DNA from: Chrysomallon squamiferum
Lineage: Eukaryota; Animalia; Mollusca
DNA length: 64,000 nucleotides
NCBI GenBank assembly: GCA_012295275.1
Contig: CM022676.1
Coordinates: forward strand, 682,001-746,000
Direction: 5' to 3'
The notes below the pieces were generated by a model. The model had not been told where the DNA came from and did not search any database. It worked only from the letters and a program-made list of their open reading frames with translations. Below are positions 1-64,000 of the stretch, piece by piece (positions within the stretch are counted from its first letter, which is position 1; each line of letters starts with the position of its first letter). The position numbers were made by a program, and so were the translations under genes.

Positions 1-254
1 ATCAATGATATATATATATATATATATATATAGTAGACGTTTTAAATTATTATCATCAGTTAAATTCAATAAATACTAACAGTAATAGAGTAAATAATAC
101 TTTACCATTATATATATATTTATAAATTTTATTATAAAGAGCAGTACTAGTATGTGTGAATATAAACTGAAGCTTTGAAATATCTTTCCTGTTTATCCTT
201 GGTAAAATATATATATATATTACAGAACTGATTGCTGGCATTTTTAATAAAATA

Positions 255-3200
255 ATGATACATCGCAGGAAAATCCAGTCTGCTCCAGGGAATACTGTGA
301 AGCCATTTTACTACCCAAGCCGACAGAAGAGGCTGAATCCTGAACAAGAAATGGTTTGTCATTGATCTTAAAATTATTTAATAACTTTAAAAAGCAACTA
401 CCACTACCCTGGTTAAATCATTGTTAAGAGAATTATTATCATTCATGTTCCATCTGATAGGTCAGTATTTTATTCCAAATTTCATTTATAATAATTACTT
501 AAACTATATTATCATCTCAGAATACATCATTTTCTACAGCCAGTAATCCAATGTCTCTGTTAAATAAATAATAATTCAAATTGTTTTTTGTCTTGTATGT
601 CAGATAGCACTGAGTCCTAACAGGTCTTCATCCAAATCAGATTTAAACTCGTCAGATCAGCTTTTTCTACGAGGCACACATCTCTTTTATGACCAGCCAA
701 AAGAGCTGAAACAGTCACCAAAGTTAGACGAATCATGGCCAAGCAGTGAGAGGGCTTCCAGGTAACTTTTGTGTTTAAAACTGTTAAAAGTCAGCGCTTC
801 CAGGTAACGTTTGTGTTTAAAACTGTTAAAAGTCAGCGCTTCCAGGTAACTTTTGTGTTTAAAACTGTTAAAAGTCTGTGCTTCTGAAATTTTGAGAAAA
901 AGAAATAGACACTGACATACATCTGAATAAAAACAATTATGAAGATGTAATTCAAATGATAATTTTCATTAAACTTTTACCTGATTGTTTATGGCAGGTT
1001 TATAAAGACATTGCTGTTATGCACAGACATATGTAGTATTGGTATATTTAGCCAGAAATTAATGAGCTAATTTCTTGAATAAATGGGTTAATTGTTATAA
1101 ATACATTTACAGTATTTGTCATAACCAGCAACTCATGTTTATTTTAATCAAAACGGCCACCACATGCTTCCAAGCAGTTGTTTCCTTTTTTAAGTTTATT
1201 ATTTTTTTCTTTTATATTATATAAAAAGTGTATGTATCTTCCTTCATATTTATTAGTAATGATTAGTCATTGAAAAAAAAGAAATTTACTACAGGTGATA
1301 AATATTACACTTCATGAAATTTAATTTGATTCATAATGACAAAATAATTTTTGTTTACATTTCATCTTATTACTAATTTATTAATAATGTTGTTCTTGTT
1401 GTTACACTGTTTATTACAGTTTTTCTGATGATCAGTTTCTTCCATCAAGATCAGATTTGTCAGAATATCAGAATAAAAAACACAGTTTTGATTTTTCTGA
1501 AGAAAGTGAAGTGTTGACATCTGATCAGAAAACAGAGTCAAAGGGAAAGTCAGTTTTACAAAGGTGAAATGTTTATGACTAACATATTAGTTGATAGTGT
1601 TTAGATGAGTTCGTCACCCAGAAACCTGCCAAGTTCTGGAAGCATGAAACTGCCTCAAAGATGGCAAAAGGCAGTGAAACAAAATGGCACATGTTTGGTT
1701 TAAAAATCTAAATATTGTCTTAGAATTTCTCTTTCAAAAATCTGTTCCAACACACAGCAGTAAAAACGTCTCTTAAAAGTGAAGTCAAAATAATGGATAC
1801 TATAGGATAAGTTAAAGTAATAAAAATTTCATTTTTTTAAAACTTTTTCTTCTTATTATCATTTTAATTTTTTTTATTTTTTAGGTATAAATTATAACAG
1901 ATTTTTAAGAATAATTATTGCATTATGTAAATTATTTCACTAGTTGTTTGATTTGTTAGCATTAATATTTACTTTCACTTTTTAAAGAGTTTTCAGTTGA
2001 TAAAATTTTGAAATAATGCTTTTCATTCAGAATTAATTTTTTTATTAATTCTTGGGTTTTTTCATTATAATGATGACATAATATTTTTTTATTACTATTT
2101 TTATTTTGTGCATACATTAAGTTACATATTTGGCATGCATATAATTTATATCTATGTATCAGAGTTCTTTGTTGTAGATACATAGACAGATTTCGACATG
2201 GTAAACCACTGAGTCGTGAGGAAAGAAGACAACTTGGAATCTCAGAAACTAAAGATTTCTGGTGGCTTGATTCATCTCCACCAACTCCAAGTGATTCATC
2301 CACGCCAAAAGATGAAGTGAAGGGCAGAAGCAGGCAGCATAGACCCTCATTCCAGGTACAAACAGAAACATTCAACCACAAAATTTATTTTTATAAATCC
2401 ATTTCATCTTTAGGTTCATGTGAAAATAATCATGTTATTGTTCAGATTGTTTTCTCTCAAGTTATAATTTTCTTGCCAGTTTTGTATATAAAGAAAATAA
2501 TTACCTAAAAATATTTGCATGTTGCTTAGTTCCTGTTTTATTTCATTCACACTGAACATTGAGAAAACAAGATCATGTTGTAATTACACTTCTTGTTGTC
2601 TTTCTTGCCAAGGAAACACAAATATTTTTATCTTGTCTTTTCCTTTATTATTACTAACTTTTCTTTTCATCATCTTTTGTAAAAAAGACATTATTTTAGT
2701 GGAATGCCATAAAATTTTATGATGTCAAAATAAAACAGAAAATGTCAACATCCGTGAATCTGCATTAGATTTAATATTACTGTCATGTCAGCAAAGATTC
2801 ATCAAAAAACAAAAACAAAATTGAAAGAAAACAAAACTTTTAGATTATTTGTTCTTCTTATTAAAGTTATTCTATTTAATTGCATCAAAGTGAATATAAA
2901 TTTTTATCAGTCAAGTCAAAAAATGCCAAACATTGTTGTGATTTGTTTTACATCACAAAGATTAAGAAAAACAAAATTATGTAATTTCACTTTGTATAAT
3001 TTGGTGCTGTTCAGGAGGCACACAGCAAGGCTGAAATAAGAAAGTCCAGTGATGATGAGGGCAGAGAAGATGAAATTATAACAGAGATGCAGAAAAAAGC
3101 TGACAGACTTGTTGAAATGAGGTGATTGTAGATTTTTTTTTTATTTCGATGTTTTTACCACCATTTAACAGCAACAACTAAAAGTAGACAGCATCCAGAC

Positions 3201-3496
3201 ATTGTGTGGAAGAATAATAGCGTGTGACACTTCTACACAGGAAATTACATGTTTTAATCTTTTTTTAATGACCTCAGGATGTTATAAATAATATTGAATT
3301 ATAAAATGTGTTGCTATTTTATATAAATTAAATCAATGTTAAAAGAATGAAGTTCATTTATCAGTGACTAGTTATCATCACAGTCATACTGGATAGGTAG
3401 ATCTATAAAATATTTGTAGGTATATGTGTGTGTGTCTATATATATATATATACATATATATACATATATATGTATATATATATATATGTATATATG

Positions 3497-3536
<40 letters not shown>

Positions 3537-6500
3537 AAATCTGCAATGACAAATTGATTTTGAGCCAGATTGTTTACAATACAAATACAGTTTTAAAAGT
3601 GATGACTTTTGATGAGTTTCAATGTTGACAAATGTTTGTTGATATTTCAGTGAATGCAGTCTTGGCTCTTCAGGCCCGGCAGTCAGTACAGATGGGTTGG
3701 GCAGCACATCAAGTGACGTGTACAGTTTACAACACCACACCCTACCTCAGCGTCCACTCCATCCAACAAGTCACAGTCAGTGTACTTACTTATTTGTTGT
3801 GTTACTGTTTTCATTCATACAGAGACTAACATTACCTACTGTGAAGTTATTTCCTATATTTCCAGATTTAACTGATGTTTTGTTTCAGATGCTGTGACGG
3901 GTGAGAGAAGAGTTGAGCCAGTGATACCGTCGTGGACGTCAGGTCCTGAAGATGATATTTTGTATCGCTGGAGGTTGCAGAGAAAGCTGGATACAGCAAG
4001 AAAAGGAATCATCAAACCTGAAACTCTGAAACCCACAAAAGTAACTTGTATACTACATCTACTTTGAACAGTAACTTGTATACTACATCTACTTTGAACA
4101 GTAACTTGTATACTACATCTACTTTGAATAGTTAATTCATATATTACATGTTCATTGGAAAATAATATCTCAAGTCAAATAAAAAAAAGTAAACAGTAAA
4201 AGATCCCAAAATAAAAGTGTATGTGTTATAACATTATAAACAGAACTAGTCAGGGTCTTTACATCAGTTTACAAAGTGAAACCATTAACAGTTAAAGCTA
4301 AAGAAATAAACTGAACACAGCTGTTGAAAAATAACTCAGTCAGTAAAGTATAACAGTATTGGGTGGAACAAAACTTTGTAAAAAATTTCACTGGGAGGCA
4401 TTTTACTTCATCTCACTGGCAAATGAAATATATTCCGAAAGGTGAACAAAATTGTAATGTGTGGTTGAATAAAGCTATGTACAGATATCTAAATATTTTC
4501 TTTGGATAAAAAAAATCTATGTACTTTTGTTCCAGTACAGTAATTACTAGTGTTCTTGTGGTTAATATTTAGAATTGCTGATTTTGAGAGAGATAAATTA
4601 TCTTAGAGAATTTGAAACAAACTGTATGAGAATTACTGAATGCTATATCATATCTTCAGCAGTAATAATATTCACAAGCATGGCATTAATACTGTTTAAT
4701 GATTATTTAGTTTTTAATTGTTTTAGGATGCAGACAACATGTTAGAAGATTTTGGTCAAAGACTGACAAGAAGGGTGTTACAGACTGGTGATACGTTCAC
4801 TCCCAGACAAGTGCAGCAAGACAGAACAAAAACACTGCAGGTACCTCGACACACTGAAAATAGCAAAGTCTTGTATTTCATAGATATACTTGTTAATTAT
4901 ACATTTTTTAAAAACAGCATAGACTGCCAGAAATACATATTATTCCATGCAAGTTAAATAAGTGGATGAAATGAAATGGGTTTGGTAATTTCTGCAGGTA
5001 TTAACAAGTATTGCTGAACTGTTGTTTGAAGAATGTAACCAGCTGTAGAGTGAATGCTGGGCTATCATTTCTTCATCACAATGCACACAAAGCAAACAGA
5101 TTTTAATATTCACCATACAGTCACTCAGACTTTTGTAATTGTTCATCAACAGTTGTTTTTTTCTCAGTCTTATTGATGATTGTTACAAGTACAGTTAAGT
5201 TTCAAAAAGTACTTCATTTATTTCTACCCATTTAGTGTAACAACCAGCATAAATATATTTTTAATATAAAAATAAAATAAATTAAAACAAGTAGCTAAGT
5301 GTATTAAGTGCATATATATAACTTAATTGATTTTTATTTCATTTTATATTATTTGTTTGACTGGATACATATGCAGAAACTAATAATATTGTCTTTGTAA
5401 ATGTAACTAAAGAAAATCTGGAAATTTAAAATCAGTTTTCATCCTATTCACATTTTCAGGATATTTCAATATTGTTCTCTTTTTTTTCAGGTAGAAGTTG
5501 AAACACAGACAACTGAAGATGTTATTTTATCAGGAAAAGATGAGATGTCAGAAGAACAGTCCAAAACAAAACCTTTCACAGTTTCACAAGCAGTAATAGC
5601 CAGTCCAGTAGCATCTCAAGAGAAAATATCTTCTGTTGATCCTCACTTCCATTTCATGTGTGACTTGTTACCCTGTTCACATCTTCCAGAATACTCAGAC
5701 AACAGAAGGCAGAGTCACACACAGAGGAATTCCAGACATGCAGATATCAGTTCTGAAGGTGAAGGTGACAGTGTGCATGGTACAAAATATAAACAATATT
5801 TACAAGCAGAGAAACCTGACAGTGACAGGAAGAAAAACTTCACAGAAAAAGATGAGAAAAGGCTGGACCAAAACCACGCAACACAAAGCCAGTGTGATAA
5901 AAGTGGTGGTTTTCATAGACACATCACTGAAGTGAAAAGACGTGACTGTAAACAAATATCAAATGGAAAAAGAAAAGTGCATTTAAATTCATCTGCTGAA
6001 GGTTTGTCCAGTGAAAGACAAGCAGATGTCACCTTTTCTGAACCTGAGGTAGAAAGACACAGAGCTGTGTTGTTGGACTCTGACACAAGAATTCCCAAAA
6101 TAAACCTTTCCAGCAGTCCACACTTGACAGCAGCAAGAATTAATTCTGCAATTGGTCAGGTAAAATTTAATATTTGTCTTAATGATTGTAATTCTCTAGT
6201 CACTGAAAACAGTAAAGGCACTTTACAAGTAAAAACAGGAAATATTGTATGAGAATTTGGTTGGATAATTTGAATGAATCGTGATTTTGTCAGTAAATCT
6301 GTCCAGTGTAGTCTGGTTAAAACACATAAATTAACATTAGTAAATTAAAATCTCATCTTTTTTGTAATCATGTAAATCTTTGAGATTCATTTTTCAATCA
6401 AGCAATGATCTATTAATTTGTTCATCCATCATTAACTGATGTTGCTGTTATTTTTATTATTAGTAATAGTATTTATGTTATCAACATCATCGTCATTTTT

Positions 6501-9500
6501 ATCTAATGAAATATTTTTACTGTTTATTCATGGCAGATTAATCTCAAATTCATGTTAATGTTGTTTGTTTGGGTTTTTTGTTAGCAGTTTTATTACTGTT
6601 ATTGTTATTGTTATTTATTATTACTATTTCTATTACTTCTGTTATTAGTATTATTATTATTAAAGGTTGTGGAGGATCATTTGTTCAGAAGATCAGATTT
6701 AACAGTTGTGTCTAGTGTAGATAGTTGGACATCACTGTCAGAAAGTAGACCACAGACAACCAGACAACAGACACTTGAGTCTTCAGTCAGTAACACTGAC
6801 ACACCAGAGAAGAAACCTATACTAGACACTGATCTCAACAGTTAGTATCAATTTAACTATTCATTTCAGCAGTATGAATTATTTAAAATATTGATTTATG
6901 AGTAAACTTACTTAGCATATGGAATTTTTATACTTAGCATTATTTAAAATATTTTTTTTTATTAATAAAGTTATAAACATTTAAAATATTAATTTTTATA
7001 GTAAAATTCTGAATCTATTAAATAAACTGAAAGAGTGAAATGCAAAACGACAGTATTCAAGAGTAAAACAGTAGTAAAACAGAATGATTTTGACAAATTC
7101 TACAAATGAAAATACAGTTAATTTATGATTATTAAATATAGTGTAACTACTTAACAGTTAATATAACAATTTATCTCTTAATGTAACTAAACTTAAATGT
7201 TAATAACTATTAATTAAGAATCTAAACCTCAGATTAACACAAACAAAAACAAGAAGTTTAAATAATGCAAGCAAACTGAAAGAAGTAATAAGAAGTTATT
7301 TTATTTTTAAAATTTGTCATTAAATTAGTTATACAAAATGTTCTGTGTATCATTGTTACAGATGTACAGTATGAATCAGATGGAGAATTTTCAGATGACA
7401 GCTTGCTTCAGATCCTGAGAAAACAACGCTCACAGTTTGAAGAGAAACTTAGGTTTGTTTAAAACAGATTGTAAAAACATCTATACAGTAATATTTTATA
7501 AACTCAGGTTTGTTTCAAAACAGTTTATAAATAAGAATCTATACCAGTGGTTCTCAACGTTTTTCTACTCTCGACATACCTACGAGCGCATGAAACTGTC
7601 GCGACACAGTAATAATTTTAAATATTATATGATGAAATCGTAAAATAAATTTAAAAATACATATATGGACTTGTCTGATACAGTTTATTATGTTAGTATC
7701 CCAGAATTACCACTTACCTAGTGTGAAACTTGTGCCTGGTGTTGTCTTATGACTTCTTGAATATTTGGTCGTATGTGCGATAAGCAAACTCTCATTTCTT
7801 CTTCAGTGGAACGTAGTCTTTCTCTCTTCTTATTTTTTATATTATTTAAGGTTGAAAAGCCCAATTCACACAAGAAGTAGAGAATTGTAAAATAACTAAT
7901 AGGGCTTTTTCAGCTAATGCGGGAAATTCCTTTTGTATTGAAATCCAAAATGTGTCGATATCTACCTCAGAATGCTTTATTTTAAGACTGCGATCACTTG
8001 AAATGGTAGCCAGTTCTTCTTCTTCGCATAATTTAAACCCAATATTAGAAGGAACATCTACAAAAGGATTACGAACCCAGTCGTACTTTTCAGTGTACAG
8101 CGACGGAAAGTAGTGGTCGATGTTTTCTTCGAGCGCTGTCAGATGCTCAACCACGATAGGAAACATATCAAACTCACTCAACTTCGCTCTGTTTTTCCAA
8201 ATAATTTTCTTTTTAAGGGCAACCAACTTATCTGTCGAAATTAAAATATTTTCGTTTCGATCTTGCATACTATTGTTCACAATATTACGCTGACCAAATA
8301 TTTCCGTTAAATATTCCATTTTGGCCATCCAAAATTCACATCGAAATATTTACAAAATCTTTCTAGCTTTTCTTTATCAAAAAATACTATTAATTCATTC
8401 TGTAATTCATGAACGCGAGTTAACACTTTACTTTTTGACAGCCATCGAACGTCGGTATGCATGAGTAAGCGAACATGTTGAGAATTGACAATTTCAACTA
8501 CTTGATGTAACACTTGCTTCAAATCTTCTTGTGATACTTTTGAAACTAAAACGTCTCTATGTAAAAAGCAATGAGTACGAACAAGATTTGGATTTTCTTT
8601 CTGTGCTAGTGATGCAAAACCTTTAATGCAGCCTACCATTCATGGAGCACAATCAGTACAAATACCATGGATTCATTTGCCATTTTTTCACCACAAACTA
8701 TACATAATGAACATGGCTGAGCAACATCTCCTGACCAAGAAAATCCGAACTTCAAATAATCATCACAATACCGTCTATTATGGTGAACTTTTGTCTGGAT
8801 TTTGTGGGCTTCATTGTATGTTCTGTTTCAACCTCATATCCGTCACTAACATCCTTCCTTTTAACAAATTTATCCATTGCGAAGGGGTATTCATAAGCAA
8901 TTAACACGCGCGTACTCTAACCAACAACGGTAAACAACAGGCAGTGTTAAACTGATCCGTGTGTCAACTGTCAGCCTCCTGTGTCAAACTGGAACATTAA
9001 GTAGTGTTCAAAAAAAATTTCATTCAATCACCTTCTGAAATATATGGTAAAAACTAACCTTTATTCTACCAATGCAATAACAAAAACTGAATATCTTTAA
9101 TTAATTCACCATATGATTTAACTCAAGTATTGCGAGCTAAAAACAATAGTTTGAAAGTGCGTGAACAACACTGATTCTGAGGTAAACAAATTGAAAAATA
9201 TGCAAGCACAGAAAACAGCGTTCAGTTCTAGTTATGATTAGTCATAAACTAATTTAGTTTAAATTCATCTGTAATTTAGAGGTCAAAATTGAGCGTGTAG
9301 TACGATTGTGTTCCAATTAAGTAAGCACTGTTAACTGAACAGATTTGCCGTGACGACAGATTTGCAAAGTCTGTTCTAACTAGGATAATTTCTTAACTAA
9401 ATACACCTAGTTAGCTACATCTCTTTACTAATAAGTGTTTAAGAATGACAATAATTTAAAACACAGCGAAGTTAATTCGGCAATCGGCATTATGCACGCG

Positions 9501-10175
9501 CACACACGACCAGTGCGGAACAACACCACGCACACAACCTGTCACACTGACGTCTCATGGGAAACTAACTGATCGACCTTGAGTTCCTTCCTCCAAGGCA
9601 TATTAGTAGAACATGAAACCGAGATTTATGCACATTGTCCGTGTTTTCGTCACAAAGTTTCGCGACACGGCGGTTGAGAATCACTGATCTATACAGTAAT
9701 ATTTTATAAACTCAGGTTTGTTTCAAAACAGTTTATAAATAAGAATCTATACAGCAATATTTTATAAACTCAGGTTTGTTTTTAAATAGTCCAACAAAAA
9801 CTATTTAAAATTATAACAAATATATTAAAAAAAGAATTTTTCTACTTGCTTCTGTTATTTAATTTTGTTTATAATCAACACTAAACATTTTATAAATTTA
9901 ATCTTCAAAAATGATAAATATTTACGATGAGGTACACACATAAGGCAAAACCACATATTTTGTTTATCGCTTTATAACCGAACACATTTTGTCTTATTAC
10001 CTTGTTACAGAAAGCTGGGAGAGGTTGATGATTTTTGCTCCTTTTTTCTTCTTGATTGTTTGATCACTGTCAAATAGTTTGTAAAAATGTTAAATATTCT
10101 ATTTTCTTTTGTTGTTTTCTTTCCAGTAAGGTTGATCATCTTCTTTCAAAACGTACAACAGCGTCTCAGTATTAA
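255..10175 (+). CDS. PROSER3: Proline and serine-rich protein 3-like (C19orf55 family), 12 coding exons
   Basis: Phase-consistent GT-AG exons: 255-353, 604-761, 1420-1563, 2178-2355, 3015-3121, 3651-3775, 3889-4040, 4727-4840, 5491-6159, 6666-6840, 7362-7452, 10127-10175 (TAA). The translation contains motifs I recall from PROSER3 homologues: YYPSRQ, DESWPSSE, SVLQRYIDRFRHGKPLSREER..DFWWL, EDDILYRWRLQRKL and C-terminal EFSDDSLLQILRKQRSQFEEKL. A 5' UTR exon probably lies upstream of the window (acceptor at ~225). Confidence 0.8.
754..876 (+). repeat. 42-bp x3 tandem repeat spanning a splice donor
   Basis: Unit GCTTCCAG|GTAAC(T/G)TTTGTGTTTAAAACTGTTAAAAGTCAGC at 754, 796, 838; the first copy contains the real donor at 761/762. 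Confidence 0.9.
4041..4131 (+). repeat. 30-bp x3 tandem repeat beginning at a splice donor GT
   Basis: GTAACTTGTATACTACATCTACTTTGAACA at 4041, 4071, 4101; exon ends at 4040. Confidence 0.9.
5491..6159 (+). CDS. PROSER3: Largest PROSER3-like exon (669 nt, low-complexity Ser/Glu/Lys-rich, contains DPHFHFMCDLLPC)
   Basis: Polypyrimidine tract plus AG at 5489-5490, CAG|GTAAAA donor at 6159/6160; overlaps ORF 5545..6252. Confidence 0.8.
7545..9686 (-). mobile_element. hAT DNA transposon, Buster/Charlie/SPIN-like, internally deleted (non-autonomous)
   Basis: TIRs CAGTGGTTCTCAAC (7545-7558) and GTTGAGAATCACTG (9673-9686) match at 13/14. Perfect 8-bp TSD ATCTATAC at 7537-7544 and 9687-9694 with central TA (nnnTAnnn, the Buster-type target). 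Transposase remnant inside. Confidence 0.95.
7718..8877 (-). pseudogene. Frameshifted, internally deleted Buster-type (ZBED5/SCAND3-like) hAT transposase
   Basis: Fragments in different frames: MDKFVKRK start (8877), YCDDYLKFGF, CTD..MVGCIKGF..HCFLHR, HTDVRWLSK, WVRNPF, FWISIQKEFPALAEKAL..FSTS and terminal EMRVCLSHIRPNI..HQAQVSH* (stop 7718-7720). Confidence 0.9.
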
Positions 10176-13100
10176 TTAATGGAAATGTGTGAAGTCCAAC
10201 ATTCAGTTTTAATTACATGAAAGAGGCAATTTTTATCATCATCGTCATGAATGAGAAAACAACTATATAACTTCTTGAATGATTTAGCTATTACTAGTCA
10301 CTGTATTGTTGATGGAAGTGAAGGTATATGTTCAAACATTGTGACTACAATCAGGATGGTTTATAGTACAAGAATTATTATAATAATGTTTTATTTGTCT
10401 CACTGAATTGAATTCATATTTAAAAATTAACATAAATTTTGATATTATATATTTAGTTTTTTCTCTTTAATATGTTGTATATTGGAAATCTCTAAACTTG
10501 AATGATTATTTGATGATATGTCACTTTGATTTGGATTATTAATTATATCTGAAAGCGTAGATATACAGAAATCGTCTGTTTAATAGATCAAGCTTTATTG
10601 TCACGGACACACACGGTTTTCTCTTTCTAAACAACACATATCCACACAATAAATCTTTAAAATTTCATCATCCAAACAATTTTTTTTAGCTTTTACTGAA
10701 TTTGGTACGTAGCTTAAAAAAACCAAAAACAAAATATTGCACTGGGAATTGTCTGTATGTTGTATGAGTTTAATTTTGATTTGACATCATTTTGAGATCA
10801 AGTTGAGCACAAAGTCAAATGTTTACCACAGTTTAGCCTGCAGTGAGTTGGAATCCTTAACAAATTAGCTTTTCAAAGACTCGTTTTATCAAAATCAACT
10901 TACGAGGTGGTGGTCATGTTTGTCTGACAAATAAAACATTAACAGATTTATTAAAACAAATATAAAAAAAATGCACGAAGAACAAAAGTAGAAGTAATAA
11001 TAACTACAACAGTGATGTTCTTAAATCTACTCATGCTAGACTCATTTCTATTGTTATTTTTATATATATATATATATTCTTTTATTTTTTTCATTATTAT
11101 TATTTTATTTATTTATTAATGGAACAGTAAAGCAACTGCTACAAATTAAGATAAGTTGAGAAGAGAACCATTCCACAACTTCCTTCTTGTGATTCAAGGT
11201 GCCTGTGTGGGTTATTGCGTTTGAATATGTACATATGTATAACAGTTTCTGACTGTATTATGGGTCATTGACCTTTATGCTGAATGAAAAATTGTCATGT
11301 ATTGTGTAGTATATTTTGTGTGTGTGTTTGATAGAGAGACAGAGAGACACTGCAGTACTAAATATAAATGTTCCAGTCGCAAAAGGTTAACAATATAATA
11401 TTGTAATCAACTGAACTTCCTGAACAATTTGTACCCATGGATGCAAGGACAAAATTCTATTTCAGATTTGATATAGAAAAAAAATTACCAGATTCCGGCG
11501 TATGATATATATGGAATTTTTTTTTAAATATATTTTATATATATATATATATGCCTTACGCTGTTGATGAATTGTATTGTGTTGACGGTTCATGGTCAGA
11601 GTTTCTCAAAGTAAACTGTGCTTCTGATATAAAGATATTTAGATCATTCCTGAACTTGAACAAGAAAGACATTAAGGTAATTCCTTGTATGTGAATAAGA
11701 AAAATCATTTAAATCATTTCTTAAACTTCAGCAAGAGAGACATTTAGATCATTCCTTGAGAGAGGTTTAAAATCATTCTAGCCTTAAAATTTTTAAAAAA
11801 TCACAGCTTTTCAGCATGTCTGTTGTTCTACCAGCCAAGATGACTTTCTCTGTCAGAAATGAAATTGAAGTTCCAGATCTTTGGAAGAATTTGGAGGAGG
11901 AAGTGCACAGCGATGATAGTTGGAAGATTTGGGAGAACCCGATTTTCTTTTCCCAGTGTTTCACACACGGAGAATCCAAACTGATGGTCTTCATGTGAAA
12001 AATGAACATGCAAAGTGATCTTGATTTTTAAAAACATTTGCATTGATTTTTTATTTTGATGTTTTGCTTTGTTATTTGTAAAATGCATTACTTATTAGTT
12101 TTATTTTAAATTTATATCAATGTAGCTAAATTCATTTTTGACTTAAGTGACCAAAAGTTATATAAATGCTATGGATTCAATAAATAAATAAATAAATACA
12201 ATTATAATTGTTTTTCAGAATTTAGGTATTACGATAATGCGCTCAAATAACGGGCAAGATACGTTAAACTCAAAGTTGTCTGCATTCCGTTTGTATCGTG
12301 TTTCTGTTCATGTAATATTAATTAAATGCTTTTTGTCTGAAATTAGTTTTTCTATTTATGAATTTTCTTTTGATACCTTTGTAAATTTTAATGGTGCTGA
12401 AGAATTGAAACAGACTCACTCCGAGCAGGCTTAACTTTCAGATATATGTTTTTACCTTGAGCTAACTAAGTTTTGGTATGTATGTGGCCAAGACACATTT
12501 TATGAATGTCAGGTTATTATTAAAACTGTTGCTGATTAGAAAATAATAATAATAATAATAAGTTTTCAGGCCAAAAAAAAAAAAAAAAAAAGAAAGAAAA
12601 AAAAAAATGCCAGTTTCTGTGGTAGTCGAGTCTAAATGTGAAATTATTTATTTAGTTTTATTAATTTTCTGTCAGTTGTTGGATTTCAGTCATTTATTTA
12701 ATATTCAGTGCACGCTGAGTTATCAGCGACTGTGTAAAATATCAGTTCTTACAGAAACTACAAAACGTTTTTGTGAGTATGAAGAAAAGTATTATTCTCA
12801 ATACAAAAGGAAAAAAAAAAAAAAAAAAAAAAACCCACAGCCATCAATTGCTTCAAAAACACTTGAGCATCAGTCGCCTCTGAACTTACCTCACTTTTCT
12901 CTTTGCTACCAGCACAATAAAAGTAACCAATAAACCGATCTTGGCTTTGATAAAAAAAAAATTGTCGTATCTATAGCTTAAAAAATATTTTTAATGTAGT
13001 TATTTAAAATAAAACTTTTGAGAAGAAAAATTTGGCACTGAATTTTCAGAAATAATTCAAGTTCATACCATTGATATTATGAGATCTTAGCAATTAGCTG

Positions 13101-13899
13101 GCTGTGTGTTGGTATTTGTGGTTTGCCAGATAGCAAGTTAGTGTTTATGTTGATGCAGTAACAGTTAAATGACAGACCACACATACACCATCAGTCTAAT
13201 CAACATCTAGTACTTTTAGATAAAAACTTATTTCTTTCAATTTAGACCATTCAGCCATTCAGACTGTAAATGATATCCAAAAATAATAAAAGTTACCTTA
13301 GTTGTCAGATTATGAAGGTATTTCTAAAATGTTCTGTTAGCTTCATGAATACTAATTGCTAATATCTCATTTTCACAAAATGCAATAAAACAAATCAACT
13401 GCATTAAAATATATATATATATATCTGTGCAGTTTTCATAGTTCAACAGCCACACTAACATGATGGTGGAATTTAGTACTGAATTTAGTGATTTCTGCCT
13501 GTCAAAGTGTCTGAGACTAGACATTTTGTATAAAATGCATTCTAATTTTCTGTTTTGTGGATTGTGTGTTTGAGAGAGCATTTACAATAACTTTATATAA
13601 CCAATGCCAATACTAGCTATAAAAGATTAACACCACAATTTTGTGATCAACTGCCATTTAACTTTTATTTTAGTGGACTGTTACAAAATTAACAAATTGC
13701 TGAATAAAATGATTTATTACAAGATGTAGAATAATTTCAACAAGTTTAAATAACATTTCTCTAACATGTGACTAATTAAATGTTTTCAAGATGTCTAGTT
13801 AGTCATTAGAAGAACAAGATGTCTGTATAATTAATCTTCTAAAAATTAGTGATTTGTTATTTCTGTTATTTAATTAAATATTTCAATAAAACATCACGT

Positions 13900-16800
13900 T
13901 TAGTTGATCATTTCAAGCACAAGTTCATTGAGCTGTATGCTGCCATCTAGAGTCAGGGACAAGAAGCGCTCTGCAGCTTTTGCACTGACAGTGCGCAGTG
14001 CTGGTAACCGTAGCAACATCTTTCCATACTTGCGTGTGTCTGAAGGATAGTGGTGTTTCACGTACCTCTGCAGTGCATCGAGGAAGCGGGTCTGCATCTT
14101 AATAATTGTCAGTTTGTCTTTCAGTCCGATAGCATCTGCAAACAGAAAGTGTAATGTTTTATGTAACATTTTAACCATTTTACTGCATTCTTCCACAGTT
14201 AATGGAATTTACAGGATGAGGAAAAACCAGAAATAACTTCTGAACCAAATTTTAGTACACTCGGAAAGTAGTTTACCACACATACACATGTACATGAAAG
14301 AAGTCAAATAACAACACAGCCAGAGGCATTCTTGTTTTACAGGTGTCACATAATGATGTCAGTTTTGTCTAACTTTTTATAATAAATAATCAAATGTTCT
14401 TTCTATAATAAATATGTCACCTTTCAATTAAACTAAAAAGAAATAGTAAAAATAAAAACAATATAATTCCTCACATTAATATTTCCTGTTTTATTCTTTT
14501 CTTCTAATGCTGTCACCTGAATGAATCAATTTAAATCTGAAATCCTCCAGAGTCTTACAAAAGGAGAATATAGAATGAGTTCAGTTATTACCTGGATACG
14601 TGAGAACAATGGCGTTCATGATACAAAACTCTGTTCTGTCAATGTGGGCCTCGGCCAGACGAACTGCAAACTCCAAAGTGGCACCAATGAGTTCCCGTCC
14701 CCACCCCATAGACAGGGTGTAGTCAGCAGACAGAACAAGTCCCTCACAAAACTTCACAGTATCAGTCAAACCCATAGATCTGTGAATTATTAACTTGTAA
14801 GTAAAGTCATTTCACTGTTAACAAGACCAATCACACCCATAGACCTGTTAAAAACAAGCAGAATTAACAAGTAAAACCAAAATTACACTGTTTACAGTTT
14901 CCAAGTAAAACTGATTCTTTTCAAACTGTCTGCTTAATGACTTGTACATTTTTTTATATTTTCTTTCTCTGACTTGAGAAGAAAACTGCTGCTGCCACAT
15001 AAAAGATTATTTTACTGACACAAGACAAAGAACCAGTGACACACTTACAACACTGGTAACACAAACCTGTATGCCAGTCTAAACACATTCAGCTCCATGA
15101 ATGAAGACTTTAACAAAGCCATCTGGTCTGACATTTCCAAGTCACGGAATCCTGCAATTTTAAATACTATATATGTATACTGCATCATCAGATACTATTA
15201 GTAAGAAAGAAATGTCTTTACATGTATGTATATTTGTACATATGGGTATGTATAGTTCTAATGTATGTATACTTGCTATAACTTATAAAACAAATGAAAT
15301 ATTACTAGAACATATTGCACAATAAATAAATAGAAAATAGTTTTAACAATGTGTGTAACTGGCACATGAATATCTTGTGCACTTTAAAGTACTCTCGTTA
15401 TAGTAGCGACCAATCTTTCCTAACACTGAAGTATGACAATAAAATAAAGATTTGGCAATTTCATTTCTTCTTTTTCATTTTTCAAATTTTACTTTTAATA
15501 AAGAGAAATGTAAAATAATATATGATAGAAAACTATGATGGAAAAAAATAATATGTGATAAAAAGGTATGATGTTTATCAAATATAAATTGAAGATTTTT
15601 CTCACCTGGCACTTTCTTTGCCCACTCTATAATGTACTTGAGTTCCACATAAGCACACTGCATCAGATCATTAGCACTGATGTTGTTTGTACCAGAACTG
15701 CCTAAAATTAATAAATCTCATGTCAAAAAGAAACCATGCTGTATAAAGCACTCTTACATGTAACAGTTAAAAATCCCATGTCAGTACACGCAATGAATTT
15801 GTATTGACTGGAAAATTTCTGTCTCATACATTTCTAATCAGTTCAGTATATAAATAATACAGATCATTAAAATTGGCTTTCTGTTAAATAATGTGTATTT
15901 TATACTGAACTTTCACTTAAATTCATATAATTAACATAATTAACTACTACAATTTTATAAATTTTACACATAAATAAAAATGTCCGCACACACATAACGA
16001 ACAAGAAAGAAAACATACTCTCTCTCTCACTTTGACTGGTAATACTAGCTCTCTCTCTCTGCTGTATCTACCTTCAAATGCTGGAAACGTGTCTGGTCGA
16101 GCAGCTACCAGACTCTCAATGAGTGAGTCGTTGAAGTCTGTCTGACTGTCTGGAAATGCTGTCAGTGATGTTCCTGTTTCCTCCAGACGCTGTCGCTTCC
16201 TGTGTTTGCCTCCTGGTGACCTGTCCTCCCGTACAGCTGTCAACATAAGTTAAAACCTTACACGGTAACAACTTTTAACAAAATATCAGCCCCTAATGTT
16301 TCCCTTTTATATAGTAAAAATACATTTTATATATTTCAAAAACATGTTATTTCTATACTTGCCAAAAGTTCAATCTACTACCGATATAAATACAGTAAGA
16401 ACACAATCAGATTAAAATAGTCAGAGAAAGGATTAACATGTAATAAGAAAACAATACTTCAACAGTTTCGTAACTTGTGTTTCAAGTCAAACTGTGTGAA
16501 TTGCAGTGTTAGTGTTTTGTTTATTCTTTTGTTAACAGCACAATACCACAGCTAAACACAGACTTAGCCATGAATGAACTTCGTACAGTGGTAACCTTTC
16601 CACAAAGATATGTGTTAATAACATCATCACAAAATGACTAAAACCAAATGAAAGTACTTGAGGTAACACTGGTACAGGAAGATTCTGATTAACAGCACTA
16701 AGTGTTTTTAAAAGTGAAACATACCGTCTCGCTTCATGCCCATCCTGAGACACTTGTTGAAGCGACAGAACTGACAGCTGTTTCTCGTGTACTTGTTAAT

Positions 16801-18191
16801 CACGCAGTTCTGACTGTTCTTACACGTGTACGTCAGCTTCTTCTGCACAGTGCGTTTAAAGAAACCTTTGCATCCTTCACAGGAGAAGGCGGAGTAGTGG
16901 AAGCCACTGGCTCGGTCGGAACAGACAATGCAGCGAGGAAAGCCCTCATCATCCAGACTACACGTGATCCCTTCAGACTCTGCCATCTTTATCTGAATCA
17001 CCTCAAACTTGGAACTAGTGCTGGCTGGGGTTGAGCATGATGTCACAGTCTCTGGTGTAATGGAGTCATCAGTGACAAGGTCTTTGTTGCTGATAGTCAA
17101 TGTGTCACTGTCATTGCTGCCCTGAAATATCAGTTGACACTGTTGTGACAGTTTGGTGACACTAAGAAATAAACCTATTCTACAAACTTTCAGGGTTTTT
17201 TCCTCTATTTGCTATGTCATTCCATAGGATGCAGAAAGAATTTCACAAAAAACAGAAAAACCTGGCACCAAACCAGTTAAAATGGACAAATGAATTAGTG
17301 AAATAGACTTAGCTTTCTTACCTCAACTGTGTAACAAATATTGTTCACATACAAAAATAGTCTGTTACATATTATATGCAAAATACATCATCAAATAACA
17401 TTACAACATTACTAAAGAACAAATTTAGCTGTATTATGCATATACCTCATGTAATTTTACAAATAAGCTTCTTGCTATAAATGAAATTTAATGCATGCAC
17501 TTCTTGTAGAAAGAGCAAATATCTTCCCAAGTACAACTCAGAGTTCTTGCTAAACAAGTCTTATTATGTTTTTCTATATGCTGTTTTCACTCAAGAGGTT
17601 TTGCATTGTTTTGACTTTAACTACAAAACATATTCTAAAATACAGCTATTATCAGACAACTTGATTTATACAAGTATAACTTTGTTATGTCGTTATTAAC
17701 TGATAATTAACCACAACAATGAAGTATAAAACTGCCCAAATTTGCAATTTATAATTGACTGATATAAAAACAGTTTAGCTGTCTGCAGTGGGAAGTTACT
17801 GATATTTTAATGGCATCTGAACACAGCAAGTTCAGTAATGAATGTCAGTTCTAAAGTCCAGAGGCAACACTGGTTAGAATTAAAAGGAGGAAATTTGACT
17901 GGAATGAATCAAAGTTGAAAAGGATTCATTTTTTTTTTTCTTTCTCTTTGTCATTTCAAAACTGGAATTCTACTGACAGGTAACAAATTGTCCTCTTGTA
18001 ATAACGTAATTCAATTTATATTTTTTATGCTTTAATATTAATTTACACATTACCTGGTATGTAGAACTGTTGTTTGTTAAACTGACTGATGTCTGGGGGT
18101 CAGTCATATTTGACTCACTGTTGTCATTCATGATAAGTAATATTTTATCTTCATCTGCTGATGAAACATTCTCTTGGTCAGCTTCAGCCAT
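13900..18191 (-). CDS. Orphan nuclear receptor with C4 zinc-finger DBD and LBD, probably NR7/NR8 subfamily; 7 coding exons
   Basis: Exons (minus): 18191-18054, 17121-16725, 16236-16072, 15701-15606, 15151-15067, 14779-14592, 14135-13900 (TAA). DBD: [31 protein letters not shown]...[33 protein letters not shown] signature [36 protein letters not shown] and AF-2 LVLEM. Nuclear receptor identity is certain; the subfamily is inferred from memory of the CTE motif. Confidence 0.92.
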
Positions 18192-19329
18192 CTGAAGAAA
18201 AAGACAAAATTGAAAAGAATTAAAAATATCTATTTATTTAAAGGATGGATGAAAGTGAAATGACGTTGCCTTTTTAAATAATGTTTCTTCCAGCACATCT
18301 TGCTGATTCTGAGAAAACATCCACCACAGACACTCAGTTTGAATAAGATTTGTTTAACTACTACACATAAACAGCTTTGTAAAATGTTATATGAAATGTT
18401 AAGACTGACTTAAGGGGAAGTATTTTGTATTATATTAATATGTCTTCATTTTAATCAGTGCTGACATGTGTAATATAATACATACAAAGCATATATACAT
18501 GAGATAGTTCATATAGCTATTGGAAATTCAAAATTGCATGACCAATTTTGGCACAAGAAAATACTGCTATATTTTGGATCTAGTTATCATGATAAACTCC
18601 ATTGTTGAGAACATATCTAAACAATGATGGTATCACAACATACACGTATAAACACACACACACACACACACACACTAACGAACAAATAAAAAAAAAAAAA
18701 TTTTGTACAATAGTCCTAAAACTTATGTTACGAGTGTGTCAACATTTTACTTCAAATAAATGAAATATAATAATGCTTTACTTTCACATAACTTTACGAA
18801 CTGTACTTATAATACAATATTAAACTATTATACTGATAATTATTATGTATACAGTATAGCTTTCAAATTAATTCTTATATAATAATAATGTGATAGTCAC
18901 ATTTGACACAAGTGACAATTTATAATTGTAAAGTCATAAATCATCCTTAATTTTTATTATAACTCAACCGCTCTAGCCTAGAAAATAGTAAAATGATAAC
19001 CGTACGTTATAAATTTTAATTTTTATGATCAATAATTTAATACATTACATGATTATGAACTTATGGTTACCTTGATTTAATAATTAAACGATTCAAATTA
19101 TGGTTGAAATACACCAGTTTGATTTCCTTATTTACATTAATATGGAAGTAAACACATGCCGGATCTGGAGGGTATCTTTCATCTTTCTCTTTTTTCTTGT
19201 ATTTTTTGTTTTAGGTATTTTAAAATATTTTTTAATAGAAATATACGTAAATTTTATAACAATAATATATATCTCCTCTTTTCTAGACCAGAGATTTCAG
19301 AAGTTCCGCTTAATTTCAATAGCAGTAAA

Positions 19330-19575
19330 TTTTGCTCGATGGTAGACCAGTCGTAAATAGAAATCCCGCCATTAACGGTGTTTTTCGAGATTATAAAACG
19401 ACCTTCACATTACAGAGAGTGGCTCCATTCTTTTCCCAACCCAAAACTCTTTTCTGCGGCGGACACGCCCGCTGACCTGTCAGAAAGCGTGTCCGTCGCA
19501 GACGTGCTTCACAACAGCTTGCTCTGACTAGCACGTTAATTTTTTTCCTATTCCTGTTCCTACAGAGAGTGGGAG
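19330..19575 (-). promoter_or_regulatory. CpG-rich promoter / 5' end region of the nuclear receptor gene
   Basis: Local CpG/GC island in AT-rich DNA ~1.2 kb upstream of the ATG. YY1/E2F-like AATGGCGGGA on - (~19364-19373). The ATG at 18191 is directly preceded by an AG acceptor, which requires an upstream exon (candidate donor CAAG|GTAACC at ~19070). Confidence 0.55.
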
Positions 19576-22500
19576 GGATATTCGAAGGGGGGAATGAAAT
19601 TTCGAATGCTAGCGATGCTATGGAGAATATTATAAGTTTTATTATTATTATTTCTTCTTCTTCTTATTATTATTATATGTTATTTTCTTTTATTCGTATT
19701 TTTTTAAAATTATTTAATGTTTTACTTAAACATATGACTACTAGTACTACATAGTTTCTCACTTATCTGCTACTCATCCTACTTCATAATACTACTATTA
19801 CTAGTGTAGGAATTTTACATGGTTGTATCTGCTAGTGTATTTATACTAGTGTGTGAATTCTACACAGTTAATGCATTTTTTGGTTTGTATATGAATTGAT
19901 ACAAAGTATACCATTTGTGTTTGTAATATAATGATAGTTGCTGTTCATTTTTGATACTAGGCTTAATGATTAAAATAGTTTCTTAATATTTCATAATTTT
20001 AGGCAGCTTTTTGTTGTAGATAATAAAATCAAAATGTTTTTATTTTGAAACTGAAAACAACTATTTTATCTCTTGGCAGCTAACTGAGTTATTGTTTTTT
20101 TTCTTACTTGTTTTATTTTTAATTAAATTTTATTTTTTATTTTTTTTTTTTTTTTTTTTTTTTATACTTTCTGTTGTAAAAAAAATAAAAAGCCGTGAAT
20201 GACATGATTTCTGGTTTTAGATGTTATCAACAAATATGTAAAGTGCTAACTGGATTTGTTTTGTATTTTAGAAAAGAGGATATTATCCATTTTTGTGTAT
20301 TTTTTCTTTGGCTTTTACAGAAACTTATTGCATTTTTATAAATTATGCATCAAATTAAACATGAAAACAAATAATTTATATTTATTTGTTTCTATATGAC
20401 AGTAAACAACTAAAGAGAAAATAATTTCTTGATTGGATTGCACTCAAAAATTCATTTTCATTTATAACTGTTACACTGATTCATCTTCCTTGCTTTACAG
20501 ATATAAATTGTTTACAAATGCTCCACAACACTTTTATAAATGTGTTTAGAGTTTATAATATTTTCAGGACATACAAATATAAAAAAATAAAAAACAATAA
20601 TTCGTTCTTAATGTCAAGAGAATATTGAATCCAGTCTGAGAAGTGCGTGATCAACTAACAAAGTAAAAAAATCAATCAACAAAAAATGAAAATTGTAAAT
20701 TAAAAACCCTAAAAACCTTATTTCTTAAACAGTTTGAGTTGAGCATATGTCATTTAATTTTATTTGCCTGCTATTAAATTTCTTATTTTTTAATTTATTT
20801 GATTGTTTCTTCCTTGATTGAAGCTATGTCTGACAAAATTATTTAACGTCAAAAATTTATTCCAGTTTTTCTTTTTCCTAAGGTTTTAATAAATTGAATT
20901 CTGTCTGTTTATGTCATTCAAAGAGAAAAATAAATTGTGTGAGTAGTTGACATTGAAAACAAAAATTTCTGTCATAATTATTACATTCATTCATTGCTTT
21001 ATAAATATGTTTTTATTGTAAGTCTTATAACCTTTACAATACTGATGTGTGGTATGTATGCATGAAAAAAACAAAAACAGTGTAGAAATATAAACATTTT
21101 TGAAAACAAGGAAGTTAGAAACATTCTAGTAATAAAATAGAAATATTTAACAAAATAGGAAAACTAAATAAATTTTACATAGTTTTACTTTCAAAAAGAA
21201 ATATTTATAGTAATATTTTGTATTAAGTTGATGTATATAGCTTAATTAATTTTTATAGGATAAGCATTTGTAACTAGATGACAATATAATATTGTAATGT
21301 AATCACATTTATTTATAACTACCAATACACTTAGCAACTGAGGTTAACTTGAAACCTTTCATGTGAGCAGCAGCTATTTCCAGACAACATTGTCAGCATT
21401 CTGTTACCTGGACATCTTTGAATGGATGATTGCTGCTGTTACTGTGGGGTGAGGTTATTATGTGTGTGTAGTATTTATACATTTAAAGTATGTAACAGAT
21501 GGATGTATTCCAAAAACTAAATAATTAAAGTTTAGGATTTCACAAAAACAAAAATAAGATTATATATTTTTCTTGTTTCAGTTTTATTATTTTTGTATTG
21601 AAAGAAATTAATAAATTAAACTAAACTCATTAGGGACTAATTTGCAGTGTTGTTTTACTATAAAAATGTTCACAGGAATTTTTCCCTGCAAGATATTTGG
21701 CATGGTGAAAACTTTTCTACAAATTCACTTATAAGACAGTATAAAACAGTCCAACTAGGACACAATCACTGACCATAAAATGTCAAAAATCAAAAATTTC
21801 TTTCCAAATCTTTTCCTCTTTATTTTATATTGCTATTATTGTTGTTGTTGCTCTTATGACTATTGTAGTTGTTTTATTAATTGTTATCATTTTTTTTATT
21901 TTATTGTTGTTATCTGAGGTAAAAGATGATGAAACTGATTCACTGTTTAGTTAATAAAATAATAGTTAAAAATGATAATGTTGAATAATTCTAAACTACA
22001 AAATAACATGTTCATTTTACAGTTGTGTTATTAAACCATTGTGTGTGTGTTCTACATAAGATCAAAGAAAAGGAATATTGTAAAATAAATTTGGGACATG
22101 GCTTACAATAACCAAATATAACGTCAGACTGTGTTTGTCATGTAACAATTCAAGACCAATGTAGAGCAGATTTCTTTGTGCAGCCTAATATTACAGTTTT
22201 TAATAACTCAGTGCTGGGTACCGATGCATGTAGAAAGTCATGGTCATTGTTACAAAATATTTTTAATATGACATAATGTGATAAGTATATCAGTGTAGAC
22301 AGGCTTTAATAATACAACAGGGACAACAACAACTGTTACAGAAATGTCAGTTCAGAAACTGCTAGTTATGACAGGTTCAGTTTTCTCTGTGTTTTGTGTA
22401 TCTTTGAATGTGTGGGTGTGTTTTTTTGCATGTCGTTTCTGAATGTTTTATGTTTGTGTATGTGTGTATGAGGTTCATGTGTTTGTGTGTGTGTTTCTGT

Positions 22501-23510
22501 TTATGTTTGTCTTGTGTGCATTTCTTTCATGTTCTTGTTGTGTGTTTGTATTTTTTTTATAATTATTTATAGTTGAAAATATCCACAGACTGACAGTGCA
22601 TACCACAGATTCTAGTAGACAGACTTGCTGAATATGAAATATTGACCAGTGACAATTAATCATGTGATCAAACATACTCCAATCCCCAATTCCTCACCTG
22701 TACATTATAATCAGATTATTTAAATGTTATTCACAAACACACACGATTACATTTACTGACACACATACAAACACATACACACACATACATACCTACATAC
22801 AAACATACATAGTGTTTATGAAATAATTTACATTTCTCTTTTTAAAATTTATTTTACGATTAAAGCTTTTGTAATGAGAATGAACAGCAGGAAAGAAGAA
22901 CACCAGGTTACCAGGACAACAAGACTATCCCGATTCTCCATTGTAACAAGAGTTAGTGGAATTAGTAGTGTACCTCAAGGTTAGAAATAATTAAAATATA
23001 TAAAATATAAAACATTCTTTATTTTGTTTTATTTACAGGCTATACAATTATTTGTATTTAAAATATTAATTAAATAAATGATTTTGGAAACTATCACAAA
23101 ATAGCTAAATTATTAATATGACAAACATGGATGAATGCACACAGTCACACAACATTTACACATGCTCTGTTGCTATTGTAAAGTGAAATTCCTGTACATA
23201 TTTTTAAATATTGTGTATATTTTCACTGACTGTAAGAAAACAGCACTCTGATTCAGTGAGAAGGGTTCATCAACTCAAATGATTTTATAAAAACTGCAGA
23301 CTGTTCAGCTAGAAGTTGTATGATTTAGAAAAACTTTATCACAGTACAGCCAAGATGATGAACAAATGTCAGTCTTCATATTAAGTCTATTAAACGTTTT
23401 TACACCACACAGCAAACATCCACACATTCATACACATTGACATATACAGACACACATACCCAAACACACACACTAACAGACACACACACACTAAAGACAC
23501 ACTCAAGAGT

Positions 23511-23868
23511 TTATCTATAATCACGGTCTTCATCCACTGTGATTCGACTTCTTGGTGTTGTCCTTGCTGATGCTGACTGGGGAAAATCATCAAATGGAAC
23601 ATCGTCAGTCTGTTTCTTCCTGACTGCGCTGTGAGGTCTGCCCGACCGCTCCACGGGGATCTCGTACGTCACAGAGAGCTCCGCCCGCCGAGGCAGCGAC
23701 GACGTCAGCAGCGTGTCAGCGCGCAGGCGGTCAGGCAGGGGAGGTAATGCCTTTGGTCGATGTTCTGTCTTCTCTTCGTCTCGGTGTTTCCTTGACCTCT
23801 TTGACTTTCGTGGTTTGCTTGTTTTTGCTGGTGCCATGGATGCAATTAGAACTGGTTTCATTGACACA
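23511..23868 (-). CDS. Terminal exon encoding the basic/proline-rich cytoplasmic tail
   Basis: Acceptor at 23869-23870, in phase with exon 25829-25689; matches ORF 23511..23867 ending EDRDYR*. Confidence 0.75.
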
Positions 23869-26800
23869 CTGAAATATTAAACAACAATAAATTTATAATT
23901 ATGAATTTTTAAGAAGAAAATGGCAAATCTTCAATAATTTTTTATTTATTGATTTATTAAGTTAATGAAACACACATTGAGCTCTTCGTGTAATAATGAT
24001 AGGATATAGTAACAAGTTTTGTTGAATCACATCTTTAATGTCTACACATGACATGAATAACAAAGTAATAAAAATAACTTTCCAGATTTTGTATGTTTGT
24101 CTATAATCTGTGTATGTGTTTGTGTGTATGTGTGTATACATATAGAGACAGAGATACTATTTAATTACTTAATGTAATAATACTAATATATATGTTTGTG
24201 TATGTGAGTGTTTATAAATACATATACACTAAGAGAGAGGAGAGAGAAATATAAAATTTAAAACTTTTTTTTATATAAAAATACATTGTAAGAAATAATT
24301 AAAATTAACATCATCTAAATACATAAAAAACATGATTTAAAAAACAGATGAAGATGTGAGGAAATTTTAAATGTGAGACTGAATGATTTGCTATGTTCAG
24401 TGATGTAATTTTCTTAGGTGAATAATTAAACTAATGTAATTATTTCTGTACCAGTAAAGATGTGTCTGTTTAAATAATGGGAGCATTTCCCAAAGCTTAT
24501 ATAAATGTTACAATGGTGATAATAATAAAATAACAATAACAACAACAGAGCAATAATAATAATACCAATGCAAACAACAACACAGAAAATAAAAATATTA
24601 ATAAAATAATTATAATAATGATGATGGTAACAGCTTTAATTAATAAAAATAATAATGATTAAAAGCAATTAAAATAGTATTTAAAGTGAAAAAACACTAA
24701 GAAGAAGGCCAAAAAAAAAAAAAAAATGACTATGAGTGACAATTATGAAGATAATAACAGTAACAATAATGATAAAATAGGTATAAAGCTGTGAACAGTG
24801 ATGTGACGGAGTGTAAAGTATGACACAAGTTATCACCAGCTGCTCATTTCATCTAAATGTGTAATGGACAAACTGGTCCATAGCGGGGATCACATAAATG
24901 CCTGAAAAAGTTGAAGTCATATTTAAAAATAAAACTCCAAAGACTAACAACAGAAACAATTGTGTTTTTCATTCCTGTGGAATGTAGCTTATAATGTATA
25001 TCCATTACAAAAAATTTACAATTTTTTTATGAATGTAAGAATACTAATTATCATATACTTTTGTTATATTATTGTGATGCTTTTGTAAGAACAATTATCT
25101 ATTGTTATATTATTGTGATATCTTTGTAACAATTACATGTTGTTATTATATTATTGTGATATGTTTGTATGAACAATTACATATTGTTATTATATTATTG
25201 TGATACTTTTGTATGAACAAGTATGTATTGTTATCATATTTATAATGTGATACATTTGTTAAAAGAAATTGATATATATTGATATACTGATGTTTTTTGT
25301 ATGCTCACACATTGACTAAATGCATTACATATATAACACATTTAGTCAATATTGAGCTTCCAAGTGTTATAAATAAAAGTTATCTTCTTCTTGTTATTGT
25401 CTTTCCCTGTTGACATAGAAAAACTATATCTTAACCTTTCACATCTGTTATTTTTCCTCGTACAGAGTAATATATAAAATAAATTTCTAAGGATAATTAC
25501 ATCAACTTTCCACTTCATAAAATTCTTGTCTGATCTGAAACTTGGATTAATATGAGAAAAACTGATGGTAGTATGTACTAGCATATCAATTTTATATAAA
25601 TAATTAATAAATAAATAAATAATTTTATTCAAGTAAACGTATGTTTATTTATTTATTTATTTATGAAATAATTTTAACAAGGACTCACGTTCCATTGAGT
25701 TTCTCCTCAAACAGTGGTACATGAACTGCTATTTTCTTGTCTGGCTCTACAAGCTGCTGCTTCTCCATTTTCTTGGCTCGATACTCGCTGAGTTTGTAAC
25801 TGACAAATTTCAGATTAGTTTCACCATACCTGAACAAAGAACAACAGCACTGTTATTTAACTTGTATTATGTTTTTCTTTTACAGAAAGGCCAATCTGAC
25901 CTTGATGAAAAACTATTTTTGATATGTTATTGCTCTGTTGAATTAATAATACCAATATAATGTCTGTATAGGTACGTTTGCCTTTCAACAGAGCATTATA
26001 TCTGTCAACACAGTTTACATTTATCTGTCAACATAATTTATTACCTGTCAACATTGTTTTACAATCACCTGTCAACAATGAATTACATTTACCTGTCAAC
26101 ACAGTTATATTTATCTCTCAACACAGTTACATGTATCTGTCCACTCTGAATTATATCTTTATGCATCAACACAGTTATATTTATCTGTCAACACTGTGTT
26201 ATATTTACGCATCAACACTGTGTTATATTTACCTGTCAACACTGAATTATATTTACCATCAACACTGTGTTATATTTACCTGTCAACACTGTGTTATATT
26301 TACCTGTCAACACTGTGTTACATTTACCTGTTAGTGTTGAGTTACATTTATGTGTCTGCACTGTTACATTTACCTGTCAACATAGTGCCACTTTTCCTCA
26401 TACTCTGGTCCCACCTTCACAATCAAGCATGGACCTGTTAAGAAGGAAATAAAAATTAAAATCCACTGACAACAGTTTTCATGTACAAGGACTGATCAGT
26501 AGCCTGCTTAATTAATTTGAAATATAAATCATAAATGTCTGACTTTTAGTTTTCAGCTTTACAGCAGACCTATGTAAACAGTAAGAGAGAGAGAGAGAGA
26601 GAGAGAGAAAAAAAAGAAAAGCTTATCTACCTCTGCATATTTATTACTGTTATTTTCAGTTATGTTTTCTATGTTTACTTTCAGTATTTTTAGTTTTGTT
26701 ATTTGTGTGGGGTTTTTTCAGTATTTTTAGATTTTTTAATGTTTATTTTCTGTATTTTTAGCTATGTTTGTTTTTGTTTGTCCCAGTATTTTCAGTTTTG

Positions 26801-28705
26801 TTTTGTATGTTTAGTTTCAGTATTTTTGTTTTGTTTTTGCTTGTTTGTAGTTTTGGGGGTTTTCTATGTTTAGTTTCAGTATTTTCTGTTATTTTCTATG
26901 TTTAGTTTCAGTATTTTCTGTTATTTTCTATGTTTAGTTTCAGTATTTTCTGTTATTTTCTATGTTTAGTTTCAGTATTTTCTGTTGTTTTCTATGTTTA
27001 TTCAAAAACTGAGTTATATTTATCTGTCAACACTGTTATATTTATAATGCTGAGTATTTGCAGTTTTAACTTACACATTTTCTCCACCCAGTCTCGACAA
27101 CAGCAGATGATTAGAATGATAAAGAGAACAACCAGAATCAAAACAACAATGATGATGATTGCAATCATTTCAGCACTGAATGATGATGCACCTGTCGCAG
27201 CTCCAGCAGTGGCTGAAAATAAATAAAAATAAACATGGAAAGTTGTTGCTGATGATCATGATGATATTTGATAGTGATGTATAGTGTCATATATAGATAG
27301 CAGTATTAGTGATATTATGGTGTATTGTCTGATAGTGATGTATAGTGTGATGGTAATAGTGATATTATGGTGTATAGTGTGATGGTAATAGTGATATGGT
27401 GTACTGTCTGAGAGTGATGGTAATAGTGATATTATCGTGTATGGTCTGATAGTGATGTATAATGTAATGGTAATAGTGATATGGTGTACTGTTTAATGTG
27501 GTGTGTATGTATGTATATTTATGGGTTTTGTCTTGTATACTGTTACTGTACAGTGTTCATGTAATTTAGTGCAACATGTTATTATAATAGTGAATGAGAA
27601 ATACAAAAGCTGCATGAAGAAAAACAAAACAAACACTGTTCAGTCCTGTGTTAAAACAAACAGTGACACTGATCAGTCCTGTGTTAAAACAGTGACACTG
27701 ATCAGTCAGTCCTGTGTTAACACAAACAGTGACACTGACCAGTCCTGTGTTAAAACAGTGACACTGATCAGTCAGTCCTGTGTTAACACAAACAGTGACA
27801 CTGACCAGTCCTGTGTTAAAACAGTAACACTGATCAGTCAGTCCTGTGTTAACACAAACAGTGACACTGATCAGTCCTGTGTTAACACAAACAGTGACAC
27901 TGATCAGTCAGTCCTATGTTAAAACAGTGACACTGATCAGTCAGTCCTGTGTTAACACAAACAGTGACACTGATCAGTCCTGTGTTAACACAAACAGTGA
28001 CACTGATCAGTCCTGTGTTAAAACAGTGACACTGATCAGTCAGTCCTGTGTTAACACAAACAGTGACACTGATCAGTCCTGTGTTAACACAAACAGTGAC
28101 ACTGATCAGTCAGTCCTATGTTAAAACAGTGACACTGATCAGTCAGTCCTGTGTTAACACAAACAGTGACACTGATCAGTCCTGTGTTAACACAAACAGT
28201 GACACTGATCAGTCCTGTGTTAAAACAGTGACACTGATCAGTCAGTCCTGTGTTAACACAAACAGTGACACTGATCAGTCCTGTGTTAACACAAACAGTG
28301 ACACTGATCAGTCAGTCCTATGTTAAAACAGTGACACTGATCAGTCAGTCCTGTGTTAACACAAACAGTGACACTGATCAGTCCTGTGTTAAAACAGTGA
28401 CACTGATCAGTCAGTCCTGTGTTAAAACATGAACTGCAGCAAATACAATGTGTAAAACACACATACACTGCAGTGAACACAAAGTCTGATAAAAATAAAC
28501 ACACACATCTATTATACTTATGTGTTTGTTTATGCTTTGTACATTTGTTTATTCATGCGTGTGTGTAAATATGGAATGAATTATCAAATTATCAGAGAGA
28601 GAATTTACATGTCACAATGTGTTTATAAAGGTTTAAAGGAGTCTTACAAATACAGATATTCCTTTCAAAAGTTATAAATAACATTTTATACCTATATATT
28701 AAATC

Positions 28706-28736
<31 letters not shown>

Positions 28737-29566
28737 GAGTTAGAATCTGAGGACTACAGATGAAAAAGAAAGTGTGAACTTACGTCCCTGTGTTGTTGGT
28801 GCAGTGGTTACCTGGGGATCAGCTATGAAATGAAATAAATTGTTTGTAAATGTTGAATATCTTAGTAGTGTTACTAAATTCTGAAAAATAAGTACATTTA
28901 TCACTATCTATCTACCTATCTATCTAAATAATATATATATATATTTGTCTGTCTGCCTGTTTGTCTAACTATATAAATAATCTCTATAATCTATATCTAT
29001 ACATGGTAAGAAATAATAAACATCAATGAAATACTTTTTTGCTTTAATTATGAGTAGAATGTTAGTTATGTATGTAAGAAATAATATAGTTTGTATCAAC
29101 TGAACAGAAATCAGTGAATAAATAAAATAAAAGTAAAAAAAGTATCAGAAGCCCAGTAAGCAGGTAAGCAAAGAGAACACACATGGATTAAAGAATTTCA
29201 CACACGCAGTACAATACTGACACAGGTCAAATATGTAATCAGTAGTCCCTGTTTTATCATTACCTTCATCTATAACTGTAATCAACAAGAGAGAGAGAAA
29301 ACACAGGTACTCCTGACCAGCCATGTCGGAAAACACTGAGCTACACACACACAACCTTGTAGTTCACTCAACCTGTCATCACAGAACACAGGCATCAGTC
29401 AATGCTCTACATTTCAAATCTGTTGTCAGACTGGCTGACAGTGCCATGGTAACACAGACACTGTACATATATATTTTAACAAGAGAAATACTCACAGATA
29501 GAAAAACAAAATAAAAACAAAAGCAGTTTATCATTATTTTATTTTATTTATTTATTTATTTATTTA

Positions 29567-29643
<77 letters not shown>

Positions 29644-32600
29644 TTATTATTATTATTATCATTATTTTTATTATCAACTTCATCTTTGTTGTTGTTGTTG
29701 ATGATGAGAACAGGTCCAGTCAGGAAGGTTAATACTGTTCTGTGTTTAGACACCTCAACCTGTGCACACAGCTATGAGACTGAAAGAACACAGGTTTTAA
29801 CATGATTGTAAATATCAAACAACCTGAGAACACAGCACACCTGTATGTAACACATGCACCTGTGTCTACCTGAGTGCAACATGATCTCAGCTACAGTTTA
29901 AAATTACAAAGGTGTTCATTCATCGATTGTTCAGTGGACTCAGTCATTCGTGCATATCTATTCAGCTGTATAGATTATTGATCAGACAACATCAACAACA
30001 GAACCAGGACAAAACATAAAGTGTAGTACAGTGAATTATTTACCAGGCAAATAGCCAAAATTAATGCTATTTATGCATGAGTGTCAAATAGACAGGTATA
30101 TATGTATTTGGAGAAATATTCAGAATAACTGATGTATTTTAAAATGTATATACTTTCATGAACTTTTTTAATGCATGCATGTGCTCACACACGTATGCAC
30201 GCATGCACACATACACACACACACAACACACACATGCTTGTTATCATCAATGAGAAATGTATTGGGTTTCTATATTTTTAATTGTCACATAGACCTAACA
30301 AAGCTCTCTTTAATTTTATTTGGTTATTTTTTTAACTTGTGGATAAAGATAATTTATTATAATACTAAACAGTTTGAAAAAGATTAACAAACTATTTTAG
30401 TCAATAACATTGTTAATATCCTGAATATACAGATTGATACTGTTAATATAACATTACAGCTGTAAGTGTGAAATCTCCTTCCCCTACAGTGACTGAGCCT
30501 ACAGTGACACTGAGCTGTCTCACAGTGTCTGCTCTGTCACAGTGTCTGCACTATCACAGTGTCTGCACTATCACAGTGTCTGCTCTATCTCACTGTCTGC
30601 ACTATCACAGTGTCTGCTCTATCACAGTGTCTGCACTATCACAGTGTCTGCTCTATTACAGTGTCTGCTCTATTACAGTGTCTGCTCTATCTCACTGTCT
30701 GCACTATCACAGTGTCTGTTCTGTCACAGTGTCTGCTCTATTACAGTGTCTGCTCTGTCACAGTGTCTGCTCTGTCACAGTGTCTGCACTATCACAGTGT
30801 CTTCTCTATCTCACTGTCTGCACTATCACAGTGTCTGCACTATCACAGTGTCTGCTCTATTACAGTGTCTGCTCTATCTCACTGTCTGCACTATCACAGT
30901 GTCTGCTCTATCTCACTGTCTGCACTATCACAGTGTCTGCTCTATCAGTGTCTGCTCTATCTCACTGTCTGCTCTATCACTGGACCAGTTTGAACATGCC
31001 AAACCTCTGCATCCACCCCAGTTGATTTCAGATTGATTTTTTCCTCACACCCCAATTTTGACTGAATTTTTTTTAGTGTATTTGTAAGTTCTTTCACCCA
31101 CAATTCATTTCCTAACATTCTAAATACTTTACTTTTCAGTCTCTGTCCAGTTCAGTTTCATCCAAATAATTTCTTACACTTTGGGCTGCCAACTTAACAA
31201 TAACTGTTATAAACCAAATGTTTACTTTATCACTACTGATACACTGAATGTACAGTGAATAAACAAAGCAGAAATTGGTAACTGACACAATGAGTAACTG
31301 ACACCCTCATTTAAATTGCATTCTGGGAATTAACTGAATTATGTAAATATTTTTATCTCTTATTAATTTTTATAATATTGTAATCTCCATGCCTTGTATG
31401 TTTCAAATGATATGTCTTGTATGTTTCAAATGATATGTCTTGTATGTTTCAAATGATATGTCTTGTAGAATACTGGTGTTGATAGAAACATTCTGAGCAC
31501 ATTTTGATAATTTATTCAACCTGGTTTGGGAAAAGTAATTCAAAATATTTTAAATTTATGATTTACTGTATTGTACATTTTCATTATTTATTTTATTTAT
31601 TTTATTTATTTATTTATTTATTTTATTGATTTATTTATTTTTCAGTTTTAGTGATGTATGATATAAACATATAAAAACTGATTTCAGTCTGATTTTTGTC
31701 CTGTTTGATATGAATTTCACAAATGATACACTGACCAGGCATAAACATGAAAAAACTAACTTACTATAAAATCAGCAAACACCAACATTGTTCATGTACC
31801 ACACAGAATGTTAGTCATTCAGTGACAATAAAGAAATGTTAAATTACATGTTCCCTAATAAAAATGAAAATTACTTTCTGACGTATTAAATACTAACAGA
31901 ACTTGAAGATGTAGCTTGAAGATGATTTAAATAATAAATAATAAAATAATAATAATATTATCTCAAGATGGTTTAGTAAATAAACTCTAATAATATAATA
32001 TATTTTTTTAATTAACAAATAAAAGTTAATAATGTTATGACAATGACATATTGAAACAACAAGTAAATATAAAATACTGGTATTGTCTCTATAGTTACTG
32101 AAGTGAAGATGACTCACTGACACAGGATGCAATGCTGGTCTGTCCTGTGTAAGCCGTTGACATGGTTACGTCACAAGGAGTGCAGTAGAAGGAGCCGGTC
32201 AGTGACTGATAGAAACCAAGTGGACAGTTCGCACACTGACCCTCACTCAGGTTGTAAAACTGACCCACACTGCAACTGTCTGTAACAAACAGTTGTAACA
32301 ATTGTAATAGTTGTAAGAGGTGAAACATTAGTAACAATTATAATGTTGTAATAACTGTAATAGTTTTATCTAAGTGTTATAATTTAAGTAACAGTTAAAA
32401 TAGTTTTAAGTCATAACAAATGTAACAGCTGTAACAGTTATAAAATATTTATAACAGAGGACATATAACAAGTGTTTATTAAAGTAAGTAATCACAGAAA
32501 GCTTGCACATTGAGTTTATTACAAACATTTATGTTTTAAAATTATACACTAAAACAGTAGGTAACAGACAAGCATTCTGTTATAGTAATGTAGTAATATA

Positions 32601-33493
32601 GTGTACAATATTATTATTTTTGTTTTGACCAACACTTACAAATAATACCTTAGGCTGCTTATAACAAACAATGAGAAAATATAGTACAACATGTTGTTTA
32701 GTTGTAAACCTTATAAATGTACATTAATCACAGCTGCCAGTGACAATGAAAAATGACAATGAAAAATGACATAAAACACTGGTATTGTCTGCAACACATA
32801 ATTGCTGTTTACAGCAGGTTTATTTATCACAGGTTAAACTGTACAAAAACCTTTGCATTTGTCCACATTCTGGGCACCTGACATCGCAGTGGTCATTGAG
32901 CCAGGACATGAGAGACAGGGGATGGGTGTCCCTCCAATCACACCTGTCTCATCTAGGTATGTCCCCTTGGGACAGGAGACACACCCACTCACAGAAGAAT
33001 CATAGTAGGAACCCTGTCCACATTCAACTGCAACAAAGAAAATGTTTTGTAAAGTGAAAAATGACTTAAATTTATACAAATATTTAAAGAAAAAGTATTA
33101 AGAATTTTAACACTTAGATTACACTTTAAACAAATACTAGTTAATCACAGCCAGTGAAAATGTCTGTAAATTCAATGAAAAGTTTACCATTCCTAAACTG
33201 ACCAAATAAAAAGAATTTACTTTATGTAATATCCAGTAAAAATTTGAATATACCTATACATATATATATATATATATATATATATGTATAGGTATATTCA
33301 AATATATATATGAACAGCCACTTTGTTACTTTAACCACTGAAAGTACTAACCACAACAGTCTCCAATTAGCTGTTTTCCAGCCACACAAGTTTTTTTCAG
33401 TTTCAGCATAAACATGTCAAGATCAGGAATTGCAAACTGAAAACAGAATTAGTTAGTCAGTCTGAATCATAAAATGTTTCAAAGTGCAAAATA

Positions 33494-33543
<50 letters not shown>

Positions 33544-36500
33544 CACACGCACACATACAAATATGTCTACCCATTTGTGGATGTATCTAATATTTCTGAC
33601 AGTTAGATAGATACAGAAAGATTTATAGATAGAAATAGATAAATTAGATAGAGACATAGATAAATGACCAATTAATTTTTTAAATTCATATAACATGTCT
33701 GAGTGCAACCAGTGTTTAATGGAAAACATTCAATAGTACCATTGTGATGAACAGTTTAAATGAAAAATGTCAAGAGATGATATCTGGATTGGATTACACT
33801 GGATTGGATAACTGGTAGCATGTTATATTTTATATAATTTATACAGTCATGGAATGATTAAAATAAAAATTAATATAATTTTTGTTATATAAAAATATCT
33901 TACTAGGAAATTGAAGATTTTGTCATCGACTATGGCCATGACAAGAAAATCTCTCACTGGTCTCTTTTGTGAATTGATCTGCAGTTCTTCCTCCCTGAAA
34001 TCAGTTTTATTACAATTCAGTAAATTACAGTTAAAACTTTCACACTAACTGAAAAACAATATACCACTGCAGTAAGACCAAATCCATTATCAAATTGTTT
34101 TTTATTTGTCAAAGGAATCAGCCATTCAACCAAATCAGAACAACAAAATAAATGTAAATTAACCATTTTCTGTTTAAATACATTTACCATATACATATCA
34201 TAAAATCACTCTATAAACATAAATAAAAATACAATATGAGACAGAGGCAGAAAATGAGAGAGAAAGAATGAGAAAGTATAAGAGAAACAGGTCAAGCAAT
34301 AAAAGAAAAATAGAGAATGAAAGAAAGACAAAAAAGAGAGAAAGAAAAAGATTGATATAAACAAGGATGCACAAGGATGTGAATTTTCCAGTTATTATAA
34401 ATAAATATTATTTTCAAATATCTTTCATCCATCTTATTTCAGTGAACTGTCAAACTTTGGGCTTATTGACTGAGTAATTTTATAGATTTCTGATTTTTGA
34501 CTGTATACACACACTGACACACTACACATTATGGACACACTCACGAGACAAGAGGCAGGCTGATGGTTGAAGAGATGACTGTAGTTTTCTCATTGCACAC
34601 CAAACTGATGACTACATTTTTACAGTCTCTCGTGTTACACAGTTTGTTGTTCACCTCGCTGTTCAGAGTCACCAGGGCTGACAGCAGACTTTCTCGTAGG
34701 TTGTTGAGAACAACAGAACTGCATGCTGGGATTAGTCGGAAATCGAGGCTGATAGTTATGTCCCTTGCTGGAGTTGCACAGCCTGAAAGAGATAGATGCT
34801 TTTAAACTGCAGTCACAGAATTTTTAAAAACAAAAACAAAAGTTCTGTTCGAAGAATAGCAAACAACATTTGAACACATTTTATTAACAGTATTGTAGTT
34901 TTACTCTTGTTTCTAGCAAGTGGACCAAGTATATTTGTATGAAAACTAATTGTAAGAAAAGAACTTTGTTGTTTTTAAAAGACTTGCCACAACCTATTAC
35001 TGGTTTTCATGAAGCACTAGTTGGAATGTGAAAAAGTTCCACAAAGTAATAATTCTTTTATATTCTATATAACAAAGATGTCTACTTCATTTATCAGTAA
35101 AGAGTAATTATCACTGCACAGACACACACACAGACATACATACACACACACAGACATACAGACACACACACAGACACACACACAGACATACAGACACACA
35201 CACAGACATACAGACATACACACAGACATTAACAAGACTGTTTAAAAGAAAACTTGACCTACTTGTACAAGGAGCGTACTCAAACGGAACTGGTTGGTCA
35301 GACTGACCAAACATCCCATACGTTCCACACGTGTAGTACCTGGGAGCTGCCGTGGACAGCGTCAACGTCGCCACGCACTGGACAGAGCACCGCAGACCAT
35401 CGGCTACTTCAGAACATTTGTGATCACCCGAGACTGGACGAGTCGGCTTCACACACTCACTTCCTGAAAGTTACAAGCTTCATTAAATAATTTGTCTTAA
35501 ACACACACACACACATACACACACACACACACACATAGAAACATATGTACAAACAGACACCCACACACACTCAAACACATACAAACACATGTGTGTGGTG
35601 AGATTTAAATAAAGAAGTTGATGACTTACTTCTGTTGAAAAACTTGAAGCTACAAACTGCAGCATTTAACTGATCATCAACTGCAGCATATGCTACACCA
35701 TACGTCCCCCACCCCATCACTGATCCTGGAAAGAGAAAATACACTTGAAGTGCAGAACAGAGGTAAGGATGGAAAGAAAAACGTGATGGAGAAAAGAAAG
35801 AAATGTAATTACAACAAACATTACTTTTGATCTGAATGAGTGACAGAAGAAAGAATTAAAATCAACAAGGATGTACGAATACTTTATTTAATACATTGTG
35901 CTTACAGAAGAAAACAAATGAATAACTAAGTGAATGAATGTTTGAATGAAATAAAGAAGCAGTACACTCAGTTCAGAGTTTATAACTAAACAGAAGAAAC
36001 GTTACCTCCAGACACCAGCGTTGTTCTCACAGTTCTGTAGCTGTCAAACGTCGGCTCCAGCCACCGCGGCACTGACACACGGCTGTTCACCTGCATCTGG
36101 TCTCTCACACACGCCCGCACCTTCGGCCTCGCTGTGACTGTAACAAAACTTTTGTTCTTAATTTTAGCTTTATCTGAGAATGTAGTTATCTCCCTTTTAA
36201 AATAAATTAGTGTAAAGTTGGAAATGTAGTTGTCTCCCTTAAACAACAAATTAAAATAAAACTTTGAAAAAATTCATATATGTATATATATATATATATA
36301 TTTAAACTAAATTAAAACATTGTAGTTTCTACCTTTGAAATAAACATTATAAATATTATTATAAAAATTTCCATTAGAAAAGTAAGTTGTCATTACAAAC
36401 ATAAGATTTTATATAAAAATAAATAATAATAATTTTAATCTTACAAAAGTTTCTAACAATGTTATAGGTAGGTAGATAGGTTATACATATTTTACAAATG

Positions 36501-38874
36501 TTTTATAGTTTAAAACTTACTCTCTTTGAATAAGCAGGTTTACATCTGTTACTAGACAAATGTATATTTTTATAATTCACATTTTCTTCTAGACAAATAA
36601 AATAAAAATTAAGACTTACTTAATTTGAGCAGTCTACAGCTGACATCTTCCTGCCTACATTTTCCAGCTGTCAGCTGACTTTGATAATCTAACAAACCGT
36701 TGATACCATCAACAATGTCAGCGTTGAATCCGGGAATGTCGCCGCGTGGAACAACGTTGATGTCAGAGTACAGCTGTTCTATGTCTGCAGGGTGAGACAG
36801 CGCAGTGGTGGTGATGTGAAGACGGCTCACACGACCACGCAGCCCAGTCGACTGGTCCACTGTGTTTGTCAGGACACTGAACTCTCCTCCCAGCACAAGC
36901 CACACACTGGAAAACAAACACAGTCTGAAAGTTTTCTGTGATCTACAACGGGGCTGGTGAAATTCTCACTGAGCCAGTAGTTACAGTATAAACAAACTTT
37001 ATTTATAAACATCCTTAAAACAAACAACAAAAACATCAAAAAACATTCACTGTATTTCAGTGGTTAATATTGTTGTTTTTTTATTATTATTATTTCAGTT
37101 TTTTTTGAGAGTATCAATTATTATTGTATTTTCTGTTTAGGAAAAATAAAAATAAAAATAAAATACTGAAAGCAAACAAAGATTCGGGACAGTAACCAGC
37201 TAAGTCTGTAAAGAAAGAAAGAAGAGAAGAGAGGAAGCACTCTGCAAAGACAAGAATCACAGTGAAGCCATTTCTACTTTTTAATTTGACTTATTAACAA
37301 CATTTAAATGCAGTGTTACTCATTTTCTTCAATATGTTCAATATTTCCTGCAGAAACTTTGCTTCACATTGTTTTCTATCAATACTGACAGTTCACTTTA
37401 CAAATTCATTATTCACAAACAAACTAAAGAGTAAACCTAATTAGGTATTCCTCAGTATCTGAAACTGTGTCTTTCTTGTAAAACGTACATCGTTGTTAAA
37501 CTGCTGAGTGAGAAGATGAGAACACTTACTAAGGAGGCAGCTGTTTTGAAAATCCGTAGTTACTCAGCGAGCTGGACAGCACTTTGTCAACATACACACT
37601 GAGTCTGCCAAAAGACGAGTCCCACACAACAACGATGTTGTGCCAGAAACCATCATCAACAACAACATTGTTGTAAGAAAGTTGTTTCACTCCAGCAAAC
37701 GATGCCACGACGTTGCGTCGACGCAGAGAGACCAGCTCCACGGGGTTGACAACTGGTAATGACGCTGAACTGAAAATAAAATAAACAGTTATTTATTACA
37801 CAATATTTTGATGATAAAATATTTATTTCTCTGTGTTCATATGCAATCCATTTAAGTTGTAAATTGTAATAAATGAACTAAATTAATTTGAATATTAAAA
37901 AAACTTGTTATAAATAATTATTAAAACACTAATGAATTACAGTTAATTTATAATTAACTAACAAGCAACTTGTAAAAAGTCTGATTTAATTTATATTTAA
38001 TTTATATTTAAATGAGAATGTAATGTTATTTACCTTCACATAACTCATATCTTAACTAAATACATATAATTCTGATTTTACCTATCTCAACTAATGCTAT
38101 ACAATTTAAATATTATCTCTGGTGTCATATAATATAGATGTTAAGTAATGTCATATAATACAGATGTTAAGTAATGTCAGATAATACAGATGTTAAGTAA
38201 TGTCAGATAATACAGATGTTATCTACCTGACTCCGTAGAGAGTTGCGATTGTTCCTGGAGTTGTTTCCTGCTCGTACTTCACCCACACAGACACGGAGAG
38301 CTCAGTCTGTGAAGCTGGGTGCGGCACTGACTGATATTCTGAGGCTGGGTAACCTAGAGCTCCAGGAAAAACAACGTCGAAGTCCGTTGACAAATCTGAA
38401 ATTAAAATTAAAAATATCAAATTAAAGTGTGTGTGTGTTGATTAATTTTCATCTATTCAGAGTCACTGTTATAAAGTTCAATACTGTAAAATAAAAAGCG
38501 TTATAAGATTATATTTGTTTTCTCCACTTTCAACAAAACAGCTCTTTTCTGGTTAATGCCCATCTTTTGACAGAAGATTTGTTTCAAGTTTTCTTGATTA
38601 CAGTTCAATCATTTTTAATATCATAACACAGTTTTTTTAAATTTCATTCTTAGTAACTGACCAAACTGTAATTTCACCTTTATTACACTGCAAGCCAATC
38701 TTTCCAGATTTGCATTTACAGATAAAAGAGTTAACAGCGTCTATACAGACTGAGCCAGGAGGACAGGGGTTGGTTTGACAGTCATCAATGTTCACATCAC
38801 AGTGGTCTCCTGTGAAACCTGTAAAGTAATTAGTATTATGTTAACTCGATTTACACATACCCACACACACACAC

Positions 38875-38941
<67 letters not shown>

Positions 38942-39005
38942 ACACACACACACATACACATGCACACACATCACAGTCACAGACAGACAGAAAAAGAAGA
39001 TGGAC

Positions 39006-39037
<32 letters not shown>

Positions 39038-42000
39038 CACAGAGTGAGAGAGAGACAGAGAGAGAGAGAGAGTGTGTCAAAGAGCACAGAGTGAGAGAGA
39101 GACACACACCACTAATATTATTATTAAAGTACCTGGTACACATGCACAGAGGAGTTGACCATTATTTTCTTTACAGCTGGCTCCATTCAGACAGTAACCA
39201 GGGTAACAAGAAACAGCCTTTGCCTCACAGTACTGTCCACTGTACCCTGTTACCATAACAACAGTAACATTTGTCAGTGACATCAAATTTTGAGATATAT
39301 CAAAAACATAAATCATGTAACAATCCAGTTTTTAAAGCAAAACAAAATTTTAGCGGTAGTTTTAGCAAGATGGATGTAAAGTGTAACAACAAGGAAACGT
39401 AGTTTGTTTTTATAAATTTCTATAAATGACATTTTGATCCTACACATATAATTACTATAAAGACACAAATTTAGCATAAGACTTTATGTAATTTGTTTAA
39501 GTTTTGAATTATAACCATTTGCACTCGAGATTTACTAGTTTATATAGCAGTTATTATCAAATTGTATCTATAATCTACACCTAGAATATATAAGTTTAAA
39601 ATTATTATACAAAAATTAATAACTAAATTATTAAATTATTATTTGAATCTATTATTGGCAAAAATATATAACTCTGTCATTATTATATACAAATTTATTA
39701 TTTTAATGCACTTGTAACACATTTTGATAAAACTACTAAAAGAATTAATTTATCTTGAAATTACAAATGCGACTGATTATGGTTACCAATCAGAGATACT
39801 AATCCTAATTATGTACAGTTAATAAATATTATAAAATAACCTGTGCATTTGTTTTACCTTGAGCACACTTGCAGGTTGTTTCAGCACCATTAAAAGAACA
39901 TCTGCTGCCAGGACCGATACAAGGATTAGCAAGGTCACACAAGTTGTCATACGTCTCACAGACATCGCCTCTGTACCCCGGCTTACACCTGTCACAACAC
40001 AAAGTGTTAATCAGACAGACAGAAACTGAGGTTACACCTGTCACAACACAAAGTGTTAATCAGACAGACAGAAACTGAGGTTACAGCTGTCACAACACAA
40101 AGTGTTAATCAGACAGACAGAAACTGAGGTTTACAGCTGTCACAACACAAAGTGTTAATCAGACAGACAGAAACTGAGGTTACAGCTGTCACAACACAAA
40201 GTGTTAATCAGACAGACAGAAACTGAGGTTACAGCTGTCACAACACAAAGTGTTAATCAGACAGACAGAAACTGAGGTTACAGCTGTCACAACACAAAGT
40301 GTTAATCAGACAGACAGAAACTGAGGTTAGCTGTCACAACACAAAGTGTTAATCAGACAGACAGAAACTGAGGTTACAGCTGTCACAACACAAAGTGTTA
40401 ATCAGACAGACAGAAACTGAGGTTTACAGCTGTCACAACACAAAGTGTTAATCAGACAGACAGAAACTGAGGTTTACAGCTGTCACAACACTGTTAATCA
40501 GACAGACAGAAACTGAGGTTAAGCTGTCACAACACAAAGTGTTAATCAGACAGACAGAAACTGAGGTTACACCTGTCACAACACAAAGTGTTAATCAGAC
40601 AGACAGAAACTGAGGTTTACAGCTGTCACAACACAAAGTGTTAATCAGACAGACAGAAACTGAGGTTTACAGCTGTCACAACACAAAGTGTTAATCAGAC
40701 AGACAGAAACTGAGGTTACAGCTGTCACAACATAAAGTGTTAATCAGACAGACAGAAACTGAGGTTTATGCACAGATAATGCATTACCTCTCACATTACA
40801 CACACTATATATGAAAAATTTGAGAATGTATTTGTGTTTTTTCCACTGTATAAATAAACTTTATTATGTCCTGTGGATATATTTTTTATCTGATAATTAT
40901 TAAGCAGGAGAGAAATACATGTACTTCACATTCATCAGGCATGTACTTTATTTACTGTAGAAATAAATTTTACACCAAATTAGTATCATTTTAGTTTCTT
41001 TTCACATACTTGTTTAGGTATATCAGGAAATAATTTTTATACACATCCTACCAAATATAACTTATCTTACTTCTACACCTGTCAGAGCTGATAAAACATT
41101 TTCTAATCAGAAATAAGATTCACTTACTTGCAGAAGTAGGTGTTGTCAGTGCTGATGCACTCTGCGCTGTTGAGACAGGGGTCAGGACTACAGAAGTTGG
41201 TCTCGTGCTGACAGTCAGGTCCGTGGTAGCCGAGGGGACACTGACACGTGTACAAGTCTCCGTTAGTGACACACGTAGCTCCATGGAGACACGGGAAACT
41301 GTCACAGTCCGTGCGTCCAAACTGAATTTCAAAATAATGTTACATCACTGACAAATCAGCCATGTTTTAACAGACAATATCAGAATATCAGTGATGTATT
41401 TTATTCATTTCTCTTGTTATTAAGTTTATTCAACACTTTAGATGGAGACACAGAAGTTCACTGAGGCCTGCAGAACAGCAGAGAGTGAGGCAAATTTTAA
41501 ATTTAAAGTTTGTCAATTTTCTCTTACAACCGATTAAGATTTGTTAATGTTCTGGAAAATATTAGTGACAAAGTAGTGTGATAAATGTTGTGGATATTAC
41601 TTTCTGTTCAGTTTTTATTAATTTATTTTGTCACACTACTTTTTATTTTTCTTCGTCTTCATCTTCATATTCATTTTTTAATTTTTCTAATTTTATTTTA
41701 TTTCTCTGTTTATCAAAACTATAAAATTACCCATATGGACTAAAAATGACCCACATCAAATCTGAAAGAGTTTTGTTATTTAAAGAAGAAACTTCTAGGA
41801 AAATATATGCTGTACACACGTAGTTCTGTGTGATTCATTTCCTACTTGTAATCTACTTACTGTACACGTTTTGCCGTAGTAGCCGTCGGGACAGACACAG
41901 TAGAAGTCGTTTAGCAGGTCGACACACCTGGCTGATGACTGACAAGGATTTGGTCTGCAGTTGTCTACAAGATCCTTACAATATTTACCTGTGTAAGTAT

Positions 42001-43874
42001 TAAAATTTTGCATTTAGTGTCAGTATTTTGTGGGTTTTTAAAATAATACACAAAAAAGAAAAGAAAACAAAGAAATAAAATAAAAAAAGAATAAATCTTG
42101 AAGTGATTGCAACAACAATTCTTTTTGTAAGCAATAAAATCATTTATTTTTGAAATATGCATGATTTGTAATATTACCACTTACTCACCTACCATTAACA
42201 CACCACACACACAAAAACATGATGTAAATCTGTATACAAAGCAAAAAACATGATGTAAATCTGTATACCCAGTAAAACATGATGTAAATCTGAATACAGA
42301 GTAAAAAATGTGATGTAAAGCTGTATACCCAGTAATAAACATGATGCAAATCTGTATACCTAGTAAAACATGATGTAAATCTGTATACCCAGTAAAAAAT
42401 GATGTAAATCTGTATACCCAGTAAAAAATGTGATGTAAATCTGTATACCCAGTAAAACATGATGACCCAGTAAAACATGATGAATACCTAGTAAAAAACA
42501 TGATGTAAATCTGTATACCCAGTAAAAAAATGATGTAAATCTGTATACCCAGTAAAAAATGTGATGTAAATCTGTATACCCAGTAAAACATGATGTAAAT
42601 CTGTATACCCAGTAAAACATGATGTAAATCTGTATACCTAGTAAAACATGATGTAAATCTGTATACCCAGTAAAATATGATGTAAATCTGTATACCCAGT
42701 AAAACATGATGTAAATCTGTATACCCAGTAAAACATGATGTAAATCTGTATACCCAGTAAAACAGTAAAAGAGACAGTATGAAAGCACTGACCGCCTGTG
42801 TATGGCAGTTTCGGGTCACAGTTACAGTGGAAGTCGTTGAAGAGGTCGACACAAGCTGCATTGTTCAAACAAGGGTTGGGCTCGCAGTTGTTTGCGTCAT
42901 TCTCACAGCGTGCACCATCAAAGCCTGGAGGACAGGAGCACTGGTATATCCCATTCTTGAATACACAATGACCTCCATTTTGACACGGTGAACTTCGACA
43001 CAGGTCAGACTGCTGACACCGCCCTCCCACTGAAATTAAAAACAATATTTATACAATATTTATAATCCTTTAATACTTTTAACATTTATTTAATATCATA
43101 AAGCTTTATATTGGGTTAAAAGTTTACTTTCTTAAAAGATAATATTTAGAAATTTGTTATGAATTTATTGAATCATTTTGTCAGAGTATTTATGTGTTTT
43201 ACATATTTCACTCAAGTAAAATCACATGATCGCTTTCTCTTGAAAAAATGCTATGAATTATTTTTCAACCTTATAAAATATTTAGGAGTTCAGAAGAATA
43301 TTACACTTCAAACAACATTTATAATTCTTTAAAGAAGGTTCACTTTTATAAAAAAAATTTGCCTGATACACAACAGCAGTACCATTTATTTCCAGCCTGT
43401 AGCTTACATTTCAAAACTAAAAAAATAAAAATAATGTCAGCTAAATTATATGTTTACACAAATGCACACACAACTACACATACATTCATACAGACAGATG
43501 GACAAGAACAAAACTAAGAGATAAATAACACTCACATACAGAACACAATGAAAGAAAATTTACCTTCTTCATAGCCGTCAGGACACTGACAAACAACTGT
43601 CTCCAGTTTGTAGTTGTCGATGCACGTCGCCTGCTGACCACATGGCGATGGTGACGTTAAACATGGACTCTGTCTCACTTCACACAGCTCTCCTGTGTAA
43701 CCATAGCGACACTGACACAGCACACCATCCACCTGGTCAACACAGGTTGCACCGTTCATGCATGGATTAGAGGCACACTCATCTAGAGTACAAATATTTT
43801 AAAACATTTTTAAAATAATAAAACTTAGAGAAAATTCCAAATATTTAATATTATATGCGAGTTAGACATACAGT

Positions 43875-43931
<57 letters not shown>

Positions 43932-46749
43932 TCATTCATGCATGCACACACACACACGAACATGCATCCACACACACACACAAACACACATACACATGCA
44001 CACACACACACACACAGGGAAACTGTAAAAGAATAAGAAAAAACTGGTTTATACTTCACCACAGATGAAGGCACACAGAATGTAATATTCTTACTGATAT
44101 TGTGAGAATAAACTGTCAGCAAAAAATAAACTAACTGATATTTGCAGGTTATTTCTCACCTATATTTATCTCACAGTTTTCACCAGTGTAACCACGGTTA
44201 CAAATACATGTTCTGCCAATGTTGCCATATTCCACGCATCGTGAGTTGAATGCAGAACAAGGTTCCAGAGAACATGGACTCCGCCTAATTTCGCACCTGT
44301 AATTGCATCAAAGAAACACGTCTGTTTTTATCACTGATTTCCTATTCCAACTGTCTACTTCCATAAACAACATACAAAATGTCTACTTGATTCTTTTGAA
44401 CTGATAATAAACGTAGACATGTTTGTTTTTGTTTGGGGGGGGGTTTGTTTGGTTTTTATTGGCTTTTTTGTGGTTTTTGTTTTGTTCTGAATCTATAATT
44501 ATAAATATTTAAAGTGTAGTTATAAATATTTAAAGTGTATATTATAAATATTTAAAGCTGTAATTATAAATATTTAAAGCTGTAATTATAAATATTTAAA
44601 GTTTATATTATAAATATTTAAAGTGTATATTATAAATATTTAAAGTGTATCTTATAAATATTTAAAGTGTATCTTATAAATATTTAAAGCTGTAATTAGA
44701 AATGTTTAAAGCTGTAATTAGAAATGTTTAAAGCTGTAATTATATTTGATGCTATAATTATAAATATTTAATGTGTAGTTATAAATATTTAAAGTGTGTA
44801 TTATAAATATTTAAAGCTGTAATTATAAATATTTAAGGCTGTACTATTAAAAACTCACAGGCTGCCGGTGTAGCCGCTGAAGAGAGGACAGTGACAGGTG
44901 TATGATCGCAGTTTATCCTGACACACGCCGCTGTGACGGCATGGATTAACTTCACAGTCGTTGGCATCCTTCTCACAACGCTGCCCAGTGATTCGACCTT
45001 AGAACGTGTTAGTAACATCAGTTGTGAATTGTCATGTCAGAAAATATTTTTCAAGTTCTAATAAAACCTTGATTTTAATTTTACCAGAACATTATATACA
45101 TTATGCCAAAGTAATTCATTCTCAGTCTGACTATTAAATTAAAAAGAAATAAAATATTTTGTAAAATTATTATTATTATTATTATTATTATTTTACAAAA
45201 TTTAAAAAGTTTTAAAAAAAATCATTGTCTTTATAAATATTTATATTTTCTTCTTTGATGAAAAGAAATTATCTATTATTTTGTTTTAGCAAATCTCATA
45301 TAAGAAGGAATATAATTCATATTAAAAACAGTCTACACTGCTATGAAATATTAGTGGTTTGAAGCTGCTGTGTAAGTGCGTACTGGTGCCGCAGTAACAT
45401 GCGTATGATCCGTTTGAGTAGTTGACGCAGGATCCTTTGTTGTAGCACGGCCGAGAGCTGCACAGGTCCAGCAGAGTTTCACATGTCCGTCCAGTGTGAA
45501 CTGAAACAACAGCAGACACACTTAAACATCTACATCCAGTGTAAACTGAAAAACAGCACACACACTTAAATATCTACATCCAGTGTGAACTGAAACAACA
45601 GCACACACACTTAAACATCTACATTCAGTGTGAACTGAAACAACAGCACACACACTTAAACATCTACATCCAGTGTGAACTGAAACAACAGCACACACAC
45701 TTAAATATCTACATTCAGTGTGAACTGAAACAACAGCACACACACTTAAATATCTAAACATCTACATCAGTGTGAACTGACACACTTAAATACACACACT
45801 TAAATATCTACATCCAGTGTGAAAACAACAGCACACACACTTAAATATCTACATTCAGTGTGAACTGAAACAACAGCAGACACACTTAAACATCTACATC
45901 CAGTGTGAACTGAAACAACAGCAGACACACTTAAACATCTACATTCAGTGTAAACTGAAACAACAGCACACACACTTAAACATCTACATTCAGTGTGAAC
46001 TGAAACAACAGCAGACACACTTAAACATCTACATTCAGTGTAAACTGAAACAACAGCAGACACACTTAAACATCTACATTCAGTGTAAACTGAAACAACA
46101 GCAGACACACTTAAACATCTACATTCAGTGTAAACTGAAACAACAGCAGACACACTTAAACATCTACATTCAGTGTGAACTGAAACAACAGCAGACACAC
46201 TTAAACATCTACATTCAGTGTGAACTGAAACAACAGCAGACACACTTAAATATCTACATCCAGTGTGAACTGAAACAACAGCAGACACACTTAAATATCT
46301 ACATTCAGTGTGAACTGAAACAACAGCAGACACACTTAAATATCTACATCCAGTGTGAACTGAAACAACAGCAGACACACTTAAATATCTACATTCAGTG
46401 TGAACTGAAACAACAGCAGACACACTTAAACATCTACATTCAGTGTGAACTGAAACAACAGCACACACACTTAAACATCTACATTCAGTGTGAACTGAAA
46501 CAACAGCAGACACACTTAAACATCTACATTCAGTGTGAACTGAAACAACAGCACACACACTTAAACATCTACATTCAGTGTGAACTGAAACAACAGCACA
46601 CACACTTAAACATCTACATCCAGTGTAAACTGAAACAACAGCAGACACACTTAAATACACACACACTTAAATATCTACATATATATATATTTTGATATAC
46701 TATATACAGTTGAATACATATACTTAAACATCTACATATATATACATAG

Positions 46750-46786
<37 letters not shown>

Positions 46787-49700
46787 CTTTGATAGTCTAC
46801 ATACATACTTAAATACATACACAAATGCACATACATACTTCAGAATGCTATATATATATATATATACTCAAATACAAACATATACATACTTTGATATACT
46901 ATACACATACTTAAATACATATACACATACAAATACAAACATATATACATACTTTGATATACTATACACATACTTAAATACATACACACCTACATATATA
47001 TACATATTTAGATATATATATATATATATATATATACAGTCAAACCTGTATATAACAGCCACCCTCAGGATTCACAAAAGAGGCCATTAAAAGACAAGGG
47101 CACAGAGAAGTATTAAGTATGTTTTTAGTCAGTGGAACATAGTGGACTTTCCAAATTTTGAACTGCTGTGACCCTGGCTGCTATAGACAGGTGACTGCTC
47201 TGTACAGATCATTAGAGAAGAAAATGCTTCAAGAGGTTATTCGTTAGAAACAAATATTTAAAATTCTGTAATTAGAATTAAAATTCTATATATAGAACAC
47301 TATAATTAAAGCTCTATGTTTAAAACTCTACATCTGTAATTAAAAACGTATTTAAAAGTGTGTTCAATGGAAAGATTGTCACAGCTGTGTGTGGCTGAGT
47401 GCAGACGTACTGGGTTTGGAGCAGATGCACTGGAAGTCATGTCCTGCAACAACACACTGACCTCCGTTCTTACAGGGGTTTGGTTCACAGAAATAAACAT
47501 CTACAAAAACAAATCATTTTGTAAAGAAATCTACTTAAAAAGTGTTGAACACAAATCTTTTTTAAATATTTATATATGATAATAAATAATGACAATGATT
47601 GTGAAGCATTAATTATAGCCAAAGAAACCAATAAAAAACAAAAAATAATGATAAAAATAACAACGATATTGTGAACAAGTCTAAAGACTGAAAGACAAGT
47701 CTATGAAAACAAATTTTAATTACAATTAATTAGTTTTATTTATAATTATGAAAATAATGAGATCATCACAATGATAGTGTGATGATGAGGATACTGAAAA
47801 TAAAAGCTAAAAAGTTGAAAAATATGAAGATTACAATAGGAAAACAACTATATATTTTTCAGTATGTCAGTTAACAAGGAATGAAGTAAGTATTAGGAAC
47901 TGATGATTACTGTTAATAAATCTAAGTACATTTTTAATAAACTCAAGAACTTTATGGTTAGTAAAGATTGGTAGAGTTTCACCTGCTGAAACACACTGTG
48001 TCTGTGATGTTGACTGTTCTTGTAATGTAGTTTCATAGTCCATGCACTCTAAGCAGGTGGTCTGTCTAGCAAGGGGCTGATAGAAACCTCGTGGACAGAA
48101 CTGACAGGGTGAAAATCCACTGCTAGAGAACGAACCAGGTGAACACTGCACTGAAATGTACATCAAATACACATCACTGAAATGTACATCAAATACACAT
48201 CACTGAAATCAAATACACATCACTGAAATCAAATACACATCACTGAAATCAAATACACATCACTGAAATGTACATCAAATACACATCACTGAAATCAAAT
48301 ACACTGCACTGAAATGTACATCAAATACACATCACTGAAATCAAATACACTGCACTGAAATGTACATCAAATACACATCACTGAAATCAAATACACTGCA
48401 CTGAAATGTACATCAAATACATGTCACTGCTTTGTTTTAATTACAGCAAAATAAATTAATTATAAATCAACCATGCTTTCAAATGTATTAGCTATATAAA
48501 TATCCTGAATTTTTACATTATTTAACATTTTAGTTTAGTTTATTATATTATATATTTTTTAATTTGTTGTATGTTTAAAAAAATTTTAACCGAAAAAAAA
48601 CAGAACAAAAAAAAGCAACATAAATAACTAAAACAAAAGTAATATGTAAAATATCTCTTGGCTATGAGCTAGAAACAAATAATAAGTTGAAAATATGTAA
48701 AATAAAGAAAACTTTTAAACCATTTTTAACATGAAGCAAAATTGTAATATGGAAATATAAACAAAATGTATTTAGATAATGTTTATTAAAGATGTACCAC
48801 AAATATAAAAAGTTTGCTAAGACTTTTCACATATTTCAGACCACACAGTTTTATCTAAAATATGCAGTAATATGTTTACATAGAATGCTGAGGCAAAGTT
48901 TGACTGCAGTGAGGGATGTTTTAAATAAAGTATTTTTCACATAAAGATCTAACTAATATTTTAAATAAAGTATTTTTCACATAAAGAACTATGTAATATT
49001 TTAAATAAAGTGTTTTTCACATAAAGATCTAACTGATGTTTTAAATAAAAGTGTTTTTCACATAAAGATCTAATATTTTAAATAAAGTGTTTTTCACATA
49101 AAGATCTAAGTATGTAATGATGTAAATAAAGTAAAGTCTCACTCTGACACGCTGACACTGAGGTCTGCCTCGGGCCCCTGGTGAACGTGTTAGGGGCGCA
49201 GTTCTGACAGAAGGTAGGAGACACGCTGTATGTGTCGGGGGGACACATGTTACACGGGGCGTATCCTGTCGACGAGAACATGCCCTTAGGACACACTCCT
49301 GTAACACATCAGTAACATTAGTAACAGTAATAATGATAATAATGATAATGATGATAATGATAATGGTGATGACAACAACAACAAAAACAAAAATAACAAT
49401 AATAATAATAGTAATAATAATAACAATAATAACAAATGAATGGGAATAAAAACTGCCTTTAATAAATCTATTACATTTAATAAGTAACTTTCATTTTAAT
49501 ATAATAAAATGTAAATATACAGTAATAATAATACTAGTAAACATGATAATAATAATAAAAATAACTTACTAAAACATTCAGATTCACTGGTCAGTCCTGG
49601 CTCTGAATTGGTCATTCTAGCCATTGACGGACATTGCAGACAAACATTGCTGACCTCTGGGTCTCGATACTGTCCCACGTTGCACTTCACACAACTTCCA

Positions 49701-52004
49701 CTTCCTGAACCCACATAACCGGCTGGACATGACACTGAAATTCACACATTTAGTAATACAACTTGAAACACAGCACTGTCATCACAACACAGTGCATAGA
49801 ATATATTAACTTTAGTTGACACTCCAAAATAAAACTGACATCATAATAAAGACAAAAACAAATAGTAATATTAATAATAAAGTTTTCATCAACATATTTT
49901 TCTAAAGTATAACTGTTTCTTTCATGGTTGGTGTAGATTTTAATTTACTTGTTTAATTTTTGCTGTTTTTAGAGTCTTACTTGGATGATGCTAAGTGAAA
50001 TTTACTCCATGTTAAATAAAAACAATCAACTCACGAGATTAACTCAGAATTGTGAAATTAGGTAAATCAATGGACATCATTATCAAATTTATAATGCAAC
50101 AACAGAGAAGCAAACTGTAGACCTGTATGTGTAACATTAGTAAACACTACTGCAATGAAACATACCACATATCAGTGAACTGTCAGCAGCAGTCCGGATC
50201 TCTGCAGCACCATAGCAACCAGTGCCATCTTGTGTGGTTGCCACGTAGGTTGCCAAGGACGACGCAGTACATGTGTTTACAGGACTGAGCTTGGACACAG
50301 AGGACACTGATGATGTCATCTGTCTGAAGGCGTCTCTGATCTGCTGAGAACACTGCTGGTACGTTGCTGACGACAGACCCGATGGCTGCAGTTCAACGGT
50401 TACGTCTGCCGATACCTGACATCAAATCACACGTTTGTGTTAGACACTGGCAGGCTTACAAGTAATTCCTTTTATTATTCCCATATACAAAATATCCATG
50501 ATATAATTTAACTAATTTTATTAAAAGTAATGATCTGTTTACATTGTGTTCAAATTCATATTTCTTACATTGCAATATCATATTATGTAGTATCTGTAGA
50601 CATTTGGCGGTTTCAAACTAAATATAAATATAGGTTATGTATATTTATATTGGATACTGAAACATGCCAATGTCTATAAACCTGGGGCCCTTGTGATGTG
50701 TTTGGCCTAGTTCCCACAAGTAGTACATCCTGCCCTGGATGTGATTTCACAGTCAACTTACATATATTGTTATTATGATTCTTCTTCTTATTATTATTAT
50801 TAATGTTTTTGGTGGGGGTTTTGTCAACATGATTTATTTTATTGATTATACATAATTATTATTTTTATTTTTTTTTTACTTATAGTAGTATAGCACACAC
50901 AATATTTTGTCTGATATTTCTGGAAAAAATCTTTTTCACATTAAAATATCAACACTGAAGAAATTAAATATCATAAATTAAAATAAACAGAACTGATTAC
51001 TTAATGACAGAGATTAAATTAATGACAGCGATGAAAGTAAATGTTATAAAATAAATAAAATGTGTAAGATAAAAGAAAAGTAAAAACTCACACCACCGAA
51101 TGTTGACATGACAGTGACAGCGTGGAAGTTGCTTCTGTCTGGAATGGCGACAGCCACGTGGGGGATGATGTGGCTGCAGAGTGACGTCAGACTGCTGACA
51201 AGAGTTCTCAGATTGGCTGTCAGTTCTTGTTGGTATGACGACCTGCACTCATCGGTTACCGTGGTGAACGTACCAAGTGAGTATCTCAGGCGAACGGTTA
51301 CTCTGTACGCTGTTGTATCTTGTTCTGAAAACAGAGTACAAGTGTTTAGTTGCTGCAGACCTCTGCAATTCTCTGCACTGAAAGAAACGTTCTATTGTTC
51401 CAAATATTTGATTAGGTCAAACAGATTTGTAGTAAATACTTTACCATCAAAGTGTCTTAGCACAAAGACCACAAAAATAACTTAAACCTGCCAGGAAAAC
51501 TCTGGAGATGATTAATAATTCATGCTCGTTTCCTCTCCGTCATTATTCTATTTATAAAGATTTAATTTAACCTTCTTAATTATAAGAATTCTTTGTCACA
51601 AAGATAAGATAACTCTGTTTTAGTTGACATTCCTGATTACAAGAAGAGGGTTCAGTAAGAGAAATAATTACAAAGCTCACTCACGGACACAAACCGGTTC
51701 CTGTCGGTTCCAGTCAGAACCTGCAAAACACTGCAAGTCGACACTGGAAAGCTTCTCATTTTCATAGAACACGTAGCCAGGAACACACTCTACCGTGCAT
51801 CTGTACCCTCCCCCCACGGTCAAACACGACGTCCGACCATTCTTTATATTCAGGATCCATGACTGACATTTTGGAGCTGAAACCAGAAAACAAACTAATG
51901 TTCAAGTGTGAAACATAGGAAATGAAACAACTAAAACATTAAATAAATCATTAAAACTTATGACTTGGCTATATTAAAACAAGGGGTAGACGAAATAGTA
52001 AAAC

Positions 52005-52090
<86 letters not shown>

Positions 52091-55000
52091 AAAAAATAGC
52101 CATCAATTTGATCAAAATTTGATGCCGGCACAAAAGGAATCCATGATACGTTTTGTCAATATTGTGAACCGCTGTTGTCTGTGATCATGAAGTTTAAAAC
52201 AAAAGCACGCTTACAACAGAATCCCGACAAGATCGCACCAGTATGTAGAGGGGAGGGTCGATGGGAAGAACTTAATAAATTTGGAGGATTTATATTTAAA
52301 TAAAATAAAGTGTCTATTTTATGTTTCATCTCTGTTTACTTATTCGAAATGTCTTCCTTTCTCATAGCATTCTCAGTACTAGGCCTAATACTTGAGTCTT
52401 TGGGACATACATTCAAGGAGTTGGGCCCGGGCTCCAGCAGACGTTTTCACCTATTAGATCACACAGCCTGTTTTGAAAACAATTACTATAAAGCTTGATG
52501 AAGATTACTCATCAACAAAACTGGAGTTAACTTCACAGAAGGGTCAGTTGCTTAAATCTGTGAATGGATTCATTTATCTCTTTGACAGAAACTTAAGCAA
52601 TGGAAATAGTTCTTTGCGCTGTACTTCAAAAAAATGTCCAGATCGGATACATTTGAACAATAATCAGGTGACAAATGTAACATCACAATCATGTACAATG
52701 AAGTGAAGCAGTGTCTATCTACAGTCTGCGACTTCTCGAGATACACAGCGACTTTTGATTGAACAACAGCAAGATTCGCTCAACTTCCGAAATATGCATC
52801 CACTGAAAGAATGACAGAACTGCAGTCGTGGACTACCTATGATGTATTTCTTATAATGTGGAACTACACGTTTGAAGTTTTTGTTATTTGTTTATTAGAC
52901 AATCTGAAAAAACTGAAGTTGATGACTATCTTGGAATGCTTATAATTTATAACTAACGTTTGAAGTCTATGATTTGTGTCCTAATGTTTCTTAAATAATA
53001 ATTGAAATAATAACAAATATTTTACTGTCTTACGTCGTCCCACCAACGAAAACTCATAAAACAAAGTAAATAGAAAACTCATAAAACAAAGTAAACAGAA
53101 AACTCATAAAACAAAGTAAATAGAAAACTCATAAAACAAAGTAAACAGAAAACTCATAAAACAAAGTAAACAGAAAACTCATAAAACAAAGTAAACAGAA
53201 AACTCATAAAACAAAGTAAATAGAAAACTCATAAAACAAAGTAAACAGAAAACTCATAAAACAAAGTAAACAGAAAACTCATAAAACAAAGTAAATAGAA
53301 ATATAATAATAAATATCTGTAAAAAACATATCTTTATCAGACAGAGGGATGTTGAAATTATAAACATCTTGACAAGTAATTGATCAAATGTTTTTTATAA
53401 ATTAAAATATCAGTTTTCCGCTTTCTAAATATATTCATGCTGCATTCTGTTAGTATAAAAATATCACAAAACTGAACAGTTAACACTGATTTATTGTTTA
53501 CTTTCAAACCACTGAGTTATTTAAGCCATTTTCTGTAATAAATACATGCATATTAAGATTTATCTGTAACAAGTATATGTATAATGTTTTACCTGTAACA
53601 AGTATATGTATGATGTTTTACCTGTAACAAGTATATGTATGATGTTTTACCTGTGACAAGTATATGTATGATGTTTTACCTGTGACAAGTATATGTATGA
53701 TGTTTTACCTGTGACAAGTATATGTATGATGTTTTACCTGTGACAAGTATATGTATGATGTTTTACCTGTGACAAGTATATGTATGATGTTTTACCTGTG
53801 ACAAAGTATATGTATGATGTTTTACCTGTGACAAGTATATGTATGATGTTTTACCTGTGACAAGTATATGTATGATGTTTTACCTGTAACAAGTATATGT
53901 ATGATGTTTTACCTGTGACAAGTATATGTATGATGTTTTACCTGTGACAAGTATATGTATGATGTTTTACCTGTGACAAGTATATGTATGATGTTTTACC
54001 TGTAACAAGTATATGTATGATGTTTTACCTGTAACAAGTATATGTATGATGTTTTACCTGTGACAAGTATATGTATGATGTTTTACCTGTGACAAGTATA
54101 TGTATGATGTGTTACCTGTAACAAGTATATGTATGATGTTTTACCTGTGACAAGTATATGTATGATGTTTTACCTGTGACAAGTATATGTATGATGTGTT
54201 ACCTGTGACAAGTATATGTATGATGTTTTACCTGTAACAAGTATATGTATGATGTTTTACCTGTAACAAGTATATGTATGATGTGTTACCTGTGACAAGT
54301 ATATGTATGATGTTTTACCTGTGACAAGTATATGTATGATGTGTTACCTGTAACAAGTATATGTATGATGTTTTACCTGTAACAAGTATATGTATGATGT
54401 TTTACCTGTAACAAGTATATGTATGATGTGTTACCTGTGACAAGTATATGTATGATGTTTTACCTGTGACAAGTATATGTATGATGTTTTACCTGTAACA
54501 AGTATATGTATGATGTTTTACCTGTGACAAGTATATGTATGATGTGTTACCTGTGACAGTGAACTGTACGACGCACTTTTCTTCGTTCCCCTCGTCGTCT
54601 GACGCTGTAATCAGCACAGTGTGCAGTCTGCCGATGCTCAGTTTGTCCAGTGTCAGCTCTTTCACCGAGTATGACAGAATGACGTTGCCGGAGTTGTCAC
54701 TGGCCTGCTCAACAAAGTCAGATGCATCAACAGTGATGACGTCATCAGCACTTCGAATCCGAACTTCAGACCAGTTCTTACATGTCAGTTTAGGAGGCTC
54801 AGTGTCTGAACAAAGCATAACACAGAGTAACAACAATCATCTCTAAAACTGTTTAACTTTAGAAATGTGAAAACCACATGTGAAAAAAAATATGCAAATC
54901 TGCAATTTCAGTACATCAAACAATACATAAAATAAATACAACATATTTGTGCAGGTCACTACCTGAATTTCAAAGAACTGCAAGTGGATATCTTGAATTA

Positions 55001-57351
55001 CATATTGCACTAAATTGTAATAATTATAACAGTATAAGTTAACATTCAGAACAGTCGTTTAAAGACTCTTAACTGTATTTTCTATAAATCTTTTTACTGA
55101 ACCACAACTCATATAATATTAGTTTAAAAAAAAACAAATAAAATCAAAATGTGTTTTTCTAAAATAATGATGACATGACTGAAAGTTTGCCATTGTGAAA
55201 CCAAGTTTACCATCATGTAAAAAAAATCCCATCTATTTCAAAACATTTTATTTCAAATTAATTACTGTAAAACACGTGTATAAATGTTTACCTCGTGTTT
55301 TGATTTTGACGATGCACGTTCCCACGTTGTTTTCGTGGTCTGTTGCTGTGTAGACGACGCGCATGTCACGTGACACAATTGTGGAATAGCTCTGGAAGTT
55401 GACTGGATCAACTGACCTGCTTCTGATTAAACCGCTGTTGTCTGATGGGATAGGCTCGGGATACATGGCGGGTGAAAACTGATTGACAGTTACCACGCCT
55501 ACTGGACAACTGTAGAAAAATGGACTTTGCTGGTCTGAAATTTGAAGAAGTCATTTCTTAATGGTTTATTAAGTGTACAATGTACATAATTTAAATATTT
55601 GTTGATACTAAAGTAGAGTCATTTATAAAGTTGCTTTAAATAGTGCATTGTTTCCTTCACAGGTAATTTAATATTTATAGTCAACACGTAAAAAAATATT
55701 TTTTAATTTTTCATTTCAAAAAGAAATATGTGTGTGTAAGAAGTAACAGTGAAGTGAAATGCGCTCACCAGTACAGTCTGGGCGAGTTGCGAGTCTGGTC
55801 TGTGTATGTATGTATGTGTATGTATGTGTGTGTGTGTATGTATGTGTGTGTATGTATGTGTATGTATGTATATGTGTGTGTATGTATGTATGTGTGTATG
55901 TATGTATGTATGTATGTATGTATGTATGTATGTATGTGTATGTGTATGTGTATTTATGTATGTGTATGTATGTATGTGTATGTATGTGTGTATTTATGTA
56001 TGTGTATGTATGTATGTGTATTTATGTATGTGTATTTATGTATGTGTATGTATGTATGTGTATTTATGTATGTGTATGTATGTATGTGTATGTATGTATG
56101 TGTATGTATGTATGTGTATGTATGTATGTATGTATGTATGTATATGTATGTGTATGTATGTATGTGTGTGTATGTATGTATGTATGTATGTGTATGTATG
56201 TATGTGTATGTATGTATGTGTATGTATGTATGTGTATGTATGTGTGTGTGTGTAAGAAGTAACAGTGAAGTGAAATGCGCTCACCAGTACAGTCTGGGCG
56301 AGTTGCATTCCAGCCTAAAGCTTGTTTCTCTGGAAACCAGACACATTTCAGTGGGTAGGGGTTTGTTGGGAGGAACCCATTTCTCTCACACCCGTATCTT
56401 ACCAGCGTGTGTTCTTCATATGTCGTGTATTTCTCATCAAGTTGATAGCCACCAGGGGGCGTGCCAGGATCCAGGCAAGTAGGACCTGACAGAAATGTAT
56501 TATTTTGGCAAAGCTTGCTAATTTCAGTGCAGTAAAAGGTACTGATCCCAAAAACCTAAATAATTCATTTCTATTTTTGCTTTAAAAAATATTAACAGTA
56601 GAGAAATGTTGAATTACAAATGTAATTTAATTGCAAAACATTAGGAGACCAAGAGACTGAGAAAAAAACAGCATCTTTCATGTTACATTATAGTGACATC
56701 AACAACAAGGAATTTTTTATTTTGATATTTCGTAACCGCGCTGAACAAACTGTCACGACGTTGTAGATTGTTATAGAGTTGGACTGGCAATGTACACAAC
56801 TCTACAATACATCTACAACAGATCGTCAACATCATACAAACCAAACACAATAACTTGCTTCAAAATGGCAGCTGACAAGTCAACCATGATAACCAGGCTG
56901 TAAACTGTTTTGTGAAATTATAAACATCGTTTTATTTTCTTACCAGGACACCTCAGATCTCCGAAGTCCCACTTCCCATTTGAACTACAACGTACACTGC
57001 GGTCTCCTGCGCTGCTGTGACCCTCCAGCGTGAACCACGGCGTCCGACACTGGAACGTGAAAGAGCAGTTGTAGGTTGTACACGAGTAGACAAACGTCAA
57101 CGCGCCGTGTTTGGGTTCAGGAACACCGCAGTTTACATCTGTAAAACACAGTATAAATATTCCTTGTAGACTGAGTGTGCGTGATTTTGATTGACTCATC
57201 CTTTCTAGTCTATTATCATAATACTACCAATCAATGTCATCACAGTATTTTCTATAAAGTTTTATATTAAACTAGTTTATTTTAATTAGACATAAATTAT
57301 ACAATTACTTTAAACACACATGTACATGAAAAACTTTCACATACACACTCA

Positions 57352-57404
<53 letters not shown>

Positions 57405-60400
57405 TCGCAACTCGCCCAGACAGTACTGGTGAGAGCATTTTACACGTGTGTGTATGTATATGTGTGCTCTTACCTATTTTAATTATTACTTATAATAATC
57501 ATTATTATTTTTTGTTCTCACCGAAACAGGAGAGGTTTTCAGAAACAGCTTTGTAGCTGTCGGTGTTCCTGTGGTAGACACATCGCCGTTTCGTCGCGTA
57601 GTTTCCCACGCCTGCCAGCGTGCACGTCAGGTCAAAGTAGTCGAGGTAGGGTATCGGGGTTTTAGGCGAAACCTGGGCGATGTTCGCCGTGTTCTGCCGC
57701 GGCACCAGGGCCGGGCACTGGGCAGCTGAAACAAACATCTTCATTAACAACATTACATACATCGAGATCAGAAGTAATCTGAAAGTCATTCAAGGTCTCA
57801 TTTTAGTAAAATTCAGGAACTCAAATGTTACAACTTTTTACAGCAATTGCTGTAACATGTAATATTAACCTGAAAATGGTGTAAAAACATTGGACTTAAT
57901 GAGGTAAAAAGATTTTATTTTATCTGACAAAATTATAAGAATATCCAAAGTTATATAATTACAACAATTCAAGTATAATTCATAACCTTAAACAAATAAT
58001 TTCTAAGTTTAGAGATATTCTAGCAGCTGTAAGACGATGAAGAGATTTGAGTTCACTCTACACGTCATCATTTCTTACAAACACAGGTCGGCGGGGACCC
58101 GATCCACCGTCCGTCCGCACACGTCATCGTGTCGACACCGTGCGCCACGTAGCCGACGTCACACAGGTACGTGATCTTCTCACCGGACGAAAACTTCTTA
58201 CTTGAAGTCAAAGCGTAACCGTTAGGAACTGTGAGCACTGGAGCGGAACATGACACTCCTAAAAGTTTAAAACATTCCATACAAATAGTTACCAGTTTAA
58301 TGAATGTCAGAATAAAGTTGTTTCATTTAATTTCTTCTTTTTTTTTAAATCAGTTTATAACTGTTAGGTTTAAATGGCGAATGATTTAGCATGTAAGCAT
58401 ATGCAATTTATAAATAATTCATTAAGTAATAAACATAATTTAAAAAGCTTGTTGATAATAATAATCTTATAATTAACATTTAAACAAACTCTGTAATGAA
58501 CTACAAGCAGCACTCACTGACACAGGAGTGGTTGGCGCGGTGTGTTTTAAACGGGTCTAGGTCACCGAGGCTGACTTCGCCCCGGTATAACACGTAGTTC
58601 TGTTTACACGAACACTCGTAACTTCCGGGCGAGTTGAAACAGAAATGATCACAGCCGCCTTTGTTTACAGCACACTCGTCAACGTCTAAGGAACAAAACA
58701 ACAACAAGTTTTCTTACAGTTCTTGCATGTTCCTCCGTATACACACGTTGACATATCAGTTGTGCAGTACTTTTCAAATGGTAAAATAAGGAAACTCATA
58801 CTAAAATGTATTTAAATCAAGAAACTGAGGTTGAAAATGTACAACATCTTTTATTGATATAACTTGAATAATTTAAACTAGAACATGTAACACTGAACTT
58901 CATCACAAAATTTTAAATTTTATTGTTAAAAATTGTAAAATTACTTTATCAATCTGCTGTGCTCTGTGATGACAGTACAACTGTAAACAAGCGGTCACTA
59001 CGTACCTATACACTTGCGAGAGTCGTAACTAGCAACTTTGTAACCTGCACGACAAGAACAGACAAAACTTCCAACTGTGTCCTTACACACGTGATCACAG
59101 CCCGCCACGTGACTCACACATTCATCTACGTCTGAAAATAGTAATAATAATAATAACAGTAACAGTTATAGTAGTAACAGTAACAGTTATAGTAATAATA
59201 GTAACAGTTATAGTAATATAACAGTTATAGTAATAACAGTAACAGTTATAGTAATAACAGTAACAGTTATAGTAATAACAGTAACAGTTATAGTAATAAT
59301 AGTAACAGTTATAGTAATAACAGTAACAGTTATAGTAATAACAGTAACTATAATGATGATGATGATGATGAAGTTTGCACGACAGGTGAAAAGAAGCCGC
59401 TGACTGATGACTTACTGACGCACTCCCCGGGTCTGTCCAGTCCACACTGGAAGTTCTGTTTACCAACCACGTTGAACCCGCTGTTACAGATCAGCGTCAG
59501 CGTGTCGCCCACGTGGAGCTGCACGTGCTGGGAGACTGTTCCGTTTGCTACGTAGGGGACAGCGCACCTCCTCTCTAAAATAAAAAATATTTATAGTGAG
59601 ACAGACAGACAGACAGACAAAACACACTACAACAGAGAGAGCCAGTGACAAAGATAAAAGAAATGAAAGAGGAAATGTGCTACTGACGTAGTAATAGTAG
59701 CAGGACAACACATATCACAGCTTTTGAAAAAGAGGGTGAAAACTGGTACATGCACTGATGTGACAAGTCTTACTCAGACACGACGGCACCGACTGTGACC
59801 AGCTGCCACTGGAACACACCAACGTGGCAACTCCAGCAACCTCATACCCACTGCTACACTGAAAGCGCACCACAGACCCTTCATCATAGCCATTTCCGTT
59901 CAGGACAACGTAGTGGCCGTTGTTGACGGAATGAAGTGCAGGACATCGCCGTGCTGAAAGATGAATATTGATACTTGTGTCACAGCAAGAAAAACAGGAA
60001 AAACAGCACTTTATAAATAAAGAAAACAGTTTGTATTAGTTCAGTACAGGTTTGTACACACTTGCCTTTTGCAGTAAAACTGTTCTGTCATAAATTACCA
60101 GTACGTGATATGTAAAGTTACTTTTAGATGAAGATATGCAGTTATCTGTATAATCCACCCAGATGCTTTATATTAGTTATTTGAAATAAAATGCTTATCT
60201 TCTCTTAACATTTTAATAACTTTATAAGACAAATATTAAAGTACATGAAAATCTGCTTATCAGGATCAGTAATATGAACATTCAGATGTGTATACCTCTA
60301 CATGAAATTGTGTACTACAGGTGCATGAAGGTGTGTATTACTGTACATGAAATTGTGTATTATATGTGCATGAAGGTGTGTATACCTCTACATGAAATTG

Positions 60401-61399
60401 TGTACTACAGGTGCATGAAGGTGTGTATTACTGTACATGAAATTGTGTATTATATGTGCATGAAGGTGTGTATACCTCTACATGAAATTGTGTACTACAG
60501 GTGCATGAAGGTGTGTATACCTCTACATGAAATTGTGTACTACAGGTGCATGAAGGTGTGTATACCTCTACATGAAATTGTGTACTACAGGTGCATGAAG
60601 GTGTGTATTACTGTACATGAAATTGTGTATTATATGTGCATGAAGGTGTGTATACCTCTACATGAAATTGTGTACTACAGGTGCATGAAGGTGTGTATTA
60701 CTGTACATGAAATTGTGTACTACAGGTGCATGAAGGTGTGTATTACTGTACATGAAGATGTGTATTACATACATATATGAAGTGTATTACATATATATAA
60801 AGATGTGTATTACATATATATATATGAAGGTGCATATTACATATATATGTGGTGTGTATTACATATATATGTGGTGTGTATTACATATATATGTGGTGTG
60901 TATTACATATATATGTGGTGTGTATTACATATATATGTGGTGTGTATTACATATATATGTGGTGCGTATTACCTGTGCATGAAGGTGGTGTACCCCACTC
61001 AGCTGTACTGAGGCAGGTAATAGTCGAGGATGATGACGTCAGAGTGTATCCAGTTTTACAGGTGTAGCTGGCAGTGTCACCAGAATACAGTCCCGATGTA
61101 GGTAACAGGTAAGCGTTTTCTACAGCAGGCGGCAATCCACAGAACACACCTGATAAACAAAGTAATTAATTAATAAACTCACTGTGTGCATAATTATATA
61201 AGAAATTTCAGAAATATAACAACTTAATTAGGTTTCCCTTATTATGTCTATCTTTATTTTTTCAATTAATATAAAATATTGTGGTAAACAGGCAGAGTAA
61301 GAAAGACTGACAGACAGGCTAGTAATTGAATTCACCAGAAAAAACTGTACAGGATAAATCAGGGATTTAAAAAGGATCTTGTAATTCACTCTTGTATAA

Positions 61400-61430
<31 letters not shown>

Positions 61431-64000
61431 GAGAAAGAAATCAGTTTATAGTAATTATTTGTTCAGTGTGTGTAAAATTAAAATATTATGATATAAAAAG
61501 TAAAATTACGTGAACAAGTAGGTATCGGGTTTTTATCCCACTTCCCGCCGAGCAGACAGGTCAGTTTTAATGTCGACTGTAGATGCATTGATTTTGTTGT
61601 AAACCTGTAGTTGTTGATACATGATATTGTAACAGCGTCGCCGACGTAACGACTGTACGGGTTTGGCTCTGTTTTCAAAGTTGCGTCTTCAATCAGAGGA
61701 CAGCCTGGAAAGAGATGAAATATTTGACCTAGAGAACACTCTACACCTCTCAGATCTATGTTAACTACAGAACACTCTACACCTCTCAGATCTGTGTTAA
61801 CTACAGAACACTCTACACCTCTCAGATCTGTGTTAACTACAGAACACTCTACACCTCTCAGATCTATGTTAACTACAGAACACTCTACACCTCTCAGATC
61901 TATGTTAACTACAGAACACTCTACACCTCTCAGATCTGTGTTAACTATAGAACACTCTACACCTCTCAGATCTATGTTAACTACAGAACACTCTACACCT
62001 CTCAGATCTATGTTAACTACAGAACACTCTACACCTCTCAGATCTGTGTTAACTACAGAACACTCTACACCTCTCACATCTGTGTTAACTACAGAACACT
62101 CTACACCTCTCACATCTGTGTTAACTACAGAACACTCTACACCTCTCAGATCTATTTAACTACAGAACACTCTACACCTCTCACATCTGTGTTAACTACA
62201 GAACACTCTACACCTCTCACATCTGTGTTAACTATAGAACACTCTACACCTCTCAGATCTATGTTAACTATAGAACACTCTACACCTCTCAGATCTATTT
62301 AACTATAGAACACTCTACACCTCTCAGATCTATTTAACTACAGAACACTCTACACCTCTCAGATCTATGTTAACTACAGAACACTCTACACCTCTCACAT
62401 CTATGTTAACTACAGAACACTCTACACCTCTCACATCTATTTAACTACAGAACACTCTACACCTCTCAGATCTATTTAACTACAGAACACTCTACACCTC
62501 TTAAATCTATTTAACTACAGAACACTCTACACCTCTTAAATCTATATTTACTATCACACTATATATTATTATGGCCACAGTTTACATAGATAATCAGACA
62601 AGAAGGCTCCAAACCACAGCTTATGATAAATTCTTTACTGCTTAGCAGAAACTGATTCTTTATATAAACCCTCCCATTGTCAGGAATATAGAACATATAT
62701 TTATAAAAAAAATAAAACAGTAAGACAGATGATATCGTTCATCCAGAGGTACAGCTAAATAAATCAATTTTGTTTTCTAAAATATATATATATTTTTAAA
62801 AAATTAAAAATTACTATTAGAGAATGATTCATATTCATAATTATATTAAACGTTGTTAATAAATCATTACAATGATACTTATAGACAAACTAACAATGTA
62901 AAAAGTAAGCAGTTAAAAATACAATTTAAAAACACTCAATGTACACACCAGCAGAAAACGTGGCTCGGAATCCTCGTGCTGTGCCCACTGCACTTGTCTT
63001 GAAGTGAACGAACAATTCCCCAGTTTTAGAATCAACTGGCTGCGGGAGAGCATTTCCAGTGAATCCTTTACCCGAGAAGAGTGGTGCCCCGTACGTGTTA
63101 CTTCCCTGAAATACCTACAAGCAGCACAAACACCATGTTAACTAATTATATTACAGTGTTACTTCCCTGAAATACCTACAAGCAGCACAAACACCATGTT
63201 AACTAATTATATTACAGTGTTACTTCCCTGAAATACCTACAAGCAGCACAAACACCATGTTAACTAATTATATTACAGTGTTACTTCCCTGAAATACTAC
63301 AAGAAACCAGATTTTAAGTCACATTCATATGTAAACTTTGATCCATGTTTTCATGTTTTAAATACTTTTCAATTCCTGAGTATTTTTTTAAATAATTCAA
63401 CAAAAATAAGCAAACCTGCAGAAAGTCATTTTTTTCAATGGCGAACGGAGGACTGAATGTCAGTCTGACAGGAGAGTTGTTAGGGGAGGTAAGGTGCCAG
63501 GTACAAACTAGGATGCTGGGATACGATCCAGAAGAGTAACCAGGGGAGGTAATTATTCCTGATGGGTTTGATGAAGAATAAGTACAACCTTGAAAATAGA
63601 AAGAAAATGTTTTCTGTATCACTAACATAAAAATACAATAAATATGTAACGATAATAGTTTAATTAAATGTTTTATATCAGTTCTATGTCGCCCAAGAAA
63701 GTAATTACAAATGCATACATTAATATTAAATTGAGTTAAACCTTTGCTGGAAATCAGTACAGTATTTATTATGATGATTAACTGTCTTTTTATTTAAAAA
63801 AGAAAACTATTACATAATCAAGTTCCTTAAGCAAAGTGATTCATTTTGCTAGCACTAATATTTACTTCAATTTGTTTCCTTTAATTTATAATCCATGAAT
63901 TATATTTTATAAAAGAAATATTAAAAGACAAATTACTGTGAACAAAACTGTATTTTTGTCAGCACGTGTACACCTACCCGCTCTGTACAGTAACAGAAAG
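23511..64000 (-). CDS. Large single-pass CUB/sushi(CCP)/EGF/HYR/GCC2-GCC3/pentraxin-LamG membrane protein, Uninflatable/SVEP1-like; 5' part outside window
   Basis: About 46 GT-AG exons on minus: >64000-63978, 63588-63416, 63105-62949 (CUB), 61704-61510, 61149-60973, 59953-59774, 59574-59416, 59131-59006 (sushi/EGF), 58685-58518 (cbEGF), 58258-58079, 57725-57522, 57138-56944, 56485-56285 (sushi), 55534-55292, 54805-54551 (HYR), 51876-51685, 51324-51092, 50415-50166, 49734-49570, 49298-49143, 48150-47983 (GCC repeats), 47500-47411, 45500-45384, 44997-44859, 44296-44160, 43782-43564, 43029-42793, 41988-41861, 41321-41128, 39988-39858, 39246-39133, 38818-38678 (EGF array), 38395-38227, 37769-37530, 36906-36619 (pentraxin/LamG), 36137-36006, 35725-35630 (HYR), 35463-35263, 34782-34545, 33027-32851, 32279-32118 (GCC), 28822-28784, 27212-27075 (TM), 26434-26374, 25829-25689, 23868-23511 (stop). 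Confidence 0.88.
25985..26382 (-). repeat. Degenerate ~24-bp minisatellite containing the donor of exon 26434-26374
   Basis: Plus-strand unit TTTACCTGTCAACACTGTGTTATA, which reads TGTTGACAG|GTAAA on minus; ~16 diverged copies. Confidence 0.8.
26860..27000. repeat. ~33-bp T-rich minisatellite
   Basis: TTCTATGTTTAGTTTCAGTATTTTCTGTTATT repeated ~4 times, with degenerate copies upstream to ~26650. Confidence 0.75.
27075..27212 (-). CDS. Transmembrane-helix exon of the Uif/SVEP1-like gene
   Basis: Reads ..[34 protein letters not shown]; hydrophobic stretch followed by CCC and charged residues; AG and GTAAGT boundaries. Confidence 0.85.
27640..28428. repeat. Intronic minisatellite with higher-order ~202-bp periodicity
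   Basis: Variant 26-34-bp units CAGTGACACTGATCAGT(CAGT)CCTGTGTTAA(CAC)AAA; identical ORF starts at 27846, 28048 and 28250 show a 202-bp super-period. Confidence 0.9.
29545..29670. repeat. (TTA)n microsatellite
   Basis: Direct reading; encodes the spurious poly-Asn ORF. Confidence 0.9.
30520..30980. repeat. 17-bp minisatellite
   Basis: ATCACAGTGTCTGC(A/T)CT units, ~27 copies; source of the spurious Cys/Ser-rich ORFs. Confidence 0.9.
38124..38221. repeat. 26-bp x~4 repeat abutting the donor of exon 38395-38227
   Basis: GTCA(G/T)ATAATACAGATGTTAAGTAAT units end ~4 nt from the donor. Confidence 0.8.
38865..39105. repeat. (CA)n/(GA)n compound microsatellite
   Basis: Direct reading; similar CA tracts at ~3498, 33499, 35115, 43877 and 57353. 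Confidence 0.9.
39983..40768 (-). repeat. 49-bp x~16 minisatellite containing a splice acceptor
   Basis: Unit TTACA(C/G)CTGTCACAACACAAAGTGTTAATCAGACAGACAGAAACTGAGG; the first copy holds the acceptor (39989-39990) and 6 exonic nt. Confidence 0.92.
42215..42765. repeat. ~29-bp x~19 minisatellite ending ~27 nt from the donor of exon 43029-42793
   Basis: CATGATGTAAATCTGTATACCCAGTAAAA units. Confidence 0.9.
44495..44848. repeat. ~22-bp AT-rich minisatellite abutting the donor of exon 44997-44859
   Basis: TTATAAATATTTAAAG(C)TGTA(A/T) units, ~16 copies. Confidence 0.85.
45491..46680 (-). repeat. 45-bp x~26 minisatellite containing a splice acceptor plus 10 exonic nt
   Basis: Unit CCAGTGTGAA|CTGAAACAACAGCAGACACACTTAAACATCTACAT; real acceptor at 45501-45502. 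Confidence 0.93.
47037..47198. mobile_element. Degenerate Tc1/pogo-type MITE
   Basis: TA|CAGTCAAACCTGTATATAACAGCC at the left end and imperfect inverted copy GGCTGCTATAGACAGGTGACTG at ~47177-47198; inserted in a TA run. Confidence 0.5.
48143..48430 (-). repeat. 20/27-bp variant minisatellite containing a splice acceptor
   Basis: ACACTGCA|CTGAAATGTACATCAAAT and ACACATCACTGAAATCAAAT units; real acceptor at 48151-48152. Confidence 0.88.
48918..49110. repeat. ~40-bp x~5 repeat ending ~30 nt from the donor of exon 49298-49143
   Basis: TTTTAAATAAAGT(G/A)TTTTTCACATAAAGATCTAA units. Confidence 0.8.
52009..52087. repeat. (AG)n microsatellite
   Basis: Direct reading. Confidence 0.95.
52095..52930 (+). 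mobile_element. Probable Mutator-like (MULE/FLYWCH) transposon remnant
   Basis: ORF 52473..52706 reads [19 protein letters not shown]...[12 protein letters not shown], resembling a FLYWCH zinc finger, antisense to the host gene. Possible imperfect terminal inverted match ATAGCCATCAATTT (~52096) with AAGTTGATGACTAT (~52916), 12/14. Confidence 0.5.
53049..53300. repeat. 25-bp x10 minisatellite
   Basis: AAAACTCATAAAACAAAGTAAA(T/C)AG units. Confidence 0.9.
53565..54558 (-). repeat. 29-bp x~34 minisatellite containing a splice donor plus 8 exonic nt
   Basis: Unit TTAC|CTGT(G/A)ACAAGTATATGTATGATGT(T/G), which reads TGTCACAG|GTAA on minus; real donor at 54549-54550. Confidence 0.93.
55730..56308 (-). 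repeat. ~60-bp direct duplication of an exon end plus donor, separated by a ~450-bp (TATG/TG)n microsatellite
   Basis: GTGTGTAAGAAGTAACAGTGAAGTGAAATGCGCTCAC|CAGTACAGTCTGGGCGAGTTGC occurs at ~55732-55790 and ~56248-56307. Confidence 0.9.
59140..59352. repeat. 21-bp minisatellite abutting the acceptor of exon 59131-59006
   Basis: AGTAATAACAGTAACAGTTAT units. Confidence 0.8.
60287..60987 (-). repeat. Compound 45-bp and 22-bp minisatellites derived from the exon 61149-60973 donor region
   Basis: The 45-bp unit contains exon-end GTGCATGAAGGTG. The 22-bp unit ATATATATGTGGTGTGTATTAC ends in the donor hexamer (GTAATAC on minus) and abuts the real donor at 60971-60972. Confidence 0.82.
61732..62545. 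repeat. 36-bp x~22 minisatellite starting ~26 nt from the acceptor of exon 61704-61510
   Basis: AGAACACTCTACACCTCTCAGATCT(A/G)TGTTAACTAC units. Confidence 0.92.
63095..63301 (-). repeat. 61-bp x3.4 repeat containing a splice acceptor plus 11 exonic nt
   Basis: GTGTTACTTCC|CTGAAATACCTACAAGCAGCACAAACACCATGTTAACTAATTATATTACA at 63095, 63156, 63217, 63278; real acceptor at 63106-63107. Confidence 0.92.

What the first reader, a model, noticed from the sequence alone, without database searches (positions are those of the whole stretch)
754..63301. Systematic splice-junction-anchored minisatellites: unrelated tandem repeats copy splice sites into introns of all three genes
Seen: about 12 duplications or arrays include the real splice site, usually with 6-22 exonic nt. 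Donors are copied at 761, 4040, 7452 (+) and 26374, 54551, 56285, 60973 (-); acceptors at 14779, 39988, 45500, 48150, 63105 (-). About 6 more arrays begin within ~35 nt of a junction (38221, 42765, 44848, 49110, 59140, 61732). Only ~5 clear arrays lie deep in introns (25065, 27640, 30520, 31395, 53049). Unit sequences and lengths (~20-61 bp) are unrelated, so this is not one dispersed repeat family; each array was generated locally from its own junction. The frame-restoring site is always the exon-proximal copy and the array grows into the intron. Inference: a mutational process targets exon edges (splicing- or R-loop-coupled breaks, nucleosome-edge breaks, or rolling-circle re-integration of micro-circles), and the spliceosome must ignore or process dozens of near-perfect decoy sites. 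I know of no named description of this as a genome-wide system.
Basis: partly seen in the sequence, partly recalled or inferred. Interest (0 to 1): 0.9.

Follow-up and report, generated by a model that had tools for sequence, protein, structure and literature searches.

The report
Snail "mirage" repeats at splice junctions
In three genes of what is likely a snail, 12 exon-intron borders have been copied head-to-tail into the neighbouring intron, a repeat type already named "mirage" in lancelets and known in human genes; here repeats sit at exon edges about three times more often than chance, which likely reflects an unexplained bias in where short duplications arise.

Summary
A 66-exon model (three open frames, all GT-AG; genes B and C backed by mollusc homologues) gives 126 junctions. 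Twelve have a copy in their own intron. Short-read contigs break at, or run through, the repeats tested, so these are no assembly artefact; one donor array differs between samples. Enrichment holds in this window: 9 of 25 arrays span or abut a junction against 3.1 expected (p≈0.002), and 16 of 25 end within 35 nt against 6.1. The window was picked for this pattern, and deep arrays number 8, not 5. The claim that nothing like this is named is wrong: these are amphioxus "mirages", also known in human F7, CBS and others. This scan found the same before on other DNA (annelids, abalone, urchin, shark). What stays open is why they favour exon edges. Chance microhomology does not explain it; junctions reading YAG|GT are over-represented (7 of 12 against 22 of 114, post hoc). 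No RNA was available. New member of a known kind.

The parts
226..10180 (+). Gene A, 12 modelled exons, 700-aa open frame, unidentified (resemblance to PROSER3 is recalled; no call supports it)
   Evidence: no hits
754..884 (+). 42-nt x3 array spanning donor 761 (8 exonic nt)
   Evidence: contigs of 4 of 4 runs break at 783/847
4040..4132 (+). 30-nt x3 array at donor 4040 (1 exonic nt)
   Evidence: contig breaks at 4069/4099
7445..9788 (+). 58-nt donor array at 7452 (8 exonic nt; real site plus 3 copies), split by a transposon
   Evidence: the X1 contig joins 7478 to 9687
7545..9686 (-). Decayed multi-copy DNA transposon, 14-nt terminal inverted repeats, 8-nt target duplication (hAT-like by recall)
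   Evidence: sequence; depth far above flanks; broken ORFs; no Pfam hit
13880..18191 (-). Gene B, nuclear receptor (zf-C4), 7 exons, 434 aa; low end approximate
   Evidence: 337 of 434 identical to Gigantopelta aegis P0001
14762..14915 (-). Old two-copy ~65-nt duplication of acceptor 14779; the copy scores higher (9.7) than the real site (3.7)
   Evidence: one contig spans it in 4 of 4 runs
23517..63588 (-). Gene C, 47 modelled exons, 2697-aa open frame; CUB, Sushi, HYR, EGF and Ephrin_rec_like domains; start lies further upstream
   Evidence: Lottia P0126 aligns over the whole length
25994..26382 (-). Degenerate 24-nt x16 array spanning donor 26374 (9-13 exonic nt)
38123..38221 (-). 26-nt array starting 5 nt into the intron after donor 38227
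39983..40766 (-). 49-nt x16 array spanning acceptor 39988 (6 exonic nt)
42214..42764 (-). 29-nt array 28 nt after donor 42793
44496..44843 (-). 22-nt array 15 nt after donor 44859
45492..46655 (-). 45-nt x26 array spanning acceptor 45500 (9-11 exonic nt)
48143..48429 (-). 46-nt (20+26) x6 array spanning acceptor 48150 (8 exonic nt)
   Evidence: contigs of 4 of 4 runs break at 48172/48392
48915..49132 (-). 40-nt array 10-31 nt after donor 49143
53559..54558 (-). 29-nt x34 array spanning donor 54551 (8 exonic nt); 33 intact copies of the donor
55729..56306 (-). 62-nt direct repeat of donor 56285 (22 exonic nt), 516 nt apart, with a CA-type microsatellite between
57407..57443 (+). Inverted 37-nt copy (92%) of donor 56285 in another intron, beside a CA run
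59137..59348 (-). Low-complexity 21-nt array ending about 6 nt before acceptor 59131
60287..60987 (-). 22/45-nt compound array from donor 60973; distal units resemble the exon end, donors decayed
61729..62553 (-). 36-nt x23 array ending 24 nt before acceptor 61704
63095..63303 (-). 61-nt x3.4 array spanning acceptor 63114 (20 exonic nt), 99% identical copies

Best explanation
These are "mirage" minisatellites: local tandem copies of each gene's own exon-intron border, likely born as ordinary short duplications that arise more often at exon edges and likely spliced out unused. Steps: (1) Shown: each array is a local copy of its own junction, with an unrelated 22-65 nt unit. (2) Inferred: a seed duplication forms during repair of nearby nicks or a break, or by replication slippage, at a rate raised about threefold near exon edges, probably because of chromatin or transcription features at the edge between GC-rich exon and AT-rich intron rather than the splice signal itself. 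(3) Inferred from standard population genetics: selection removes seeds inside exons and seeds that disturb splicing, which leaves those whose exon-proximal copy keeps the real site and whose unit is mostly intronic. (4) Partly shown: units then expand, contract and homogenise like any minisatellite; one array differs between samples. (5) Inferred from human F7 and amphioxus: the spliceosome takes the exon-proximal site, and rare use of a decoy gives a frame-shifted or stop-containing RNA that would be degraded.
For: 12 of 126 junctions carry a copy. 9 of 25 TRF arrays span or abut a junction against 3.1 expected, p=0.002; 16 of 25 end within 35 nt against 6.1, p=3e-5; p stays at or below 0.02 in all five array sets under both nulls. 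Arrays that hold no junction are also enriched near edges (7 of 16 against 2.3, p=0.005) and are not detectably junction-derived (0 of 8), which points to position and not to the splice motif. The exonic share of the unit is under half in 11 of 12 (p=0.006). 0 of 100 well-scoring decoy sites give an in-frame stop-free product. Homologues align across the exon-proximal sites. Sample X1 lacks the transposon and one 58-nt donor copy. Exons are 48% GC with median 165 nt, introns 29% GC. Literature: mirages do not disturb splicing and are length-unstable (PMC3087553, passages); only the most upstream of identical donors is used in F7 (PMC1557585, passages).
Against: One window, chosen because it showed the pattern, and 92 of 126 junctions come from one gene. 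No call observes the birth mechanism. The YAG|GT excess suggests that the junction sequence does matter. The 14779 decoy scores better than the real site, and one in-frame decoy exists at 45545. Human 6-16 and CBS do use some pseudo-sites. The F7 scanning result covers donors only, not acceptors. The splice-site scores were trained on the same 63 introns.
Confidence: 0.6

Rival explanations
1. No real bias: duplications arise evenly in a repeat-prone genome with short introns, junction-spanning ones are merely tolerated, and this window is a lucky draw singled out by the first reader.
For: Chance alone gives about 3 of 25 spanning arrays. The window was selected after the fact from very many. 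Gene B has one old case in 12 junctions.
Against: p=3e-5 for 16 of 25 within 35 nt. Chance microhomology of 6 nt or more is rarer at junctions (1-2%) than deep in introns (8%), so an even slippage model predicts fewer. The same pattern recurs in notes on other genomes (leads only).
Confidence: 0.18
2. Splicing- or transcription-coupled targeting: the splice junction itself (R-loop, paused polymerase, spliceosome-bound RNA, RNA-guided end joining) marks where breaks form or how they are repaired.
For: All 20 junction-spanning or near-junction arrays have an end within about -22 to +31 nt of the junction, on donor and acceptor sides. Transcript RNA can steer end joining (PMC11390984, abstract and section titles only). 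Donor 56285 was copied twice, once inverted.
Against: Splice-site strength does not differ between array-bearing and other junctions (p=0.31). The position data cannot separate this from a chromatin effect.
Confidence: 0.12
3. Survival filter by self-correction: junctions that read YAG|GT give copies that are both acceptor and donor, so mis-splicing can be undone by re-splicing or recursive splicing, and such arrays persist and grow.
For: YAG|GT at 7 of 12 array-bearing junctions against 22 of 114 others, Fisher p=0.006; donors 5 of 7 against 13 of 56, acceptors 2 of 5 against 9 of 58.
Against: Post hoc, one of three features tested, n=12. Five arrays lack the motif, including the 26-copy array at 45500. 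Tolerance alone cannot lift frequency above the neutral rate. It does not explain arrays that only lie near a junction. Most copies at 39988 have lost the GT (sequence).
Confidence: 0.08
4. Assembly artefact of long-read or repeat handling.
Against: Contigs of four runs from three studies break at the arrays at 754 and 48150 and run through 14779; breaks are also listed at 4040 and 48915. Arrays carry patterned internal variants and a transposon with a target duplication.
Confidence: 0.02

Closest known systems
Amphioxus 'mirage' minisatellites (Adh3; globins BflGb6 and BflGb9; troponin C; PGBD5). Read: passages of PMC3087553 and PMC3902484. The original Adh3 paper (Canestro et al. 2002, PMC117041) is not held and is known to me only through these.
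   Same: [quoted passage not shown]
   Different: Here a gastropod-like genome; 12 cases in three adjacent genes; a measured excess over a null; an added class of arrays that only lie near junctions. Splicing outcome not tested here.
Human junction-spanning VNTRs: F7 IVS7 (37 bp), CBS IVS13, interferon-inducible 6-16, LMNB2, PDGF intron 4 (PMC1557585, abstract and passages)
   Same: The first monomer spans the boundary, the donor is reiterated in the intron, the array is polymorphic, and the most upstream site is normally used.
   Different: The human cases are scattered and donor-side; here donors (7) and acceptors (5) are both hit, at about 10% of junctions.
Intron gain by duplication of AG|GT proto-splice sites (Rogers model, as cited in PMC3087553)
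   Same: Duplication of a segment with AG|GT; 7 of 12 junctions here read YAG|GT.
   Different: The arrays sit at one end of existing introns and do not match both flanking exons; no new intron is shown.

Membership tests
Mirage minisatellites | Tandem repeat whose unit spans a real exon-intron boundary | tested here: met
   10 tandem arrays plus 2 two-copy duplications; boundaries from open frames and homologues, not from RNA
Mirage minisatellites | Unit derived from the host gene, unrelated between loci, about 10-160 bp | tested here: met
   Units of 22-65 nt; longest shared word 10 nt in 105 pairs
Mirage minisatellites | Many copies keep AG/GT signals | tested here: met
   100 sites at or above the 25th percentile of real sites, in 10 of 12 arrays
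Mirage minisatellites | Length instability between alleles or individuals | tested here: met
   One array only: X1 lacks one 58-nt unit and the transposon at 7452. The other arrays could not be sized from contigs.
Mirage minisatellites | Regular splicing is undisturbed | not testable with these tools
   No RNA holder listed; only homologue alignment supports the exon-proximal sites
Mirage minisatellites | Somatic instability (Adh3) | not testable with these tools
   Needs single-molecule data from one animal
Recursive (ratchet) splice sites | YAG|GT used as a zero-length exon in long introns | tested here: inconclusive
   Motif present at 7 of 12 junctions, but introns are short (medians 454-599 nt) and no RNA was available
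Dispersed repeat or transposon family | Shared unit across loci | tested here: not met
   exon-edge queries hit only their own intron, apart from one inverted copy and weak matches

The most novel reading that the evidence does not exclude
In this and other marine invertebrate genomes a mutational process places short duplications preferentially at exon edges genome-wide (about 10% of junctions, about threefold over chance), with a preference for YAG|GT junctions whose copies can be re-spliced. Mirages would then be the footprint of an undescribed link between exon chromatin or splicing and germline DNA repair, and a standing source of intron sliding and gain.
Probability: 0.3. Interest if true: 0.7.

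Novelty: new member of a known kind. Interest (0 to 1): 0.35.

Why it matters
The repeat type is known, but PMC3087553 calls its origin unclear, and my nine paper searches (open-access library only) listed no genome-wide test and no mollusc case. If the threefold edge bias holds in unselected genes, it would show that exon edges are duplication hot spots and give a direct handle on intron gain and sliding. The arrays are also natural tests of how a spliceosome picks one of 20-30 identical acceptors, which the F7 work (donors only) does not cover. In practice they break short-read assemblies next to exons and can mislead gene prediction.

Tried and rejected
No genome held, so no genome-wide test. 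No RNA holder listed; this is no evidence on expression. Homologue searches with single exons of genes C and A found nothing (length cap 2000 aa); the representative search then gave gene C homologues. Chance microhomology as the cause of junction bias: rejected, it is rarer at junctions (deep-intron matches include low-complexity A/T runs). Stronger splice sites at array-bearing junctions: no difference. Erosion of flanks until an array meets the exon: not supported, the distal remainder (median 378 nt, n=16) equals array-free introns (median 457, n=40, p=0.83). Near-junction arrays as decayed mirages: the first test was faulty (end-gap setting) and is discarded; the repeat found 0 of 8 significant. 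Long versus short arrays: no difference (5 of 12 against 7 of 18 spanning). The hand-curated set of 30 events (12 spanning against 4.1) includes cases found by eye, so the TRF set is the one relied on. Filters applied before counts: TRF period 15 or more, score 60 or more, low-complexity below 0.6, arrays outside the 63 introns dropped; the looser sets gave 8-9 spanning of 22-41. The terminal-repeat identity printed used coordinates off by one or two bases and is discarded. Pfam gave no family for the transposon ORFs or gene A exons (one weak sub-cutoff hit ignored). PMC12783039 (earthworm metallothionein; passages) does not describe junction-spanning units. Papers were seen as listings only. 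The atlas search did not complete. Earlier-finding look-ups by place and by mollusc words were empty. No supplements were opened; those of the cited papers may hold more cases.

Full report
What the window is. It is 32% GC animal DNA; no whole genome is held. I modelled three genes by chaining GT-AG exons. Gene C (minus strand, 63588 to about 23517) has 47 exons in one 2697-aa frame with all sites canonical; gene A (plus strand, 226-10180) has 12 exons in a 700-aa frame; gene B (minus strand) has 7 exons and 434 aa. Gene B is a C4 nuclear receptor whose best named match is from the snail Gigantopelta aegis (337 of 434 identical), so the window is likely from a related snail; the species was not determined. 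Gene C has CUB, Sushi, HYR, EGF and Ephrin_rec_like domains and aligns over its whole length with a Lottia protein (1095 identities in 2742 columns; 37 of 46 junctions gap-free within 6 residues). Gene A rests on its open frame alone. No RNA run was listed, so no junction is RNA-proven.

The observation. For each of 126 junctions I searched its own intron for a copy. The next junction scored 11. Units are 22-65 nt and unrelated. The six near-junction arrays are there, but none of 8 such arrays is detectably derived from its junction.

Not an artefact. Short-read contigs of four runs from three studies break at 783/847 and at 48172/48392 and run unbroken through 14779; breaks are also listed at 4069/4099 and inside the 48915 array. 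The 7452 donor array is split by a 2142-nt element with terminal inverted repeats and an 8-nt target duplication. A contig of run X1 joins 7478 to 9687, so that sample lacks the element and exactly one 58-nt unit.

More than chance? I collapsed arrays to one unit, removed the transposon, and let a seed unit fall evenly, straddling allowed. Nine of 25 TRF arrays span or abut a junction against 3.1 expected (p=0.002). Sixteen of 25 end within 35 nt against 6.1 (p=3e-5). Four other array definitions and a within-intron null gave p from 2e-5 to 0.019. Among the 16 that do not span a junction, 7 still end within 35 nt against 2.3 (p=0.005). The caveat is serious: the window was chosen for this pattern and one gene supplies 92 of 126 junctions, so these values are not genome estimates.

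How it likely works. Chance microhomology does not favour junctions (1-2% against 8% of positions). Flank erosion is not supported. Site strength does not differ. That arrays without a splice site also crowd the edges suggests a positional bias in where seeds form. Exons are 48% GC with median length 165 nt, introns 29% GC; a link to nucleosome edges is my inference from general knowledge, not a result. Selection then shapes the survivors: the exonic share is under half in 11 of 12 units, and none of 100 well-scoring decoy sites would give an in-frame stop-free product. One further copy, 45 nt upstream of 45500 and not among those 100, is in frame and open; it would add 15 residues that homologues lack. 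One extra signal is an excess of YAG|GT (7 of 12 against 22 of 114, p=0.006), which could let mis-spliced copies be re-spliced; it is post hoc and small. Donor 56285 was copied once directly and once inverted about 1.1 kb away, each time beside a CA run, which fits template switching during repair (inference).

What is known. PMC3087553 (passages) defines them as tandem repeats spanning exon-intron boundaries in amphioxus Adh3 and globins, on both sides, length-unstable, not disturbing splicing, and of unclear origin. PMC3902484 (passages) adds PGBD5 and troponin C. PMC1557585 (passages) lists human F7, CBS, 6-16, LMNB2 and PDGF, and shows for F7 that the most upstream of identical donors is chosen; it also notes that 6-16 and CBS use some pseudo-sites. 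The original Adh3 paper is not held. Unchecked notes report the same in annelids, abalone, a sea urchin and a shark, one with only modest enrichment. My searches listed no genome-wide study and no mollusc case, but they cover only the open library.

Verdict. A dense, real example of a known repeat type: new member of a known kind, interest 0.35. The open point is the cause of the exon-edge bias. If it holds genome-wide (probability about 0.3 for the strong form, including the YAG|GT preference) it would deserve about 0.7.

Noticed in passing
window 7545-9686: Decayed multi-copy DNA transposon (hAT-like by recall) inside the 7452 donor array; absent from run X1, so a presence/absence variant.
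   Followed up: partly
window 57338-57443: Inverted 37-nt copy of donor 56285 next to a CA run; it shares its leading bases with the direct copy at about 55790, so it likely came from that copy.
   Followed up: partly
window 14844 versus 14779: The duplicated acceptor scores better (9.7) than the site that the homologues support (3.7); a good candidate for real decoy use.
   Followed up: partly
window 45501-45545: The copy nearest acceptor 45500 is in frame and stop-free, and reads Tyr where the exon has His; the Lottia homologue has Tyr there, so the copy may keep an older exon state.
   Followed up: partly
window 61728: The 36-nt array ends in TAG 24 nt before acceptor 61704; this AG is an in-frame alternative that would add 8 residues, which four of five homologues do not show.
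   Followed up: partly
window 60287-60972: Compound array: proximal units have drifted to an AT-rich 22-mer while distal units keep the exon end, in a 45/90-nt higher-order pattern.
   Followed up: partly
window 27633-28436: Deep array with a 33/66/202-nt higher-order structure.
   Followed up: no
window about 52248-52500 and 13351-13884: Contig depth far above flanks, suggesting further dispersed repeats.
   Followed up: no
window 19380-19620: CpG-rich patch upstream of gene B that may be its promoter or first untranslated exon.
   Followed up: no

Follow-up and report, generated by a model that had tools for sequence, protein, structure and literature searches.

A 29-bp minisatellite carrying 34 copies of a 5' splice site in a mosaic cell-surface protein gene of Chrysomallon squamiferum

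A 29-bp minisatellite that begins inside an HYR-domain exon of Chrysomallon squamiferum repeats the 5' splice site of that exon, together with the last bases of the exon itself, through the first part of the following intron. The array is probably a junction-spanning minisatellite in which, as we infer from the reading frame and from precedent, the first, exon-attached donor alone is likely spliced, with the 33 copies behind it leaving with the intron. The locus is a clean, unusually large example of a kind that has already been described, and in all likelihood it arose as a side effect of unstable repeats, is neutral or carries a slight cost, and is one of numerous junction-spanning arrays in this genome. 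All positions given below refer to the window (i.e., the whole analyzed stretch of 64,000 nucleotides, which corresponds to positions 682,001 to 746,000 of contig CM022676.1 in GenBank assembly GCA_012295275.1).

Host gene and anatomy of the array

The array lies in a large gene for a mosaic cell-surface protein, which is read on the - strand and extends from roughly 64 kb to roughly 26 kb of the window. Pfam detected two CUB halves, Sushi, calcium-binding EGF, HYR, Ephrin-receptor-like repeats, and EGF in this gene; a weak Pfam match to laminin-G possibly corresponds to a pentraxin-type module, and an open reading frame (ORF) at 26998-27255 contains a hydrophobic stretch that by eye resembles a membrane anchor. 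The domain order (i.e., Sushi, HYR, HYR, Sushi-like, Ephrin-receptor-like, EGF, and weak laminin-G) presumably resembles that of SVEP1. The exon map, on which 39 introns of the gene were placed, is a heuristic one that combines a PWM, phase rules, and Pfam limits; the splice-site scores are likewise heuristic, the consensus motifs and donor weights being general values. Elsewhere in the window, an adjacent gene on the - strand (13900-17211) encodes a nuclear receptor (zf-C4, E = 7.6e-31; ligand-binding domain, E = 1.4e-5). ORFs at 7846-8639 (- strand) have the appearance of what we take to be a hAT-type transposase remnant; the piece of them scanned with Pfam (7846-8349) gave no match.

The HYR-domain exon (54551..54805, - strand) is 255 nt long and is flanked by phase 1 introns at both ends, as delimited by Pfam and by acceptor/donor score and phase. 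Its Pfam HYR match (E = 5.7e-6) extends over profile positions 3-81 of 81 and residues 1-83 of 84; the end of the profile coincides with the end of the exon, and the phase agrees with this exon limit. No homologous proteins were found for the exon at E <= 0.001 among proteins of up to 2000 residues. The downstream exon (51685..51876, - strand) is Cys-rich and looks Sushi-like by eye, with the acceptor tttcag|CT in phase 1, and it matched no Pfam family at E <= 0.01. Joining the two exons at 54551/51876 yields the sequence ...FTVT-A-PKCQSW..., and the exon map agrees with the intron limits (54550 to 51877) that had been proposed in an earlier, sequence-only reading of this DNA.

That reading had also described about 34 tandem AG|GT sites on the - strand and a real donor at 54550, and both descriptions were borne out. 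TRF places the minisatellite at 53559-54558, with 34.4 copies, 97% matches, 0% indels, and a score of 1844, and a script counted 34 occurrences of AGGT on the - strand of the array (A at 54552, 54523, and so on to 53594), spaced by 29 nt in 32 of the 33 intervals and by 30 nt in the other. The first AG|GT of the array is the donor that belongs to the HYR exon itself (last exon base at 54551; G of GT at 54550). According to TRF, the unit list, and a pattern search, each unit on the - strand consists of 8 nt of exon end and 21 nt of intron start: the TRF array starts 8 nt within the exon, so that the exon-proximal unit crosses the exon-intron boundary, and the last 8 nt of the exon, TGTCACAG, constitute the 3' end of each repeat unit. 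The locus combines a head-to-tail array of short units with a boundary-crossing first unit, two of the features by which a junction-spanning minisatellite is recognized.

Every one of the 34 sites fits TGT(C/T)ACAG|GTAA(A/C)ACA, and CAG|GT is retained in 34 of the 34 copies of the 29-bp unit. The most frequent variant is TGTCACAG|GTAAAACA (18 of 34 sites), followed by TGTTACAG|GTAAAACA (10 of 34), TGTCACAG|GTAACACA (4 of 34), and TGTTACAG|GTAACACA (2 of 34). The third of these variants comprises the real donor and three exact 16-mer copies of it (i.e., 3 of the 33 pseudo-donors are the same as the real site over -8..+8). Taken together, the 33 pseudo-donors (53592..54523, - strand) read CAG|GTAAAA in 28 cases and CAG|GTAACA in 5, with GT intact in all. 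Past unit 34, the motif degenerates to ACAG|ATAAAT, and a decayed terminal unit (53535..53563, - strand; ACAG|ATAAATC...), recognized from its sequence, marks the distal edge of the array. Units 24-31, on the other hand, are mutually identical, and this combination of near-identical inner units with a decayed edge is typical of a minisatellite that turns over internally.

A search of the window with the 29-mer at up to 3 mismatches returned 33 matches, all within the array (0 expected from 100 shuffles); being gapless, the search overlooks the single 30-nt unit. A dispersed-repeat origin of the unit was rejected, the unit being absent from the rest of the window, and no Rfam families were found in 51000-56500. 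The array accounts for 992 nt of the 2,674-nt intron. The remaining part of the intron (51877..53558, - strand), as delimited by sequence and TRF, is unique sequence interrupted by another array, which has 25-bp units unrelated to the first (53048-53301), and by an (AG)n stretch (52009-52087).

We propose that a 29-base segment across the exon-intron junction gave rise to head-to-tail copies on its downstream side and that the resulting array may be kept up by continuing turnover through unequal exchange or slippage. The AG in every AG|GT is a copied exon end, which by chance has the consensus CAG; therefore, acceptor function is not needed to account for it. The sequence-only reading had linked the array to intron gain by duplication of an AGGT-containing segment. 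That model does not apply here, since the intron lies at a domain boundary and shares phase 1 with the adjacent introns; the array has only added to its length. The persistence of 33 undecayed strong donors could reflect selection; the high identity of whole units favours recent expansion instead.

It is extremely improbable that the length of the array, or the array itself, is a product of mis-assembly. In the DNA run X20 (share, 0.81), an independent short-read contig (54516-55758) crosses the boundary between the exon and the array with 3 differing letters, and array words occur at 2.4-9.4 times the single-copy depth; the variant units, moreover, stand in an ordered pattern and are not collapsed. 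What speaks for an assembly error is the depth of the array words in X20, which is 0.5-0.75 of that predicted from the copy counts in the window, and this lower depth may be due either to fewer copies (i.e., copy-number polymorphism) or to coverage bias. Among the three small RNA runs from the same organism, X21 and X23 contributed only 21-nt pieces on 54261-55800, and X22 contributed nothing; the acceptor exon was uncovered by X21, X1, X2, and X4 at 90% likeness (51600-53880). A stretch of the intron at about 52287-52432 matches X21 RNA contigs at 90-95%, with a depth of up to 278, and probably represents a dispersed repeat that is transcribed; no Rfam family was found for it.

Splice-site strength and reading frames

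The HYR exon's authentic 5' splice site, CAG|GTAACA (54545..54553, - strand), and all 33 pseudo-donors each match the consensus CAG|GTAAGT at 7 of 9 positions, a level of at least 7/9 that is reached by 12 of the 38 mapped donors of the gene. Since the real donor and the pseudo-donors are equal in strength, position, not sequence, must decide among them. We extended the exon by script to each of the 34 donors in turn and joined it to the next exon. The frame stays open through the next exon for donor 1 only. Use of donor 2 leads to a stop 19 codons past the normal exon end, and use of donor 3 leads to one at 58 codons; donors 4-8 share a stop at codon 21 past the normal exon end, which lies within the array. 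Because this codon-21 stop precedes donor 4, all later donors meet it as well. A functional protein thus needs donor 1, the sole frame-keeping donor of the 34. The earlier expectation that mis-selection would mostly cause frameshifts was right, with the addition that the in-frame extensions too reach the stop at codon 21.

Donor 1 would win because it alone closes the 255-nt exon together with the real upstream acceptor, and such a choice has a precedent in intron 7 of human F7, whose identical donors are all passed over except the most upstream one. Donors 2 and 3 are predicted to be used to a small extent, like the pseudo-sites of IFI6 and CBS; the resulting transcripts, each with a premature stop codon, would probably be broken down. 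The description of the locus as a decoy-donor array, which the sequence-only reading had offered as one of two options, is substantially correct: it fits the anatomy, the open frame of only 1 donor in 34, and the F7, IFI6, and CBS cases as presented in the accessible part of PMC1557585. A preference for the first donor is not universal: the same source, in the text available, refers to earlier experiments with duplicated sites as mutually discordant, the outcome in other duplicated-donor constructs having been the opposite.

A regulated role can be imagined for such use of pseudo-donors. If a sizeable share of transcripts used them and gave rise to mRNAs that are frameshifted or contain stops and are then degraded, the length of the array would tune the output of the gene. 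The pseudo-donors do match the real donor in strength, all 33 alternatives give premature stops, the depth in X20 hints at a differing copy number, and the nearest pseudo-sites are used in IFI6 and CBS (PMC1557585, in the part of the paper that was accessible). The extra sites are silent, however, in F7, LMNB2, PDGFA, and the amphioxus mirages, to judge from the available portions of the sources, and we regard regulated unproductive splicing as decidedly unlikely at this locus.

Another function could be exerted by the pseudo-donors while they remain unspliced. Thirty-three matches of 7/9 to the U1-complementary consensus within 1 kb could form a landing pad for U1 snRNP and, e.g., suppress premature polyadenylation or promote retention. 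The donors of the sister arrays described below, however, have decayed (GT is intact in 9 of the 15 copies next to the tail exon, and CAG is lost at the Su2 array), which argues against general selection on donor copies, and a U1 landing pad is accordingly a very improbable explanation. RNA folding gave a predicted minimum free energy of -58.4 kcal/mol, compared with -46.4 kcal/mol for shuffles (z = -3.1), with ACUUGU pairing with ACAGGU across units. RNA structure as a means of hiding the pseudo-donors was rejected, given that the centroid is nearly open and that the real donor pairs like the rest.

The second option of the sequence-only reading was a recursive-splicing ladder, in which an internal AG|GT would serve first as an acceptor and then as a regenerated donor, the intron's first kilobase thereby being removed in steps. 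In form, AG and GT are directly joined at each site, and the pyrimidine fraction before the internal AG (0.59) lies inside the range of the real acceptors of the gene (median, 0.65; range, 0.53-0.82; n = 32), 13 of which are at or below this value. The acceptor half fails nonetheless in other respects: the longest pyrimidine run before the internal AG is 3, as short as in only 5 of the 32 real acceptors, and the yUnAy branch consensus is found 0 times in the array, compared with 22 of 32 real acceptors that have one at -47 to -13. Judged by these features, the internal sites would make poor, not impossible, acceptors. The AG itself is already accounted for by the copying of the exon end. Given the minimal size of introns, the 29-nt spacing of the units is too short for single-unit recursive steps. 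The intron as a whole, at only 2,674 nt, also differs from the very long introns in which recursive sites are described in the available text of PMC6110457. A ladder would leave the final mRNA identical and is thus beyond the reach of the frame test. Since the unit includes the last 8 nt of the exon, the sequence of a recursive intermediate would resemble that of unspliced RNA from which some units are missing, and short junction reads could therefore hardly reveal recursion. On balance, the ladder proposed earlier is unsupported, and we consider recursive splicing here highly unlikely; the array is better read as a minisatellite whose exon-attached donor is used.

Other arrays at splice junctions of the window

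The same gene contains further arrays at splice junctions. We took a census of 24 TRF arrays of the gene (period >= 10, copy number >= 3, and score >= 100), from which a (CA)n run at 57338-57404, listed by TRF at period 10, was left out, and calculated expectations by placing each array at random within its own intron. Seven of the 24 arrays overlap a splice junction, compared with 1.29 expected (P of about 8e-5); 10 of 24 lie within 10 nt of a junction (2.28 expected), and 14 of 24 lie within 30 nt (4.27 expected). The seven overlaps in the gene (i.e., the 34-donor array and six others) are divided between three donor-side and four acceptor-side arrays.

On the donor side, a 22-bp array (60735-60972, - strand) has its start precisely on the GT that follows a Sushi exon (last exon base, 60973), and it is followed by a 45-bp array (60287-60769, - strand) that is a decayed derivative of the exon end and donor. 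A 24-bp array (25994-26382, - strand) spans the donor of a 61-nt cytoplasmic-tail exon. The four acceptor-side arrays, all on the - strand, contain 4 copies of the acceptor (63095-63303), 6 copies (48149-48429), 23 copies (45492-46655), and 14 copies (39983-40766), respectively, with AG intact in all of them. Each unit joins the end of the intron to 6-11 nt from the start of the following exon, and the real acceptor is in every case the final copy, which is attached to the exon.

Two local features accompany these arrays. At the EGF exon of 45492-45573 (- strand), the unit of the preceding acceptor array is 45 nt long (15 codons), and the first exon base belonging to the nearest pseudo-acceptor, 45545, is in the same open frame as the exon; on the basis of the sequence, use of this pseudo-acceptor would add 15 codons without a stop. 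Farther upstream in the gene, the 24-mer formed by the end of the exon that stops at 56285 and by its donor is repeated without a mismatch 516 nt downstream (56284 and 55768, - strand), and a (TGTA)n-like array (55801-56254) lies between the two copies.

In a second gene, which lies on the + strand at the left end of the window, a 42-bp array of 3.1 copies of GCTTCCAG|GTAAC (754-884) and a 30-bp array of 3.1 copies of A|GTAACT (4040-4132) each begin where an open frame ends. Both are probably junction arrays of the donor side, with exons that are supported by ORFs. Altogether, nine arrays in two genes of the window start or end on a splice site. Whatever the length of the unit (22-61 nt), the exonic share of a junction-array unit is always 0-11 nt.

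This pattern raises the question of why repeats gather at splice junctions. One answer would be that the junction-spanning arrays, instead of being random duplications that were tolerated, stem from a mutational process with splice junctions as its target. We consider this unlikely; if it were true, the 34-donor array would be the largest visible footprint of the process.

Comparison with known systems

Taken as a single locus, the array is ordinary. It is a trap for gene prediction and read mapping: a recursive intermediate, or RNA spliced from a pseudo-donor, would be nearly indistinguishable from an unspliced transcript that has fewer units. With 33 intact and equally strong pseudo-donors, it also provides a larger natural test of 5' splice-site choice than the human cases, in which 4-8 pseudo-sites (F7) and 25 (IFI6) are given in the accessible part of PMC1557585. 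A literature search for a genome-wide study of junction-spanning repeats yielded nothing beyond PMC1557585, PMC3087553, PMC3902484, and PMC6110457, and the comparisons that follow concern the systems treated in the portions of these papers that were accessible.

The motif at the center of the Drosophila ratchet points is AG|GT, as it is here. Recursive sites juxtapose strong 3' and 5' motifs and occur in very long introns, commonly >40 kb in flies, according to the available text of PMC6110457. Whereas a ratchet point joins a strong polypyrimidine 3' site to a donor, the AG in the present array is copied exon, is not accompanied by branch motifs, and lies in a 2.7-kb intron.

Human genes offer closer parallels. 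In the VNTR of F7 intron 7, the first 37-bp unit crosses the boundary of exon 7, and the most upstream of 5-9 identical donors is solely used (Borensztajn et al. 2006, PMC1557585, as far as the accessible text goes). Both loci thus have a boundary-crossing first unit and identical donors repeated downstream. According to the same portion of that paper, the F7 unit comprises 4 nt of exon and 33 nt of intron, whereas the unit described here comprises 8 and 21 nt, and 5-9 copies in F7 compare with 34 in C. squamiferum. The F7 donor is weak (UGG|gugggu), in contrast to the CAG|GTAA donors of the present array, which match 7/9 consensus positions, and donor use was measured in F7, whereas here it is deduced from the frame test and from precedent. 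Many reiterated donors after an authentic one are likewise present in intron 2 of IFI6 (6-16), where splicing uses the two nearest of 25 pseudo-sites, and in intron 13 of CBS, with 15-20 repeats and two pseudo-sites used; in LMNB2 and PDGFA, the authentic site alone is used (all four as reported in the accessible part of PMC1557585). While IFI6 and CBS make use of their two nearest pseudo-sites, every alternative donor of the C. squamiferum exon leads to a premature stop.

The same overall pattern is shown by the amphioxus "mirages," which, in the available text of PMC3087553 and PMC3902484, are tandem duplications of exon-intron boundaries at both the 5' and 3' ends of introns that leave splicing undisturbed; they are described there in the genes for Adh3, troponin C, the globins BflGb6 and BflGb9, and PGBD5. 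That arrays are so dense in a single C. squamiferum gene strengthens the case for mirages being frequent in some animal genomes. Both systems share the involvement of both intron ends and the occurrence of several arrays per gene; in the present window, arrays affect seven junctions in the large gene and two in the + strand gene. The mirage units in the parts of those papers that were accessible measure 10-160 bp and are mostly present in few copies (e.g., 3-6 in BflGb6), whereas the arrays described here reach up to 34 copies.
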